Source of the DNA: a virus
Taxonomy: Duplodnaviria > Caudoviricetes
Direction: 5' to 3' (one strand)
Length of the DNA stretch: 57,716 bases
IMG/VR virus record: IMGVR_UViG_3300025132_008330
Span: 1 to 57,716 of that record
The notes beneath the pieces were generated by a model. The model was not told the DNA's origin and made no database searches. It saw nothing but the letters and a program-made list of their open reading frames with translations. Both the position numbers and the translations under genes were made by a program. This document shows, one piece after another, positions 1 through 57,716 of this stretch. The first letter of the stretch is position 1, and every line of letters begins with the position of its first letter.

Positions 1-129
1 GCCTGTGTTAACAATGATGTCTGGCTTGAGTTCCCTTAGTTTTTCGTAGAGTTCCTCAAATACAGCGGTGTACTCTTCATGATACCGATGGTTGCGAATG
101 TGAATGTCTGAAACATGTGCGATCTTCAT
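1..129 (-). CDS. Mre11/SbcD/gp47-like metallophosphoesterase nuclease (N-terminus only, runs off the window)
   Basis: Not in the ORF track. Manual translation from ATG at 129 gives MKIAHVSDIHIRNHRYHEEYTAVFEELYEKLRELKPDIIVNTG, with the DxH motif and the start of the GD motif of calcineurin-like phosphoesterases. The ATG overlaps the stop of the upstream ORF. Confidence 0.8.
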   Translation of the reverse strand, partial: MKIAHVSDIHIRNHRYHEEYTAVFEELYEKLRELKPDIIVNTG

Positions 130-377
130 TTAGCCTTCCTTACTAGCTCAAGTTCTTTGTTCCATACTGGAACGGGGTATTTTGCCCCTGCTGGTATGAC
201 CATGTAATAATACCTATTCCAATCATGATTTGTACCTTGAATTTTACCCTTTACCTCTGATATTATGCCGAGAGTTTTCATGCTGTCCCTAACCATTACA
301 AGGTCTCCGACTTCGAAGTTTGGATTACTTCTAACCACTTTGTCGGCATCGGATCTGTTCCCTTGTTCGTTACCCAT
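126..377 (-). CDS. Small hypothetical protein, SH3/KOW-like (FEVGDLVMV...LELV)
   Basis: 83 aa ORF. AGAGGT lies just upstream of the ATG. The xxGDLV...GII...L[ED][LV][VI] pattern is typical of small phage beta-barrel proteins. Start uncertain. Confidence 0.6.
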   Translation of the reverse strand: MGNEQGNRSDADKVVRSNPNFEVGDLVMVRDSMKTLGIISEVKGKIQGTNHDWNRYYYMVIPAGAKYPVPVWNKELELVRKAK

Positions 378-487
378 GTTACCTCTGCTATTCCTAGTTC
401 TTCATCGATGCCGGTGATAATCCCCAAAGGAGAATTATTTGGCAAGCCTATTGGCGTCTTATAATAAACTAGATCTCCAATCTTCAT
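296..487 (-). CDS. Small hypothetical protein, SH3/KOW-like (MKIGDLVYY...WLEVI)
   Basis: 63 aa ORF with AGGGGAG SD and a consensus promoter directly upstream. Same pattern as the neighbouring ORF. Confidence 0.65.
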   Translation of the reverse strand: MKIGDLVYYKTPIGLPNNSPLGIITGIDEELGIAEVTWVTNKGTDPMPTKWLEVIQTSKSETL

Positions 488-490
488 AAC

Positions 491-525
491 AAAAAAGCTC
501 CCCTACATTATAGCAGGGGAGCTTT
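491..525 (-). terminator. Intrinsic terminator downstream of the lipoprotein gene
   Basis: Minus strand AAAGCTCCCCTGC-TATAAT-GTAGGGGAGCTTT followed by TTTGTT: 13-bp stem (one G-U pair) running into a U-tract, just after the stop at 552. Confidence 0.75.
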
Positions 526-535
526 GCAAAGTCAA
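507..535 (-). promoter_or_regulatory. Sigma70-type promoter
   Basis: TTGACT (535-530), 17 nt spacer, TATAAT (512-507), upstream of the ATG at 487. Confidence 0.8.
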
Positions 536-551
536 GTGTTTTTTTACACTT

Positions 552-2183
552 CTATTTCATTGGTGTTTGCGTTTGACGATATAATGTTGGACTGTGGTAA
601 ATTCCTGCACGAAAGTCGACATCTCCGAACAACATTGTTCCTGTTTTTGTTTTTGCAGTGACACTATTTTTTACACGGCTTCCATTTACAACTTTTTGAT
701 ATTCCGCAGCTTGCAGAGGAATGGCGGTAATGTTGAAGTGCGATAGCGGGAATACTTCTGTAGTCAAAGACACGCCATTATAATCAAGATCAATCCAAAC
801 AAAAAGCTTGTTATAACCAGTGTCTTCCGATGTGATCTGACGATCACCATTAGTATCGTAAGCCATTAACTGGGCGAAGGCGTCTTGTCCTGTGGTACCA
901 AAGAATTCCGTACCATTGTCTACAACACCATTACCGTTAGAATCGCTAAACAAAAACCCATCTCCTTGTAGCCAGCTTGTTGCCGTTGGGCGGTTCCCCG
1001 TCATTGCAAAATTGACGCCACGCTCTACTCGGGTGATATCAAAAACACCATTACCATTCAAGTCAAGGATGATTGGGTCCGACACATTGCATGGGACAAC
1101 CTCAAAAATCTTTACTGCGGCAAGGGAAAACTCATCTGCAATTCCCTGCTCAATAGCCTTTGAGAAATCAGTTTGAGCTTGGGCATATTTTAGTTCTTCA
1201 TCGTTATTTGAAGGTTGATAGTCTGCACACAATGGATTACCAGTTACCGCTTGGGAGATGGAATTCAAGGCGTCATCATATACCGGGTCCAACATCGATG
1301 CATTCGCATCACAAACCTCAATGGGCTCAGACATCACCGGATAATCACCTTTGTGACCATTGGTTGTGAGCCAGTTGTTCATAGAGTTAATAAAGTGTTG
1401 CCGACCAACAACAAGACCTTTTTCCATCGAACTTTCAACTGCTGTAGGTGTTTGGTTGCAAATACTCTCTGTCTTCATTTGAACCTGAATTACGACACGA
1501 GTCTTTTCTAGACCGCTAATTGCACCTTGTTCATACCAAAAATCTTGCTCTGATAGCGTAGAATTAAAGTTTTCACGCTCGGTCTGCAACTCTGCTGCCA
1601 ATTTTGAATAAGCTTCAGATCTTGCCTGATCTACAAGATACTCACAACTAGCCTCCGATAAAGGCTTTTCATTGTCATAAAACTCAACAAAGGGACAAGA
1701 TGATACCTCCGGTAATGTTTCATCGGCGCCCCAAGTAATGTCTCCATTAAACAAGCCGAGTTCTTCTAATGCAAGATTCACTTGCTTAATATAGAGATCT
1801 TCACCCACATTAATGCCTTCAAAAATGTTATCTCTCAAAATATCAATTTCTGCTAATTCATCAACCGTCAGATCTTCAATGGTTACTCCTTCTACTTCCT
1901 CTACTTCAGTTGTTTCCTCTGGTTCAACTTCAGTTTCAGTAGGGTCGACCTCTGTCTCTGTGCCAGCTTCAACTTCTGTTGGAGTTGTACCTGTTTCAGT
2001 TTCAGTTGTCGTTCCAGTTTGCTCTGTTGTAGTTTCAGTAGGCGTTGTTGTACCATTGTCGTTTGCTCCCGTGAAACTGACACCTTGTTCTGTTTCAGTT
2101 GCTGCGTCTGTAGTCGTTGTGGTTGTATCCTCGCATGCAACCAATCCAAATACAAGCATTGTAGTAATAAAAAAGTTCTTCAA
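552..2183 (-). CDS. Predicted lipoprotein with Thr/Glu-rich linker and C-terminal Ca-binding (RTX-associated DPIILDLNGNG-type) domain
   Basis: TTG start with AAGGAG SD. Signal peptide MKNFFITTMLVFGLVA-C with lipobox. Low-complexity T/E tract. C-terminal DPIILDLNGNG...GFLFSDSNGNGVVDNGTEFFG...YDTNGDRQITSED Dx[DN]xDG-like loops. Confidence 0.75.
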   Translation of the reverse strand: MKNFFITTMLVFGLVACEDTTTTTTDAATETEQGVSFTGANDNGTTTPTETTTEQTGTTTETETGTTPTEVEAGTETEVDPTETEVEPEETTEVEEVEGVTIEDLTVDELAEIDILRDNIFEGINVGEDLYIKQVNLALEELGLFNGDITWGADETLPEVSSCPFVEFYDNEKPLSEASCEYLVDQARSEAYSKLAAELQTERENFNSTLSEQDFWYEQGAISGLEKTRVVIQVQMKTESICNQTPTAVESSMEKGLVVGRQHFINSMNNWLTTNGHKGDYPVMSEPIEVCDANASMLDPVYDDALNSISQAVTGNPLCADYQPSNNDEELKYAQAQTDFSKAIEQGIADEFSLAAVKIFEVVPCNVSDPIILDLNGNGVFDITRVERGVNFAMTGNRPTATSWLQGDGFLFSDSNGNGVVDNGTEFFGTTGQDAFAQLMAYDTNGDRQITSEDTGYNKLFVWIDLDYNGVSLTTEVFPLSHFNITAIPLQAAEYQKVVNGSRVKNSVTAKTKTGTMLFGDVDFRAGIYHSPTLYRQTQTPMK

Positions 2184-2194
2184 ATTATTCTCCT

Positions 2195-3154
2195 TTAAAA
2201 ATTAAAACTGTTTATAAACTTTTGTAAAAATGCGTCTTCCGACGACATAAGCCTAGCGGCTTTCTTCCTCTTAAGGAATTCTTTTTTCGGCATCTCGCCT
2301 ACATCACTGTACGGAAATACATCAATATTGTAAACCTCCGCACCATATTTAATTAAATTTTCTACCAAATACGACGCCTTCCTTTTGGCATCCAAGTCAA
2401 AAGCAACATAAACTGGCGTGTCGTTTAAAACGATACTTTTGAAAAGTTTAGATTGCTGCTTCAAAGTGGAGCCTAAAATGGGCACCGAATTTTGTCCAGC
2501 TATTATAGCATCAAACACTCCTTCTGTCAAGATCAAATCTTCATTCCAATCAATAAAAAGCTCATTAAAGATAATTTTACTTTTCGCTGTTGGCGGATTC
2601 ATGTATTTTCGCCAATCATTCTGGTAAGTTCTGCCAATAAAATAGTTACAGTCGCCGCTCTCATTGAAAGAAGGTACGATAATTCTACCAGCATACTCTC
2701 CGCTGATACAGAACCCAATTTTCCAAAACAAAATGTCTTTCTCATCTATACCCCTCTTTAGCAAATAGTTTTTTGCGGCTTGAGCTTGTAAAGTGTTGTT
2801 TTTGTTAGCCAGTGATATAAATTCAGATGGCAAGTCGACGACGATTTCTTCTTCTAATTGTTCTTGAGGGAAAATGCTCTCAATAATTGAGTCAAACTCA
2901 AGGAGATCTATGTCATCAGTTAGTTCTCTCCATCGACTCTTATTCTCGTAAGTGCCAAATTTCCTTACCAAACGGTAAATATTGTTGCCCCTATAATCAC
3001 ATATCCAACACTTAAATACATTTTTGTCTAAATTAACACTAAGTTTCTTTTTGTGGTGATTGCATTTTGGACAACTGAAAAGGTGCTCTTGCCCGGTTCG
3101 ACCATATCTTCCGAGGAAATCTTTAAGAACTGCTATCTTTTCGCTACTTGACAA
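2195..3154 (-). CDS. DNA primase (zinc finger + TOPRIM, phage gp61/DnaG-like)
   Basis: CPKC...CWIC zinc finger. YLLKRGI, GRIIVP, KYMNP. TOPRIM motifs LTEGVFDA and FDLD, then DVGEM. Confidence 0.9.
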   Translation of the reverse strand: MSSSEKIAVLKDFLGRYGRTGQEHLFSCPKCNHHKKKLSVNLDKNVFKCWICDYRGNNIYRLVRKFGTYENKSRWRELTDDIDLLEFDSIIESIFPQEQLEEEIVVDLPSEFISLANKNNTLQAQAAKNYLLKRGIDEKDILFWKIGFCISGEYAGRIIVPSFNESGDCNYFIGRTYQNDWRKYMNPPTAKSKIIFNELFIDWNEDLILTEGVFDAIIAGQNSVPILGSTLKQQSKLFKSIVLNDTPVYVAFDLDAKRKASYLVENLIKYGAEVYNIDVFPYSDVGEMPKKEFLKRKKAARLMSSEDAFLQKFINSFNF

Positions 3155-3662
3155 GTTCGTATCCTGCTTTGGCTATAACAATACTATCGGCAATATCATA
3201 ATACTTGGGCTTCAAGTTCCCAGATTTTGTGTATTCTACAATAAATTTAGGCTCATTGTCAAGTAAAAACTTAACAACCTGTTCTTTTGCCTTAGTTCCT
3301 CTCTTAATAGTGATGCCACAAGACTTGCGAGCAGAGGCGGCTGAGATGTGTTCGGCTTTGATGCCCAGTTCTCGGTAACAAAGGTAAGTTACAACACCAT
3401 TGAACGAAGAAAGAGTTGAAAGTGTCTTGGCTGATGAGAAGCCAGAGCGGAACATTTGGAGACTTTGTTCAATAAAGATATGCTCTATCTTGTATTCTCG
3501 CTGAATATCAAGCAGCTCTCCTTGAATGTGGTTGTATTTTGAATATATGTCTGGGAATTTGTTCTTGTTTCTTAGATCTACTGCAAATGTCTTTACTATT
3601 TCGCCTTGATCCACGATGGTGAATCCAATAATACTTGTTGAAATGTCTAATCCTAAAATCAT
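3144..3662 (-). CDS. RuvC-like Holliday junction resolvase
   Basis: MILGLDISTSIIG, IFIEQ, AKEQV and DIADSIVIA supply the D-E-D-D RNase H-fold catalytic set. Adjacent to primase. Confidence 0.8.
   Translation of the reverse strand: MILGLDISTSIIGFTIVDQGEIVKTFAVDLRNKNKFPDIYSKYNHIQGELLDIQREYKIEHIFIEQSLQMFRSGFSSAKTLSTLSSFNGVVTYLCYRELGIKAEHISAASARKSCGITIKRGTKAKEQVVKFLLDNEPKFIVEYTKSGNLKPKYYDIADSIVIAKAGYELVK
3233..3262 (-). promoter_or_regulatory. Possible sigma70 promoter for primase, inside the resolvase gene
   Basis: TTGACA (3262-3257), 18 nt spacer, TAGAAT (3238-3233), about 80 nt upstream of the primase start. Confidence 0.4.
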
Positions 3663-3668
3663 AGGAGG

Positions 3669-3697
3669 AATGTAACAGAGTTTTTATTAGATGTCAA
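3669..3697 (-). promoter_or_regulatory. Sigma70-type promoter with extended -10, probably giving a leaderless mRNA
   Basis: TTGACA (3697-3692), 17 nt spacer ending TGT, TACATT (3674-3669), then CCTCCT-ATG with no SD. Confidence 0.7.
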
Positions 3698-4865
3698 GCT
3701 TTAGTTTGAAAGTAAGATCTCTTTCTTCTGTTTTTTTGACTGGGGTGGCTAGCTTGGCAACTGCTATGAGATTTTTGTTTTCATCATATATGCCAATTTT
3801 TGAAATGTATGTCTCTTTTTTGAACTGCGGCTCCTCATCTGTATATGAGGCACTAACAACATTTTTTAGTACTAAGTTCTTCTTTTCTATGTAGAAAGTA
3901 GAGCCTGTTGTCGCAGTTGCTGCTTGTCCATAGCTTTTAAATGTTGGATTGTTTGAGTGGTTAATCGCCCCTTTGGGGGCATTTGCAAACATTGTAACGA
4001 CTTGAGATTTAGTTGTACCAGCAAAATCCAAAACCCATGACGACTTTTGACCAGATATTGATATTCCGTCCTGTGCCCCTACTGCAAATTTCAGCCAGTT
4101 TGGTACCGTATCTGAATCGGAAGGGTTGTAATCCTCTGTTGTGTGTTGACCGCTTGTCAAATCCCAAGAACCAGTTAGCATTAGGAAACCCTCGTTGTAC
4201 AGGGCGACTCCTGCGATTGAGCCAGAGCCGTTGCTGGCGGGGGGACCTGTTTGAATTAGCTCTCCATTTTGTTTTTCATCTTTGAGAGTACCCACCAAGG
4301 TGCCAGAAACAAAAAAGTTTAATTCTAATGATCCTTTTTTTATCTGAGATCCGTAAAAAATCGATGGTATGCTAATCAAATTAACATCTTGCGTATCCTT
4401 ATCCCATCCGTCGTTAAAATTAGACGAGTAAGCATAGTGCTCACTGTTAGCCTTATAAAAATTCATAGTATTTTTTAAAGCATCTAATTCTTTCCTGTCT
4501 TGAAGAGAGGATGAAAAGAAGTTCCTTGTTATACTAGCAGATAAAGGATATGAGCCGGTTATTATGTCTCCAAATTGAAAATCTGAATTAAATCCGGTTG
4601 TTGAGATCGTCTTAAAGGCAGTCAAGGAGCCGTTTTTTGTGAGAAACGGATATATCAACTCGCCTGCTGGGCGGTCAACATTTACTTCGTATAAATTTAA
4701 AAAACCGGGAGGGACATGATTAATGTTTTGTTCCGACAAATCCCCTTTATTGAAAGGTCGGTTATTGTGATAAACAACACCACCATATATAAAAAAGGTG
4801 CTTTTTGGGAATGTCTTTAGCGTGTTTCTTACAATGTCATCACGACCAAATGGATAGTAAGGCAC
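3687..4865 (-). CDS. Virion structural protein (baseplate/tail-fibre attachment-like), paralog of 4881..6014
   Basis: GTG start with AGGAGG SD. IKKGS, NHSNNPTF and C-terminal TYISKIGIYDENKNLIAVAKLATPVKKTEERDLTFKLKLDI are shared with the neighbouring gene. Confidence 0.65.
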   Translation of the reverse strand: MPYYPFGRDDIVRNTLKTFPKSTFFIYGGVVYHNNRPFNKGDLSEQNINHVPPGFLNLYEVNVDRPAGELIYPFLTKNGSLTAFKTISTTGFNSDFQFGDIITGSYPLSASITRNFFSSSLQDRKELDALKNTMNFYKANSEHYAYSSNFNDGWDKDTQDVNLISIPSIFYGSQIKKGSLELNFFVSGTLVGTLKDEKQNGELIQTGPPASNGSGSIAGVALYNEGFLMLTGSWDLTSGQHTTEDYNPSDSDTVPNWLKFAVGAQDGISISGQKSSWVLDFAGTTKSQVVTMFANAPKGAINHSNNPTFKSYGQAATATTGSTFYIEKKNLVLKNVVSASYTDEEPQFKKETYISKIGIYDENKNLIAVAKLATPVKKTEERDLTFKLKLDI

Positions 4866-4880
4866 AGGGTCAACCTCCTG

Positions 4881-6014
4881 TTAGTAGTCCAGTCTTACTC
4901 TTAATGTCAACTCTGTGTCTGGAGTTTTCTTTAGAGGTTCTGATACTTTTGCCACGGCTAACAATTCATTGTCAGCCGAGTATAGTCCAACGGTGGTGAT
5001 GTAAGAGGCTGGTTGGTCTAAACTGCTGTTCTTTACTCTAATTTGACTAGTATTGTCAATGTATGTTGGGTTAGAGCTATAATTAAATTCATTATGACCT
5101 GCTCTTGCAAAATAAATAGTAGAATTTAATTCTGTTGTATTGTTGAAATCTAAATCATAAATTCTGTGCCTGAAGGAGTCGCACGATCCTGAAATAGAGA
5201 CACTTGTTAGGGCATCATTGATCGTTTGACCGGAAGGCGTAAATGCTACAGCAGAATTCGCACCCCCGGCGCCGCCGGAGACGATTGCGTTCGTAGAATC
5301 GGTACCTGCTCCGAGCATGACCGATGCGGTTAAAACTGCAATCCCTGCTTGGTAGAACAACTGACCAACAACGGTGTCGGCTGGAGTAGTTGCACCTGTT
5401 GCATAAAGTATTGCATATTCCCCTGCTGGAGAGTTTACTTTGTAGCTTGTTGCTGCGCCAGAATCAGTTATTGTCAAGAGTTCTCCAAATTCTGTTGCGC
5501 CTGCGCCGCCGGACATAAATGAACCACTAACCCCAAGCTTCAAGTTGAAAGATCCTTTTTTAATTTCATCTTTTTGAAGTAGTCTAGCAAAATTAACAAA
5601 AATGCACTCACGAAGCTTTGTGCCTGTGGCATAATTACCGTCTTCATCAAACTCTCGGATTGACCCCGTTATGTCGTGTCCTGCTAACAATTGAGCCATT
5701 TGATTATAAATGTTAATTTTGTCAGCGTTTTGGGTGTTTGCAGAAGCTGAAAGATCTGAGTTGTTTGAATACCCCACTGTCAAATCTATAATGTGATTCG
5801 CAGATGAGCTTAAATAAGGATAATCATACACAGACTGAAAAAGACCATGTGAATAATTTTTAATATTTGTCTCTGCATTCGAGCCTGTCAACACAACTGC
5901 TGGATTATTGTAAGTTCCTGACAAGATCGATCCCGTGATCGGAATTGCTTCATGCAGAAGAGTCCTAGTTGTTGTAACATCGTTGTTTAAGAAATTTTTA
6001 AAACTTGTTGCCAT
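4881..6014 (-). CDS. Virion structural protein (baseplate/tail-fibre attachment-like)
   Basis: IKKGS, NYSSNPTY and C-terminal SYITTVGLYSADNELLAVAKVSEPLKKTPDTELTLRVRLDY, resembling the GLxD/xxxxLxAVA segment of tail collar/fibre base domains. Confidence 0.65.
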   Translation of the reverse strand: MATSFKNFLNNDVTTTRTLLHEAIPITGSILSGTYNNPAVVLTGSNAETNIKNYSHGLFQSVYDYPYLSSSANHIIDLTVGYSNNSDLSASANTQNADKINIYNQMAQLLAGHDITGSIREFDEDGNYATGTKLRECIFVNFARLLQKDEIKKGSFNLKLGVSGSFMSGGAGATEFGELLTITDSGAATSYKVNSPAGEYAILYATGATTPADTVVGQLFYQAGIAVLTASVMLGAGTDSTNAIVSGGAGGANSAVAFTPSGQTINDALTSVSISGSCDSFRHRIYDLDFNNTTELNSTIYFARAGHNEFNYSSNPTYIDNTSQIRVKNSSLDQPASYITTVGLYSADNELLAVAKVSEPLKKTPDTELTLRVRLDY

Positions 6015-6029
6015 TTGATTATTCCTATT

Positions 6030-6965
6030 TTATTGTATTTTTAGAAACGAAACTGGAATCGTTATTCTGTATCCGGTTGTCGCCCCAGTAATTCTAATAT
6101 TTGTATCAATTCTTCTAAAAGTTCCAGTTCCGCCATTGAAAGTAAGCGAATTTCCACTAGTCCCGAGGAGTGTAAACAAATATGTTGAGCTATTAAGCTC
6201 AATGGAAGGATTAACTCTAAGAGAAATCCTACTTCCTCGTGGACCCTGAATGGGGGAATTGCTATTTTTTGTCAAACTTATATTAACCATATCAGAGTCT
6301 GATGAGAAGTTATAGCTAGCAATATTGTCATCATCCAGATAAGAGTATGCTTGTGTAGACCCTTGCTGATCTACGACATATCCAATCCTATTATCTATCT
6401 CCACGATGTATTGCGTCTCAAGCAGTGTTGGATCAATAGTGAAATTTTTTGATATTGCTGTGGTGTTTAATCCCTGATCAACCATAATGACAGTGTTTTT
6501 TTCTTCATTCTGCCCAGATAAGAATAATCCCTGCGGGATCGTGTCTGCTCCAGAGGCAGAGTATGTACCTTGCTTGGTGAAAAAGTTGTCTGTTGCATCG
6601 TCGCATGAAATAAAGAATGTATTTGAGCTAGTTGCCGATCTTTTTTCTGCCGAACCATCTTGTTCATTGAGCAACATTGTGGGCAAGTATAGAAGATTTG
6701 TCTTTGGAATTGACAGCAGTCTGTTTTTCATCGTAGACATATTATTTGTCAAAGCTTCGATTACTGGTGTTGTCAAAATGTTGATGTCATAGTAAGCAGA
6801 GCCGCTGGAATGGTTTAAGTCATACTTAGCATAGTCGATTTCATCATCTGCAAAAGCATATTTTACAATCTTAAATGATCCGTCGCCCCTCGCTAATCTT
6901 GCTCTACCAGCGTCGGTGAGCACAGCATCTAAAATAATATCTCCACTGTTGTCTAAAAAAGCCAT
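6030..6965 (-). CDS. Virion structural protein (tail/baseplate)
   Basis: N-terminal DAVLTDAGRARLARG..FKIVKYAFADDEIDY. AGGAG SD. Two copies of the putative late motif upstream. Confidence 0.65.
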   Translation of the reverse strand: MAFLDNSGDIILDAVLTDAGRARLARGDGSFKIVKYAFADDEIDYAKYDLNHSSGSAYYDINILTTPVIEALTNNMSTMKNRLLSIPKTNLLYLPTMLLNEQDGSAEKRSATSSNTFFISCDDATDNFFTKQGTYSASGADTIPQGLFLSGQNEEKNTVIMVDQGLNTTAISKNFTIDPTLLETQYIVEIDNRIGYVVDQQGSTQAYSYLDDDNIASYNFSSDSDMVNISLTKNSNSPIQGPRGSRISLRVNPSIELNSSTYLFTLLGTSGNSLTFNGGTGTFRRIDTNIRITGATTGYRITIPVSFLKIQ

Positions 6966-6996
6966 TTATTTTCTCCTAAAATGCGTATATTGCCTT

Positions 6997-7023
6997 TATA
7001 ATTAGTCTTTTCATATAAATAGT
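6997..7023 (-). promoter_or_regulatory. Putative phage late promoter, tandem copies
   Basis: ACTATTTATA (7023-7014) and ACTAATTATA (7006-6997) in the 90 bp intergenic gap. The same motif precedes three other structural genes. Confidence 0.55.
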
Positions 7024-7055
7024 TAAGTTTTTTAATTTGTCTCATTTAATCTTTT

Positions 7056-10000
7056 TTAAAACTCGCCCGGACCAGCAAAAGTTGATCCAGCCTTGACCAC
7101 TTCTCCAACGGTGCCCTCTGTTGTTTCTGGTTGTTGCGTAACCTTTACTTGACCTTGAGAATCTCCGCAAGTTGTTATTTCTTCCGTTGGCTGTTCATGT
7201 CTGGAAATAAATGCTATATTTAAATCTATTATTTTGCCTGTATGCTTAGATTTAATTCTAAACTTATATTTCTGAGAGCCGCTTGATGTAAAAATCCCTT
7301 TATCTTTAATTCCGAGTACAGGCTTCTGATTGACTTGAGGATATGCTGTGTCGGAGTCTTTTAATTTAGATTTTTCCAAATTCACAATTCCTTGCAGGGT
7401 CTCGGCATCGATCTGTAATCTTCTTTTAAAAGGCTTAGTTTTTAGTCCCAAAGCTGGTTTTTGGAATTCATAAATTGATATCACTGGATATACAACGCCT
7501 GAATTTTCTACCATTTCCACCTGATAGACCGGTGAGGGGTTAGAAACATTGCCATGTACATCAACAGACCTAAACATGTAATAGTATTTCTTATTTTGTT
7601 CTAGTTTATCTGTAAAAGAATGTAGTTTTAAGGCATTTATAGTTTTCTTAGTACCATTTGTAAAACTTGGGTATTCTGTAGGTGGCACATCCATTCTATA
7701 AACCTGATATTTGACTGGGTAGTCATCCGATTTAAATTGCAATTTTGGCTCCACAAAATATGATGCAGGCAAAGCTGAAGCGAATAACGCTTCGGCAAAA
7801 GAAATTGGTGCTTTTAGTAAAAATCGATCTTGTGCTGTTCTGACCTTGTTAAATATGGGTCCATCATGTGCCAAATCAACATAAACTGGCTCTACCTCCC
7901 TGTCAACAGAGGGGGGATAGAAATTTATTTTTAAATCGTTGTTTTTGCCTTTTAAGGGAACAATATCGACTTCAGGTGCAAGGGATGGTGAATCGTGTAC
8001 AATTGCATTTTTCTTATAAAATGGCACCTCTACAATTTTTACATCTGGCTCTAAAACAACATCGAACATTGCCATTATTTTATTTTCTTGATCTAAGCTT
8101 TTGTAAAAATATGCCCCTGTCCATGGGGATTGACCACCTGCAAGCATTCCCTTTACATCTACCCCACCAGCTTGAGTGCCGAATGAAGACTGAAGCGAGG
8201 CTACTTTTTCAGGTATTAGAACATTTATAATATCGCTAACTTGTTTGTTTTTTTGGTCGATTGATTTGTAAACATCTGCAATTTGTTTTTTAATTAGTTT
8301 TCCGTAACTAATTCCCTTAGCTTCTAGCTGTGTAGAAAGTACAAACGGCGCCTTGCTCTCTATTGTTTGGATTGCCGTGTTATATAAATTCCATATTTCA
8401 GGATAAATGGATTCTTGAAAGTTTGCAGCCATGACTTTATCTAATTCATCTTGAACTTGTGAATAATAGCTTGCGATTTCCTCTTCTAGTTTGGAATTTT
8501 CTGATTGCATTTTTGCAGTTGATTCAAGAGTTATGTATGTTGCCAGATCTGGGTATTTTATTAGTATTTCATTGACTCGCTTTCCGTACACTCTTGGTCT
8601 CAAGGAATTATACAATTTTTCAAGATTTTGCAAAACCTCTATGCCGGGATTTGGAGGAGCAGCTTGTTGCTGTTCAAACACAGGATTTGTCTTATAGTAT
8701 ACAAAATCCTCTGTCTTTCCATAACCTTCATTAAAGGCACTCTTTTGCATGGAATCTATAAATTTTGTTTGTTTTTCCGTTACAAATCCCGGAGAATGTG
8801 AGGCGATTTGGAATCCGTACTTCGACCCTATAGTCAAATTATAAGCGTATATTGTGTATTCATAATTTTGATCATAGACGACTTGCGTATCAATATATTT
8901 CATTATATCTTTGCCGTCTTCTATTCCTGTAGGTTTTGGAATCCAAATGTTTTGAACTATTCCGCTGCCTTGAGCATTCCCATTATTGTCCAAAGCCACC
9001 TTTTGAATTCTATAGAAAAGAGTTTCCGTGTACGCAGAATCTTTATTCAATATTTGATCATATGTTCTAGAGTTTTGCTTTACTAAATCTCTGTATTTGC
9101 CCATAAATTTTACAGTTTTCAGCATCTTTATTAAAGATGTTGTCTCCTGCTCTGGACAGTCTAGCAAAGATGAGGCGATTGAGCCAAACTTCTTGGAGTT
9201 TTTTGTTGCCTCATAAGAGCGAATGACATCTACTTTATATTTTTTATAGTAATCTGATAATTGATTATTTGAAATACTAGCCCAAGTTGACATATGGCTA
9301 ATATACATATCTAGCCACCTATTTAAATCGAACTCTCGGAAGCCGCTAATATCCCCTTCCCTTATTGGGTTTGGGCTCATCTGAGTCATGTCAATTGAAT
9401 CAGATAGAGGAACAACTTTGTAAAAATCTCTATAATCTGATATAGAATATATCTGATCTTGGCAAATTCTAGGTGATTGCTTTTGCACTTCGCCGCTATT
9501 GTAGGCTGGGTTTAGATCAAAAGGATTCCAGTATCTTTTTGTTTGATCTGCAATTGTAGAGTTCTTGCTTGGCTCAACATTTAGCCCATCGGATGAAACC
9601 TCTCTTGTAAAAACATTTCCAATTAGGGTGTCCAACAAGTCATTCATTAAGCCAGAATCGCTAAATATTTGCGTAAAAGCCCTCCTTGAATCTGTTGAAA
9701 ATTTAAAATCTACATAAAATGGGAATTGTCTTTTTATACTTTCATATCTAGAGAGATATTCTTGATCGTCTTGGTACAGCACAATATTGAACGCTTTTGT
9801 TTCGTCTTTCACATCATCAGGAACATAGCCGCAGTTTAATAACTTATGCCCAAATTTTTCGAATTTAAACTTTGAATCATTACCTAGAGGGGCGGGTGTT
9901 TCGTCCTCTTCTATGGGGACTTCATAAATTAATGGCAAAGTTCGTTCTGTGAATTCTACAGTCTCATTTCCAGAATCTGGCAATGTTACAAACATTTTTC

Positions 10001-11015
10001 CGTTTTCATTCTTTTTTGTGGCTGTTTCATACAGTTTGGAATAAAAATTATATGACGATCTTATGTCACAAATTAAATTACTTTTATTTATAACATTTGT
10101 CAAACTGGATGCTCTGGTTGATATTGGCAGATCCATATTAAATGCCATATCTGAATACCCACTGAATGTTTTTAATATGGTTTCTTTTGTTAGTGGGTTA
10201 AAAAAGTTTAGCGGATACTTGTATGTTTCGGTCTTAAAGTCATAGAAGTAGTCCATATGACCATTGTCTACTGCGGTCTCTATAGCGCTTAAAGAATAGT
10301 TTGACCAAGTGTTCTTTACAGAATCAAGAACACCTTGCTGTACCGGGTTCAGATCCAGAGTCTCCGCCATCTTAATGTCTGTTTGAAGTGCGGTGTCGTA
10401 GATATCACTTTTATCAAAAGTGCTCCTGTAATTGTATATGTAATTTGGTCCAGTGGTTGACTTTGGGAATGAAAAAGATATTGGATTTTCAGTTCCTTGA
10501 TTTACAGTATATGATGGTGCGCTGCTTTTTACGCTCATATCCGTTATTAAAGATAGCACCCCTAGTCTATTGTTTAATAAGTCCGAATTATTAAAGAATA
10601 CTTTTACCCTTGTTGCATCCCTGTGCAAGTTCAAGTTATTTGAAGAGCCGTTGACAAATATTTGCTGCCAATCTTCAGAAACATCTTCAAATTTTAAATT
10701 ATTTGATACATCAAAACTGGCGTTATAAGCTTGAGGCACAAGGCTTGCTTTGATATCTGCCAAGCTATCTTTAAACCTTGTTTTGTTGCCGAATGTCCAA
10801 AATTTTCCCAAAGATTGCCTAAATGGGTCTATTGAAGAACGAGGTATTTCATCGCCGTTGGTGTCAATCCCCGGTGATGCAGAGCCATTAACTTTATTCA
10901 AAATAATTTTCGGATCAGAACCTTGAGCTTTGGGGAAAAAATTACTTTCCCTCACAACCAAAGTGTAAGCTGTCGAATATTCGTTTTTTAATCTATCGTC
11001 TAAAGAGTTTGACAT
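7056..11015 (-). CDS. Large putative virion protein with fibronectin type III-like elements
   Basis: 1319 aa. YIDTQVVYDQNYEYTIYAY and YQVYR...FTDKLEQNKKYYYMFRSVDVHGNVSNPS are FN3-like signatures. Lies within the structural module. Confidence 0.6.
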   Translation of the reverse strand: MSNSLDDRLKNEYSTAYTLVVRESNFFPKAQGSDPKIILNKVNGSASPGIDTNGDEIPRSSIDPFRQSLGKFWTFGNKTRFKDSLADIKASLVPQAYNASFDVSNNLKFEDVSEDWQQIFVNGSSNNLNLHRDATRVKVFFNNSDLLNNRLGVLSLITDMSVKSSAPSYTVNQGTENPISFSFPKSTTGPNYIYNYRSTFDKSDIYDTALQTDIKMAETLDLNPVQQGVLDSVKNTWSNYSLSAIETAVDNGHMDYFYDFKTETYKYPLNFFNPLTKETILKTFSGYSDMAFNMDLPISTRASSLTNVINKSNLICDIRSSYNFYSKLYETATKKNENGKMFVTLPDSGNETVEFTERTLPLIYEVPIEEDETPAPLGNDSKFKFEKFGHKLLNCGYVPDDVKDETKAFNIVLYQDDQEYLSRYESIKRQFPFYVDFKFSTDSRRAFTQIFSDSGLMNDLLDTLIGNVFTREVSSDGLNVEPSKNSTIADQTKRYWNPFDLNPAYNSGEVQKQSPRICQDQIYSISDYRDFYKVVPLSDSIDMTQMSPNPIREGDISGFREFDLNRWLDMYISHMSTWASISNNQLSDYYKKYKVDVIRSYEATKNSKKFGSIASSLLDCPEQETTSLIKMLKTVKFMGKYRDLVKQNSRTYDQILNKDSAYTETLFYRIQKVALDNNGNAQGSGIVQNIWIPKPTGIEDGKDIMKYIDTQVVYDQNYEYTIYAYNLTIGSKYGFQIASHSPGFVTEKQTKFIDSMQKSAFNEGYGKTEDFVYYKTNPVFEQQQAAPPNPGIEVLQNLEKLYNSLRPRVYGKRVNEILIKYPDLATYITLESTAKMQSENSKLEEEIASYYSQVQDELDKVMAANFQESIYPEIWNLYNTAIQTIESKAPFVLSTQLEAKGISYGKLIKKQIADVYKSIDQKNKQVSDIINVLIPEKVASLQSSFGTQAGGVDVKGMLAGGQSPWTGAYFYKSLDQENKIMAMFDVVLEPDVKIVEVPFYKKNAIVHDSPSLAPEVDIVPLKGKNNDLKINFYPPSVDREVEPVYVDLAHDGPIFNKVRTAQDRFLLKAPISFAEALFASALPASYFVEPKLQFKSDDYPVKYQVYRMDVPPTEYPSFTNGTKKTINALKLHSFTDKLEQNKKYYYMFRSVDVHGNVSNPSPVYQVEMVENSGVVYPVISIYEFQKPALGLKTKPFKRRLQIDAETLQGIVNLEKSKLKDSDTAYPQVNQKPVLGIKDKGIFTSSGSQKYKFRIKSKHTGKIIDLNIAFISRHEQPTEEITTCGDSQGQVKVTQQPETTEGTVGEVVKAGSTFAGPGEF

Positions 11016-11037
11016 TTATTCTATATCCTCAAATAAA

Positions 11038-14000
11038 TTAATATTGACTTCCGCCAAGGGAGCCGCCGCCTGTGAATCCTGTAAGTGCCGGTGATGCGCC
11101 TCCAGTTCCGCCTGTATCTCTAGCGGTAGGTGTTGCAGTGCTCTGTTGGGAGGATTGTGGCTGCATCATGCTATTTTGCAGTGCTCCTGATCCAGCTCCA
11201 GAGACTCCGGATTGTGAGCCAATTTTAGCAATTAATCCCAAAAGAGGACCCGAGCCTCCACCGAGAGGTCCCGCAGCCCTTGCTGCCCCAGTTCCAACAT
11301 CTACGCCGCCAGCAGAACCGCCTAAAAAACCAGTCATACCAAGTTCAGTCACTGCGCCAGCAGACAATCCAGTTGCTACACCTATGCCTGCGGCTCCCCC
11401 GTCCAGTCCTACAAGAGCCTCTGCTTCTTCCATCGTCTGACCTCCGGGTAAAGTCCCTCTTGAATCCGGCTCTAAGAAAGGATTGTTATCAAGATTTCGC
11501 TGGTCTATGGCGCCTTGAGCCAATTGTTCCTCCAGTGCAGGTGTAATTGAAAAATCTACAATAAAATATTCATTGTAGTATGGTAATTTCATAAACTCAT
11601 ATGACTTAATTCCATACATTTCTTTTTCATACGGCATTAACCTGCACAAGACATTTCCACCTTTTTGTATGCACGAGTTGTACACATCTTGAGTTAAAAG
11701 TTTCCATATAGGAGAATTCAGACTTTGCTTTCCATACTGGTCTGTTTCGTATCCCGATAGCACTTCTACCTTTGCAAGAGTTTTAAAGTTTAACATGAAA
11801 AACGGCAAAAATTCAGGATTTTGATACATAATCTTATTTCCTGCCGCAGCAGTTGCTTTACCATCTTTATTTATCAAATACCCACCTTGCAAGGAAGATT
11901 CTGGATCTGCGTCTACATCAAAAACATATGGCTTATTAGATTTTACTTGTTGATAAACCTCCTCCATTGCTGAAGTGGGTTTATCTCTTGTGTAATCCAA
12001 ATTTATCATCAAAGATTTTAAGTGATTTGGCGCTCTTGTTAGAGGAGATTGAGCTGGGACTTGTCCGAGTCCACCAGTGCCACCACCAAAGGCAGCTAAA
12101 ATTCCATATGCTAAATATTCTTTAAAAAAAGTAGAATCAAAATTCTCAACATAATACTCCCAACTCCAAATATCGTCTTCAAGAATTTTGAAAAGATTTT
12201 GCTGAACTATCGTTAATAGCAGTGGAGATGGGTCTATTTTAGAATTATATATGTTGGTACCCGGAGCATTATCTTTTGAAGTTATCATGATCTCAGATGC
12301 CGCCAAATTATTAACTGGTGCCCCTATTCCGCCCATGATTCCGGAAGTTGTTTTATTTTTGGGACTAGCCTGCTTCAAAATCTCTAAGGCTGATACCGTT
12401 GTTTGTCTATTTGACAACAAGGTTAACAAATCAAATTTTGACTCTGTTGAGGATTGTTTTTTAACAATTTCATCTCCTTGTCCGGTAGCGAGAGAGGCAA
12501 AGGGAACATCTAGTTTTTGTCCATTTAAAGCATTGTATCTCACAATATTTAACATCACATTTTTAAGATTTTTTATGTCAGTTCGCATATTTCCGTTGTT
12601 CAATAGAGGCTGATTAGTAGCAGTTCTAAAGTTTACTAGAGATGGAGACAAAAATGCACTCTTAGTAAATGCAACTGTGTCGTTTGGATTCATTATTGGA
12701 CCCTGTTTTTGTTCAATTTGAGAGGGTCCTAAATTTTCAAGTTCAGAATATGAAAGGGGCTTTTTTGGTATTTCTATGTTATAATCTTCGTCTGTGAATA
12801 ATTTTTTTGTTTCGAGGTTCACACGGTTTTCGTAAGAGGGGCGACTGACTCTCTTTAATCCCATCGTGGGAAGGGAATCTTCTGATGTTGTCGACGCTTT
12901 CGATAAAAAATCGTACCCCGTTAAATGGTCTAAAGATCCATCAACTTTAGATGAAAATTTCTTTGTTATTTTAAAATTTCTTTTTGGATTTGAGCCTGCT
13001 GAATATTGTGATTCAACATGTTGAGAGTCTACGGGCTTCTTATATTTGGACACAGAGGAAAACAAGTTTAGTATTTTTTTATAAATATTTTCCATTACCT
13101 GCAACGAGGTCAAAGCACCAGTTGGGTTTCCATATGATGTGCTAGATATGGATGTCATAAAATTGTATAATCCATATATTTTGTCATCGAATTCAGTAAA
13201 AGAGCTTAATATTTGAAAGAACTCGTATATTCTAGAGTATATGAATAAATTTGAATATTTGTTATCCAAATACTCAATTCCTTCCTGTGTAAATCGATTT
13301 GTGTAAAGATTAAAATATGCGGGTTTGCTTTTTGCGTCTTGCACATATTCTATAAAGCCAGTGCCAAGTATACCTGTTTTATCAGAACCATACAGTACGC
13401 TCTCCATATCAATAATTTTTGCAGATAGCCACTGTATCATTGGGTCGCTAATTGTTATTTCCACAGAGAATACATATGCTCCGTCATTCGGTGTTCCAAG
13501 GTCCGTTCCAGTAAAAAATCTAGTGCTATAATTTGATCCGTTTGAGTTATTTAACAACTCTATTTTTTGTTCCCTAATTGTCCCTAGCAAATTTCCATCT
13601 TCATCAGAATTTGATGTGGTTATTAAAGTTCCAGATGAATCATCTTTTGTTACAACCACCAACTTTGGTATATCATTTTTTTCAATTTCGTAAAGATCTA
13701 CAGTTGGATCAGCTATATTTTCCTTATATACCTTGTGTCTATAGATTTTAAAGTCCTCTATTAAGCTATTGCTTAACAAGTTACTTTTTTCTTGTTCTGT
13801 TCCGCTTTCAAATATATTTTCTAAAAGTTTTGGAAAAGCTGTATTTTGTTTTAGTGCTTCTTTAAAGTCTAAACCAAAGAAATATCTGGTGTTTCCTGAG
13901 CCGTCCATTGCTGTGTAAAAATCTGCAAATAGTGGGCGGTGGGATGCGTTGGATAAGCTTTTTACAATTGCTGTTTCAATGTCTTGTTCATCTTTTATAG

Positions 14001-15102
14001 CAGCGTTGTCCCTTGCAGCAATCTGTTTTATTCCATTTAGGTTGTTCTGTAGGCTTTCTGTTGTTTTTTGATTAAACCAAGAATTAGAAAACAAAGAATA
14101 ATTAAAATCTAATTTTGTTATTTCTACAATTTCTCTAAAATCTTGTATGATCCCGTTAAAAACTGTTTCTGCGACCAGATAAACGCCCATGTCGTCATTT
14201 GTGCCAGCCATGTATCCCACATATCCATTTGGACCGGGGTTTTGAGGACCATGATAATGCACCGGACCTGTCCAAATAGATGCATTTGAAACTTGATTTA
14301 AGGGCTTTGGCTTACCTTGGGCATCTAATTCTGTTACATAAAATGTTTTTCCAAAAAAACTAGTTGTGCCACCTTGAATTACGCTTAATCGATTAACTTC
14401 TCCGCTGGTTAAATTATTTATTATGTTTTGGTCTAGGTCTTTCCAACCATTAAAGGCACCCTCATCGATAAATATTTCTTCAACATCAATATATGCTTGA
14501 ACAAAATAGTCCAAATTTTGAACATCAATTCCACCCCGAGCTGTTGGCACTTCGAAAGTTATTTTATATGGAAAAACATATACTATGTTTCCATTTTCAT
14601 CAGTTTTCTTCTCTATTGATGTTGAGTCATCTGTCAAAGGATTGTTGTCTAGGTCGATCATGTTTCCCTCAAATTGAGAAAAACTAATTAAGGCATGACT
14701 AACCAAATCAGTATTTAAGCCCAGTTCTTGATACAAAGCCTTTAGCAGGAAATCACTGTGATCAAAATACTTTTTTGGTGTTGAAGCTAAATTATTAGAA
14801 ACTGAAGCATCTGTGCTTTGCACAACTAATATTTTAAGGTATTTTGTAAAATCGTCTTGAAAAAATGACGAAAATAAATTACAAGATGAGTTATCAAAGC
14901 CAACCTCTATCGACATAATAATGTCTACCTGCATTTTAGACTCAGAATTAGCCAATGCATCGGATGGGATTGGCCCTGATGTGTCTGATAGATCATAAAT
15001 GTGCGGCTCATTCGTAGGCTTAAGCAAATCTTTTCCACCATCAAGCGTCACGCTGATGAAATTTACTTTTGGTATTGTGAATCCTGCTGTTGCCATTAAC
15101 AA
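11038..15102 (-). CDS. Large putative virion protein with Gly-rich C-terminal tail
   Basis: 1354 aa ORF; true start probably the ATG at 15096 (TAATG coupling). Context in the structural module. No enzymatic motif recognised. Confidence 0.55.
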   Translation of the reverse strand: MLMATAGFTIPKVNFISVTLDGGKDLLKPTNEPHIYDLSDTSGPIPSDALANSESKMQVDIIMSIEVGFDNSSCNLFSSFFQDDFTKYLKILVVQSTDASVSNNLASTPKKYFDHSDFLLKALYQELGLNTDLVSHALISFSQFEGNMIDLDNNPLTDDSTSIEKKTDENGNIVYVFPYKITFEVPTARGGIDVQNLDYFVQAYIDVEEIFIDEGAFNGWKDLDQNIINNLTSGEVNRLSVIQGGTTSFFGKTFYVTELDAQGKPKPLNQVSNASIWTGPVHYHGPQNPGPNGYVGYMAGTNDDMGVYLVAETVFNGIIQDFREIVEITKLDFNYSLFSNSWFNQKTTESLQNNLNGIKQIAARDNAAIKDEQDIETAIVKSLSNASHRPLFADFYTAMDGSGNTRYFFGLDFKEALKQNTAFPKLLENIFESGTEQEKSNLLSNSLIEDFKIYRHKVYKENIADPTVDLYEIEKNDIPKLVVVTKDDSSGTLITTSNSDEDGNLLGTIREQKIELLNNSNGSNYSTRFFTGTDLGTPNDGAYVFSVEITISDPMIQWLSAKIIDMESVLYGSDKTGILGTGFIEYVQDAKSKPAYFNLYTNRFTQEGIEYLDNKYSNLFIYSRIYEFFQILSSFTEFDDKIYGLYNFMTSISSTSYGNPTGALTSLQVMENIYKKILNLFSSVSKYKKPVDSQHVESQYSAGSNPKRNFKITKKFSSKVDGSLDHLTGYDFLSKASTTSEDSLPTMGLKRVSRPSYENRVNLETKKLFTDEDYNIEIPKKPLSYSELENLGPSQIEQKQGPIMNPNDTVAFTKSAFLSPSLVNFRTATNQPLLNNGNMRTDIKNLKNVMLNIVRYNALNGQKLDVPFASLATGQGDEIVKKQSSTESKFDLLTLLSNRQTTVSALEILKQASPKNKTTSGIMGGIGAPVNNLAASEIMITSKDNAPGTNIYNSKIDPSPLLLTIVQQNLFKILEDDIWSWEYYVENFDSTFFKEYLAYGILAAFGGGTGGLGQVPAQSPLTRAPNHLKSLMINLDYTRDKPTSAMEEVYQQVKSNKPYVFDVDADPESSLQGGYLINKDGKATAAAGNKIMYQNPEFLPFFMLNFKTLAKVEVLSGYETDQYGKQSLNSPIWKLLTQDVYNSCIQKGGNVLCRLMPYEKEMYGIKSYEFMKLPYYNEYFIVDFSITPALEEQLAQGAIDQRNLDNNPFLEPDSRGTLPGGQTMEEAEALVGLDGGAAGIGVATGLSAGAVTELGMTGFLGGSAGGVDVGTGAARAAGPLGGGSGPLLGLIAKIGSQSGVSGAGSGALQNSMMQPQSSQQSTATPTARDTGGTGGASPALTGFTGGGSLGGSQY

Positions 15103-16064
15103 GGCTCCTCTGTATCATTTGTTGGAGTTTCATAAATATTTGTTTTTATGTCTTTTCTTATTCCAACACTTTCAGTTATCTCATCATCTACTTTTATATC
15201 AAAATAGTATTCAACATTGCCTTGTTTAACATCTATTTTTTGCGACAGGTCTTTTGAGTAATATATCTCATTAACTACCTTTGTACCGTTTATGAAATAC
15301 AATGGCTCCAAAGAGTCTTTTATTTTGTTATCCGATGGTTCATCAACGATTTCGTAAACTTCAATATCAAAGTTTTCGTTATCAAAAACAGAATTGTGCT
15401 CTTTTAAGTCTATTAGTATGTGATTTTTTGTCACTTCGATATAAGTGCTGTCTGGGAAAACAGTTATATTTTCAGAATTTGTTGATTGTGGTGCAACATT
15501 TTCTGTAAATTGCTTTATTGAAGTGTCATACACCAATTCCATTTCTACTTGGGGTATTTTTAGCAAACCCGAAGACCCCGTGTAGTCCAAAACAGAACCT
15601 GTTATTTCTCCACTGTGCACGAAAAGATCCCATGCAGGGTCTTTATCAGAATTATATTCGCTTGTTCCCATGGGTAGCCCCATACTGTAGTGGTTTTCTA
15701 TAGTATCGGGCGGTTTTGACAATATGTCAAGCTTTTCCTCTAGAGACAACTCTACTTGTACCACTTCGCTCAAGAATGGATTAAAAACATTTTCTACTTT
15801 TGCGATTTTATTAAATGTGGTCTCTACGCCAGAGAAATTATACTGTGCTGTTGGTCTAATGCTCTCTCTAATCCTGTCGGATGCGTTTGTAGAGAATTCC
15901 AACTGTGTTGATGAGCCTGTTGACATATATTGGCTGTCATATATTACATCATCATCATAAAAAGCATAACAAGCAGGTTGAAAAACTCCCTTTGACAATA
16001 GATATTTGCCATACTGCGTTAACTGTATGTCAATTACTTCTTCTTTTCGATTAAAAAACTTCAT
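15096..16064 (-). CDS. Virion structural protein, N-terminus homologous to 6030..6965
   Basis: DIQLTQYGKYLLSKG.FQPACYAFYDDDVIYD aligns with DAVLTDAGRARLARG..FKIVKYAFADDEIDY. Confidence 0.6.
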   Translation of the reverse strand: MKFFNRKEEVIDIQLTQYGKYLLSKGVFQPACYAFYDDDVIYDSQYMSTGSSTQLEFSTNASDRIRESIRPTAQYNFSGVETTFNKIAKVENVFNPFLSEVVQVELSLEEKLDILSKPPDTIENHYSMGLPMGTSEYNSDKDPAWDLFVHSGEITGSVLDYTGSSGLLKIPQVEMELVYDTSIKQFTENVAPQSTNSENITVFPDSTYIEVTKNHILIDLKEHNSVFDNENFDIEVYEIVDEPSDNKIKDSLEPLYFINGTKVVNEIYYSKDLSQKIDVKQGNVEYYFDIKVDDEITESVGIRKDIKTNIYETPTNDTEEPC

Positions 16065-16068
16065 TTGT

Positions 16069-16078
16069 TATAAATAGC
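16069..16078 (-). promoter_or_regulatory. Putative phage late promoter
   Basis: GCTATTTATA 4 nt upstream of the ATG at 16064, no SD. Confidence 0.55.
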
Positions 16079-16095
16079 CATTATTGTTGTTTTTG

Positions 16096-19000
16096 TTATG
16101 GTAAAGGATCATCTAAGCCAAATCCCGGTATGCTTGCAATATCCACATCAGAAGTTTGCTGCCCCGGAGTGCTTACTGATTGCTTTTTTGCCTCCTCTGA
16201 CTGGATTTGCTGCTCCAAAGGAGGTTCTTCGGCAGTACCTGCTGGGGAGTTTCTTGGCTCAAATGTTATAGTAGAGTCCATTTTTCCTAATTCAACCAAG
16301 GAAAAGAAATCGTATGGCCAATTATAGCTGTATATTAACTGCTTTCCCGACACTCCCAGTTTACCTTGTGGATCAAGCTCACTCAAGCCAAATCCCTTAT
16401 TGTCATCCTGTGTAATTGACAAGCCAAAATAATTATTTTTTGCTCTCTTTTTAACCTTAAACACCATCCACTTCATGTCAGCAGGAAATACAGATATGTC
16501 TGCCGTATCTGTCTTATCTTTTCCTGTTAAAACTCCGGGATTCGTCCCAAAAAACTCTAAATCTGGTCCGGTTAAAACCGGATGCTCAATTGTTGCTTCA
16601 GTTAGCTGTGCAGTCACTGAAATATCCGGCATCATGTTTTGCCAAATTAAAGATAGGTCATCTTTTGACAAGCTGTGTTCAAATTCAAAAATATAAGCAA
16701 CATATGGTTCTACACTATCGTTATTGATGCAATCTAGGTGTGGAGGCATCACATATTTTTTCATCTTTTTTATCATATCAGATATGGAAGTTTCTTTAAT
16801 ATTTTGTGTTACGCCAGAAAAATCGCCTGCTTTTACAGCTATTCCGTCATTCTCTATATTTTGTTTCTGCACATTAAAAGCTGACTTTGGTATTTTGACC
16901 CTTGTGCCGTCAGAATTTAAAGGTATTGCAACAATTGCTTCACTGATTGTTTTTGACGAGGCTATTTCTCCAACTCTTTTCTGCCTGCCATCAAATCCAC
17001 AGACATCTATCAAAGATCCGGTAGCTCTAATACTAGTTTCTCTTTCTCCGCCTGCACGACCAACAACAGCCTTCCTTGTTTTAATTTGAGGGAATGAGTC
17101 TTTTATAGATATGAACACTCCTTCGTCTTCCGCTGGTATTGTTCCGAAAGTCTTCCACATCCCAGATGTCATCTTCTGTTCTTCGCCGGAGCCATGACCG
17201 AATGAAGCTGTTGGGTGGGATTGAAAATTTAATGTTGGACATTCAAACTTTGTTTCTATCACCCAGACATCGTTTTCAGTGTTATTTGGAGATGTTACTG
17301 CCTTTGGGACATATGAAATTTCTCCATTGTCACCTATAATTGGTGCATAATCAACAAATTTTTCTCCTGTCCTTTCAAAAAGTTTTATAGACGAGCTGAT
17401 TTGCATTTGATTTCTATAAGCCGCAGAGGCTGATGGGCTTAATGCAGTCAATGCCCTAGAGCTGCTCCACGCACCTTTTGTGTTGTCGTTTGTATTTAAA
17501 TATACAGTCTCTATTTCAGCCGAAGAGAATATCTCAGACAAAGTAAATGTGTCAGAATCGCCTTCTTCCATAGCTCTTAGTGCATGAGGTCTGAATGCAA
17601 CCCTTGCGATTGAAGAGCCATAGAAATATGGTGGTGTGTATGGAGCAAAGGCGGGATCTCTAGTTGCCCTTACGATTTCTGAGCAAACCTGACTAGCTGT
17701 AGCCTCTGAGCGCATTCTACTAACAGAAAAAGCAGGTCCATAATGCATGCCCCTTAGCCTATTGTCAAATTCAACACTTAGGTCAGATGCAGTATGTGCC
17801 GCTGTAAAATCAAAACAAGCAGAGGGACCTTCATACATTTTAAATTGAGATGTTTTACTTAACACAACATCCATAAAATATGTCGTTCCAGACACCATTG
17901 GTTTGAATTGTTTTTCTGGCTTTGATACAAATGTTGTAACTTGCTGATCTTCCAAGAAGAAATCAATTGTTTCTGCCAAAAAGTTGCTCATTGCAAGGTT
18001 ATATTTTCTATCGAATTCTCCTGTCCAAGCACAATTTGGAGTGGGTCTTGCATATCCTGCATTATCGTACCAAGCAGATGTTTCAGTTGGATCCCCATTG
18101 CCATCAAGGGGGGAAAATCTTTTAGCAAGATCACTATAATTCAAGTCAAGGTCCAAATAATTGTTCCACATGTGATACAAGTTAGCAGAGGGGTCGGTGA
18201 TGCCCCCATTGTTAAAGTTGTCATTAAATTTAGGTAAGTGCTTATTTGGCTCAACGATTGCTTCAAATGGCATTCTCCAATCTGGGTCGAAATTAAACAT
18301 TCCGGCAGCACGATAGCCATATGCTGGTTGCGATCCAGTGCTTAATGGAGTTGGATTTTTTGAAGTAATCGAGCCGGTGATTACCGGCCAATCTACAGCA
18401 ATTCCAGACTTAACTGTATTGAACATGATTCCGGGTGCAAAGAAAGGCTGCAAAAGAGACGCCAATTGTTGCGTTTCCTGTTCTGCATCAACAGCACCTT
18501 TGCCATTGTAAGTCCCTGTCAAGTAAGGACCATATGACGAAGAAAACATTTGTCCCAACTGAACTGTTCTTAGGGCGGGATAAAATCCTTGATAAGGTAA
18601 TAGCTTTTTGATTCCTTTGCATTTTAGCTTTATTTTTGAAGGGATAAGGGCGCTATTTATCTTCTCAGCGGGGGCGCTAACATGATCTTCCCTTAGCACT
18701 TCAAAGTGCTTCATAAAGTCTGTATGTGAATATATTCTAAAAAACTCATCATTTAAAAGATTGGTGTTTTCTGTTGTCGCACTAGATGTATTTGAAGTTG
18801 TTGCACCAATGACATCCATGAATTTTTTATTTGGGGCTTTGAAACCTTTTTTTAGATAGTAATCCATGTGATCAGATATTCTAAATTCTGGTATAACTGT
18901 AAAATCCTTACCGATTCTTCTGATGTCGTTTGAATATTCATCGTATGAATCAAACCACGGGTTTCTACTGGAGGTCAGATTTGCTGTCCAGTCTGGTATC

Positions 19001-22000
19001 ATGTTTAAGTGAGCTAAACTGTAGCTATTACCTGTTTTATCAAGTATGTCTGATCCTGATAGTGCAAAGGTTCCATACTCGTAACTTAAGGATGCCGTTA
19101 TTGCGTTTGAAGACGAGAGAGTCGTTGGCGCAGAGCTTGCCAATCCCTGCATTGGCACTTTGTATAAATTAAACACCCAGTTGTTATAAGAGAGTTCTCC
19201 ATTCAAGGATTTTAATTCAGTAGTTGTTGGCAATCTCAGTGACCCTTCGCCATCTCCCGCTGCTGTTACACTGGCTCTGGAGCCACCGGCACCTGTCGGA
19301 GCAATTTGAACCATTGGGTAATTTGCTGTCAACGGCCAACAATCTAAGTCAATTACATTCTCGTATGATGTTCCTTTGAATGTACCAGCATCAATTGGTA
19401 CATTCATTGAATTTTTTGCATCGCCGATTGACCTTAAGCGATCTTTTGATTCATCTCTCCAGAATGTCCTAGCTTTTCCAAGTGGTCTATTAAACTCTGT
19501 TGATCCGCTCGCTTCACCGTAATTTTCTCTCATTCTTGTTTTTTTCAAGAATGTAAATGACTCTCTAGGATAAACAGTTTCTCTATATTTCATGGATGGC
19601 ACTAACTTAATTGGGTTAGATCCAAGAAGGGCGCCGTCATATTCATTATCGATATAAATTCTTTTAAGATCATCGTAAACCTGTCTTTCATAAGACGGGT
19701 CAAACCCAATGGTTTTTGTCATGCTTTCAAAAACTGTTTGTATTCCATTGGTATTTGTCATGGTGAAATATACCAAATTATTACCATAACTACTGTTTAG
19801 TATAATTTCTGGACCTTCTAAGCCATCGTCTTTTTGAAAATTCCAAAGTTGCACTATGTGCCTTAGCGGTTTATACTTTGAGCTAACCGGGGGTTCTGTA
19901 TAAGAAAACAATTTGTCCTCTGCCACAAACTCACCATTATTTTCAAATATATCGTTTAATACATTTTCTTCCCTCAAGAAAGACATTCTGTTTGTCTTCT
20001 TCATGTCTTTTACTACAGGGTGGTCTCCTTGTCTTACTTGCTTCCAAGAAGAGAAGCCGCCAGCACCATTTCTATTAAGATTGATCGCATTTAATATAGC
20101 ACTCTGACCAATATATCCGGCAGCAAGATTGCTTAAATCTTCAGCTATCAAACCGCTATTGACAAAATCAGAATTCAATGACAAACCTAAAGTGTTTGTG
20201 GATGCCGTTATATCCCCAATAGCATGAAAATTTAATCCCACAAAATCAGTTGGAACAAGTGCAAAAGTCGCAGCTCGTGGGATTGCCGAAGCGAAAAGTC
20301 TATTCCCTGATGTTACAAATGACTGTACCTGACTTGCTGTAACAAATGTGATATCTGTCGAAGCCATGCTAGCATTAACATTGTTTGGCTGCTGGTATCC
20401 AAATATTGTTGATGTAGCAGATGCTGTGATCCAGCTATATTGCATATCACTTTGCGGAATCATATGCTGAACAAAAGCATTATCAAATGTTGTTCCCGTA
20501 ACTAGATTCAACCCGAGACCATCGTGAGACCCAGCGTCTGGTTGTCCGTTAATTTTTAGTCTTTTTGCCCCATTTCTTTGCGTCTTATGGTATGACGCAT
20601 TTGGGCTGCCAATAACGCTGTTGTATCCCCCAAAAGCACTGTGCTCCGTTAACCAACCTCTCAAAGGGACTCTGACAGACAAGTTTCTGTATGGCAATGC
20701 ATTATAGACAGAAAATGTTTCTGATTCGTAGTCCATGAACCCTGCACCCATGGTTTCGGGACCTCCGGGGGCGGAAAACTTATTGACAAAAACATACTTG
20801 TTTTTTCCTCGATTTGGAATAGCCCTATCAATATTGCTGCGGATTGGCAAAAAGGTCGGCGACACAGATGCTGTGCTTATGCCAACATTTTCAATAAAAT
20901 ATTTATTATTTATAGACCTGCCCGGAATTTGCACAATTTCGTAATCATGTGAGTAGTTACCAAGAGATATTGAGCTTCCAAGCTCATTCGTTGTGCCTCC
21001 GACTGAAGGTATTTGAGAACTTGTTATGTTTTTGATGTTCTTTATATTTACAGAACTTTTGGCAATATGATCTCTTGAATATCCTGCTCTTGGGTACCCC
21101 GTTGATATAGCAAAAGGATTATAAATTACAAAATAGGTTTCAGTGCCAACGACAGTTGTTGTTGTATACCACCCTTCTTGTCTTGTCGAAGCAGCCGATA
21201 TATTAAGACCTACATGCCTATATTGATATCCCCCAACATGTTGTTCTGTGAAAGGACCCTGTAGAGGCACATCTTTAGTGTCTACATAATAATCTTGCAA
21301 ATGCTGAGTTGTTTTAAAGAAGCCTGTTGGGTCTGTGTTTTGACTCCCGACAGATGAACTATAAAACACAACTGGAGAAGCCATTCTTCCCAAATATGAT
21401 GCGCCAGATTCGCTGCCAGATGTTATTCTAAATTGAGGCTTAAATTTAAACTGAGGGTTTTTATCAGTTGTGTCATCGCATGTTACTGGCTTACTAAATG
21501 TCGTTGTGTTAAAAGCTATGTTCTCTCCGGTTCCCGGAGGTGTTTCTGCAAAGACAAACTGTTTCTTATTAAGACTTTTTCTAAGCCCTTGATTATCCAA
21601 GTTCAATCTTATTCCAGTATCAAGTTTTCGGTTGAATACCTGAAGGGAGGCAGAATGAATCTGTTTTCTATCATAATCAGTGGCAGCATCACCGCTGGTA
21701 AGCGTTGGATTATCTCTTGATGCTCTTTTATTCCACCATAGACAGTTGTCTTTTTCTGAATTGTCTAAAGGGGCATGCCCGTTCTTCCAATCATATGCTA
21801 ATTCGTTGATTCCTCTGGCTGCATCCTCAATAATGCCAAGTTTTCCCTCCACTGTAGGGAACTTGGATTGATATTTATTTCTTTCCAGCATGTGGCTTTC
21901 AACAACATTCGTTACTGAGGGCATTTTTGCTGAAGCTGGCACTAATTGTTTAACCATTTCAGAAATTGAGTTATCTAACCACTTGTAGTAATTTAAATAT

Positions 22001-25000
22001 TTTTCAAGATCAGGAGTGTTTCCAACTCTATTGAAGAAAAGATTTCTAACCTTTTCCATTGACTTGAACCCCATCCTATATCGATTTACAGGATCGCCAA
22101 CATAGTTTTCTAAAGCACTTGCTTCTTTTGATGCGATGAAAAAATTTATCATTTCTTCGGAAACCGTTTGATACATGCTTTTTTCAATTGCAAAAGAAAA
22201 TTTTACAGGAAGTGTGTTTTTTGTAAATGTTAGATCATCTGTAGCTGCAATAGTGATCATGTTTGAATCATTAATATTTTCAGGTATTTGCTGCTTAAAA
22301 GCAGATAAATATTCTCTAGACACAGAGTTTTTATCACTTGCTTCGAAGAAATCTCCTCGGGCGTCATTATTGCCCTCTAATAAGTTTTCAAAATCTGTGC
22401 CCCAGAGTTGATAGTTTTCATCCTGATTAATAGTATAGCTACTATCCTTAACAATAAACTGCCCACTTCCATCAGAGCCTGTAATCGTGTCAAATTCCCA
22501 ATTTAGTAAAAGCGATTTTATTCTTGGGACCTCGATTGCACCATCTGGTCTTGGAATTGTTAAATATGAATTTTCATTTGGTGTTATAACTCCATAGGTG
22601 CTTGGATCTATGGCATGAGCTTTGAATTCGTCGCTACTCAAATCGTCTGCCCAGTATCTACATGAAGAAACAAGAGCATCAGAAAATTCTCTTACGGACC
22701 CAGTAAAGTTTGTCCTATGAGCACCTGCATAAAGCCTTTTCTTTTGAGTTATAAAGTTTAACCCTGCGGCGTTTGTTATTGATCCAGTGGCTTTGAAAGA
22801 GTTTATCACAACATCCGATATTGTACTTATTCCTTCAAACTCAACATCGTAATCCTTTCCCAATGAACCAGTAATTGTTGTTCCTATGTACGGATATCCT
22901 TTTGGCTTTACTCTTACTGCAAAATTCCACTTTACATCCTTGTACTGATCCATATATAAGCTACTTGTCAAAGTTGGCAAAACACCATTATAGCTTTTCA
23001 TTATAAATTGAACACTTTTAGAAGCTTCCTCATCTTCTTTAAAAGTATCAGCGACGGCGTAAACTTGAAAGTTTGCATAATCATTAGAGTCCCAAGTTGT
23101 AACAGTCGCTGCATCGGAGCCTGCATCAATTTTAGCAGAGTGCATACCAAACACTGAAGATGTTAAATAAGGAAAATATTTATTTTGAAAATTTGGATCG
23201 CCGAATTCAGGCTTTCGAGGAAGAATTGCCTCTGCCTCCACAGTCATGGCAAGACCTCTATCAAATCCCGATGTTGTGTTCGTGCTACCTGTTATAAAGC
23301 CAAAATTATTTGCCTCACTTGAGTTTTTATATGAGTAAACGCTTGCATCATTTCGTTCTACATTGTTAAAATCAGCATATGTCTTTCTTATTGATTTTTC
23401 TACAAAATTATTTGTCAAAGTGAACTCTGAATTGTCAGCGTACAAGTTAATTTTGTATATTTCTTCGTCTACCCCAAAGCACCTAAAAAGATTTCGTATT
23501 GCCTTTTGAGTACCCTTAGACTTATTAATATATGTTAAATTGTTGTAAATATTTTGGTATATATAATTTTTAACATCATACAGTTTTTTTTCGTACTCTC
23601 TTTCATTATCTTTGTGCGACAAAGCTGCAATTACATCAGTGTCAGCAAATATTTCAGGAGCTACAAAACCATAGTTTGTTAGCAACTTCGAAGCGAAAGG
23701 GGATGGCTTGGTGTGCGATTCTATACTGCTACTCAAATACCTAACTGTTTTTATTTTTTTCATCTCCTCGATTTGAAGATGAAGGGTGTCAAAATAGCTA
23801 GCCATTATTTGAGTCAGCTCTAATGTCGTGTTTCTATTTCCATTGGAATCCTCTTCTTGAATCCAAGCTGGTAAAGTGTTGAAAAGCATTGACGGATTTC
23901 TATAATCCCACTCTTTTCCTTTTTGTATTGAAGAGTCTTTGTATGAACTAACTGTTGGGTGAGAGAAATACAATATGGGGTCTTTAAATTCTCTTTCAGC
24001 GGCTCCTGCCAAGACCATTGCAGACCCCGTACTTCTGGCTGTGGCGCTATAATTGTTATAAAGACCATTGGAGACTCGACCTGAATAGTCTAAAACATTT
24101 TGGTCTGATGTGGTGTCTCCTGTGATTCCTTCATTAAATTTAAAATATATTCCAAGCTTTGTGTTTGATGTATCTGTGTTTGTGCCTGCTCCAACTTGAG
24201 TAAACCAATATGAATTGATTTCATTCTCTGTCCTTGCTGTTTTCCAAAACCTAAACTCATCAAATGAGGCAGACGCATTACCTCCACCAGAAAAGGTTGA
24301 TAATCCAGCAGTTATACCGGCAGCTTTTACATATTCATTTGGATAAGTTCTGTATCCTCCAAGATGAGCGTCAATTCCGCCAGCAGATGCGCCTGTGACT
24401 TCTAGCACAGATGATCCTGTCAGCTTGTTTTCAATAAGATTTCCGTTATAAAATGTTTTAACATTTAATTGATTGCCGCTATTTTTAATTGTTACTGCAT
24501 AATGGTCAAAACTTCCTACTGTTGGCGCACCAATAATAGAAATTGGAAACAGTGGCACTCTTTCTGCACCAGTTGTACCGGAGTGGAATGTAAGGTGCAT
24601 CAAGCAACCATTGACAAAGTTGTTGCTCGTTGTTTCGAACCTGCTCTCCAACAAGAGGCGACCATAGCTAGCGCTACCGGGTTGAGTTTCTGCGGTTCCA
24701 TCGCTGTTCCAAGCATCAAAAAGAGCCTTAGTTGTAAAAACATTGCCGTCTGTTCTTAACCAGAACTCAATAGTGTTTCCCGTAGCTCCATCAATAGTAA
24801 TGTTTTTTTCCCTATTGTTGGAAGTATCATAGAAATTTGCTTTATGTTCTGGATTTTTAAAATCTGCTGATTTTTCTAGATTTTGATCGTACAGGGGAAG
24901 AGATGCTTGATTTGGTCCACCCTTTACACTAACATATTGAGCGCTTGTTGCCAATTGATAAGCTTCATCACCAGTTCCGGGGTTATTGACAAAGGACGCT

Positions 25001-25404
25001 GCGGCGCCTCCATTTAGGGGTGCAAACGATACGAATCCATTTGTTCTAGGATATTCGTTTTCAAAAATATAGTTATCCAAATAAGACGAAGACAAAGACC
25101 ATTGAATTTTTTCTTTCTTTGACCCATCATATGGATAGGTCTTGTAAATTCTTTCAATGGATGTTTTGTAATATTCTTTAGCAGATCCGTATTTAGCGAA
25201 TTTTGCCGGGGCAGAAAAATCTACTGTTGGCACAACTCTTTCTTTATTCTCTAGCTCTGCTCTAATATAATCTGCTGATTCTATTTGATCCCCTAAAGAA
25301 TCTAAACTTGCAGAAGCAACAAATTTTGAAGACGCTTGTCCGTTTGTACTTTTTTTGCCAAAAAGGGATTTTAACCCGCTGGTCTTATCGCCGTATTTTG
25401 CCAT
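16096..25404 (-). CDS. Giant baseplate/tail protein with LamG (concanavalin-like) domains
   Basis: 3102 aa. TIEFWLR...FDHYAVT...FDEFRFWKTART...YFKFNEG...DYSGR LamG signature. LTYINKSKGTQKAIRNLFRCFG resembles the KGT motif of baseplate wedge (gp7/tail protein I-like) domains. Downstream of gp6/gp25. Confidence 0.75.
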   Translation of the reverse strand: MAKYGDKTSGLKSLFGKKSTNGQASSKFVASASLDSLGDQIESADYIRAELENKERVVPTVDFSAPAKFAKYGSAKEYYKTSIERIYKTYPYDGSKKEKIQWSLSSSYLDNYIFENEYPRTNGFVSFAPLNGGAAASFVNNPGTGDEAYQLATSAQYVSVKGGPNQASLPLYDQNLEKSADFKNPEHKANFYDTSNNREKNITIDGATGNTIEFWLRTDGNVFTTKALFDAWNSDGTAETQPGSASYGRLLLESRFETTSNNFVNGCLMHLTFHSGTTGAERVPLFPISIIGAPTVGSFDHYAVTIKNSGNQLNVKTFYNGNLIENKLTGSSVLEVTGASAGGIDAHLGGYRTYPNEYVKAAGITAGLSTFSGGGNASASFDEFRFWKTARTENEINSYWFTQVGAGTNTDTSNTKLGIYFKFNEGITGDTTSDQNVLDYSGRVSNGLYNNYSATARSTGSAMVLAGAAEREFKDPILYFSHPTVSSYKDSSIQKGKEWDYRNPSMLFNTLPAWIQEEDSNGNRNTTLELTQIMASYFDTLHLQIEEMKKIKTVRYLSSSIESHTKPSPFASKLLTNYGFVAPEIFADTDVIAALSHKDNEREYEKKLYDVKNYIYQNIYNNLTYINKSKGTQKAIRNLFRCFGVDEEIYKINLYADNSEFTLTNNFVEKSIRKTYADFNNVERNDASVYSYKNSSEANNFGFITGSTNTTSGFDRGLAMTVEAEAILPRKPEFGDPNFQNKYFPYLTSSVFGMHSAKIDAGSDAATVTTWDSNDYANFQVYAVADTFKEDEEASKSVQFIMKSYNGVLPTLTSSLYMDQYKDVKWNFAVRVKPKGYPYIGTTITGSLGKDYDVEFEGISTISDVVINSFKATGSITNAAGLNFITQKKRLYAGAHRTNFTGSVREFSDALVSSCRYWADDLSSDEFKAHAIDPSTYGVITPNENSYLTIPRPDGAIEVPRIKSLLLNWEFDTITGSDGSGQFIVKDSSYTINQDENYQLWGTDFENLLEGNNDARGDFFEASDKNSVSREYLSAFKQQIPENINDSNMITIAATDDLTFTKNTLPVKFSFAIEKSMYQTVSEEMINFFIASKEASALENYVGDPVNRYRMGFKSMEKVRNLFFNRVGNTPDLEKYLNYYKWLDNSISEMVKQLVPASAKMPSVTNVVESHMLERNKYQSKFPTVEGKLGIIEDAARGINELAYDWKNGHAPLDNSEKDNCLWWNKRASRDNPTLTSGDAATDYDRKQIHSASLQVFNRKLDTGIRLNLDNQGLRKSLNKKQFVFAETPPGTGENIAFNTTTFSKPVTCDDTTDKNPQFKFKPQFRITSGSESGASYLGRMASPVVFYSSSVGSQNTDPTGFFKTTQHLQDYYVDTKDVPLQGPFTEQHVGGYQYRHVGLNISAASTRQEGWYTTTTVVGTETYFVIYNPFAISTGYPRAGYSRDHIAKSSVNIKNIKNITSSQIPSVGGTTNELGSSISLGNYSHDYEIVQIPGRSINNKYFIENVGISTASVSPTFLPIRSNIDRAIPNRGKNKYVFVNKFSAPGGPETMGAGFMDYESETFSVYNALPYRNLSVRVPLRGWLTEHSAFGGYNSVIGSPNASYHKTQRNGAKRLKINGQPDAGSHDGLGLNLVTGTTFDNAFVQHMIPQSDMQYSWITASATSTIFGYQQPNNVNASMASTDITFVTASQVQSFVTSGNRLFASAIPRAATFALVPTDFVGLNFHAIGDITASTNTLGLSLNSDFVNSGLIAEDLSNLAAGYIGQSAILNAINLNRNGAGGFSSWKQVRQGDHPVVKDMKKTNRMSFLREENVLNDIFENNGEFVAEDKLFSYTEPPVSSKYKPLRHIVQLWNFQKDDGLEGPEIILNSSYGNNLVYFTMTNTNGIQTVFESMTKTIGFDPSYERQVYDDLKRIYIDNEYDGALLGSNPIKLVPSMKYRETVYPRESFTFLKKTRMRENYGEASGSTEFNRPLGKARTFWRDESKDRLRSIGDAKNSMNVPIDAGTFKGTSYENVIDLDCWPLTANYPMVQIAPTGAGGSRASVTAAGDGEGSLRLPTTTELKSLNGELSYNNWVFNLYKVPMQGLASSAPTTLSSSNAITASLSYEYGTFALSGSDILDKTGNSYSLAHLNMIPDWTANLTSSRNPWFDSYDEYSNDIRRIGKDFTVIPEFRISDHMDYYLKKGFKAPNKKFMDVIGATTSNTSSATTENTNLLNDEFFRIYSHTDFMKHFEVLREDHVSAPAEKINSALIPSKIKLKCKGIKKLLPYQGFYPALRTVQLGQMFSSSYGPYLTGTYNGKGAVDAEQETQQLASLLQPFFAPGIMFNTVKSGIAVDWPVITGSITSKNPTPLSTGSQPAYGYRAAGMFNFDPDWRMPFEAIVEPNKHLPKFNDNFNNGGITDPSANLYHMWNNYLDLDLNYSDLAKRFSPLDGNGDPTETSAWYDNAGYARPTPNCAWTGEFDRKYNLAMSNFLAETIDFFLEDQQVTTFVSKPEKQFKPMVSGTTYFMDVVLSKTSQFKMYEGPSACFDFTAAHTASDLSVEFDNRLRGMHYGPAFSVSRMRSEATASQVCSEIVRATRDPAFAPYTPPYFYGSSIARVAFRPHALRAMEEGDSDTFTLSEIFSSAEIETVYLNTNDNTKGAWSSSRALTALSPSASAAYRNQMQISSSIKLFERTGEKFVDYAPIIGDNGEISYVPKAVTSPNNTENDVWVIETKFECPTLNFQSHPTASFGHGSGEEQKMTSGMWKTFGTIPAEDEGVFISIKDSFPQIKTRKAVVGRAGGERETSIRATGSLIDVCGFDGRQKRVGEIASSKTISEAIVAIPLNSDGTRVKIPKSAFNVQKQNIENDGIAVKAGDFSGVTQNIKETSISDMIKKMKKYVMPPHLDCINNDSVEPYVAYIFEFEHSLSKDDLSLIWQNMMPDISVTAQLTEATIEHPVLTGPDLEFFGTNPGVLTGKDKTDTADISVFPADMKWMVFKVKKRAKNNYFGLSITQDDNKGFGLSELDPQGKLGVSGKQLIYSYNWPYDFFSLVELGKMDSTITFEPRNSPAGTAEEPPLEQQIQSEEAKKQSVSTPGQQTSDVDIASIPGFGLDDPLP

Positions 25405-26945
25405 TAATCCTCTACCCTAAATTTAAATACCTCTGGTTGCTCATCATATCTACCGTTTGTATAATAGGCTAGCTTTATACCATACGCATACCCCGACTCT
25501 AACAAGTCCATGTTTAAATCAAAATAGTTCCCAGAAATATCATAAGATAATCTGGTGTATGATCCTGCCGAACCTGTTTGCTGTGGAGTAGATGCTGAAC
25601 CAGTTCCAAAAGCAATTGCCTCTAAATCATCAACAATTCTAAATACTTTAAAATATGCATTTTCAACTATGTAATTCTCTATTTGTGAACTAGCGACAGT
25701 ATATGCTGTCGGGCTCCAACCTTTTTCTCTAACATATAATCTAAATCTCGCATTTTCCGCTCGGGAATATGAGTCTTTTAAATTAGTTATCTTGCTAACA
25801 AAATTTGGATTTGGGTTTGTATTTGAAGCTCCATAAAGATTTACCGTTATCGCTGAACCTGTGTGATATTGTGTTCCACTTTTGTTCCACACTGGGAATA
25901 CAGTCGTTACCGATGAACTCGCTGCCGGATATACTAAACTAGCAGTATATATTCCCGTTGATATTTTTCCACCTACGGCTACAGTGTCGCCATCTGCTGC
26001 AACCCCTGCGCCTTGAGGCAACAGTATAGCATCTCCTGTTGGGGTAACATTTAAAGCAGATCCTGAAAAAAGGCTAACATCTACTATATTGTCTGTAAGT
26101 CCGGGGATGTCTGTTAGTTGCCCTCTAATATAGTTGTACAAATAAAGTTTATTAACATTGTCATCCGCTGGGGCGAGGGCACTGCTTAAGTAAAAAGTTG
26201 CGGCATTGTCCTTCTCTGTAGAGTCCCATCTAGCCTCAAGCACAGGTCTTTTGAAAAAATATTCACTTGATCTAGAAAAAAACTTTTTAGTATAATAAGT
26301 GTGAGATCCAGTTTCATAACTACCAGATAGTTTAACTAAAAACCCATATCTTGCCAAGCCAGAGCCAGAGCCATGAAGCATTTTCTCTACCATGTGAGAA
26401 ATATCAACTTCAAGGTCTTCTGTCCCATTGGTAAAGTATCCAACACCAGTAATCGTATCGTCACCTTCTCCGTCAGGAACTATGTCGCCACCTTGGGTTG
26501 TCCAATTGGTGCCGAGAGATGAAACAATCCAGTTGGATCCGCTTAGTACTCCATAAGTTTGATCCGTATACTCGTCCATATCAAGACCATCACCCTCTTG
26601 CCATGAGGCAGAAAGTGGCTGAACTGACATATAAAATTTCTTTGGGAGTGTAGATGCATGCCTAGCATTGTACATTCTTAAATACCAAGAGACATTTCCA
26701 CTAGCAGGGATTGTTGGGAGGCTGGAACTTCTTTCGGTTTCAATATCCGCAAATGGGAAATTTATTAAGATTCTAGATTTTTCAGACGAAAGACCAGAGG
26801 ACGATGATGTTTGCCCTGATATATAAAAAGATTCTAAGACATCTGCTGCCCCCATATTAGAACCTGTTCCACGAAATGCTAGGCTTGATCTGAAGGCATT
26901 TGTGATTGTGTTGTCAGCACTAGCTGTGTATCTATATAATCCCAT
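25404..26945 (-). CDS. Baseplate/tail-associated protein (DNRLRE-like beta-sandwich N-terminus)
   Basis: ASADNTI...SRILINF...W.EGDG...NW...W...GGD...VDISHMV...GFLVKL...FFSR...RPVLEARW pattern. Translationally coupled to the neighbouring genes. Confidence 0.6.
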   Translation of the reverse strand: MGLYRYTASADNTITNAFRSSLAFRGTGSNMGAADVLESFYISGQTSSSSGLSSEKSRILINFPFADIETERSSSLPTIPASGNVSWYLRMYNARHASTLPKKFYMSVQPLSASWQEGDGLDMDEYTDQTYGVLSGSNWIVSSLGTNWTTQGGDIVPDGEGDDTITGVGYFTNGTEDLEVDISHMVEKMLHGSGSGLARYGFLVKLSGSYETGSHTYYTKKFFSRSSEYFFKRPVLEARWDSTEKDNAATFYLSSALAPADDNVNKLYLYNYIRGQLTDIPGLTDNIVDVSLFSGSALNVTPTGDAILLPQGAGVAADGDTVAVGGKISTGIYTASLVYPAASSSVTTVFPVWNKSGTQYHTGSAITVNLYGASNTNPNPNFVSKITNLKDSYSRAENARFRLYVREKGWSPTAYTVASSQIENYIVENAYFKVFRIVDDLEAIAFGTGSASTPQQTGSAGSYTRLSYDISGNYFDLNMDLLESGYAYGIKLAYYTNGRYDEQPEVFKFRVED

Positions 26946-28753
26946 TATCTAACAGTCCCCACGATATCTGAGTCCGGGTATTTTACTTCAAAAATAACAT
27001 CGTCTCTTCCTAATATTAGCCTTCCGTCCGGAGAGGTGTTTGCTTTTACATCATAAGAAAATGAAGAATACAGAGATCCAGTCTTTCTCTCAACGCCAAT
27101 AGAGACAACATCTAAAATACCATCGACATCTTTAAGAACTCTAAACATATCACTCACCCTTATAGGCTCTGCTATATTGTATTTTGATCCTAAGATCTCA
27201 AACTTCAATGCATCGATGGCTCTCTGCAAAACTTCAAACTTATTAGTTTCTTCATTTGCTATGATATCAATTTTAATTCCTAAATTAACTATTTTTGCAT
27301 CCATTATATCAATAGTGTCATTTATCATTTTATAGTTTGATAAGTAATTTTTTAAGTTTGTTTTTAAAGTATTGGTTGATTCTACCAAATGTCCATCGGA
27401 ATTTTCTGATATGATGTAAAGATTTAGGTTTCTCTTGAACGAATCCTCATCTTGAACTATGTTGCACCTCTTTACTGCACCGAATTTTGGAGGCATGGCG
27501 TACACAACTGCTCTGTAGTCCTCTGCTGTTACCGCACGATTTTGAGAACTAAAAGCTCCATATGCTCGATATTTTATCTCTTGAGTTGTTGGAGCAGAGA
27601 CGCTTCCAAGGATTGGTTTTTCGTTTTCAAACTCTAAAGAATTAATCACATTGTTTATTTTTACGGTTGAAAGGGATCCTCTGTTTGCAAAACTATACGA
27701 TGCATCTCCAATTGCGGTTAATGCTCTAGATGCTACATTGTTAATGTTTACACTATTTTTTCTATATTTTATTGTTAATGTAGTGTTTGTTGGGCAAACT
27801 CCCATTTTTTCTGTTTCGATCAAATTTGTTGGATCAAATGTTTGATCAGTGATATAGTCTTTTCCATTTACATTTAATATAACTTTATTTGGCTCGCTAA
27901 TTAGCTCATTTGTTATGTTAGTTTCTGAGCCGTATCCAAACTGCAAATAATATTGATTGCTTAATTGTTCAAAAACAAATCTTCTTGGCACTCTTTTTGG
28001 CTTCATAATCATTGGAACACTGTCACTATCTGCTGTCTTATTGATAATTGGGATGTGAATTACATCCTGTGTCAAGTAATCAACTTCATAGTATTCGTTT
28101 CCATCGCTGTCAATTACAGAAATAATTTCAGATATATTGTTGTCTGCAATTAGAACTTTGCGGAATCTTTCAAATGCTCCGACCTCTATTGTTTTTGACC
28201 TTATTTGACCAGAAATAACTTCTCCATATGCCTTTATCGCATATCCGGTTGGAACACCAGTGTCTGTATCGACCGTAGCGACAACAACCTCGTTGCTTGG
28301 CAATGAAAAATCCACATCTTGATTTAAAGTAAATGTGGCGGTGGATGAACCAGCCGTGAAAACGGCGCCCGATTTCAATATTGGCGCATAATCCAAGTCA
28401 GGTTGCACACCATTGGCTGCCGCAGGGACAATAACATAAAGAGTCACAACACCAGAGGAGACAGGCAGACCCTTGTATCGATAACCCATTTGTCTGGCTA
28501 ATTTTATGATGTTATTTGATTCTATTGCTGATTCAATAAAGGATTCGTTTACATTATAATCCATATAAAAAGACAATATGTCTCCCACATAAGCAACAGT
28601 GTCAATCATGATTGAGCCAAAAGATGCCTCATTAAAATCTTGATATACACTTGGGTAATATCTTTTTACATGGGTAATTAAATCATTTCTAATAGATTGA
28701 TAATCTCTACTAGTGTAATTGATGGGTACTATATCTTTTTTTTCAAATGGCAA
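26945..28753 (-). CDS. Baseplate wedge subunit (T4 gp6 / baseplate J-like)
   Basis: NYTSRDYQSIRNDL, DFNEASFG, AYVGDILSFYMD, LARQMGY, LQFGYG, QNRAVTAEDY. TTG start with AAGGAG SD. Confidence 0.9.
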   Translation of the reverse strand: MPFEKKDIVPINYTSRDYQSIRNDLITHVKRYYPSVYQDFNEASFGSIMIDTVAYVGDILSFYMDYNVNESFIESAIESNNIIKLARQMGYRYKGLPVSSGVVTLYVIVPAAANGVQPDLDYAPILKSGAVFTAGSSTATFTLNQDVDFSLPSNEVVVATVDTDTGVPTGYAIKAYGEVISGQIRSKTIEVGAFERFRKVLIADNNISEIISVIDSDGNEYYEVDYLTQDVIHIPIINKTADSDSVPMIMKPKRVPRRFVFEQLSNQYYLQFGYGSETNITNELISEPNKVILNVNGKDYITDQTFDPTNLIETEKMGVCPTNTTLTIKYRKNSVNINNVASRALTAIGDASYSFANRGSLSTVKINNVINSLEFENEKPILGSVSAPTTQEIKYRAYGAFSSQNRAVTAEDYRAVVYAMPPKFGAVKRCNIVQDEDSFKRNLNLYIISENSDGHLVESTNTLKTNLKNYLSNYKMINDTIDIMDAKIVNLGIKIDIIANEETNKFEVLQRAIDALKFEILGSKYNIAEPIRVSDMFRVLKDVDGILDVVSIGVERKTGSLYSSFSYDVKANTSPDGRLILGRDDVIFEVKYPDSDIVGTVR

Positions 28754-28769
28754 TTTTGTAACTCCTTAG

Positions 28770-28779
28770 ATTAAATAGT
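28770..28779 (-). promoter_or_regulatory. Putative phage late promoter
   Basis: ACTATTTAAT immediately upstream of the AAGGAG SD of the gp6-like gene. Confidence 0.5.
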
Positions 28780-29184
28780 CTAATATGATTCATTTTTCAA
28801 AGCCAAATTTAAAATATCATCAGCTCCTACAGATCTAATTGAATATTTAATCGACACAAGCATAGTGTTGGCTGACGGAGGCGACAATTCATCCCCACTT
28901 TTTATACTAAGACCCTTTAAATCAATAAAAGGCATATATTTTTTAACCTGCTGTCTTATTCTTATTTTAATGCTGGTATCTAATGACGGTGCGGTGTTCT
29001 CAAATAAGTATTTTTTAAGACCTACACCAAACTCTGGATCCATCATTCTTTCTCTGGGGGCAGTTAATAACAGACATTTTAAATTTTGTTTTGTTGTCTG
29101 CCTTATTGTCAATAACATTTCGTGCCCAAACTTTGAGTCGATGGTTAATGGCAGTCTTGGAGCTAATGTATTAATTTGTGACAT
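28780..29184 (-). CDS. Baseplate wedge subunit, gp25/GPW family
   Basis: KQNLKCLLLTAPRERMMDPEFGVGLKKYLFE is the gp25 signature (LLT..GER...P.FG..L...LFE). Confidence 0.9.
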   Translation of the reverse strand: MSQINTLAPRLPLTIDSKFGHEMLLTIRQTTKQNLKCLLLTAPRERMMDPEFGVGLKKYLFENTAPSLDTSIKIRIRQQVKKYMPFIDLKGLSIKSGDELSPPSANTMLVSIKYSIRSVGADDILNLALKNESY

Positions 29185-29188
29185 TTTT

Positions 29189-32100
29189 TTATCCTAAATA
29201 ATCAAATTTCTTAGCATTTATAATTATCTCTAGAAGCCTGTCTAAAGACTCTTTTGAATTGAAAAAGGCATTTTGCGCTTCATTATTTTTATAAAACATC
29301 TTTTGCATGCCATAGAAAGTTAAAAAGTATATTATATCGTCCGTTGGTACGCAAAACCTTAAAAAATCATTAAATTCTTCACTATTAATTAGATCAGTTT
29401 TAAGATTATTGTTTTCAAACCCACCAGATTTACCTATTTCAATAAAATCGCTGACCGAAATGCTGCTAAGATCGATATTCTCTTCTACTTTGATTATCGG
29501 AATAATTACAGAAAAACTGCTCTCCTCATCAAGATCTTCTATTGAGGCGTTTTGTTTGCTAAGAAGGTATTTGTATACACTTTCTCCGTATTTTTTTCCA
29601 ATCGCTATATTTTCACCATCAAAGCATATCATGGATTTGTCTCTTGCACACAATTGATTAATACCCTCAATAGTAGCCGCAGGATGATTGTCGTTCTCCT
29701 CTGCAAGTGGGCTAAGTGGATATGCTGTATCTCCACCAATTATTTTAAATATTCGTTTAGCAGCAGCGTATACATCAGGATCTTGAGTTTCGTCGCCTGT
29801 GTTTTCTATTTGTGAGGGCGTTTCATATGCTATTCCGTAGCACAATCTGTATCCAAATTTAAAACCTTTGATGTAGTCCGATGCGTAGGAGCCGAGTGCG
29901 AATCCTGCGGCGACTGCGCCTACGGCATCTACGGCAAGCGGTAATGGTCCGTTGTCGTCGAGCAACATATTCAGCCCATACTCATTAATTGTATATTTAG
30001 TTTCTGGGTGAAATGGTCTGTTAAAAAAATTGTTTTGGTGTGCCGGTGCAGGCGCTTCGTTCTCTGAATAATCTTCTACATAATAATATTTTTGCAAAAA
30101 GAATTTTCCATTCTTAAACTGTTCGTAGTTACTTCCCTCAAATAAGCTTGAGTTAGTATTTTCGATCCCTTTCTTTATCTCTTGTGCTGTAAGGGCTTCC
30201 TTTACAGCAACAGGGTAGGGATCATATAATTGTCCCAATTTGTTTTCAATTGATGTACTGGCGTAAGTGTGGACCCAAAGATCTTTATTTAAATCCACAA
30301 TCACATTTGCTGGTGGTATTTGTTGAGATCCTGCGCCTTGGATTCCGCCGAGCAGATCTATAGCGCTGATTATTTTTTGCTGAACATCTGAAATGTTTGC
30401 GTTGATGAAATAATCCAAACCGGGGGTGTCGCCCTGATACTCGATCACTTCTGTATCGCTTACTGTTTTCAAATACTCATATGAAGAATCACTAGATTTT
30501 AAAAGTTGCTCGTATTTTTCATTCGTTATGGATAGTTTTATTAAACTTTTGATGTATTCAGAAGAAAAATCTTTATATATTGTTGACAACTTTTGTTTTA
30601 CATCCGTATTGTACTCGGTCATAAAAACAAGAGATCTCAAAAAATATTCCAATATGTATGATCGAGCATATAAATGACAACTTCCAAGCAAAGAAGCCAG
30701 TTGCTTCTTGCTTAATGTTTCTGAATCATCAAAATCTTCATTATCGCCCATTGTATAGTTGTTGCTTACAAAATCTTTACACACTTGATAGTCAACAATT
30801 TCATCTAGATTTTCTGCTACTGCTAAATAATATTGAGTAGCTTTGCCTTTAATGTCCTCAGAACTAAATATTTTTCCATAATTTTTAGCTAACTTTTTTG
30901 CATTAGCAGAGATAATAATATCATACAGTTTTTGTACAGGGTCGTCGGTGCCGTAGGCGTCACCTATATTTTTTGTTATATAATATGGCGCAACTTTATA
31001 ACTATTTGAAACATTTTCTTTATAGTATTTTCTTATCAACTCGTAAAACATCAATTCTTGATTAGAAGCTTTTCCCGATTCTTTTAAACTCTTTGCAATG
31101 GGGCTGTTTTCAACTAATTCTTGTGTCTTTTCTGCAATTGGCACTGATTCGAGAGACAATTTCCCATCTGGTTCTAATAACTGATCATTGATGAATAAAT
31201 TTGTCATCTCCGATGTTCCATTGGGATTTAAATAAAGTCTTGGTATTGTAGAAACGCTAGTCAAGCCAGTTACTTGTGCGTCCACTTCATTACTAATTGT
31301 AACATATTTCACTTGCTCCTCTTCTTCTGGCTCTATAGTGACTATCATTTTATTTACCAAAGGCTCTGTAAATACAGAGATTAGCTTGTTCCACCTTTCT
31401 GTTGAGTATAGAGAGTTAAAATAATTTTTAGTTTCTGCGCTAATTGTTGTCTTTGTTGGGGAAAACAAGGTCTCTGTCATTCTGTCAATCGCAAAGTTTT
31501 GACTTAGTGGCTTGTATTCCGGGGAAGCCAACAGACCTTGCTCCCCAGTTTCATAATTGTTAAAAAGGTTTGGAACAGCGTTTGGAACAAATCCGCCATT
31601 TGCTTGAGCATAACTTATGCCGTTGGCGTTGCATGCCTCTTCTAATCCAGACTCCAGTATTTCAATGATTTCTTGAAATTTCTGAACATCTGACTGTATC
31701 TCCTTTTGGTACATAGAATCATACAGTATTGGATCAGGGCACTTTTCCTTCATCTTTTCAAGCAATTCATCTTTTATGTCTCTGCACAGATCTGGATTTT
31801 CCAACTGCATAACAATATCATTTTGAATTTGCTCTATTACACTAGGACTTATATTTTCCCCCAAGCAAATGAACATTTCTCTTATTTTAGATGTATTATT
31901 TTTAAATGCATAAATATCGCTGTAGTTCTCTTTTGTGAAAACAAGCACTTCGCTTAAAACACCGCCTGCTGTGGTACCATCAAATAAGTTTAAAAGCTCT
32001 ACAGGAGAAATTATTTTTGAAACTTCATCTAGATATTCTTTTGTTGTCGATGCGGGGACGGCAGTAGACGGTATTCCACAATTGTCAAATATATTTGAAA

Positions 32101-34111
32101 CATTTTCCTCGTATGGCTTTTCTTCAAACACTCCGATAGAGTTTTGAAGAGCGTCATTAATATTTTCGGCACCATAATTCTTTTTTGCTAAAACTAATGG
32201 GTCAGAAGTTTCTTCTTCGTTGTTATATATAGCCAAGCCAGCAGCTACAAGACCCCCTGTTGCAGCAGCAGCAAGTAACATCTCGCACCTAGCTTTCAAA
32301 AGCCTAATAATAATAGCTAAGAGTATTTGAGAAATTGCAAACAAAAACATTTTACCAATTGCAGATCCAAATATCTTCATCAAACTAAAAGAGGGAAGCT
32401 CTATTCCGATTGAGATACTGCCGAGACCGGTTAGACCGGGAATTCCAAGGTCAAAATCTCCGTCTCCGAAGCCGAAGCCAAAGTCATTCTCGCCGTTATC
32501 ACTGTCGTCATCGTCGTCATCATCGCTGTCGTCGTTATCTCCAAAATCTGGAAAAGTCATTCTCCATATTGTTCCAAAATCTATATCTCTTAAAACAAGG
32601 TCATAAACAACTTCAAGGCTTCCAGCTCCAAGTGGACCAAGAAGGTCGACCAGATCGCATAAAGAGTCTGGTGAAGAGAATTTATCTCCGGAAACAATGT
32701 TTCTTAGGTTTCTTGCTTCTGATGCTTTTTTTGCTAACTCTTCTTGTTGAGACTCTGTGAAACATTTGGGATCTATATTCTCATCTAGCCCGAAAAGGTC
32801 TCCCAAATCTTTAGCCAAAGCAACTATTATTGCTCCAGTGTCCAGCGCTAGACCAAGCTCTTGCGTTCCGAACAGTCCGGGCTGTTTTTGCTCCACAGTT
32901 TCAGTTGCTGTCGTTGCTTGAACGAGCACTGGCTTAGGGTCTATTACATATTTTTTAAAGAATACTTCAGTTGTAGGCTCTGTTCGGCAAATTTCAACTT
33001 GTTTTAAAAACAAATAAGCAACCCTTGGTTCATTAAATGGATAAGAATTCTTAAGTACTGAAAAGCCAGCTAAAAGAGGTTTATCTTCCTTAGTGCTATC
33101 AGTGTGGAGCACAGAATACAGTTTAAATTCCTTATCGAAACATACCTTTACATATCCCCTGTATGCAATATCAGAACAATATTCTCCCTTTGTTTGATTG
33201 TCTATAGGATCTAAACTAATGTTGTTTTTAGTTAAAAATGATTTGAGCTTCTGGAAAGCGTCTCGTTGCTTTTTTATTTCTTTTTCGTATTTAAACGGAT
33301 TAACCTTGAAGTTTGATAATATGAAATTATTGTATTGTTGAGCCAAACAATCGACAAAAGTTTGCTGCTGATCGTTGATTGTTTCCAAATCTATTTTTAT
33401 GCAAAAATCTTCATCTACATCTTGTAGTTCTAAAACTTCTGATGCTTGTTCTGCTTTATCTTTAACATATTCTAGGTATATTGCTGGTATAATTACCAAC
33501 ATTCTCAACTTACTATTTGGTCTTGATGATAAATAATGGTCTTTTACATAGCTAGACAAGAGACCATTATTAAACCCTTCAGGACCGTAACCTATTTGGG
33601 GCAAAATTTCATCAGAAACTCCAAAGTATTCATACATCTGCTCTATCGCAGACAATTTTGCTTCTTGCTTTTTGTTTTCTAGATCCTGATTGCTGCTTAA
33701 GCAAGTATATGGAAGGACGACAGATACCCACCATTCGCCATTTTCCCTGTGGTAGTAGGGCTCATCAGTCTCTTGCCAGTCAGGTATGATTGCTAGAGCT
33801 AGGGGGGACATTTTTTCAACTTGTATCTCTTTTTTTAGCAGAAAAAACCCATTTTTTGCCGAATTGTCTATTTCTAGAAGATATTTTGTTCGGACATATC
33901 CAATATCCCCGGTATCTACTACTTTAACATATGCCCATTCACTATTTCCGGTTGCATATTCCCTCAACATGGTTATTTGAGAGGATATTGGCATCTTATA
34001 CAGTGTTTTTGATGAATTACTTGCTTTTTGACGAAGAAGAACATTGGATTCTCCTTGAGAAACCACTATATGTGTTGCTTGTTTAAGCTGTTGATAATTA
34101 AAATCTGCCAT
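29189..34111 (-). CDS. Large virion-associated protein with N-terminal SH3b domain and internal hydrophobic segments
   Basis: 1640 aa. VLLRQKASNSSKTL...EWAYVKV...GDIGYVRTKYL is a bacterial SH3 pattern. Acidic tract followed by MFLFAISQILLAIIIRLL and LLAAAATGGLVAAGLAIY. Confidence 0.6.
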   Translation of the reverse strand: MADFNYQQLKQATHIVVSQGESNVLLRQKASNSSKTLYKMPISSQITMLREYATGNSEWAYVKVVDTGDIGYVRTKYLLEIDNSAKNGFFLLKKEIQVEKMSPLALAIIPDWQETDEPYYHRENGEWWVSVVLPYTCLSSNQDLENKKQEAKLSAIEQMYEYFGVSDEILPQIGYGPEGFNNGLLSSYVKDHYLSSRPNSKLRMLVIIPAIYLEYVKDKAEQASEVLELQDVDEDFCIKIDLETINDQQQTFVDCLAQQYNNFILSNFKVNPFKYEKEIKKQRDAFQKLKSFLTKNNISLDPIDNQTKGEYCSDIAYRGYVKVCFDKEFKLYSVLHTDSTKEDKPLLAGFSVLKNSYPFNEPRVAYLFLKQVEICRTEPTTEVFFKKYVIDPKPVLVQATTATETVEQKQPGLFGTQELGLALDTGAIIVALAKDLGDLFGLDENIDPKCFTESQQEELAKKASEARNLRNIVSGDKFSSPDSLCDLVDLLGPLGAGSLEVVYDLVLRDIDFGTIWRMTFPDFGDNDDSDDDDDDDSDNGENDFGFGFGDGDFDLGIPGLTGLGSISIGIELPSFSLMKIFGSAIGKMFLFAISQILLAIIIRLLKARCEMLLAAAATGGLVAAGLAIYNNEEETSDPLVLAKKNYGAENINDALQNSIGVFEEKPYEENVSNIFDNCGIPSTAVPASTTKEYLDEVSKIISPVELLNLFDGTTAGGVLSEVLVFTKENYSDIYAFKNNTSKIREMFICLGENISPSVIEQIQNDIVMQLENPDLCRDIKDELLEKMKEKCPDPILYDSMYQKEIQSDVQKFQEIIEILESGLEEACNANGISYAQANGGFVPNAVPNLFNNYETGEQGLLASPEYKPLSQNFAIDRMTETLFSPTKTTISAETKNYFNSLYSTERWNKLISVFTEPLVNKMIVTIEPEEEEQVKYVTISNEVDAQVTGLTSVSTIPRLYLNPNGTSEMTNLFINDQLLEPDGKLSLESVPIAEKTQELVENSPIAKSLKESGKASNQELMFYELIRKYYKENVSNSYKVAPYYITKNIGDAYGTDDPVQKLYDIIISANAKKLAKNYGKIFSSEDIKGKATQYYLAVAENLDEIVDYQVCKDFVSNNYTMGDNEDFDDSETLSKKQLASLLGSCHLYARSYILEYFLRSLVFMTEYNTDVKQKLSTIYKDFSSEYIKSLIKLSITNEKYEQLLKSSDSSYEYLKTVSDTEVIEYQGDTPGLDYFINANISDVQQKIISAIDLLGGIQGAGSQQIPPANVIVDLNKDLWVHTYASTSIENKLGQLYDPYPVAVKEALTAQEIKKGIENTNSSLFEGSNYEQFKNGKFFLQKYYYVEDYSENEAPAPAHQNNFFNRPFHPETKYTINEYGLNMLLDDNGPLPLAVDAVGAVAAGFALGSYASDYIKGFKFGYRLCYGIAYETPSQIENTGDETQDPDVYAAAKRIFKIIGGDTAYPLSPLAEENDNHPAATIEGINQLCARDKSMICFDGENIAIGKKYGESVYKYLLSKQNASIEDLDEESSFSVIIPIIKVEENIDLSSISVSDFIEIGKSGGFENNNLKTDLINSEEFNDFLRFCVPTDDIIYFLTFYGMQKMFYKNNEAQNAFFNSKESLDRLLEIIINAKKFDYLG

Positions 34112-34120
34112 GTTATGTCT

Positions 34121-35056
34121 CTAGTTTGTATTGTTATAGCTACTAAGTATAAACTTTGATCCACCTTTCTTTAAGTATTCTTGCCTATGACTTATGATAC
34201 TAATATTTCTATTAAAATGAGATGGAAAGTCTAAGAATCCAAGCTGTGCTGCATCGATGGCACACGCTGTAGCAGCAGTCAGAGACGGCAAAGTACCTAA
34301 CAAAGTAGGGCTCGTGGGGTCTGGTATGACTGAATGTGTGTGAGCGGCTAATGCTGAATCTAATGCTAACTGTTTTGTTGCTAAGGAATTGACCATTCCG
34401 ACTATTAACTCAAGATCATTGGAAATAATATTTAATATTTCATTTAAATTTTTACCTTTTGCAAGCGGTTGCAAGTCTCCGCTTTTGTTTCCTGCAATTA
34501 GATCTATGCCCTTTATAGTCGTTATTTCGCCGGTTCCATCTGGGACTGAATTGCGACGGTCGACTCTGGTTACAAGCTTAATCCCTTCTCTTCCAATAAT
34601 TCTGACCGCATCTGCCTTAATCCCTATTGCAGACCTTGCTACTGAATTACCAACACGACCTTTTGTTAGTTTAAAATTCTTGTCTATGTCTGTTCTTTGG
34701 CTAATATAAATTCTAGCTGCGTCTTTTTTAAAATTTGGATTAACTTCTTTTTCAGGATCCTCCTGATTTGGGTATCTTCCTACTACTATATCAATTCTTC
34801 CGCAGTGTGTATCTCCACTCCCGCCATATCCGGAACACAATTCAGATGGTCGGTCTCTTCCGAATACTATTTCTGCATTGTTTTGTCCAGAAAATAGAGT
34901 TTCGCTAGATTGCTCTGCCTCTTTTAACCTTGGCACATGCTCAAGTTTTTTAGAATTACATATACCTTCTAGTTGCAGCTTTTCTTTTGTTGTTGCATTT
35001 TGAAGCGCATGTTTTTCTGCTTTATTTAACTTTGTAAGATCATTGGGGTTTGCCAT
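34121..35056 (-). CDS. Putative baseplate spike (gp5/gpV C-terminal-like)
   Basis: Beta-strand repeats (AARIYISQ, SAIGIKADAVRIIGREGIKLVT) followed by AHTH, the HxH metal-binding tip motif of contractile-tail spikes. Upstream of gp25. Confidence 0.6.
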   Translation of the reverse strand: MANPNDLTKLNKAEKHALQNATTKEKLQLEGICNSKKLEHVPRLKEAEQSSETLFSGQNNAEIVFGRDRPSELCSGYGGSGDTHCGRIDIVVGRYPNQEDPEKEVNPNFKKDAARIYISQRTDIDKNFKLTKGRVGNSVARSAIGIKADAVRIIGREGIKLVTRVDRRNSVPDGTGEITTIKGIDLIAGNKSGDLQPLAKGKNLNEILNIISNDLELIVGMVNSLATKQLALDSALAAHTHSVIPDPTSPTLLGTLPSLTAATACAIDAAQLGFLDFPSHFNRNISIISHRQEYLKKGGSKFILSSYNNTN

Positions 35057-35078
35057 TTCTTATTCTCCGGATCTCATT

Positions 35079-36932
35079 TTATTCAAATATAATATCATCA
35101 TATTCCTCATCGGATGTATTTTTTCCTGTTTTTATACTTTCTTCAACGACATACGAACAATATTTATAATATTTGCCATTTATCGTGCTTCCAGAATTAT
35201 AATCAACAAACTCTGTCCCAGTGAACCAATTTTCTCTTGGGACCTTAACTTCCCATTCGTTGTATAGCCTTCCAGTGGGATAAATTCCATACAAATATGC
35301 ATTATTAACAAGCCACTGCCATGCTGTATTTTGTAAAAAATTAATATTTTTATCAGCAAAGCCATTGTTTCCAAACTTAAAAACTAAACCAGTCTCATAA
35401 GATGTGTGAAATGGTTCAAATTTTATGCCCTCTTCTAGAGATCCGTATTTGTCTGAGAGCTTTTCTATATAGAGTTTGTAATTATCGTTGTATTGGTTGG
35501 GCTGCCAGCCACGGGAAATCTTAAATATCTCATTGTATTTTGGTTGCGAAGATATGGGTGATTTTTTTAAAAAATCTATCCATCCATAATTTAATTGCTT
35601 TATTCTCTCTGCTGCTAAAATATGAAGTTTTTGTGTTCTTGCTCCCAAAACAGAGCTTACTGGGACTAAATTTTCTGCAAAATTGCCCAAGTCTCCATAT
35701 GAGTAAACCCTAACCCTGTTGGTTGTTAATGCATACAATGGTCCATTATAGTTGTAAGTGTCATATTCTGTTGGTTTTATTTTTATATCTTTTAAATAGC
35801 TGACTTGTGTAGCTACTTTGTATATTCCTCTATTTAATATTTTTGAATCCTTATGAACAACTCTACCTTTTTCATCAACAACCTTTTGAGTAATTCCTGC
35901 TAAAGTCGATCTTGGTTTCAACAGCAGACCGCCGTTAGATGAATAAAAATTTGCCCCTTGTTTTTGCAAGTAAGGCGTATTTAGTGACACATATTTGGCA
36001 ACTTGAGATCCAAAATCTCCGCCAAGTGCTTTTTTTGCCAATTGTTCTTTTGTCTTGTCCCAACCATATCCAATAACCATGTCTCCAATTTCCAAGAATG
36101 CATCTTCATATGCATCCGATAGAGTATTCCCCATAGCAGGCTGTGCAGATGTGCCCTTGTCAATGTTTTTTGAATATTCAAAAGGCAAAGAAGAGTTTGA
36201 ATATATGTTTTCAGTAAATGTTTTAGGAATATCTTTTGATTTTGCTGGTCCAATATATATTCCTGCCTCTGTCGAAGTCATCTCTACCATAACAATAGAA
36301 CCCGGTTGTGGTACTGGTGTGTCTTTTCCAACTGCCACAAATGTTGGATATAATAAAATTGATATATTGTCATACATTTCCACTGTTTCTCGACCGCTTG
36401 GAGAAAAAGCACTAGGGGAGAGAGAATCACTTGATTTAAAATTTGATTCATTTTCAATATAATTTCGTGGATATGTGCTTGGTATTGGAATGTTGGCATG
36501 CAACTCTGGAATTCGTGCCTTTATCCTCACTAAAGATTCATTTTTGTTGCTGGGGTGCTTATATGTTGGATTCGCATCTGTTGGTTCAAAAGTAGATGGG
36601 GCTGCTCCCGCTCCCAATGCTTCTAGGGACCGCTGTTGGGCACTGCCGGGGCTGCCCTGTGGTAATACTTTTAAAACTATCGCATAATATGTCTTTCCAA
36701 TGTCGGGTCGACTTGTTAAGGCTATTTGCTTTGCAACCTTTAGCTGCTTAAAAAAGCCATCTCCAGCTTTAACTTTTTCGCTAGCGCCGGTGATGCCGTT
36801 GTCATCTAAAATATTTCTGTTAAGTAAGCCATAAGGTAGATTAGCCATGGAATATTCGCTTTTGCTTCTACCCATATCAGCGTTTGGATCTAACCCCAAA
36901 GAGCCACTTGCCTTATTGTCAGTTGAGGCCAT
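35079..36932 (-). CDS. Putative baseplate hub/gp5 OB-fold-like protein with degenerate peptidase M15 (VanY-like) domain
   Basis: N-half VRIKARIPELH...PQPGSIVMV...GIYIG is OB-fold-like. C-half KLHILAAERIKQL...SYETGLVF...AWQWLVNNAYLYGIYP resembles VanY/M15B. Confidence 0.55.
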   Translation of the reverse strand: MASTDNKASGSLGLDPNADMGRSKSEYSMANLPYGLLNRNILDDNGITGASEKVKAGDGFFKQLKVAKQIALTSRPDIGKTYYAIVLKVLPQGSPGSAQQRSLEALGAGAAPSTFEPTDANPTYKHPSNKNESLVRIKARIPELHANIPIPSTYPRNYIENESNFKSSDSLSPSAFSPSGRETVEMYDNISILLYPTFVAVGKDTPVPQPGSIVMVEMTSTEAGIYIGPAKSKDIPKTFTENIYSNSSLPFEYSKNIDKGTSAQPAMGNTLSDAYEDAFLEIGDMVIGYGWDKTKEQLAKKALGGDFGSQVAKYVSLNTPYLQKQGANFYSSNGGLLLKPRSTLAGITQKVVDEKGRVVHKDSKILNRGIYKVATQVSYLKDIKIKPTEYDTYNYNGPLYALTTNRVRVYSYGDLGNFAENLVPVSSVLGARTQKLHILAAERIKQLNYGWIDFLKKSPISSQPKYNEIFKISRGWQPNQYNDNYKLYIEKLSDKYGSLEEGIKFEPFHTSYETGLVFKFGNNGFADKNINFLQNTAWQWLVNNAYLYGIYPTGRLYNEWEVKVPRENWFTGTEFVDYNSGSTINGKYYKYCSYVVEESIKTGKNTSDEEYDDIIFE

Positions 36933-37216
36933 TAGCCCGTCTCCTTAATTAAGTCAAACAACTCCTCCTTGTCTTGGCTACTTAACTCATCAGAACCTGC
37001 TGTCTTCTTTTGAATAAGGGCACTTACTTTTACAAGTTGCTCGTTTGATCTTTGTAGGGTTTCAACATATTTGGCAGCGACTGTACCGACTTTTTCTTTG
37101 CGTTCGTCGTCTTTTTTCATGTATTCCATCAACTCCATTAATAGAGTTGTGGTAATGGCTCGGTCGCTTCTTATGTTTTTAATTGCTTCGTCAATATATG
37201 AGTCTAGATCTTTCAT
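36932..37216 (-). CDS. Hypothetical helical protein, first gene of the structural module
   Basis: 94 aa ORF with TAATG coupling to the next gene and the putative late motif upstream. Confidence 0.7.
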   Translation of the reverse strand: MKDLDSYIDEAIKNIRSDRAITTTLLMELMEYMKKDDERKEKVGTVAAKYVETLQRSNEQLVKVSALIQKKTAGSDELSSQDKEELFDLIKETG

Positions 37217-37221
37217 GGTAA

Positions 37222-37231
37222 TATAAATAGT
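37222..37231 (-). promoter_or_regulatory. Putative phage late promoter
   Basis: ACTATTTATA 5 nt upstream of the ATG at 37216, directly after the sigma-like gene. Confidence 0.6.
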
Positions 37232-37237
37232 GCTAAA

Positions 37238-37918
37238 TTATATTTCTCCACGATCCCATTTCTTTTTAAATACTCTGTACCTAACTCTCATTTTATTTAG
37301 ATTGTTAACGACTTGTTTTGTGTTGAGACCTGTGATTTCTCTGATGTAAAAGTAAATGGCTTTTTTGTTGTAAATTTCTATGCAATCTGGGGAAGACAAT
37401 AGCATACGGACTGCTTCATATACTTTTTCTTCGTTGGGCTTCATTGTGATTGCTTTTTCCCAATGATTGATCTCGTTCCAAAGGTTCTGCCAAAATTCAA
37501 AGTCTTGCCTAGCGGCATCGTACTCATGTTCTACTGTTATCTTTGACATGTCAATGTTTTTTGGAAGGTCATCTATTTGAACTTCTCTTTTGTTACTTTG
37601 GTTTGTTTTTCTGACTTTATGAATAAACCAGTTTTTTGTGATTACTGAGAAGTAAGAAAAAGCTTTGGACCCTTTGTTTGGGTCATATTTGTCTAGAATA
37701 GTTGTAAGCCATATCTTGCATTCATCTTTTAATACTTCAATATTTGGAAGGGAAGTAAAGCGATAAGTGTAAATGATCTTATCAACCATCTCATTAAATG
37801 CTGGGGCTATGTACTCAATATACAAATCTGTTCTTATTTTTATATCATCTGTCTGTGCATATTGTACAATTGCGTCTTCATGAACTTTTGTAAAATATAG
37901 GTTCTTTTTTTTTGCCAT
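37238..37918 (-). CDS. Phage sigma-factor-like protein (gp55-like late sigma candidate)
   Basis: LDKYDPNKGSKAFSYFSVITKNWF resembles sigma70 region 2.2-2.3 (FDP.KG..F.TY). C-terminal IREITGLNTKQVVNNLNKMR is HTH-like. Confidence 0.65.
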   Translation of the reverse strand: MAKKKNLYFTKVHEDAIVQYAQTDDIKIRTDLYIEYIAPAFNEMVDKIIYTYRFTSLPNIEVLKDECKIWLTTILDKYDPNKGSKAFSYFSVITKNWFIHKVRKTNQSNKREVQIDDLPKNIDMSKITVEHEYDAARQDFEFWQNLWNEINHWEKAITMKPNEEKVYEAVRMLLSSPDCIEIYNKKAIYFYIREITGLNTKQVVNNLNKMRVRYRVFKKKWDRGEI

Positions 37919-37919
37919 A

Positions 37920-38228
37920 TTAGTCTAATTCTATTTCATTGATTTTGTCCATCCTTTCCTCTGTTAAGCTATAAACATCATTAAACTCTTTTACATGTTC
38001 AATAATTTGCCTAGAATGGACTATTAATTCTCTAATACTTGGCTCTCCATAATACATTTCCATTTCATACAATTGCTGCAAATGGTTCTGGTATGAAGCC
38101 AAGTCCTCCACTAAGTTTCCCATATTATCAGATACAGACAATAGATTACCTAGCATTTTTCGAATGTACCAAAGCAAAACACAATTAAGTGATATAGAAA
38201 TAACTAAAAAAATAATGAGAAGCATCAT
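37920..38228 (-). CDS. Small membrane-anchored hypothetical protein
   Basis: N-terminal hydrophobic helix MMLLIIFLVISISLNCVLLWY followed by a coiled-coil-like region. Confidence 0.7.
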   Translation of the reverse strand: MMLLIIFLVISISLNCVLLWYIRKMLGNLLSVSDNMGNLVEDLASYQNHLQQLYEMEMYYGEPSIRELIVHSRQIIEHVKEFNDVYSLTEERMDKINEIELD

Positions 38229-38464
38229 TTGTATTCTTCCCTCGCTTGTTTTTTATCATCAGTCAATTGTTGCTTTGCATCTTCTATGTGTTGTCTAACT
38301 ACATTTCCAGCACTATTTTTTTTAAAATATGTTGGCATAGAAGGCACCCTAGTTAGTTGATCCTCCGTCTCGCATATTTTGCAAATAGTTTCGATGCTTT
38401 TCATGGAATGAAATGCTTCAAAGTGCTCATCACACGCTTCGCAATGATAACAGTAGGTTGGCAT
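38225..38464 (-). CDS. FmdB-family zinc ribbon protein
   Basis: MPTYCYHCEACDEHFE...CKIC...LTRVPS matches the MPxYxYxCxxC...CxxC pattern. Confidence 0.85.
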   Translation of the reverse strand: MPTYCYHCEACDEHFEAFHSMKSIETICKICETEDQLTRVPSMPTYFKKNSAGNVVRQHIEDAKQQLTDDKKQAREEYK

Positions 38465-38668
38465 CTATTGTTCTTCGCCTTCCACTTCTTCGACTCCCAT
38501 CTTAAAAAGTGGTGGATTTTTAACAAAAAGTTGAGCTTCTGCCCCTTCTTCTTGCGTTGCGGATACGAATTCAAAACCTTTGAGAACTGGTACAATGTCT
38601 GTTTGTTCCAGAAGACTTTTTTGAAGAGCCATCATTACTGCTCCGACTGCTTGGTCTGACATGTTCAT
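38465..38668 (-). CDS. Hypothetical protein
   Basis: 67 aa ORF with AGGAG SD, tightly packed between neighbours. Confidence 0.7.
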   Translation of the reverse strand: MNMSDQAVGAVMMALQKSLLEQTDIVPVLKGFEFVSATQEEGAEAQLFVKNPPLFKMGVEEVEGEEQ

Positions 38669-38669
38669 T

Positions 38670-39674
38670 TTATTTTTCTCCTATTTCTTTTTTAAAATAT
38701 TCTAAGTCTGCCTCGAACATCATCTTAGCGAGACCTTCAAATGTGACTTCAGGCGTCCAGCCCAATTTTTCCCTTGCCTTTGTTGAGTCTCCAAGGAGAT
38801 AAGGTACCTCCTGTGGTCTAAAGAGCCTCGGGTCAATCTCCACATACTTATCGGCGCTTCCAAGACCTGCTTGGTCAAAAACTGCGTCTAAGAATTCTTT
38901 TACGGAGTGGGTCTCGCCTGTTGCGATAACATAATCATCTGCCTCTTCTTGCTGTAGCATCATCCACATGAGCTTTACATAGTCTCCAGCAAAGCCCCAA
39001 TCCCTCTTGGCGTCGAGATTTCCTAAAAATAATTTATCTTGAAGACCTAGTTTGATCCTAGCTGCGGCCATAGTAATCTTTCTAGTAACAAAAGTTTCAC
39101 CTCTTCTTGGTGATTCATGATTAAAAAGAATACCACTACAGGCGTATTGATTGTATGACATTCTATAGTTTCTTACGAGGTTATGAGCGAAAACCTTAGC
39201 GCAAGCATATGGAGATGCTGGCATAAGGGTCGACTCTTCATTAAAAGGATATTTGGGATTATCCCCATACATTTCTGAGGAAGATGCTTGATATATCTTA
39301 CACTCTGGCACTAGCTCTTTCGCTGCATTAAGCAACCTTAGTGTCCCCATAGCAATACCATCTACAGTATGCTCTGACAAATCAAAAGAAACTCTGACAT
39401 GTGATTGTGCTGCTAAATTGTAGATCTCGTCGGGCTTATACTTATTGATCAAGGACCACATACAACCAGCATCGTTGAGGTCAAAATACTCTAATATAAA
39501 GTTTTTATTTGAAAAAAGGTGGTCGACCCTATCGGTACAAATTAGGGAGGTTCTTCTTTTTAATCCCACCACCTTATAGTCTTTTTCCAGCAAAAGCTCG
39601 GCGAGATATGAACCATCTTGACCAGTAATGCCTGTGATAATAGCAACTTTATTTGCTTTTTTTGTACCACTCAT
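38670..39674 (-). CDS. gmd: GDP-mannose 4,6-dehydratase
   Basis: [76 protein letters not shown]. Confidence 0.95.
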
Positions 39675-40548
39675 AAGTTTTTAAAACTCCATTTTCAAAT
39701 TTAGTAAATTCAAAATCGCCATACAGTTCTTTGAATTTTTTATTAGATCCGTCTTTTCTATATTGACCATCTAACTTATTATTAAACACTATTTTAACAT
39801 CTTTTTCTACATTGTTTAAAAAGATTTCTATCATTTCTTTTATCGACAAGTTTTGATCAGGAGATATGATTAGGGGCACATCGGTGCTGTGGTTGTCTAA
39901 GAGAAAAGGGATTATTCTCACTAAATCATCGACATATAATTGTTGCCTCAGAGGGCTTCCAGAGCCCCAAAATTCAACTGTATCTCCGTCGTGTGCTTCA
40001 TGTATCTTTCTTATCATGGCAGGTACGAAGTGCGAGCTTTCTAGATCAAAGTTGTCATTTGGTCCATATATATTCGATGGACAAAATGTAGAATAATTTA
40101 CTCCATATTGCTGCCTATAAGCATTTGTTTGCACCAATAAAGCTCTTTTTGTATATCCATAAGTAAAATTTGTTTTAGCCGGGGGACCTGCTAGTATATC
40201 CTCTTCAATAAACGGATAAGAGCTTACAGTATCTGGAAATGAGCAAGTACTTAAGCAGGATAAAACTCGGTTAATTCCTGCTTTGTGGGCGGCTTTAAGA
40301 ACATTTGTGTTTATATATGTGTTTGTGTCGTAAAACTCTGCTTGCTTTGTTGAATTTTCTTTTATTCCTCCAACTTTGTTAGCAAGATGCAATATTGCAT
40401 CGGGCTTAAGATCTGAAAATAGTTCGTATGTGCTATCAAAATTTGAAAGATTACAGTCTTTTGAGGATAAATATTTCCAGTCTGGGTTTTTAATCTTTAG
40501 CCTAGTTCCGACAAAGCCAGAACCCCCTGTTACCAAAACATTTTTCAT
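39649..40548 (-). CDS. fcl: GDP-L-fucose synthase-like epimerase/reductase
   Basis: [56 protein letters not shown]. Adjacent to gmd. Confidence 0.85.
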
Positions 40549-40555
40549 ATATTTA

Positions 40556-41134
40556 TTATGCCCTAAGAGGAGAATTTGCCATTCTCTTCTTTTCTTGATT
40601 AATCGATGGGCAGTGGTTGCCAGTTTGGTGAATCATTTCATAGAAAAGCATCATTGTCATAACTTCGACAGTGTGAAAATAATCACAACCATACACCAAT
40701 TCTTTTATATTTTGTTTTAGTTTTTTAGACTTTTGACCACTCATCATATGAGTTGCAAATCCCTTTTCATCACCCCAATGTAGGGCATTGATGATATTGG
40801 TAGAATTACCAGAGCATGACATACCTACGATTAGGCACTCGCTTGGGTCTTCTACCATAGCTGTAGTTTCTAGCCATCTTTCAAAGATATGCTCATACCC
40901 ATGATCATTAGCATTAGAGGTTATAAAACCAACATTATCAAAAGAATAACAAGTCTTGTCAGGAATCAGTCTGGACATGTCGGTGGACATATGGCTGGCG
41001 ACATAATGCAGCCCACCATTACCTATCAAAAAAATCTTTTTGGCGGCTTTGATAGAGTCAACTAATTCAGCATAACCCTCAGATTCGATAATTTCATAAG
41101 TTTTCTTTTCAATATTTTCAAAATCTATCATCAT
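40556..41134 (-). CDS. SIS-domain sugar-phosphate isomerase (GmhA-like)
   Basis: IFLIGNGG...ASHM..D, ANDHGYEHIF, GMSCSGNSTNII. Confidence 0.8.
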   Translation of the reverse strand: MMIDFENIEKKTYEIIESEGYAELVDSIKAAKKIFLIGNGGLHYVASHMSTDMSRLIPDKTCYSFDNVGFITSNANDHGYEHIFERWLETTAMVEDPSECLIVGMSCSGNSTNIINALHWGDEKGFATHMMSGQKSKKLKQNIKELVYGCDYFHTVEVMTMMLFYEMIHQTGNHCPSINQEKKRMANSPLRA

Positions 41135-41135
41135 T

Positions 41136-42299
41136 TTACATTACCTCTTTTATTGTCGACAGAGCTATTGTAGCATCTTCTTTGTTCAAACTTAAGCTTG
41201 GTCTAATTCTAATTGATCGAGTTCCAGTTGGATTTGTTAGTACGCCTGAATTAAATAATCTTTTGGCAAACGAATCTCTTAATTCTTGAGTTTTTAAATC
41301 AAAAGCCATTATCAATCCTTTGTTCCTAAAGTTTTGTATATTGCTATTCTGGTTCATAAGATCTTTTATGTATTTTGAAATTAAGTTTACATTTTCTAAT
41401 ATATTATAATTTTTATAAGCCTCCATAATATATTTGCACCTAATCATATCTAAAATATCAGAATTCCATGTTACAGCTAATTTTGTAATATTGTTTTTAT
41501 GAAATATTTTACCAAACTTATCTTGTACCATTATTCCAGAAACCTGAGTTTTCTTTCCAAACACAACAATATCTGGATTGAATCCTAAGTGTTCAAAGAA
41601 CCATAGCTTTCCTGTTGCTCCGAAGCCAACCTGTATTTCATCAAAGATCAGCGGCACATCGTATTGTTCCGTTAGTGCCCTTAGCTTTATAAGAAAGTCA
41701 TAATCCATGTGGAGATCTCCAACGCTGCATTGTATTGGTTCGACGACAACGCAAGTTATATCTCCTGCCTTGAGATGCTCTTCAGTTTTGTTCAAATCCG
41801 CAGCAACCTTGATTGAAAATGGTTCAGGAAAGCTATTGAGCTTCTGATCTGCGGGCCAGAATCTGGATGTTATAAAGCCGCCATAACTATTGATGCCGTG
41901 AAAACTATTATCAAAAGAAAGTATTTTTGGATTTGAGTGACCCTTGTATTCTATTGAAGTCTTAATAGCTGCTTCCACAGCCAAAGCACCAGTGCAACAA
42001 TAATGAAAGTATTTATAAACTCCTTTGCCTGCATAATCCTGAAATAGACTGTCGAACTCCAGTGCTGCATCGGTTATAAATTCGCAGTTATTAACCTTAA
42101 ATGTCGAAGCCTGTAGGATTTCTTTTTTAAATTGTTCGGTTTTAAATATGTCGTGATTGTATCCTAGAGGAAGAGATGCGTACATGCCAAACAAATCTAA
42201 ATACTGTCTGTCAGTATTCTTGTCATATATGTAAGACCCATGGCTTTTATCAAAGTCTATATGTATGTTAAATCTAGTATTTACTGCAAAATTTCTCAC
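41136..42299 (-). CDS. Class III PLP aminotransferase (L-lysine epsilon-aminotransferase-like)
   Basis: GSYIYD...YLD, TGALAVEAAIK, SFHG, EPIQ, IFDEIQVGFGATG, FGKK. Start placed at GTG 42299, overlapping the upstream TGA. Confidence 0.85.
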   Translation of the reverse strand: MRNFAVNTRFNIHIDFDKSHGSYIYDKNTDRQYLDLFGMYASLPLGYNHDIFKTEQFKKEILQASTFKVNNCEFITDAALEFDSLFQDYAGKGVYKYFHYCCTGALAVEAAIKTSIEYKGHSNPKILSFDNSFHGINSYGGFITSRFWPADQKLNSFPEPFSIKVAADLNKTEEHLKAGDITCVVVEPIQCSVGDLHMDYDFLIKLRALTEQYDVPLIFDEIQVGFGATGKLWFFEHLGFNPDIVVFGKKTQVSGIMVQDKFGKIFHKNNITKLAVTWNSDILDMIRCKYIMEAYKNYNILENVNLISKYIKDLMNQNSNIQNFRNKGLIMAFDLKTQELRDSFAKRLFNSGVLTNPTGTRSIRIRPSLSLNKEDATIALSTIKEVM

Positions 42300-42676
42300 A
42301 TCACTTCCTTGAGTGCAGAATTCCAATCAACAAACCTAATCGCCTTGTCGTCAATATAGTATACAGCTCTTGGTTTTTCCGCTGTGACATCTTCAACATA
42401 CTGGTCCATGTCATACTTCTTAAGCCACTCCCAAATCAATTCAACTCCAGTTTTGCCACCTATTAGCATTCTATCTTCTCTTGCCTTAGCACTAAAGACA
42501 ATGATTTTATATTTTTTACTTAGGGCTATCAAAGCATCTCGGGATCCCGGAATTGGGTCATCATAGACAGTGCCGTCATAAAATCCTTTCGAATTTGCAT
42601 GAATAACCCCGTCAAAATCTACGCCAATTTGATAAGTTTCGTCTTCAAAGGAATGTTGTCTAATTTTTTCAGCCAT
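42296..42676 (-). CDS. Small capless HAD-family phosphatase
   Basis: VDFDGVI motif I, FSA motif II, KPRAVYYIDDKA motifs III/IV. Confidence 0.8.
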   Translation of the reverse strand: MAEKIRQHSFEDETYQIGVDFDGVIHANSKGFYDGTVYDDPIPGSRDALIALSKKYKIIVFSAKAREDRMLIGGKTGVELIWEWLKKYDMDQYVEDVTAEKPRAVYYIDDKAIRFVDWNSALKEVM

Positions 42677-42677
42677 A

Positions 42678-43805
42678 CTAGTTTTCTCCGGGGTAAATGT
42701 GATCTACATCTTCACGACTAACAGCTAGTCTTATTGCCTGCTGATTGCCAATGGCTGTGATTTTATGTTTTTTAAACCTTTCAATAAAAACAACATCTCC
42801 TTCTTTTACAGTCAAGTCTCGACCCTCCACATGCCATTTCCACTCCCCTTTCATTATGAGCCACCACTCATCCCACTCAGAGTGATAATGAAGTCTGTTG
42901 CCCTCTCCCGGCATTTGTGCAATCAAAGTAGCGCAGGTTGATGGAGAGTTTATAAGAGTGTGAGACCAACACACATCTGTTGGATTATTTTCAATGATCT
43001 CTCTAGCTGATACAACTTCTTTGTTAAAGTTAAACATGTTGTTGTTTGTGACTCCATCCTCCAGCAACACTCTGAGTCTATCGGCATCAAATACTTCATC
43101 ACTGTTATAGTACATTGGATCATCATTTGATTTTTGAATCGACCTTGCAACTGCCTCTGCTAATTGAAAATCTTCTTCATTATCAATGTCTACCGTAGAA
43201 AATCCGCTCAACTCAAAAAAATGAATACTACCTTCACCTCCATGATAAGCACAATTGTATTTCTCCATATTACTTAAGTAATTATCTTTTTTCCAACCCA
43301 TTAAACCGCATGCGTATGGCTTAATTGGTTCCAGATCTTGGGATGGAGGAGTTATCTTTTTTTGATCAAAATTTATTGGCGATCCGTTATAAACACATTC
43401 TATTTGTTGGTTAAACACCGATATCATAGTGTCAGCGCCCACTCTGTGCATTGTTCTTGTAAAGTCTCTTATTTCCTCCGGTGTTATGAAAGGAGAAGTC
43501 GGAAGTAATTGGACTAAAGTTTCACATTCCGTATTGTCTAAAAAATCATGTGTAAAATGATCATTAGTGGCTGAATCTGTAGAATATTGCTCAGGGCGTT
43601 TATAAAATTTTACTCCTTCCCTTTGTGCAATTTCTCCAATAATATCTGATTCTGAGTTAACATATATGTCATCGAAGCAATTTGCTTCTTTCGCAGCCCT
43701 AATAATGTAGCTGATCAAAGGTATACCGTTTAAAAGACGGATGTTTTTTTTTGGAACTCTTTTGCTACCAAGGCGAGCGGGAATCATAGCTATAGTTTTT
43801 GACAT
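42678..43805 (-). CDS. Acylneuraminate/ulosonate cytidylyltransferase (NeuA/KdsB-like) fused to a C-terminal cupin
   Basis: IPARLGSKRVPKKNIRLL.G.PLI, LPTSPF, DIDNEEDF. C-terminal GEGNRLHYH...DEWW...G...HKI cupin motifs. Confidence 0.9.
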   Translation of the reverse strand: MSKTIAMIPARLGSKRVPKKNIRLLNGIPLISYIIRAAKEANCFDDIYVNSESDIIGEIAQREGVKFYKRPEQYSTDSATNDHFTHDFLDNTECETLVQLLPTSPFITPEEIRDFTRTMHRVGADTMISVFNQQIECVYNGSPINFDQKKITPPSQDLEPIKPYACGLMGWKKDNYLSNMEKYNCAYHGGEGSIHFFELSGFSTVDIDNEEDFQLAEAVARSIQKSNDDPMYYNSDEVFDADRLRVLLEDGVTNNNMFNFNKEVVSAREIIENNPTDVCWSHTLINSPSTCATLIAQMPGEGNRLHYHSEWDEWWLIMKGEWKWHVEGRDLTVKEGDVVFIERFKKHKITAIGNQQAIRLAVSREDVDHIYPGEN

Positions 43806-44695
43806 TATTTATTTCCTTTATATTTGTTCTCTATAAATTTAACAGATTTTGAAAAATTTTCAAGTAAAAAATCATCTAATTTTAATTTTCTCATGTAATG
43901 ATATGCTATAATTTTATGAAAATAATCTATTTGAGGCTGTTGGTGATGAATATCCATTCTAAGATCTTTTACAATTGGAGTATTGTCAATTGCAGATGTT
44001 CGGAAGTTTCCCCCCTTTAGAGCTGCATCTTGGTAAGTGTCACCATACACTTTTCCAAATTGGTTCATGTTAAAGAATGTCATACCGGTTACATAAAGCT
44101 CTTTTACATCATAGTTTAAAAGAGTAATTATGCCAGTTAGACCCGTATTACAGGTTGTGCCAACTTCTCTAAACACTTTAAACAAATATCCATCACAGAC
44201 ATTGTGCCATGGTTGACCAATCTCGTCTAGAAAATCATGCACTCTCTGAATATCCCACATCGATACCATTGGGCAAACAATATATTTCATTGATTTTGCA
44301 AATTCTATATTTTGCTTTAGTGCATTAATTTTAATGATGTTCATGCAATTAACTAAAACATCTGTTCTCCTGCCATAATCATTCCAATCTTTTTCAGGCA
44401 TATGATAAGCTTGATTAACCCTAACAACAATATCATATGAATCTATTTTTTCTCCAAGACCTAAACCTTGAAGATGCGGAGAAGGGCAAACATATGCTAC
44501 CCTCTTTCCCTTTAAAAAATTAGCCAGATTTTTATCGTAATTGTAATCCTTAAACTGAGAAACAAACGGACCTCTTGAGCTAAGATCTCTCAATTGTTGC
44601 TCTGGGGTTGGAGTCGATGATCGCCATTTTGCAAGATTTTTTGACAAAGGGATGTTTATTATGTTTGGCTCGCAATCGCCATACCAATTAGACAT
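43805..44695 (-). CDS. GT29 (sialyltransferase-like) glycosyltransferase
   Basis: RVAYVCPSPHLQGLGLGEKIDSYDIVVRVN...DYGRRTD resembles sialylmotif L. NTGLTGIITLLNYDVKELYVTGMTFF resembles sialylmotif S. Late HHQQPQ. Start placed at ATG 44695 (MSNW). Confidence 0.7.
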   Translation of the reverse strand: MSNWYGDCEPNIINIPLSKNLAKWRSSTPTPEQQLRDLSSRGPFVSQFKDYNYDKNLANFLKGKRVAYVCPSPHLQGLGLGEKIDSYDIVVRVNQAYHMPEKDWNDYGRRTDVLVNCMNIIKINALKQNIEFAKSMKYIVCPMVSMWDIQRVHDFLDEIGQPWHNVCDGYLFKVFREVGTTCNTGLTGIITLLNYDVKELYVTGMTFFNMNQFGKVYGDTYQDAALKGGNFRTSAIDNTPIVKDLRMDIHHQQPQIDYFHKIIAYHYMRKLKLDDFLLENFSKSVKFIENKYKGNK

Positions 44696-44699
44696 TATA

Positions 44700-45650
44700 T
44701 TACCACACAAACTTGTTTTTATAATACTCTACTATGCTTTGGATTTCTTGGTTGAATTTCCTCATTGTGTGCCAACCTAAAGACTGTAGTTTGTTATCAT
44801 CAACAGAATATCTAACATCTTGACCCTGCCTAGAATAAGAAAAGTCTACATATTTTTCTAAGTCAGCCACATCATGCCCATAGCATTCAACAATTTTCTT
44901 GACAGTATCAATATTTTTTTGGTCTTCGTGACCCGAAATATTATAAATCTCATTAAGTTTTCCACTTTCTATGATTTTTATAACTGCTTCGGCTGTGTCA
45001 TCAGCGTGAAGCCAACACCTATATGGCTCTCCACCGTTATGTAAACAAGTTTTCCTATCACGATTAAGGTTTTTTACAGTCAAAGGTATTAGCTTCTCTG
45101 GATATTGACCGATTCCATAATTATTCGCTGGTCTTACAATGACATATTCCAAATCATATGTCCTTGCCCAAGCCAAAACAAGCATATCTGCTGCCGCTTT
45201 GGACGCAGAATAAGGATTACTAGGCTTTAAAAGGTCATCTTCTTTGTGAGAGCCATGAATAATGTCTCCATACACCTCATCAGTGCTAAAATGTAAGAAA
45301 ACTGGTCTTTTTCCTACATTTTTTTGCTTGCTCCTGATTAATTCTAGGAGATTTTTAGTCCCCAAGACATTAGTTTCAAGGAATTTATCGCTACTAACAA
45401 TACTATTGGCAACATGTGACTCTGCTGCTGTGTTTATTACATAATCACAGTCATACAGATGGTTCAAATCTTTAATATCAGCCTTCTCAAACCTAAAATT
45501 TGAATGTTTTGAGAACTCTTCAATCAGATCTGTGTTGGCTGCATAGGTGCATTTGTCAATTCCATAGACCATCCACCCTTTTTCAAGACATTTTCTGGTA
45601 ACATAGGAGCCAATAAACCCCAAGCAGCCGGTAACATAGACTATTTTCAT
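44700..45650 (-). CDS. rfbB: dTDP-glucose 4,6-dehydratase-like SDR
   Basis: TGCLGFIG, DKCTYAAN, AAESHV, STDEVYGD, PSNPYSASKAAAD, NNYG..QYPEKLIP, R.GQDVRY. Confidence 0.85.
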   Translation of the reverse strand: MKIVYVTGCLGFIGSYVTRKCLEKGWMVYGIDKCTYAANTDLIEEFSKHSNFRFEKADIKDLNHLYDCDYVINTAAESHVANSIVSSDKFLETNVLGTKNLLELIRSKQKNVGKRPVFLHFSTDEVYGDIIHGSHKEDDLLKPSNPYSASKAAADMLVLAWARTYDLEYVIVRPANNYGIGQYPEKLIPLTVKNLNRDRKTCLHNGGEPYRCWLHADDTAEAVIKIIESGKLNEIYNISGHEDQKNIDTVKKIVECYGHDVADLEKYVDFSYSRQGQDVRYSVDDNKLQSLGWHTMRKFNQEIQSIVEYYKNKFVW

Positions 45651-47002
45651 GCTTTTTCCTCGAAGAATTTATCAACAATTTCCTTAATATAAGCCAATTT
45701 TTCGTCGTCAATACCGATAAATGTACCTAAAAAGAAAGAATTAAATGTCGCTTTGTGTGCAATTGGAAATTGACCTTGAAGATCCTCATAATTTTTAGCA
45801 ATATGTTGGTATCCGGGGTGATAAAGGATATTTCCAGAGAAGTATGATCTAGTTTGGATCTTGTTGCTTTCCAAATGGTTAATGAAGTCCATTCTAGTAA
45901 AACCAGAACCTTCTTTTAGCGTAAGAAGATACCCAAACCAACTTGGATCTGCCTTATCTGTGGCGACCGGCAAGTGAAAATATTTCTCGTAAGGCTTAAA
46001 AATTTCAGTCATTTTATCAAAATTAACCTTTCTTGCCTCGTGGAAATCATGCAGCTTTTTTAGCTGCTCAAGACCAATAGCTGCTTGCAGGTCTAGAGGC
46101 TTTAGATTGTATCCGATTTCATCAAAAACATATCTATGATCGTAATTTGCTCCGGGTGCGCCGGGGAGCCAGTCACCAAATCTATTACCACAAGCAGTTC
46201 CGGATGTAACATTTCCGGGCATGGATGTGTTGCAATAACAAGCCCTACCCCAGTCTCTAAAACTAGCTAAAATTTGTCTTAGTTTTCCTGAGCTTGTAGC
46301 TACAAATCCTCCCTCACCCATGGTCATGTGGTGTGCTGGAAAGAATGAGCAGGTTGATATGTCCCCATAAGACCCCAACTTCTTGCCATCATAGGACGAC
46401 CCAAGAGCATCACAAGCATCTTCAAGAAAAACAAGATTATGTTTTTCTACCAAAGCCATTAGCCTATCCATATTAGGAGGATTGCCGAGAACATGTGCAA
46501 AGCAAATTCCTCTGATTTCAGAGTTCTTGTCTTCTTCCAGAAGCCTTTCTACTTGATCCAAGTCTAAGTTAAGGTCTGGCAGAGTTACATCTACAAACAC
46601 TGGCTCGAAGCCGCATTGAATAAGGGGGTTAATCGTTGTCGGAAAACAGACAATGGGTGTAATAAATTTGGAACCCTTCTGTAAATTCCATTTTTTCTTC
46701 ACATATCTATCTTTACTTGTTAAAGCTGCGACCATAAGTAGATTTGCCGAACTGCCTGAATTCGTCAAAATGCCAGCTTTTTTTCCAAGCTCTTGGGCAA
46801 ATTCAAGTTCGAATTTTCTAGCCTGCTGACCGTAAATAAGCCAACCTGAAAGTAATGTTTCAATTGCCGCTTTATATTCGTTTTGATCAAATACAGGTCC
46901 AGAATACGCCAACCAGTCTTCGCCAGCTTTCCATTCTTTGCTGTTTTTGTCTTCTACATATTCTTCAACAAGATCAAGTATTTCTTTTAATTTTTCAGAC
47001 AT
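45647..47002 (-). CDS. rfbH: NDP-4-keto-6-deoxyglucose 3-dehydratase (RfbH/DdhC, E1)
   Basis: NSGSSANLL, FPTTINP, AHVLGNP, EDACDALGS, SFFPAHHMTMGEGG (His in place of the PLP Lys), RDWGRACYC...C Fe-S cysteines, YDHRY, GYNLKP. Confidence 0.9.
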   Translation of the reverse strand: MSEKLKEILDLVEEYVEDKNSKEWKAGEDWLAYSGPVFDQNEYKAAIETLLSGWLIYGQQARKFELEFAQELGKKAGILTNSGSSANLLMVAALTSKDRYVKKKWNLQKGSKFITPIVCFPTTINPLIQCGFEPVFVDVTLPDLNLDLDQVERLLEEDKNSEIRGICFAHVLGNPPNMDRLMALVEKHNLVFLEDACDALGSSYDGKKLGSYGDISTCSFFPAHHMTMGEGGFVATSSGKLRQILASFRDWGRACYCNTSMPGNVTSGTACGNRFGDWLPGAPGANYDHRYVFDEIGYNLKPLDLQAAIGLEQLKKLHDFHEARKVNFDKMTEIFKPYEKYFHLPVATDKADPSWFGYLLTLKEGSGFTRMDFINHLESNKIQTRSYFSGNILYHPGYQHIAKNYEDLQGQFPIAHKATFNSFFLGTFIGIDDEKLAYIKEIVDKFFEEKA

Positions 47003-47819
47003 TAATGCACCTTTCTAATCCTTTTTCAAGTCCATACAATTGCAAATCTAATGAATATAGCTTTTGCCCATCTCCGGTATATTCCGTATGATAACCGCTT
47101 TGCTTTATTGACACATTTTCAAAAGACTTTCCCATAAGTTTATTAATTTTGTTTGCTATTTCTAGCAAAGACTTGTTGCTATTATAACACAAATTGATAT
47201 CTTTTGCTAATCTTTTTTTCGAAATATTTTCAATATAATGCTCTACAACCTTACACAAATCTTCTATGTAAATAAAGTCCATGTATCTATTTTGATGTAT
47301 TTCTATTGGTTTGCCTTCTTTTACGCTTCTCACTGCTGACTTAACAAATCTTGTATCTGGCTCATCTTGCCCAAAACAGCCGAATATGCGGAGGTTGTAA
47401 AAGTTTTCTAATTTATCTATCTCTCTTTTGATAATCTTCTTTGACAATCCATAATAATCAAAGGGGCAAGATTCATCATTTTCTTTTGCTGATGATATAT
47501 CGGTTCTTCTGTCAAACTCTGCACCAGAGCCGAAATGAATTAAATATCCAAATTTATGTTTGTTTTTGACAAGATTATCAAACATTAACAAGTTGTTTAC
47601 TAAAGTATGAGTATTGTCCTCTTGGGTTCTATTTCCGCCAGATACGGCTGTGTGAATGACAATATCTATTTGATGATCATCAAAAAAGTTATCTACTTGA
47701 TCTTTATTTAAGACATCTAAAGTCTTTCTACTGGTCAAATATACATTGTGTTTATTTTTGATTGTTTTATAAATATTTGTGGCAATAAACCCATTACCAC
47801 CAGTAATTAATATATTCAT
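46995..47819 (-). CDS. NAD-dependent epimerase/reductase (extended SDR)
   Basis: ILITGGNGFIA, GSGAEF, YGLSK (YxxxK), LRIFGCFG, DFIYIEDL. Confidence 0.85.
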   Translation of the reverse strand: MNILITGGNGFIATNIYKTIKNKHNVYLTSRKTLDVLNKDQVDNFFDDHQIDIVIHTAVSGGNRTQEDNTHTLVNNLLMFDNLVKNKHKFGYLIHFGSGAEFDRRTDISSAKENDESCPFDYYGLSKKIIKREIDKLENFYNLRIFGCFGQDEPDTRFVKSAVRSVKEGKPIEIHQNRYMDFIYIEDLCKVVEHYIENISKKRLAKDINLCYNSNKSLLEIANKINKLMGKSFENVSIKQSGYHTEYTGDGQKLYSLDLQLYGLEKGLERCINV

Positions 47820-48292
47820 CTTTTCAAATTAATGTAAGAAGGCTTTCCATTATTCATGAACTCGCCAAATTGGTATTGTAATTCATCTTCTGTGCTCGGC
47901 TTCATGGAAACAATATTCTTAAATGTTTTCATAACTTCCATATCTTCCTCTGCCCAATGTGAAAATCCAAGATACCCATAGTCTCTATCTCTTCCACCGC
48001 CAACTAACTTTACGCAGACTTTTTCGTGGTCTAGATAGTTTCTTATAATCTCAAATGGTCTGTAAAGCAAAAAGGGTGTTATTGAATATACAACGGGGAC
48101 TTTGCCTTCCATGGCAATTCCAGACGCTGCTCCAAGTAAAAGTTGTTCTGATGATCCTACATTGTAGAATCTGTCGTTGTAATCTATGCGGATTCTATCC
48201 CATAGACCATAACCAAGATCACCTGTCAGTAAAATGATTTTATCATTTCTTGCCATCTCTTTGTGCAACAATGTGCTAAATGTTTTTCTCAT
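47816..48292 (-). CDS. Transketolase-like pyrimidine-binding subunit (short)
   Basis: LTGDLGYG, RFYNVGSSEQ...ASGIAMEG, RPFEIIRN, GFSH.A.ED. At 158 aa it lacks the usual C-terminal domain. Confidence 0.85.
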   Translation of the reverse strand: MRKTFSTLLHKEMARNDKIILLTGDLGYGLWDRIRIDYNDRFYNVGSSEQLLLGAASGIAMEGKVPVVYSITPFLLYRPFEIIRNYLDHEKVCVKLVGGGRDRDYGYLGFSHWAEEDMEVMKTFKNIVSMKPSTEDELQYQFGEFMNNGKPSYINLKR

Positions 48293-48919
48293 CTAACTCT
48301 CCATCACCTCTTTGTAATCATCTTCTTTCATTACATGATAGTGTGCATTTAAGCCGCACAAGAAAGAATAGTGAGACACATTAGTTCTGCGAAGATTTAT
48401 ATCTGGTAGAAACGCAACAAGTCTTTTTTCTAAGTATTCAACATCAATGGCATCATATGCAGCATACCCGTTGATATTAACATATATTTTGATGTTGTCA
48501 AGTTTTGATTCTTTTATAAACCTTAACCCTTCCCATATAGAACCCTCTGCGGATTCTCCATCAGAAATTAAACAATACACTTTTCTATTTTTGTTTGCCA
48601 TGGCTCTACCAATAGCAACCAATAAACCAAGCCCAAGGCTTCCGGTTGAGCAGTATATTTTATTTTGTTCATCTCTATGAGGATGCCCTCCATGTTTTAT
48701 AAACATCTCTTCTGCATTTGTGCCTTCGTATTTTTCCATCACCACATAAAGAGCCAGAGCGGCGTGACCAGAGGATAAAATAAAAATATCATCTTCGGAC
48801 TTTTCTTTATAAATTTCTTCAATAATTTCTAAACTAGAAAAATAACTTCCGAGATGACTCAGTTTGTGCTTATACGCTATTTCTGCTATTCTCTTTTTTA
48901 AGTCCATTTTTCTTTCCAA
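48293..48919 (-). CDS. Transketolase-like ThDP-binding subunit
   Basis: SHLGS..S, FILSSGHAALALY, HP, STGSLGLGL, SDGESAEGSIWE...NIN ThDP motif. Start may be the second Met. Confidence 0.88.
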   Translation of the reverse strand: MERKMDLKKRIAEIAYKHKLSHLGSYFSSLEIIEEIYKEKSEDDIFILSSGHAALALYVVMEKYEGTNAEEMFIKHGGHPHRDEQNKIYCSTGSLGLGLLVAIGRAMANKNRKVYCLISDGESAEGSIWEGLRFIKESKLDNIKIYVNINGYAAYDAIDVEYLEKRLVAFLPDINLRRTNVSHYSFLCGLNAHYHVMKEDDYKEVMES

Positions 48920-49632
48920 TAGTCTTGTATCATTTTGTCGTAATTCTTACCCTCTTTTTGCACACTCCAAGTTGCTTGCTCTGGGTGCCACCTGTAGTAA
49001 TATCCCAAGAAAATATTTGCTGGAAATATAAACACTCCGTTTTCTGCTAAGTTGCAGTACAAGTCATAGTCTGCTGCGCCACCATATAACTCAGGCTTTG
49101 TTTCAAGTAATCCGTCTTCATACAATTGCCTATTATACACTGCTGTGGGACTATTGACTGGGCATCTCTGAAGGGCTAAAGATTTAAATTGGCTTATATT
49201 TTTATAGAAATGTTTTGTCTCTGCCGTATTTGTATTGCCATTTACATCAATTCCAACGATTGGGCTTTGCAAAACTTTAACTTTATCTGGTGCCTTGAGG
49301 ATAAACTTTAGGTTATTTTCCACAAATTTAGGACCATATATATCATCAGAAGCAAGAGTAAAAAGATATTCCCCAGTTGCAATAGAAAAGCCTTTTTGCC
49401 TTGCTTCGTCCCAACAATTAGGGTAGATATTTTCTGCCGTATCAATTATTACTTTGCTGTTTTGACTAAACTTGTCTGTCAATATTTGCAAACTGTCGTC
49501 TTTGCTTTCGTTGTCAACAACAATGACTTCTAAGTTTTCATAAGTTTGATTTAGAGCAGAGTTTACGCACTGCTCAATCCATTTTTCTGCATTATAACAT
49601 GGTATAATTATTGATACTTTTGGATTATTCAT
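48898..49632 (-). CDS. Glycosyltransferase family 2
   Basis: VSIIIPCYNAEKWIEQCVNSALNQTY, VVDNESKD, ASDD, ADYDLY. Confidence 0.9.
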   Translation of the reverse strand: MNNPKVSIIIPCYNAEKWIEQCVNSALNQTYENLEVIVVDNESKDDSLQILTDKFSQNSKVIIDTAENIYPNCWDEARQKGFSIATGEYLFTLASDDIYGPKFVENNLKFILKAPDKVKVLQSPIVGIDVNGNTNTAETKHFYKNISQFKSLALQRCPVNSPTAVYNRQLYEDGLLETKPELYGGAADYDLYCNLAENGVFIFPANIFLGYYYRWHPEQATWSVQKEGKNYDKMIQDYWKEKWT

Positions 49633-50612
49633 AGCTCTAACATCTGTTTAATTCTATTGTTATAAGTGTGATTTTCCGCAATCATTTTTCGATTTTTCTC
49701 CTTAATAGAGTTTAACTGCTCTTCGCTCATATTAACATATTCCTTTACAAATTTCACCATTTCTTTTGGATCATTTGTCATTTTTACATCAGGAAACAGT
49801 TTACCAAGATGATTTATCTTATCACTAACTAAAACTCCGGTCAAACCTAAGCATTTAAAAGTTCTTTCATTTGTATCCAATCCAAGAGTTCTCTGATAAG
49901 CGTCATGTATATTTATTGCCACTTTTGAGTTGTATAATAGTTTATTTTCTTGCTCATGTGTCAAATTTTTACCTACAAAAAATCCACATTTTAGACCACT
50001 ATCTTTAAAAGCTTTAAAATGAGATACCATGATTTTATATTTTTCATCAAACCCATTATCCGCTCTACTGCCCACATAACAAACATCAAATTTGTATTTG
50101 TCATCTTCAATGTGCTCATATGATAAATTATCATAGGCTAGCGGGATGGTGGTCACCTCTCCCCAAAGAGGGAAAAATTTATCTTTTATGTTTTCCATAT
50201 CCATAAAAGACCAAGATGTGATATTGTCTTGTTGATTTATGTGACTAATCATTTTTTCGTTGCACATGGAAACAAAATTATTATGGGATCCCCATGGTGC
50301 AGGGAATGAATTAGGCTGAGAATGCAAGAAAATTCTTTTTGCAGAAGAAAGCAATAAGTCTGTCTTTTGCTTATCAATCAATTTTTGCTCTGCGAAAGAA
50401 TTGAGCGTCCTATAAAAATAATCAGTGATCATAAATATATGTTCATTTTTATTGCAAGCTTCTGAAGTTGCGTACTTATCGATTTCCTGTGGTGTGCCTC
50501 TTATGTAGATAGCTTCGTAACCTTGCTCTTCCCAAGCCCTCTTGTACCCTTCATATATCCATTGTCCGGCGCCTGTAATATCACTACAATCTTGTATAAA
50601 AACCGCTTTCAT
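49629..50612 (-). CDS. Glycosyltransferase, CgeB/Glyco_trans_1_2-like
   Basis: DVCYVGS, LYNSKVAINIH, NERTFK, LVSD, ENHTYNNR. Confidence 0.75.
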   Translation of the reverse strand: MKAVFIQDCSDITGAGQWIYEGYKRAWEEQGYEAIYIRGTPQEIDKYATSEACNKNEHIFMITDYFYRTLNSFAEQKLIDKQKTDLLLSSAKRIFLHSQPNSFPAPWGSHNNFVSMCNEKMISHINQQDNITSWSFMDMENIKDKFFPLWGEVTTIPLAYDNLSYEHIEDDKYKFDVCYVGSRADNGFDEKYKIMVSHFKAFKDSGLKCGFFVGKNLTHEQENKLLYNSKVAINIHDAYQRTLGLDTNERTFKCLGLTGVLVSDKINHLGKLFPDVKMTNDPKEMVKFVKEYVNMSEEQLNSIKEKNRKMIAENHTYNNRIKQMLEL

Positions 50613-51541
50613 ATTTTACATATCTCCTTTAATATTTGATCCATCCTCTCGTGAGAACAATGTTCCATTGCAAACCTGTCATTTCCGCTTTTTGCTATTC
50701 TTTTTCTCAAATTTTCTTTTTTTAATAGTATCGATATTTTTTGCAAGAGTTGTTCACTATCTTCAAAGCAAACTATTTCTTTATCGATATCGAAAAAATA
50801 CTCTAATCCTTCATGATACTCACTCATGACCATTGTATCTTTAGCTGCTGCTATCTCGAAGGGTCTCAGTTTCATCTGAGTTTTTACTGGATTACCATTA
50901 TAGTTTTTGCTGAAATTTAATCCGATCTTTGTTTCACTCCACACCTTTGTCATTTCACTATGAGATAACCCGTGAAAATTGTGTACACTAATACCATTAT
51001 CTCTCAGATATTTTATGTACCCTATTCTATCGGGATTGTTCAATTGACCAATAAACGAAACATCATATTTTTTCTCGTGATTTTCAGTAGGATAAAACTT
51101 TTGATTGGTATGCCATCCTCCAACGATTATATTGTTGTATCCTATGTTTTTATATTTATCAACATACTTCGGCTCTGGTGTTGAACATACATTGAAATAT
51201 TGACACGCTATTGTTGAAAAAGTGTCAAATCTCCAAGTGTCGTCACAAAACCAATTAAATGTTTTAATATTTCCTTTTTTAGTTATTTCCACAATTGATT
51301 CCATGGCTGTTTTTTCAGCAGGAGCAATTGTAAGGTCGCCGGTTATGCATGCAAATATTAAATCTGGCTTAAATGTATCGACGACCTTTTGATAGTCAGG
51401 CTCTTGTGGGCTAACTGTGTCCCAAAAGTAAACATCGTGACCTAAATCTTTTAATGGAAGGTATATGTTATAATACCCTCCATCAATCCATTTTGTTTTG
51501 CCGTTTGATAAAGTTTTATTGGTAGTCAATAAGATTTTCAT
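50609..51541 (-). CDS. Glycosyltransferase, CgeB/Glyco_trans_1_2-like
   Basis: NWFCDD.WR, YDVSFIGQ, TKIGLNFS, KLRPFEIAA. Start reassigned to ATG 51541 (MKILL), ATGA-coupled to the upstream gene. Confidence 0.78.
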   Translation of the reverse strand: MKILLTTNKTLSNGKTKWIDGGYYNIYLPLKDLGHDVYFWDTVSPQEPDYQKVVDTFKPDLIFACITGDLTIAPAEKTAMESIVEITKKGNIKTFNWFCDDTWRFDTFSTIACQYFNVCSTPEPKYVDKYKNIGYNNIIVGGWHTNQKFYPTENHEKKYDVSFIGQLNNPDRIGYIKYLRDNGISVHNFHGLSHSEMTKVWSETKIGLNFSKNYNGNPVKTQMKLRPFEIAAAKDTMVMSEYHEGLEYFFDIDKEIVCFEDSEQLLQKISILLKKENLRKRIAKSGNDRFAMEHCSHERMDQILKEICKI

Positions 51542-52383
51542 GCTAAGTATTTTAGCACAATTTCCGGGATTTGTAATCTTTTTTCTCTCATTTTTTGAAT
51601 AAGAGGGGTGCCTTTTAATTTGAACCACTCTTCGCTTGTGGCACCTATTTTTTTGTTTGTTACTACTCTGCAATTTAACATACGAGCTTCAACGACAATC
51701 CTAGAAAGGGTTTCTAAAGTCTTTGGAAAGAATATAAGGGTCTTATTTTTATTTAATTGTGTTAGGAATTGTTTATGAGAGCATGGCATTATTTTTTCAT
51801 ATTTTAGATTGTTCACCTTGCAGTAAAGTATAGATTCTTCAACATTTTTATTAGCTATGTCAGAGTACATAATTGAGCAAACACCCTCTTTATCCTCTTG
51901 CAAAGTTGATATTTCCTCTAGGTAATCCAATAACTCTTCAGACCATAAATTACCAGAGACACTAACAATATTGTCTAAATTTAAATTTCTCTCAACAACT
52001 CTCATGTGTAATTTAGATTGGCATATGATAGCTTTAGCGCACTCATAAAACTGTTTATTTACTATTTGGTCCTCTGGTGCTTTGTAGTTTTTAAACAAGG
52101 AGGGATCTCTTGTTCTTAAATACTTGTGATCATGTTCATATATTATATAAGAGTAGTTTTCTGATATGTAATCTTTGACTTCTTTTGATAGCCAAATAAA
52201 GTTAGCAATAATTAGCCCAACTTCTTTGTCAGGGAGATGGTCAATAGTTAAGCCACGAGTGTGGTACTTTTTTACATCATTTCCCTTATTTATTAATAGC
52301 TTAATTAATTCTTCGTTGTTTAATTCTCCGCCCCCATTGATTCCATCTTCGACAAATAGGTCGGCTAAAAAAGCTATTTTCAT
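51538..52383 (-). CDS. Divergent GT-B glycosyltransferase (GT4-like)
   Basis: MKIAFLAD...GGGE N-terminus, YEHDH, FFPKTLETLSRIVVEARMLNC (E-x7-E). Confidence 0.65.
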   Translation of the reverse strand: MKIAFLADLFVEDGINGGGELNNEELIKLLINKGNDVKKYHTRGLTIDHLPDKEVGLIIANFIWLSKEVKDYISENYSYIIYEHDHKYLRTRDPSLFKNYKAPEDQIVNKQFYECAKAIICQSKLHMRVVERNLNLDNIVSVSGNLWSEELLDYLEEISTLQEDKEGVCSIMYSDIANKNVEESILYCKVNNLKYEKIMPCSHKQFLTQLNKNKTLIFFPKTLETLSRIVVEARMLNCRVVTNKKIGATSEEWFKLKGTPLIQKMREKRLQIPEIVLKYLA

Positions 52384-52388
52384 GTCAA

Positions 52389-52847
52389 TTATTTTCCTTG
52401 ATTTTTAAGGGTGGCGAGACGGGGTTGGGCATTGACCAAATCACTAGAGCTTTGTACTTTTCCACCACCTACGCCCCAGATTAGATGTACACCCAGTTCT
52501 TCTGCGACTGGGATTTCTGGGATATTGTCGGAGGTTCTATCTCCACCATTGGCAAACGCTACTTTAAAATCAGGCCACAAAGCCCTAACTCGGCGCAAGA
52601 GATCACAAGCACTATTATCATTATCGTCGAATTCCATGGCTTTGGCAACTCCTCGTACACCTTGAACCATTTCTATTCTTTCTTCACATGGCATAAAAAC
52701 ATAGCCTTTTTTTCTCATTAACCACTCGTCTGAGTTAACCCCTACGACAACGATTTGAGCCATCTTTGCAGATTCTTGAATCATACGGAGGTGACCAACA
52801 TGCATAGGGTCAAACCCTCCACTCAAAACAACGACATCATAATACAT
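52389..52847 (-). CDS. Cytidylyltransferase-like nucleotidyltransferase (TagD/RfaE-II/FAD synthase family)
   Basis: SGGFDPMHVGH (HxGH), GVNSD, ER, FANGGDR, KVQSSS. Confidence 0.88.
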   Translation of the reverse strand: MYYDVVVLSGGFDPMHVGHLRMIQESAKMAQIVVVGVNSDEWLMRKKGYVFMPCEERIEMVQGVRGVAKAMEFDDNDNSACDLLRRVRALWPDFKVAFANGGDRTSDNIPEIPVAEELGVHLIWGVGGGKVQSSSDLVNAQPRLATLKNQGK

Positions 52848-54166
52848 TATTCAAACACCTCCTCTCCCAAAGAGTCGAGCCAATTTTCTACATCAAACTC
52901 CTCTTGCTTATATACAGCATCTGAGAATTGCTTATATTGATTAGCATTTGTAAATCTAGATCTTAGATATTTATTTAAATCAGTTGCTGTTTTTTTATAA
53001 TCTTTATAATTTTCGTAAACATCTTGCAGGGCGATCTTGTAACTATTCTCTACTGGGTATGCCCACAACGCATGTTCTTCTATCACACCTTTCCAGACTG
53101 CATGTGGTGGGACCTGACCCATTTGATGATTAACTTTTGCAAAATAAGGAATCATTTTCTTTTTAGATTTTTTGCTTTTTCTTCCTTTTTCTGGTGCATA
53201 TAAGAAATCAACTTGCCCGCTCCAACCCATGGCAACAACTGGGACTTTATGATACGCTGCCTCGAACATTGGTAGTCCAAAACCTTCGCCGTGAGCGAGA
53301 TTAATAAACCCCTTCACGCTGTTGTGTTGATATAACCCGTTCATTTCCTCTTCGGTCATGTCGCCATGCAAAAGATAAACTTTACACTTGCTGCCCTTTA
53401 AACGATCAGAGTTAAGAAGGTTTTTCATCCTATCTTTTGACAACTCCCTGTCAATATTCGAAGTATTTTTCACTGCTGCTTTAACTATTAGTCCAACATC
53501 TTCGTTGTCTTTAAAGTGCTCAACAAACCACCCGACCGTGGCCTCCAAGTTTTTCCTCGGACCCCATTGAGCAATTGTTAAAAAATTAAATTTTGTTGGA
53601 AACTTATGATCAAATTTAACAGTTTCTGTCTCTTTTACTGGATAATTGACAACCTCAATTTCTGGATGTTGATCATTGTCTTCTTGCAACTTCAATTTCT
53701 GTACGATATTTCCTTCTCTATCTTGCATATCATATGATGTATTGTAAAAGACATCTTTTGCATGATTTGAAACAACAATAATTTTGTCCATTTCCATACA
53801 TTTTTGAATCCATATCGCTGATGTTCTGTCAGTTTCAATTCCGGCAGTATATCCGACATTATAAGCAGCCAAATCTGCGTCCCACTCATTAGGAATAGTC
53901 ACCTGCAATGATATATCGTATTTTTGCTTACTTGGAACACTTTGAGTTTGAGATTCGAAAATCATTGTCTTTTCTATAAGGGAGTCGATCCAGCGTCTTT
54001 CCTCATTGTTTTCCCAAGTCCAACTAAGTTGTCCCCAATTCGTTGGGACAACATGTATGTCAAACCTTTCCTCATGTTCTCTAAGAGACCTCATTGCAAA
54101 ACGAGCTTGCTCTCCATATCCAGACCTGCTCAAGACTGGACCTTTAACTAAAATTCTTTTTCTCAT
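52847..54166 (-). CDS. Glycosyltransferase family 4-like
   Basis: SRSGYG, AGIETD, RKN, GEGFGLPMFEA, GWSGQVDF. Confidence 0.85.
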   Translation of the reverse strand: MRKRILVKGPVLSRSGYGEQARFAMRSLREHEERFDIHVVPTNWGQLSWTWENNEERRWIDSLIEKTMIFESQTQSVPSKQKYDISLQVTIPNEWDADLAAYNVGYTAGIETDRTSAIWIQKCMEMDKIIVVSNHAKDVFYNTSYDMQDREGNIVQKLKLQEDNDQHPEIEVVNYPVKETETVKFDHKFPTKFNFLTIAQWGPRKNLEATVGWFVEHFKDNEDVGLIVKAAVKNTSNIDRELSKDRMKNLLNSDRLKGSKCKVYLLHGDMTEEEMNGLYQHNSVKGFINLAHGEGFGLPMFEAAYHKVPVVAMGWSGQVDFLYAPEKGRKSKKSKKKMIPYFAKVNHQMGQVPPHAVWKGVIEEHALWAYPVENSYKIALQDVYENYKDYKKTATDLNKYLRSRFTNANQYKQFSDAVYKQEEFDVENWLDSLGEEVFE

Positions 54167-55441
54167 TTATAACTCCGTAATGCTCCATGGTTTATACCCT
54201 TTTCTAGTATCCCAAGAGCCGCACTTTTCATGGATACTCGTCATAATATCAATCCATGTTTTATTGAAATTTTCAAAATTATAATTCTTTAAAACATGCT
54301 GTCTTCCTTTTCGACCCAACTCTTGTCTTTCTTCTTTCCCAATCTCATACATCTTATTTAATGCAGCGACAAAATCCTCTTCAGAAATTCTGTCTTCGTA
54401 AATATATGGAACTTGCTGAGATCCGATCAGGGCTTTTGAACACGGCTCAATACCTACACCAAACCATTCTTCTCCATCTGTCACTTGCTCCTGAAGACCA
54501 CCTGTCATGTTTACAACAATTGGAGTTCCACATGACAATGACTCTAAAGTTCCCAACCCAAACCCTTCAGCATCAGAAATATTAACGGTGACATCGGAAA
54601 TATTATACATTGCTGCTAGATTGTGTGGCGGAACTTTGTCTGTTGATATTAATACCTGTCCCTCATTGAGATTAAAATCCGAAAGTATCGCATTGATGTC
54701 CTGTCCATATGGATCATTTGGATCAGTGTGCAAAAGAAGAACGCACTTTTCTGCTTCTTTTTGATCAAGTTGTTTCAAAAAAGAGTCATACCAGTGAATA
54801 AGTGTTCCGGTTTGTTTTCTTTTTGCATTTCTGTTGTTCCACATGATGACAAACTTATCATCGGACCCAAAGTATTTCTCTCTTAACTCCTTTCTTTTAT
54901 CTTCATCTTCCAAGAGATTAAAGATGCTAGAATCAACCGCATGTGGAACATAAGACGACTCGACATCTTGCGTTGTCTGCTTCACAATATCGTGTGTCAC
55001 CTTAGAAATACATGCTATATAATCGTTTGAATCGTAGAATTTTTTATTGTATTTTGGAGCAGGATAATTATCCCATACATGATAATAAACCATAGGCATC
55101 AATGGTCTAATTTCATTTTCCATTTCCCATAGCCATTCCCAGAATCTAGGGTCTGTCATAAACCACAGCATGTCTGGCTTCTGAGTTCTGATTAAAGACC
55201 TTATAGCCTCTTGGTTTCCATATCCGTCAACAGGTTGAATTATCCAATCGTCTCCATATCCTTCTACTTTTGTAGGACTATAGTCATTATGTTTAATAGC
55301 TCCAGCCAAAGAAAATACTTGAAACTTTCCAGTTTTTAAAAGAGCTTCAATCATGTATTTTGTTTGAGTTCCAACACCCGATGGAGATAGTGGGTGGTCA
55401 CTAATGGTGAGTATTTTTATTTTTTTGTCTGTCATGGGCAA
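54167..55441 (-). CDS. Glycosyltransferase family 4-like
   Basis: SDHPLSPSGVG, PHAVD, NRNAKRK, AEGFGLGTLESLSCGTP, TGGLQEQV. Confidence 0.88.
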   Translation of the reverse strand: MPMTDKKIKILTISDHPLSPSGVGTQTKYMIEALLKTGKFQVFSLAGAIKHNDYSPTKVEGYGDDWIIQPVDGYGNQEAIRSLIRTQKPDMLWFMTDPRFWEWLWEMENEIRPLMPMVYYHVWDNYPAPKYNKKFYDSNDYIACISKVTHDIVKQTTQDVESSYVPHAVDSSIFNLLEDEDKRKELREKYFGSDDKFVIMWNNRNAKRKQTGTLIHWYDSFLKQLDQKEAEKCVLLLHTDPNDPYGQDINAILSDFNLNEGQVLISTDKVPPHNLAAMYNISDVTVNISDAEGFGLGTLESLSCGTPIVVNMTGGLQEQVTDGEEWFGVGIEPCSKALIGSQQVPYIYEDRISEEDFVAALNKMYEIGKEERQELGRKGRQHVLKNYNFENFNKTWIDIMTSIHEKCGSWDTRKGYKPWSITEL

Positions 55442-56205
55442 TGTTCCGTTCTGTGAAATTCACACTTACTGCAAGCAAGTCTGTTTTTTATGAAGTTTTT
55501 CTTTTCAATATTGTATACAGCCTTTTTCAAAAAGTTAAGAGCATTTTCTGTTTTTTTTGTGCCGCTTGTGACACGAAAGATCTCTACTCTATCTTTTTTG
55601 GCTGTTCTTTTAAGCAGCGCAAAGTAAGTCTCCACAAGCTTTGGCTCAACATTGTGCTTTTTTGCCCAAAAATGTTTGTAAAAAGTAAGTTGATATGTCA
55701 TCATAGGATCAGATCGTCGTTTAGCATCCCAACCCCAAGAGCATGTTTTCCAGTCAATGATGTGATACCTGCCTTCGGGAGTTCTAATAATTAAATCAAT
55801 AAACCCCTTAAACTTATCTACCTCTTTTGGTTGAAAATACTCAATCATTTCCATCAAATCTTCCTCGGCGGCAACTACTTCATACTCACCGAAGTGCTCT
55901 TTCAAAGCAGGAAGGACCTCATCAAGGATAGGTGGGGCTTGAATCTTCATTTTTTCCACCAAATCACCCGATTTTTCGACATTTTCAGGCAAATTATCAA
56001 GTATTTCCTTGAATTTTAGTTGAAAAAAGGACTTTTTGTCGTCTAAACCCTCGGTCATCATCTTTTCACATGTGTCGTGAATAGCGTTACCAAAGGCGGT
56101 AAAAGCGTTACCTTGGAAGCCTTTTACCTTGTCTAAGTTCATTAATTTGTGATAATAAGGACAAAAGTTCCAGTTTTTTGCCTCTGAGAAGCTAATGTGA
56201 GCCAT
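55432..56205 (-). CDS. PD-(D/E)XK exonuclease, Cas4/AddB-like
   Basis: ISFS...CPY, FGNAIH, GFIDL...IIDWKT, QLTFY, C-terminal CSKCEF....CP. Confidence 0.85.
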   Translation of the reverse strand: MAHISFSEAKNWNFCPYYHKLMNLDKVKGFQGNAFTAFGNAIHDTCEKMMTEGLDDKKSFFQLKFKEILDNLPENVEKSGDLVEKMKIQAPPILDEVLPALKEHFGEYEVVAAEEDLMEMIEYFQPKEVDKFKGFIDLIIRTPEGRYHIIDWKTCSWGWDAKRRSDPMMTYQLTFYKHFWAKKHNVEPKLVETYFALLKRTAKKDRVEIFRVTSGTKKTENALNFLKKAVYNIEKKNFIKNRLACSKCEFHRTEHCP

Positions 56206-56207
56206 TT

Positions 56208-56909
56208 TTACTCCATATTTGCTAAAGTTTCAAGCTTATTATACAATACGGGGCTAATATTTGCAAGGTATTTGTGATCTTTAAATAAGAAATATGCTTC
56301 GAAACCTCTTGCGAAGTATTCTCGTACAGAAGTGGCTGCGTATGGCGAGTAAAACAATCCATTAATGTAATTTCCAAGCTTTTTATATCCTACTTGATTA
56401 ACAAGATAATCGTCAAACTTGGCATCATAATCTAAATCATGAAATAAATTTTTATATTCTTGTGAATTTTCGTTATTTGCTTTTAATATTTGATATAACC
56501 TTTCTCTCTTGCCCAAAAACTCCCTTTGAAGTCTTCCATCTCCATATATATGATTAGAGTGTCTCTCTTCCACCGAATGGGCTATCTCGTGAACAATATC
56601 GTCTGCCATGTCTTTGGCATTATCTTGTACATTAATAACATATATTGCACCATCTTCATATGCTGCATTAAATCTTTTTTCTTGAAACTCTTGAAAATCA
56701 CCGATGTATATTACATCAATGCCGGATGCAAGGTATGGTGGTACACTCTTTTGTACCATATCTATAACTTGTTTTATGTTACTACTTCCATCCAAAAAAA
56801 ATAAATCTGGATTTATATAAACAGGAATGGAGTTGAACAAGAAATGTTCTTTTGAATTATTTTTACTTCTGGATGAAGATTCGTTTATATATTTTTTAAG
56901 GTTGCTCAT
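56208..56909 (-). CDS. HEXXH zinc metallopeptidase-like protein
   Basis: IVHEIAHSV plus downstream SPYAATSVREYFARGF with a third-ligand Glu (gluzincin/ATLF-like arrangement). Confidence 0.65.
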   Translation of the reverse strand: MSNLKKYINESSSRSKNNSKEHFLFNSIPVYINPDLFFLDGSSNIKQVIDMVQKSVPPYLASGIDVIYIGDFQEFQEKRFNAAYEDGAIYVINVQDNAKDMADDIVHEIAHSVEERHSNHIYGDGRLQREFLGKRERLYQILKANNENSQEYKNLFHDLDYDAKFDDYLVNQVGYKKLGNYINGLFYSPYAATSVREYFARGFEAYFLFKDHKYLANISPVLYNKLETLANME

Positions 56910-57207
56910 CTGTTTCGCTATTTTTTAATTCCTGCTCTACTAACCTCTCTCCAACCTCAACATCAACCATTGCCTGTTGATACCCTCTGATCCAATTTTC
57001 TTCAGCAACAGTTAAAACAAACTCGGGAAATTCTTTCGCTAAAGTGTTAACAATCATCTCAACAGTCACTTCATCATTTTCTGGTTTTTCTTTTTCTCCA
57101 ACATATTCTACAAGAAAAGTTTTTAATTCATTTTCCTTGTCAACTGCTTGATTAGAGACCTCTTGATATTGACTTAAATCAACATCATTAAAATTAATTT
57201 CATTCAT
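56896..57207 (-). CDS. Hypothetical acidic protein
   Basis: 103 aa ORF with GGAG SD directly downstream of the tRNA. Confidence 0.75.
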   Translation of the reverse strand: MNEINFNDVDLSQYQEVSNQAVDKENELKTFLVEYVGEKEKPENDEVTVEMIVNTLAKEFPEFVLTVAEENWIRGYQQAMVDVEVGERLVEQELKNSETDEQP

Positions 57208-57222
57208 TTTTTTCTCCGTATT

Positions 57223-57299
57223 TGGTGGACCCCCTCGGACTCGAACCGAGGACCTAACCGTTATGAGCGGTGTGCTCTAACCAACTGAGCTAGAGGTCC
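57223..57299 (-). tRNA. tRNA with CAU anticodon, probably tRNA-Ile2 (lysidine type)
   Basis: GGACCTC TA GCTC AGTTGGTTA GAGC A CACCG CTCATAA CGGTT AGGTC CTCGG TTCGAGT CCGAG GGGGTCC A CCA: complete cloverleaf with encoded CCA. G1-C72 is paired and there are no three G-C pairs in the anticodon stem, so it is not the initiator. C4-G69 and C5-G68 are present. Confidence 0.9.
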
Positions 57300-57309
57300 A
57301 ATATAAAAC

Positions 57310-57338
57310 AATATAGTGCAATATTTAAGCTTTGTCAA
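57310..57338 (-). promoter_or_regulatory. Sigma70-type promoter for the tRNA and downstream operon
   Basis: TTGACA (57338-57333), 17 nt spacer, TATATT (57315-57310), 10 nt upstream of the tRNA. Confidence 0.8.
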
Positions 57339-57346
57339 GAAAAAAG

Positions 57347-57716
57347 TTATAAAATCTTTGCTGCTAGAGTAGCAACCTTTGACCGCTCGCCTTTCTGGAG
57401 GGTAATGTGACCTGATATATCGTGTTCTTTAAACTTTTCAACAGCATAGGTAAGTCCGTTGGAAGTCTCGTCGATGTAAATATTGTCGATTTGCTCGATA
57501 TCACCAGTAAGAATTATTTTTGTTCCCTCGCCAACACGGGTAAGGATAGTCTTAAGTTCATGTCGTGTGAGGTTTTGTGCTTCGTCAATAATAATGAAGG
57601 CATTTGTGATAGAACGCCCTCGGATGTATGTGATGGCTTCTATCTCGATCACACCCTTCTCGAAGTACATTTTGACTGTATCTCTATCATTTCCTAGTAA
57701 AAACTCTAGATTATCC
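57347..57716 (-). CDS. phoH: PhoH-family ATPase (C-terminal part; N-terminus outside the window)
   Basis: YIRGRSI, IIDEAQNLT, LTRVGEGTKIILTGDIEQID, SNGL, ERSKVA. The frame stays open to the window edge. Confidence 0.93.
   Translation of the reverse strand, partial: DNLEFLLGNDRDTVKMYFEKGVIEIEAITYIRGRSITNAFIIIDEAQNLTRHELKTILTRVGEGTKIILTGDIEQIDNIYIDETSNGLTYAVEKFKEHDISGHITLQKGERSKVATLAAKIL

Follow-up and report, generated by a model that had tools for sequence, protein, structure and literature searches.

The 57,716-nt stretch of DNA analyzed here (hereafter the window) is a contig of a T4-like phage carrying a soluble 19-gene glycan block, and its source is an uncultured, aquatic member of a very large phage family. 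All of the window genes placed below lie on the minus strand. Distal structural proteins come first along the coordinates: a 392 aa protein (3687..4865), its 377 aa paralogue (4881..6014), and a 311 aa structural protein (6030..6965), followed by proteins of 1319 and 1354 aa (7056..15102) and a 322 aa structural protein (15096..16064). Next to them are a giant 3102 aa protein of the baseplate region (16096..25404) and a 513 aa protein (25404..26945) encoded directly after gp6. The gp6-like wedge protein (602 aa), the gp25-like wedge protein (134 aa) and a 1640 aa protein occupy 26945..34111. A 17-gene soluble sugar block, assigned by Pfam and homology, covers 38670..52847, and beyond it lies a conserved pair of genes, of which the first encodes a GT4-family glycosyltransferase of 424 aa (54167..55441) and the second a divergent GT-B-like protein of 439 aa (52847..54166). 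The window itself does not contain a capsid gene. Two of the structural proteins have recognizable counterparts in cultured phages: the C-terminal 100 or so residues of the 392 aa protein are common to annotated fibre-sized proteins of Microcystis phage Mel-JY01, and the 3102 aa protein is weakly similar to 1265 and 1336 aa proteins of Flavobacterium phage vB_FspM_immuto (immuto) and Mel-JY01.

A preliminary description of this DNA had pointed to a recurrent [ST][GAS]S motif in the 392, 377, 513, and 3102 aa proteins, and every tetrapeptide that it listed was found in the protein named. The motif was counted in 41 ORFs against 2000 whole-protein shuffles each. It occurred 7 times in the 392 aa protein, where 1.46 were expected (p 0.0010), and 8 times in the 377 aa protein (2.32 expected, p 0.0025), all eight being preceded by I, L, or V, in line with the hydrophobic residue that had been claimed for each copy. 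The p value of the 377 aa protein alone would fail a Bonferroni correction for 41 tests, but its family replicates the result (see below). The "dozens" of copies reported for the 3102 aa protein amounted to 38 (12.4 expected, z 7.4), and the 513 aa protein was the densest of all, with 18 sites when overlaps are counted (3.6 expected, z 7.6). Pooling these four baseplate/fibre-region proteins gave 71 sites against 19.8 (z 11.8), and requiring a hydrophobic residue at position −1 sharpened the signal to 41 against 6.2 (z 14.6).

Specificity was also apparent. When all 8000 tripeptides were scanned without preselection, TGS ranked first (21 observed, 2.74 expected), and TAS, SSS, SAS, and SGS were all within the top 14. 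Forms with Thr at position 3 were not enriched, [ST][GAS]T being found 13 times in the four proteins against 16.3 expected. Two familiar sequons showed no enrichment in the target proteins: D-[ST]-[AILVMT], the sequon of Bacteroidota general O-glycosylation, was found 14 times (16.1 expected), and the N-glycosylation sequon N-x-[ST] 39 times (54.0 expected, z −2.4). The motif had been described as rare in the enzymes and in the 1319, 1354, and 1640 aa proteins, and the counts agree: 3 against 3.5, 0 against 4.6, and 0 against 3.0 for the three large proteins, and 8 against 6.4 (no excess) over the 23 proteins encoded from 38670 onwards. The gp6-like and gp25-like proteins were likewise unenriched (1 against 1.5; 0 against 0.3), the 311 aa protein had a non-significant excess (3 against 1.6) and the 322 aa protein a weak one (3 against 0.7, p 0.04).

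The simplest trivial explanations were considered at this point. Codon choice at the sites follows background usage, which bears out the earlier remark that different codons are used and that no DNA repeat is involved; a DNA-level origin is thus rejected. Nor is the motif a general property of myovirus fibres and baseplates, because 19 structural proteins of T4, baseplate and fibre proteins included, had no excess (28 against 30.5). An artefact of composition or phylogeny, in which Ser/Thr/Gly-rich patches are simply inherited, could draw on the fact that homologues are not independent samples and that the motif read backwards also shows some enrichment (41 against 19.8), mostly through the palindromic SGS, SAS, and SSS. 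However, shuffling within 15-residue blocks, which rules out local patches as the cause, left the excess almost as it was (71 against 23.0, z 10.6; hydrophobic form 41 against 7.0, z 14.0), and the observed value was reached in 0 of 500 such shuffles. Among non-palindromic forms there were 38 T[GAS]S and 8 S[GAS]T, with about 9 of each expected, a directional asymmetry that speaks against an artefact, as does the lack of an excess with Thr at position 3. Seven other structural proteins were depleted (6 against 15.4) in the same neighborhood, and some lineage-specific gains of the motif fall inside inserted domains. The enrichment spans non-homologous proteins, as the preliminary description held, apart from one pair of paralogues among the four, the 392 and 377 aa proteins, which share 26% identity over 251 residues. 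We therefore regard an artefact as very improbable, and Ser/Thr/Gly composition as failing to explain the counts.

The motif is a property of whole protein families, which are large: more than 3,500 and about 8,000 relatives were found in databases for the two families searched. Among the matches listed, 120 of 120 homologues of the 513 aa protein had z above 3.4 (median 14 sites against 3.65), and 120 of 120 homologues of the 377 aa protein had z above 3 for the hydrophobic form (median 7 against 0.81). At core sites of the 513 aa family, position 2 exchanges G, A, and S freely while position 3 is Ser in 113–119 of the 120 homologues listed. Conservation of motif residues relative to other Ser, Thr, and Gly was modestly higher in this family (p 0.012, 0.026, and 0.099 at positions 1, 2, and 3) and not significantly so in the 377 aa family (p 0.097, 0.081, and 0.34). 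Orthologues of the 3102 aa protein in seven related loci (L001–L007) had z values of 3.3–9.1. A total of 80 loci were anchored on gp6, and after leaving out 11 that were too short to evaluate, the motif was enriched downstream of gp6 in 66 of 69; upstream of gp6 none of the 69 was enriched, the highest z being 1.7. A second set of related loci gave enrichment in 67 of 75. Both immuto and Mel-JY01 carry the motif; when 50,697 phage records were searched by tblastn, the 513 aa protein had no match among them.

Two complete genomes, immuto (161 ORFs) and the relative G047 (173 ORFs), delimit the targets. Apart from a few proteins of unknown nature, enrichment in them was limited to proteins of the outer baseplate, fibres, and sheath and to neck-like ones. 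The immuto proteins flagged in this way are those of 369, 1265, 337, 357, 568, 595, 211, 1053, and 373 aa and the sheath. All other ORFs of G047 taken together had 23 sites against 26.2, and the major capsid protein of immuto was not enriched (3 against 1.7). The motif targets are thus confined to external tail parts in both genomes. Immuto also carries 7-deazaguanine DNA-modification genes.

It could be argued that the motif carries no modification and itself serves structure or function in the external proteins of this clade, for example by capping strand ends or by binding glycans or ions, and that the sugar genes act on something else, such as the host envelope or phage DNA. Many sites do lie at the C-terminal ends of beta-strands in predicted models, immuto has the DNA-modification genes just mentioned, and phage glycosyltransferases acting on DNA or on host serotype are described in PMC12619734. 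The models themselves are of limited confidence: the AF2 model of the 513 aa protein (mean pLDDT 70.3) contains several beta-sandwich domains with generic Ig-like/FN3 matches only (TM-scores 0.1–0.3), and that of the 377 aa protein is of low confidence (pLDDT 58.7), so that the fold search finding nothing significant (best E 0.78) was made with a low-confidence query. Against this reading, the sites fall in strands and loops, at helix ends, and in loops modelled with low confidence. Orthologues of the 513 aa protein in the motif-less lineages G001, L034, and L062 align with it end to end, yet have unrelated residues at sites 27, 112, 207, 212, 294, 334, and 448. The sites replaced are 97–99% conserved elsewhere, and the G001 orthologue has 0 sites where the window protein has 18. 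Since proteins of the same length and fold exist without the sites, the motif is dispensable for the fold, and T4 manages without an excess. Buried structural turns, which the preliminary description had named as one of two ways in which its proposal might fail, are therefore not what the orthologues indicate. A position 3 held to Ser beside a position 2 that exchanges G, A, and S also resembles recognition by an enzyme. An unmodified element is in our view unlikely, and gene content, discussed next, adds to the case against it.

The 424 aa protein is a clear member of its family. It matches PF00534 (Glycos_transf_1) with 52.0 bits against a cut-off of 26.4, it has PDB matches to GT4 enzymes, including chlorovirus B736L (E 3e-6), its relatives are 53–63% identical, and it has a homologue in immuto (E 5.5e-74). 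The 439 aa gene abuts the GT4 gene with zero gap (54167/54166). Its product has a sub-threshold match to PF20706 (23.0 bits, cut-off 26) and, in a profile search, B736L as best PDB relative (E 4e-7); its homologues among the 50,697 phage records were only in immuto (4 records) and Mel-JY01. Residues E294 and E302 are invariant. The protein keeps an E-x7-E pair, the signature of GT4 retaining glycosyltransferases, and may be catalytic. The two proteins are predicted to bind each other: their complex model scored 0.83, against 0.00 for the best of three controls, runs agreed in at least 95% of contacts and the pLDDT of the partner was at least 89. Of 80 solved complexes 58 attain the mark set for this score, as do 2 of 110 mismatched pairs, figures that apply only roughly here because our own alignments were used; part of the pass may come from likeness to solved glycosyltransferase pairs.

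The remaining genes of the block encode a GDP-mannose dehydratase, a fucose synthase-like protein, a GmhA-like isomerase, a class-III aminotransferase, a PseF-like cytidylyltransferase fused to a cupin, GT29-like, dTDP-glucose-dehydratase-like, and RfbH-like proteins, a reductase, a split transketolase, a GT2, two Glyco_trans_1_2 proteins, a 281 aa protein of unknown function, and an RfaE-II-like nucleotidyltransferase. No 19-residue window in the block reached membrane-helix hydropathy (maximum 1.34), and Pfam gave no hit there to a flippase, a polymerase, or a transferase that primes a lipid carrier. Membrane and lipid-carrier proteins would be needed if the block built envelope glycans. Some blocks in relatives include sulfotransferase-like and methyltransferase genes, and in two small ones the pair is the sole transferase recognized by Pfam. 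Because block content varies so widely, the glycosyltransferase pair is the only constant recognizable partner of the motif.

Natural losses connect the motif to these genes. The motif is missing from three or more nested lineages, and the gp6 tree requires at least three label changes on well-supported branches, with motif-less rows nested among motif-bearing ones. In five motif-less contigs (G001 and G038–G041) a sigma-factor gene directly follows the pair, so the sugar genes are absent there; by distances worked out by hand from coordinates, the pair ends 11.9–12.5 kb before the 513 aa orthologue in these contigs, as opposed to 19.2–32.1 kb in 18 motif-bearing ones. The distance from the glycosyltransferase to gp6 is similarly 16.7–33.8 kb in 19 further motif-bearing contigs and 10.2 kb in G001. 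All seven contigs of the L062 clade are motif-less, and the pair is followed there by just two ORFs, one of 194 aa and one sulfotransferase-like. In LR756508 the GT4 gene and a rich glycan block are kept, the GT-B-like orthologue alone is missing, and there is no excess of the hydrophobic motif. As judged from gene content, each testable motif-less lineage has lost either sugar-supply genes or one of the two conserved glycosyltransferases, each kind of loss being represented by one or two lineages only, with many contigs that are fragments and some that are near-duplicates. L034 stands outside this comparison, since just 1.6 kb of its contig lies upstream of gp6 and a search for close relatives on longer contigs found none. 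Contigs without a glycosyltransferase match mostly stop short of the expected block position and were taken as uninformative rather than as absences; 17 of the 26 such records were judged from contig sizes, not record by record.

A simple rule by which the motif is present wherever the pair is present fails, because the pair is intact in two motif-less lineages, the G001 clade and G070. In G070, a GT2 domain is fused to the GT-B-like protein, yet most sites are lost. Lineages that keep the pair without the block have residual sites in two distal proteins only (24 against about 4.6 over 8 proteins, summed by hand), and we infer that these account for retention of the pair without the broad motif. 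Mel-JY01 has the motif with only further transferases and a methyltransferase beside the pair, nucleotide-sugar synthesis genes not being recognizable there.

If the motif were an unmodified structural element, its joint loss with glycosylation genes by separate lineages would have to be put down to chance. A different modification or the docking of another factor (phosphorylation, acylation, sulfation, or an assembly chaperone), with an indirect link to the sugar genes, deserves separate attention, given that nothing in the sequence identifies the chemistry, that some blocks include sulfotransferase-like and methyltransferase genes, and that the pair persists where the motif is lost. On the other hand, the Pfam matches of the window include neither a kinase nor an acyltransferase, the genes co-lost with the motif are those for nucleotide-sugar synthesis or a glycosyltransferase-like protein, and the pair remains the constant partner of a motif whose other neighbors change. 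We consider such an alternative to be rather improbable.

The motif excess and its specificity are observed, as are its limitation to external virion parts and its conservation across families; it is also seen to be dispensable for the fold and to co-vary with glycosylation genes. Excess on outward-facing tail proteins together with co-variation with sugar genes suggests that the motif is probably an address tag for sugar coating. It is thus reasonable to think, with a probability of roughly 65%, that hydrophobic-[S/T]-[G/A/S]-S is an O-glycosylation sequon of exposed, external tail proteins that are modified in the cytoplasm. The targets would probably be the outer baseplate and fibres, and in relatives also the sheath and neck. 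The earlier proposal of a selected modification sequon, most simply for O-glycosylation, is in this way strengthened by comparison among relatives, through co-variation and the external-only targets. Late in infection, soluble phage enzymes would make unusual nucleotide sugars; a heterodimer of the GT4 and GT-B-like proteins would then prime motif Ser/Thr before assembly, and the block would supply variable glycosyltransferases and modifying enzymes that extend and decorate the glycan, giving different coats to different phages. Sugar would be attached at the motif itself, on an acceptor at position 1, which takes Ser or Thr, or at position 3, which takes only Ser, and the pair rather than some block enzyme would be its reader.

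More tentatively, and at a little short of even odds, this phage group, among the most abundant of the aquatic T4-like phages, may coat its external tail with phage-made O-glycans, through a four-residue sequon read by a conserved heterodimeric priming glycosyltransferase and a hypervariable cassette, the sequons decaying once the coat is switched off. Cassette chemistries would then include fucose, heptose, dideoxyhexose, ulosonic acid, phosphonate, methyl, and sulfate in different phages, and such hypervariability would create particle serotypes, as with O-antigens. If so, phage glyco-coats would become predictable from a sequon and a conserved enzyme pair, and this would suggest that abundant aquatic phages have a diverse surface chemistry which metagenomics has missed and which would affect how particles adsorb, evade defences, stay stable, and aggregate. 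Engineering would also gain a compact tag for O-glycosylation in the cytoplasm. The proposal is directly testable, because immuto and Mel-JY01 are in culture and the natural loss lineages provide controls. Literature searches turned up no report of virion glycosylation for this clade, or for this motif.

Several known systems bear comparison. The autotransporter heptosyltransferases TibC/AAH carry out cytoplasmic O-glycosylation of many Ser residues in a beta-rich surface protein. Heptose-pathway-like genes (GmhA-like, RfaE-II-like) are present in the window block, a likeness compared by description only, and no family match to TibC/AAH was present among the Pfam and homology results of the window. 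Chlorovirus capsid glycans are N-linked at atypical sites; chlorovirus B736L (PDB 3oy2), a virus-encoded soluble GT-B, is the best solved relative of both members of the pair, although the similarity is distant (E 3e-6 and 4e-7).

The GtfA/GtfB system of serine-rich-repeat adhesins (PMC6973325) resembles the present one in its conserved adjacent pair, here predicted to bind, accompanied by a variable block. It differs in that neither window protein has DUF1975 (Pfam, E ≤ 0.01), Gtf1/GtfA (4pqg) is matched only at a non-significant E of 0.058, and the partner here keeps E-x7-E. The substrates differ as well: long Ser-rich repeats with accessory Sec there, and folded virion proteins with dispersed sites here, in a window where Pfam found no Sec genes.

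In mycobacteriophages, phage-encoded glycosyltransferases glycosylate the phage's own structural proteins (Freeman et al., 2023, cited in PMC12619734), and it is the C-termini of the capsid and tail-tube subunits that carry the glycans. As far as the excerpted text of that article goes, they are the only tailed phages for which particle glycosylation is established, and it proceeds there without a short sequon. Phage-encoded glycosyltransferases are common to both cases. In the phages described here, however, the candidate sites are copies of a four-residue motif scattered along proteins of the baseplate, fibres, sheath, and neck. These phages infect aquatic Gram-negative bacteria or cyanobacteria, and their gene block is much larger and variable.

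The motif [ST][GAS]S is in real and strong excess in four proteins of the window, all encoded on the minus strand: 392 aa (3687-4865), 377 aa (4881-6014), 3102 aa (16096-25404) and 513 aa (25404-26945). Every tetrapeptide listed in the preliminary description was found in these proteins, and composition does not account for the counts, which pooled are 71 against 19.8 in shuffles (z 11.8) and individually 7 against 1.46, 8 against 2.32, 38 against 12.4 and 18 against 3.6, respectively. Hydrophobic residues are favored at position -1 (the hydrophobic motif; 41 against 6.2 in the four proteins pooled, z 14.6) and likewise at +3 (34 against 6.1, same pool). When local composition was controlled by shuffling inside 15-residue blocks, z was 10.6 for the motif and 14.0 for the hydrophobic motif, and none of 500 shuffles scored as high. 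The pattern has a direction, with 38 copies of T[GAS]S and 8 of S[GAS]T. Position 3 must be Ser ([ST][GAS]T, 13 against 16.3) and position 2 must be small (hydrophobic-[ST]-[not GAS]-S, 9 against 18.2); among all 8000 tripeptides, none is more over-represented than TGS. Codon choice at the sites matches background usage, as expected if they are not DNA repeats, and paralogy among the four proteins is confined to the 392 and 377 aa pair. N-x-[ST] is under-represented in the same proteins (window 3687-26945; 39 against 54.0, z -2.4).

The motif had also been judged by eye to be rare elsewhere, and the counts agree. The 23 proteins encoded from 38670 onwards, enzymes included, are neutral (8 against 6.4), and the 1354 aa (11038-15102) and 1640 aa (29189-34111) proteins hold no sites where 4.6 and 3.0 were expected. 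Seven non-enriched structural proteins are depleted when pooled (6 against 15.4, z -2.5), which could reflect avoidance of the motif where modification would harm the protein. A 543 aa ORF at 552-2183, with 12.3% Thr and a weak PHROG 'protease' match (E 8e-8), has zero motif sites.

Those ORFs of at least 100 aa that form a coherent string of genes in the window are all on the minus strand, and the genome record of its phage consists of this contig alone. Pfam and PHROGs identified a gp25-like wedge protein (28780-29184, minus), a gp6-like wedge protein (26945-28753, minus), a primase, a RuvC-like resolvase, a late sigma factor-like protein, a PD-(D/E)XK nuclease and PhoH, and we therefore regard it as a T4-like myovirus contig. 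In seven close IMG/VR relatives the orthologues of the 513 aa and giant proteins are enriched (z 3.3-9.1), and gp6 and the approximately 1600 aa protein are not. The 513 aa family has more than 3,534 homologues at E<=1e-5; among the matches listed, all 120 homologues are enriched (median 14 against 3.65), T[GAS]S outnumbers S[GAS]T by 931 to 150, and at the core sites Ser is kept at position 3 in 113-119 of 120, with position 2 varying between G, A and S. All 120 homologues of the 377 aa protein among the matches listed exceed z 3 for the hydrophobic motif (median 7 against 0.81). Of 80 loci anchored on gp6, 69 had at least 400 aa downstream and were thus scored; enrichment (z>=3) was found downstream in 66 and upstream in none (highest z 1.7). 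In a further set of 80 loci, 67 of the 75 analysed were enriched, the other five being on contigs already examined. The motif also occurs in the orthologous module, as well as in proteins annotated as tail fibre or spike, of two distant cultured phages, Flavobacterium phage vB_FspM_immuto (immuto; 60 against 20.5 in a 1053 aa protein) and Microcystis phage Mel-JY01. Nineteen T4 structural proteins, including all fibres, show no excess (28 against 30.5). The excess is thus clade-wide and not a general feature.

Two complete genomes indicate which virion proteins are concerned. Among 161 immuto ORFs of at least 100 aa, excess is limited to the outer baseplate/fibre module, the sheath (10 against 3.8), a 373 aa protein of unknown function (17 against 3.0) and a 141 aa protein, apart from a few small non-structural ORFs that exceed z 3 on one or two sites; no enrichment is seen in the enzymes, the portal, the tape measure or the major capsid protein. 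The 373 aa hypothetical protein (L011:31032-32153; record 135031-136152) lies outside the baseplate module and is among the most motif-dense (z 8.4). G047 is a 185 kb relative estimated as 100% complete. Of its 173 scored ORFs, all lying wholly within the stretches analysed, eight show enrichment: the orthologues of the 513 and 377/392 aa proteins, a 1199 aa protein, a 907 aa tail fibre, a 998 aa sheath, a 430 aa neck-adaptor-like protein and a 350 aa protein of unknown function. The remainder pooled give 23 against 26.2. In both phages the motif-carrying proteins are external tail parts. The G047 sheath (L202:5322-8318) matches the sheath family at residues 416-996 only and therefore has a long extra N-terminal region; as a whole it is motif-enriched (5 hydrophobic sites against 1.2).

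The motif might alternatively be a structural need of the fold. In the predicted 513 aa structure (pLDDT 70.3, mainly beta, matching only generic tandem Ig-like/FN3 proteins), the 18 sites fall at strand C-termini (7, 207, 294, 362), inside strands (27, 334), after helices (73, 212, 343) and in loops, part of them modelled with low confidence (46-48, 112, 135, 193, 448-457). Contexts are mixed too in the poor 377 aa model (pLDDT 58.7). Three loci stand out in the gp6-anchored set (L031, L034, L062): their 513-family orthologues can be aligned along the entire length and have unrelated residues at sites 97-99% conserved elsewhere, and the orthologue of contig G001 (L031) has no motif site at all. 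A structural need is not borne out by such orthologues, and to judge from their alignments the 513-family fold does not need the motif. Further motif-less cases occur in the clades of G001 (L100-L105) and L062 (7 of 7 contigs), with L110 intermediate. In a midpoint-rooted gp6 tree of 78 rows, nine motif-less rows need at least three changes, forced by well-supported branches; since they are nested among motif-bearing rows, loss would be the simpler reading. Conservation of motif residues is only modestly higher than that of other S/T/G residues.

Nineteen glycan genes (38670-55441, minus) lie between the nuclease and sigma factor genes: a 424 aa GT4 (54167-55441), an abutting 439 aa divergent GT-B-like protein (52847-54166) and a block of 17 others (38670-52847) with GDP-fucose, heptose, dideoxyhexose and CMP-ulosonic-acid-type chemistry and GT2, GT29-like and Glyco_trans_1_2 proteins. 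In none of the 19 does hydropathy reach the level of a membrane helix (maximum 1.34 over 19 residues), and Pfam found no match in the window to lipid-carrier priming transferase, flippase or polymerase families. In the block, the ORFs listed at 50609-51673 and 51538-52383 overlap by 136 bases, and the TTG start assigned to the downstream gene (354 aa, 50609-51673) is probably too early. The other encodes a 281 aa protein with no family match that is absent from G001; in relatives it is often the 3' neighbor of the GT-B-like gene (L178, L179) or makes up the first part of a larger protein of 536-548 aa (L183, L184), and it may be a further conserved component. For a 233 aa ORF between PhoH and the nuclease (56208-56909), kept in G001 (37% identity), the only Pfam match is to the ATLF family (anthrax lethal factor N/C domain) and falls below threshold (E 3.8e-4; 20.7 bits, cut-off 27.4).

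A model of the GT4/GT-B-like complex scored 0.83 against 0.00 for the best of three controls, with partner pLDDT of at least 89 and runs agreeing in at least 95% of contacts; of 80 solved complexes 58 attain this score mark, as do 2 of 110 mismatched pairs, counts that apply only approximately to a model built on our own alignments of 11 and 8 rows. The model supports the predicted binding, to which resemblance to solved glycosyltransferase pairs may contribute. Chlorovirus B736L is the closest solved relative of both members, and E294 and E302 of the GT-B-like protein are invariant. Fusions of this protein to a C-terminal GT2 (643-680 aa) occur at L177:1724-3766, L182:7809-9752 and L193:15059-16990, and frames of 644-688 aa in contigs G005, G006, G012, G013, G032, G048, G057, G061 and G070.

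Of the glycan genes only GT4 (E 5.5e-74) and GT-B-like (E 2e-61) are well conserved with immuto, and the pair follows the nuclease in immuto, Mel-JY01 and the window alike. Among 50,697 phage records, GT-B-like homologues were found in immuto (4 records) and Mel-JY01 only; profile searches found them on 21 of 37 and 22 of 32 long contigs, the no-match contigs checked stopping short of the expected position (in G004 it lies beyond the contig end). G001 shows full synteny with the window, except that its sigma-factor gene directly follows the pair. In hand-derived distances (some contigs being near-duplicates, G046 computed across contig ends), pair end and 513 orthologue are 11.9-12.5 kb apart in all five motif-less contigs of the G001 clade and 19.2-32.1 kb apart in 18 motif-bearing contigs (25.9 kb in the window); GT to gp6 spans 16.7-33.8 kb in another 19 motif-bearing contigs, compared with 10.2 kb in G001. 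G009 bears the GT and has no motif score. In G070, of the independent L062 clade, GT4, a GT-B-like-GT2 fusion, a 194 aa ORF and a sulfotransferase-like ORF precede the sigma factor, and there are no nucleotide-sugar genes from GT4 to sigma factor. A third lineage, LR756508 (484 kb), has the orthologous baseplate module with no excess (hydrophobic motif 2 against about 1.5); a GT4 homologue is retained and followed by a rich block (GT10, two GT25, two GT29, NeuB, GMD, Fcl and two sulfotransferase-like proteins; L197, 290000-325000), no GT-B-like orthologue was found in this phage, and its target or its sequon may be a different one.

Taken together, these three patterns, each loss type represented by one or two lineages, place the broad motif only where GT-B-like protein and glycan block are both present. 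A simple rule of sugar supply does not fit Mel-JY01 and G070. Where the pair lacks the block, distal 377/392 orthologues still carry 24 hydrophobic-motif sites against about 4.6 (8 proteins), which would explain its retention. Block content is hypervariable in relatives (phosphonate, FkbM methyltransferases, a GT47-like protein, a UDP-ManNAc-type pathway), and two small blocks have no transferase recognised by Pfam other than the pair. One block has a cytidylyltransferase-PEP mutase fusion (L178:7136-8425) with a TPP-enzyme fragment and an Fe-alcohol-dehydrogenase-like protein, which suggests a phosphonate-decorated glycan.

A candidate glycosylation sequon, the modification proposed in the preliminary description, is the reading best supported by enrichment, dispensability for the fold and co-variation with glycosylation genes, and we put its probability at roughly 65% from such sequence comparisons. 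The enzyme that would read the motif and the acceptor residue we infer. Literature searches yielded no account of this motif, nor of virions being glycosylated in this clade. Phage virion glycosylation is already known from mycobacteriophages, where it is reported at the C-termini of capsid and tail-tube proteins (PMC12619734). In PMC6973325, GtfA/GtfB is described as a priming complex of two proteins that is conserved while the extending transferases vary, and as acting in the cytosol on Ser/Thr. The pair reported here differs in that it has no DUF1975 and no significant homology, and is therefore not a member of that family. The likeness, based here on gene content and a predicted complex, would be one of logic: a conserved pair combined with variable extending transferases.
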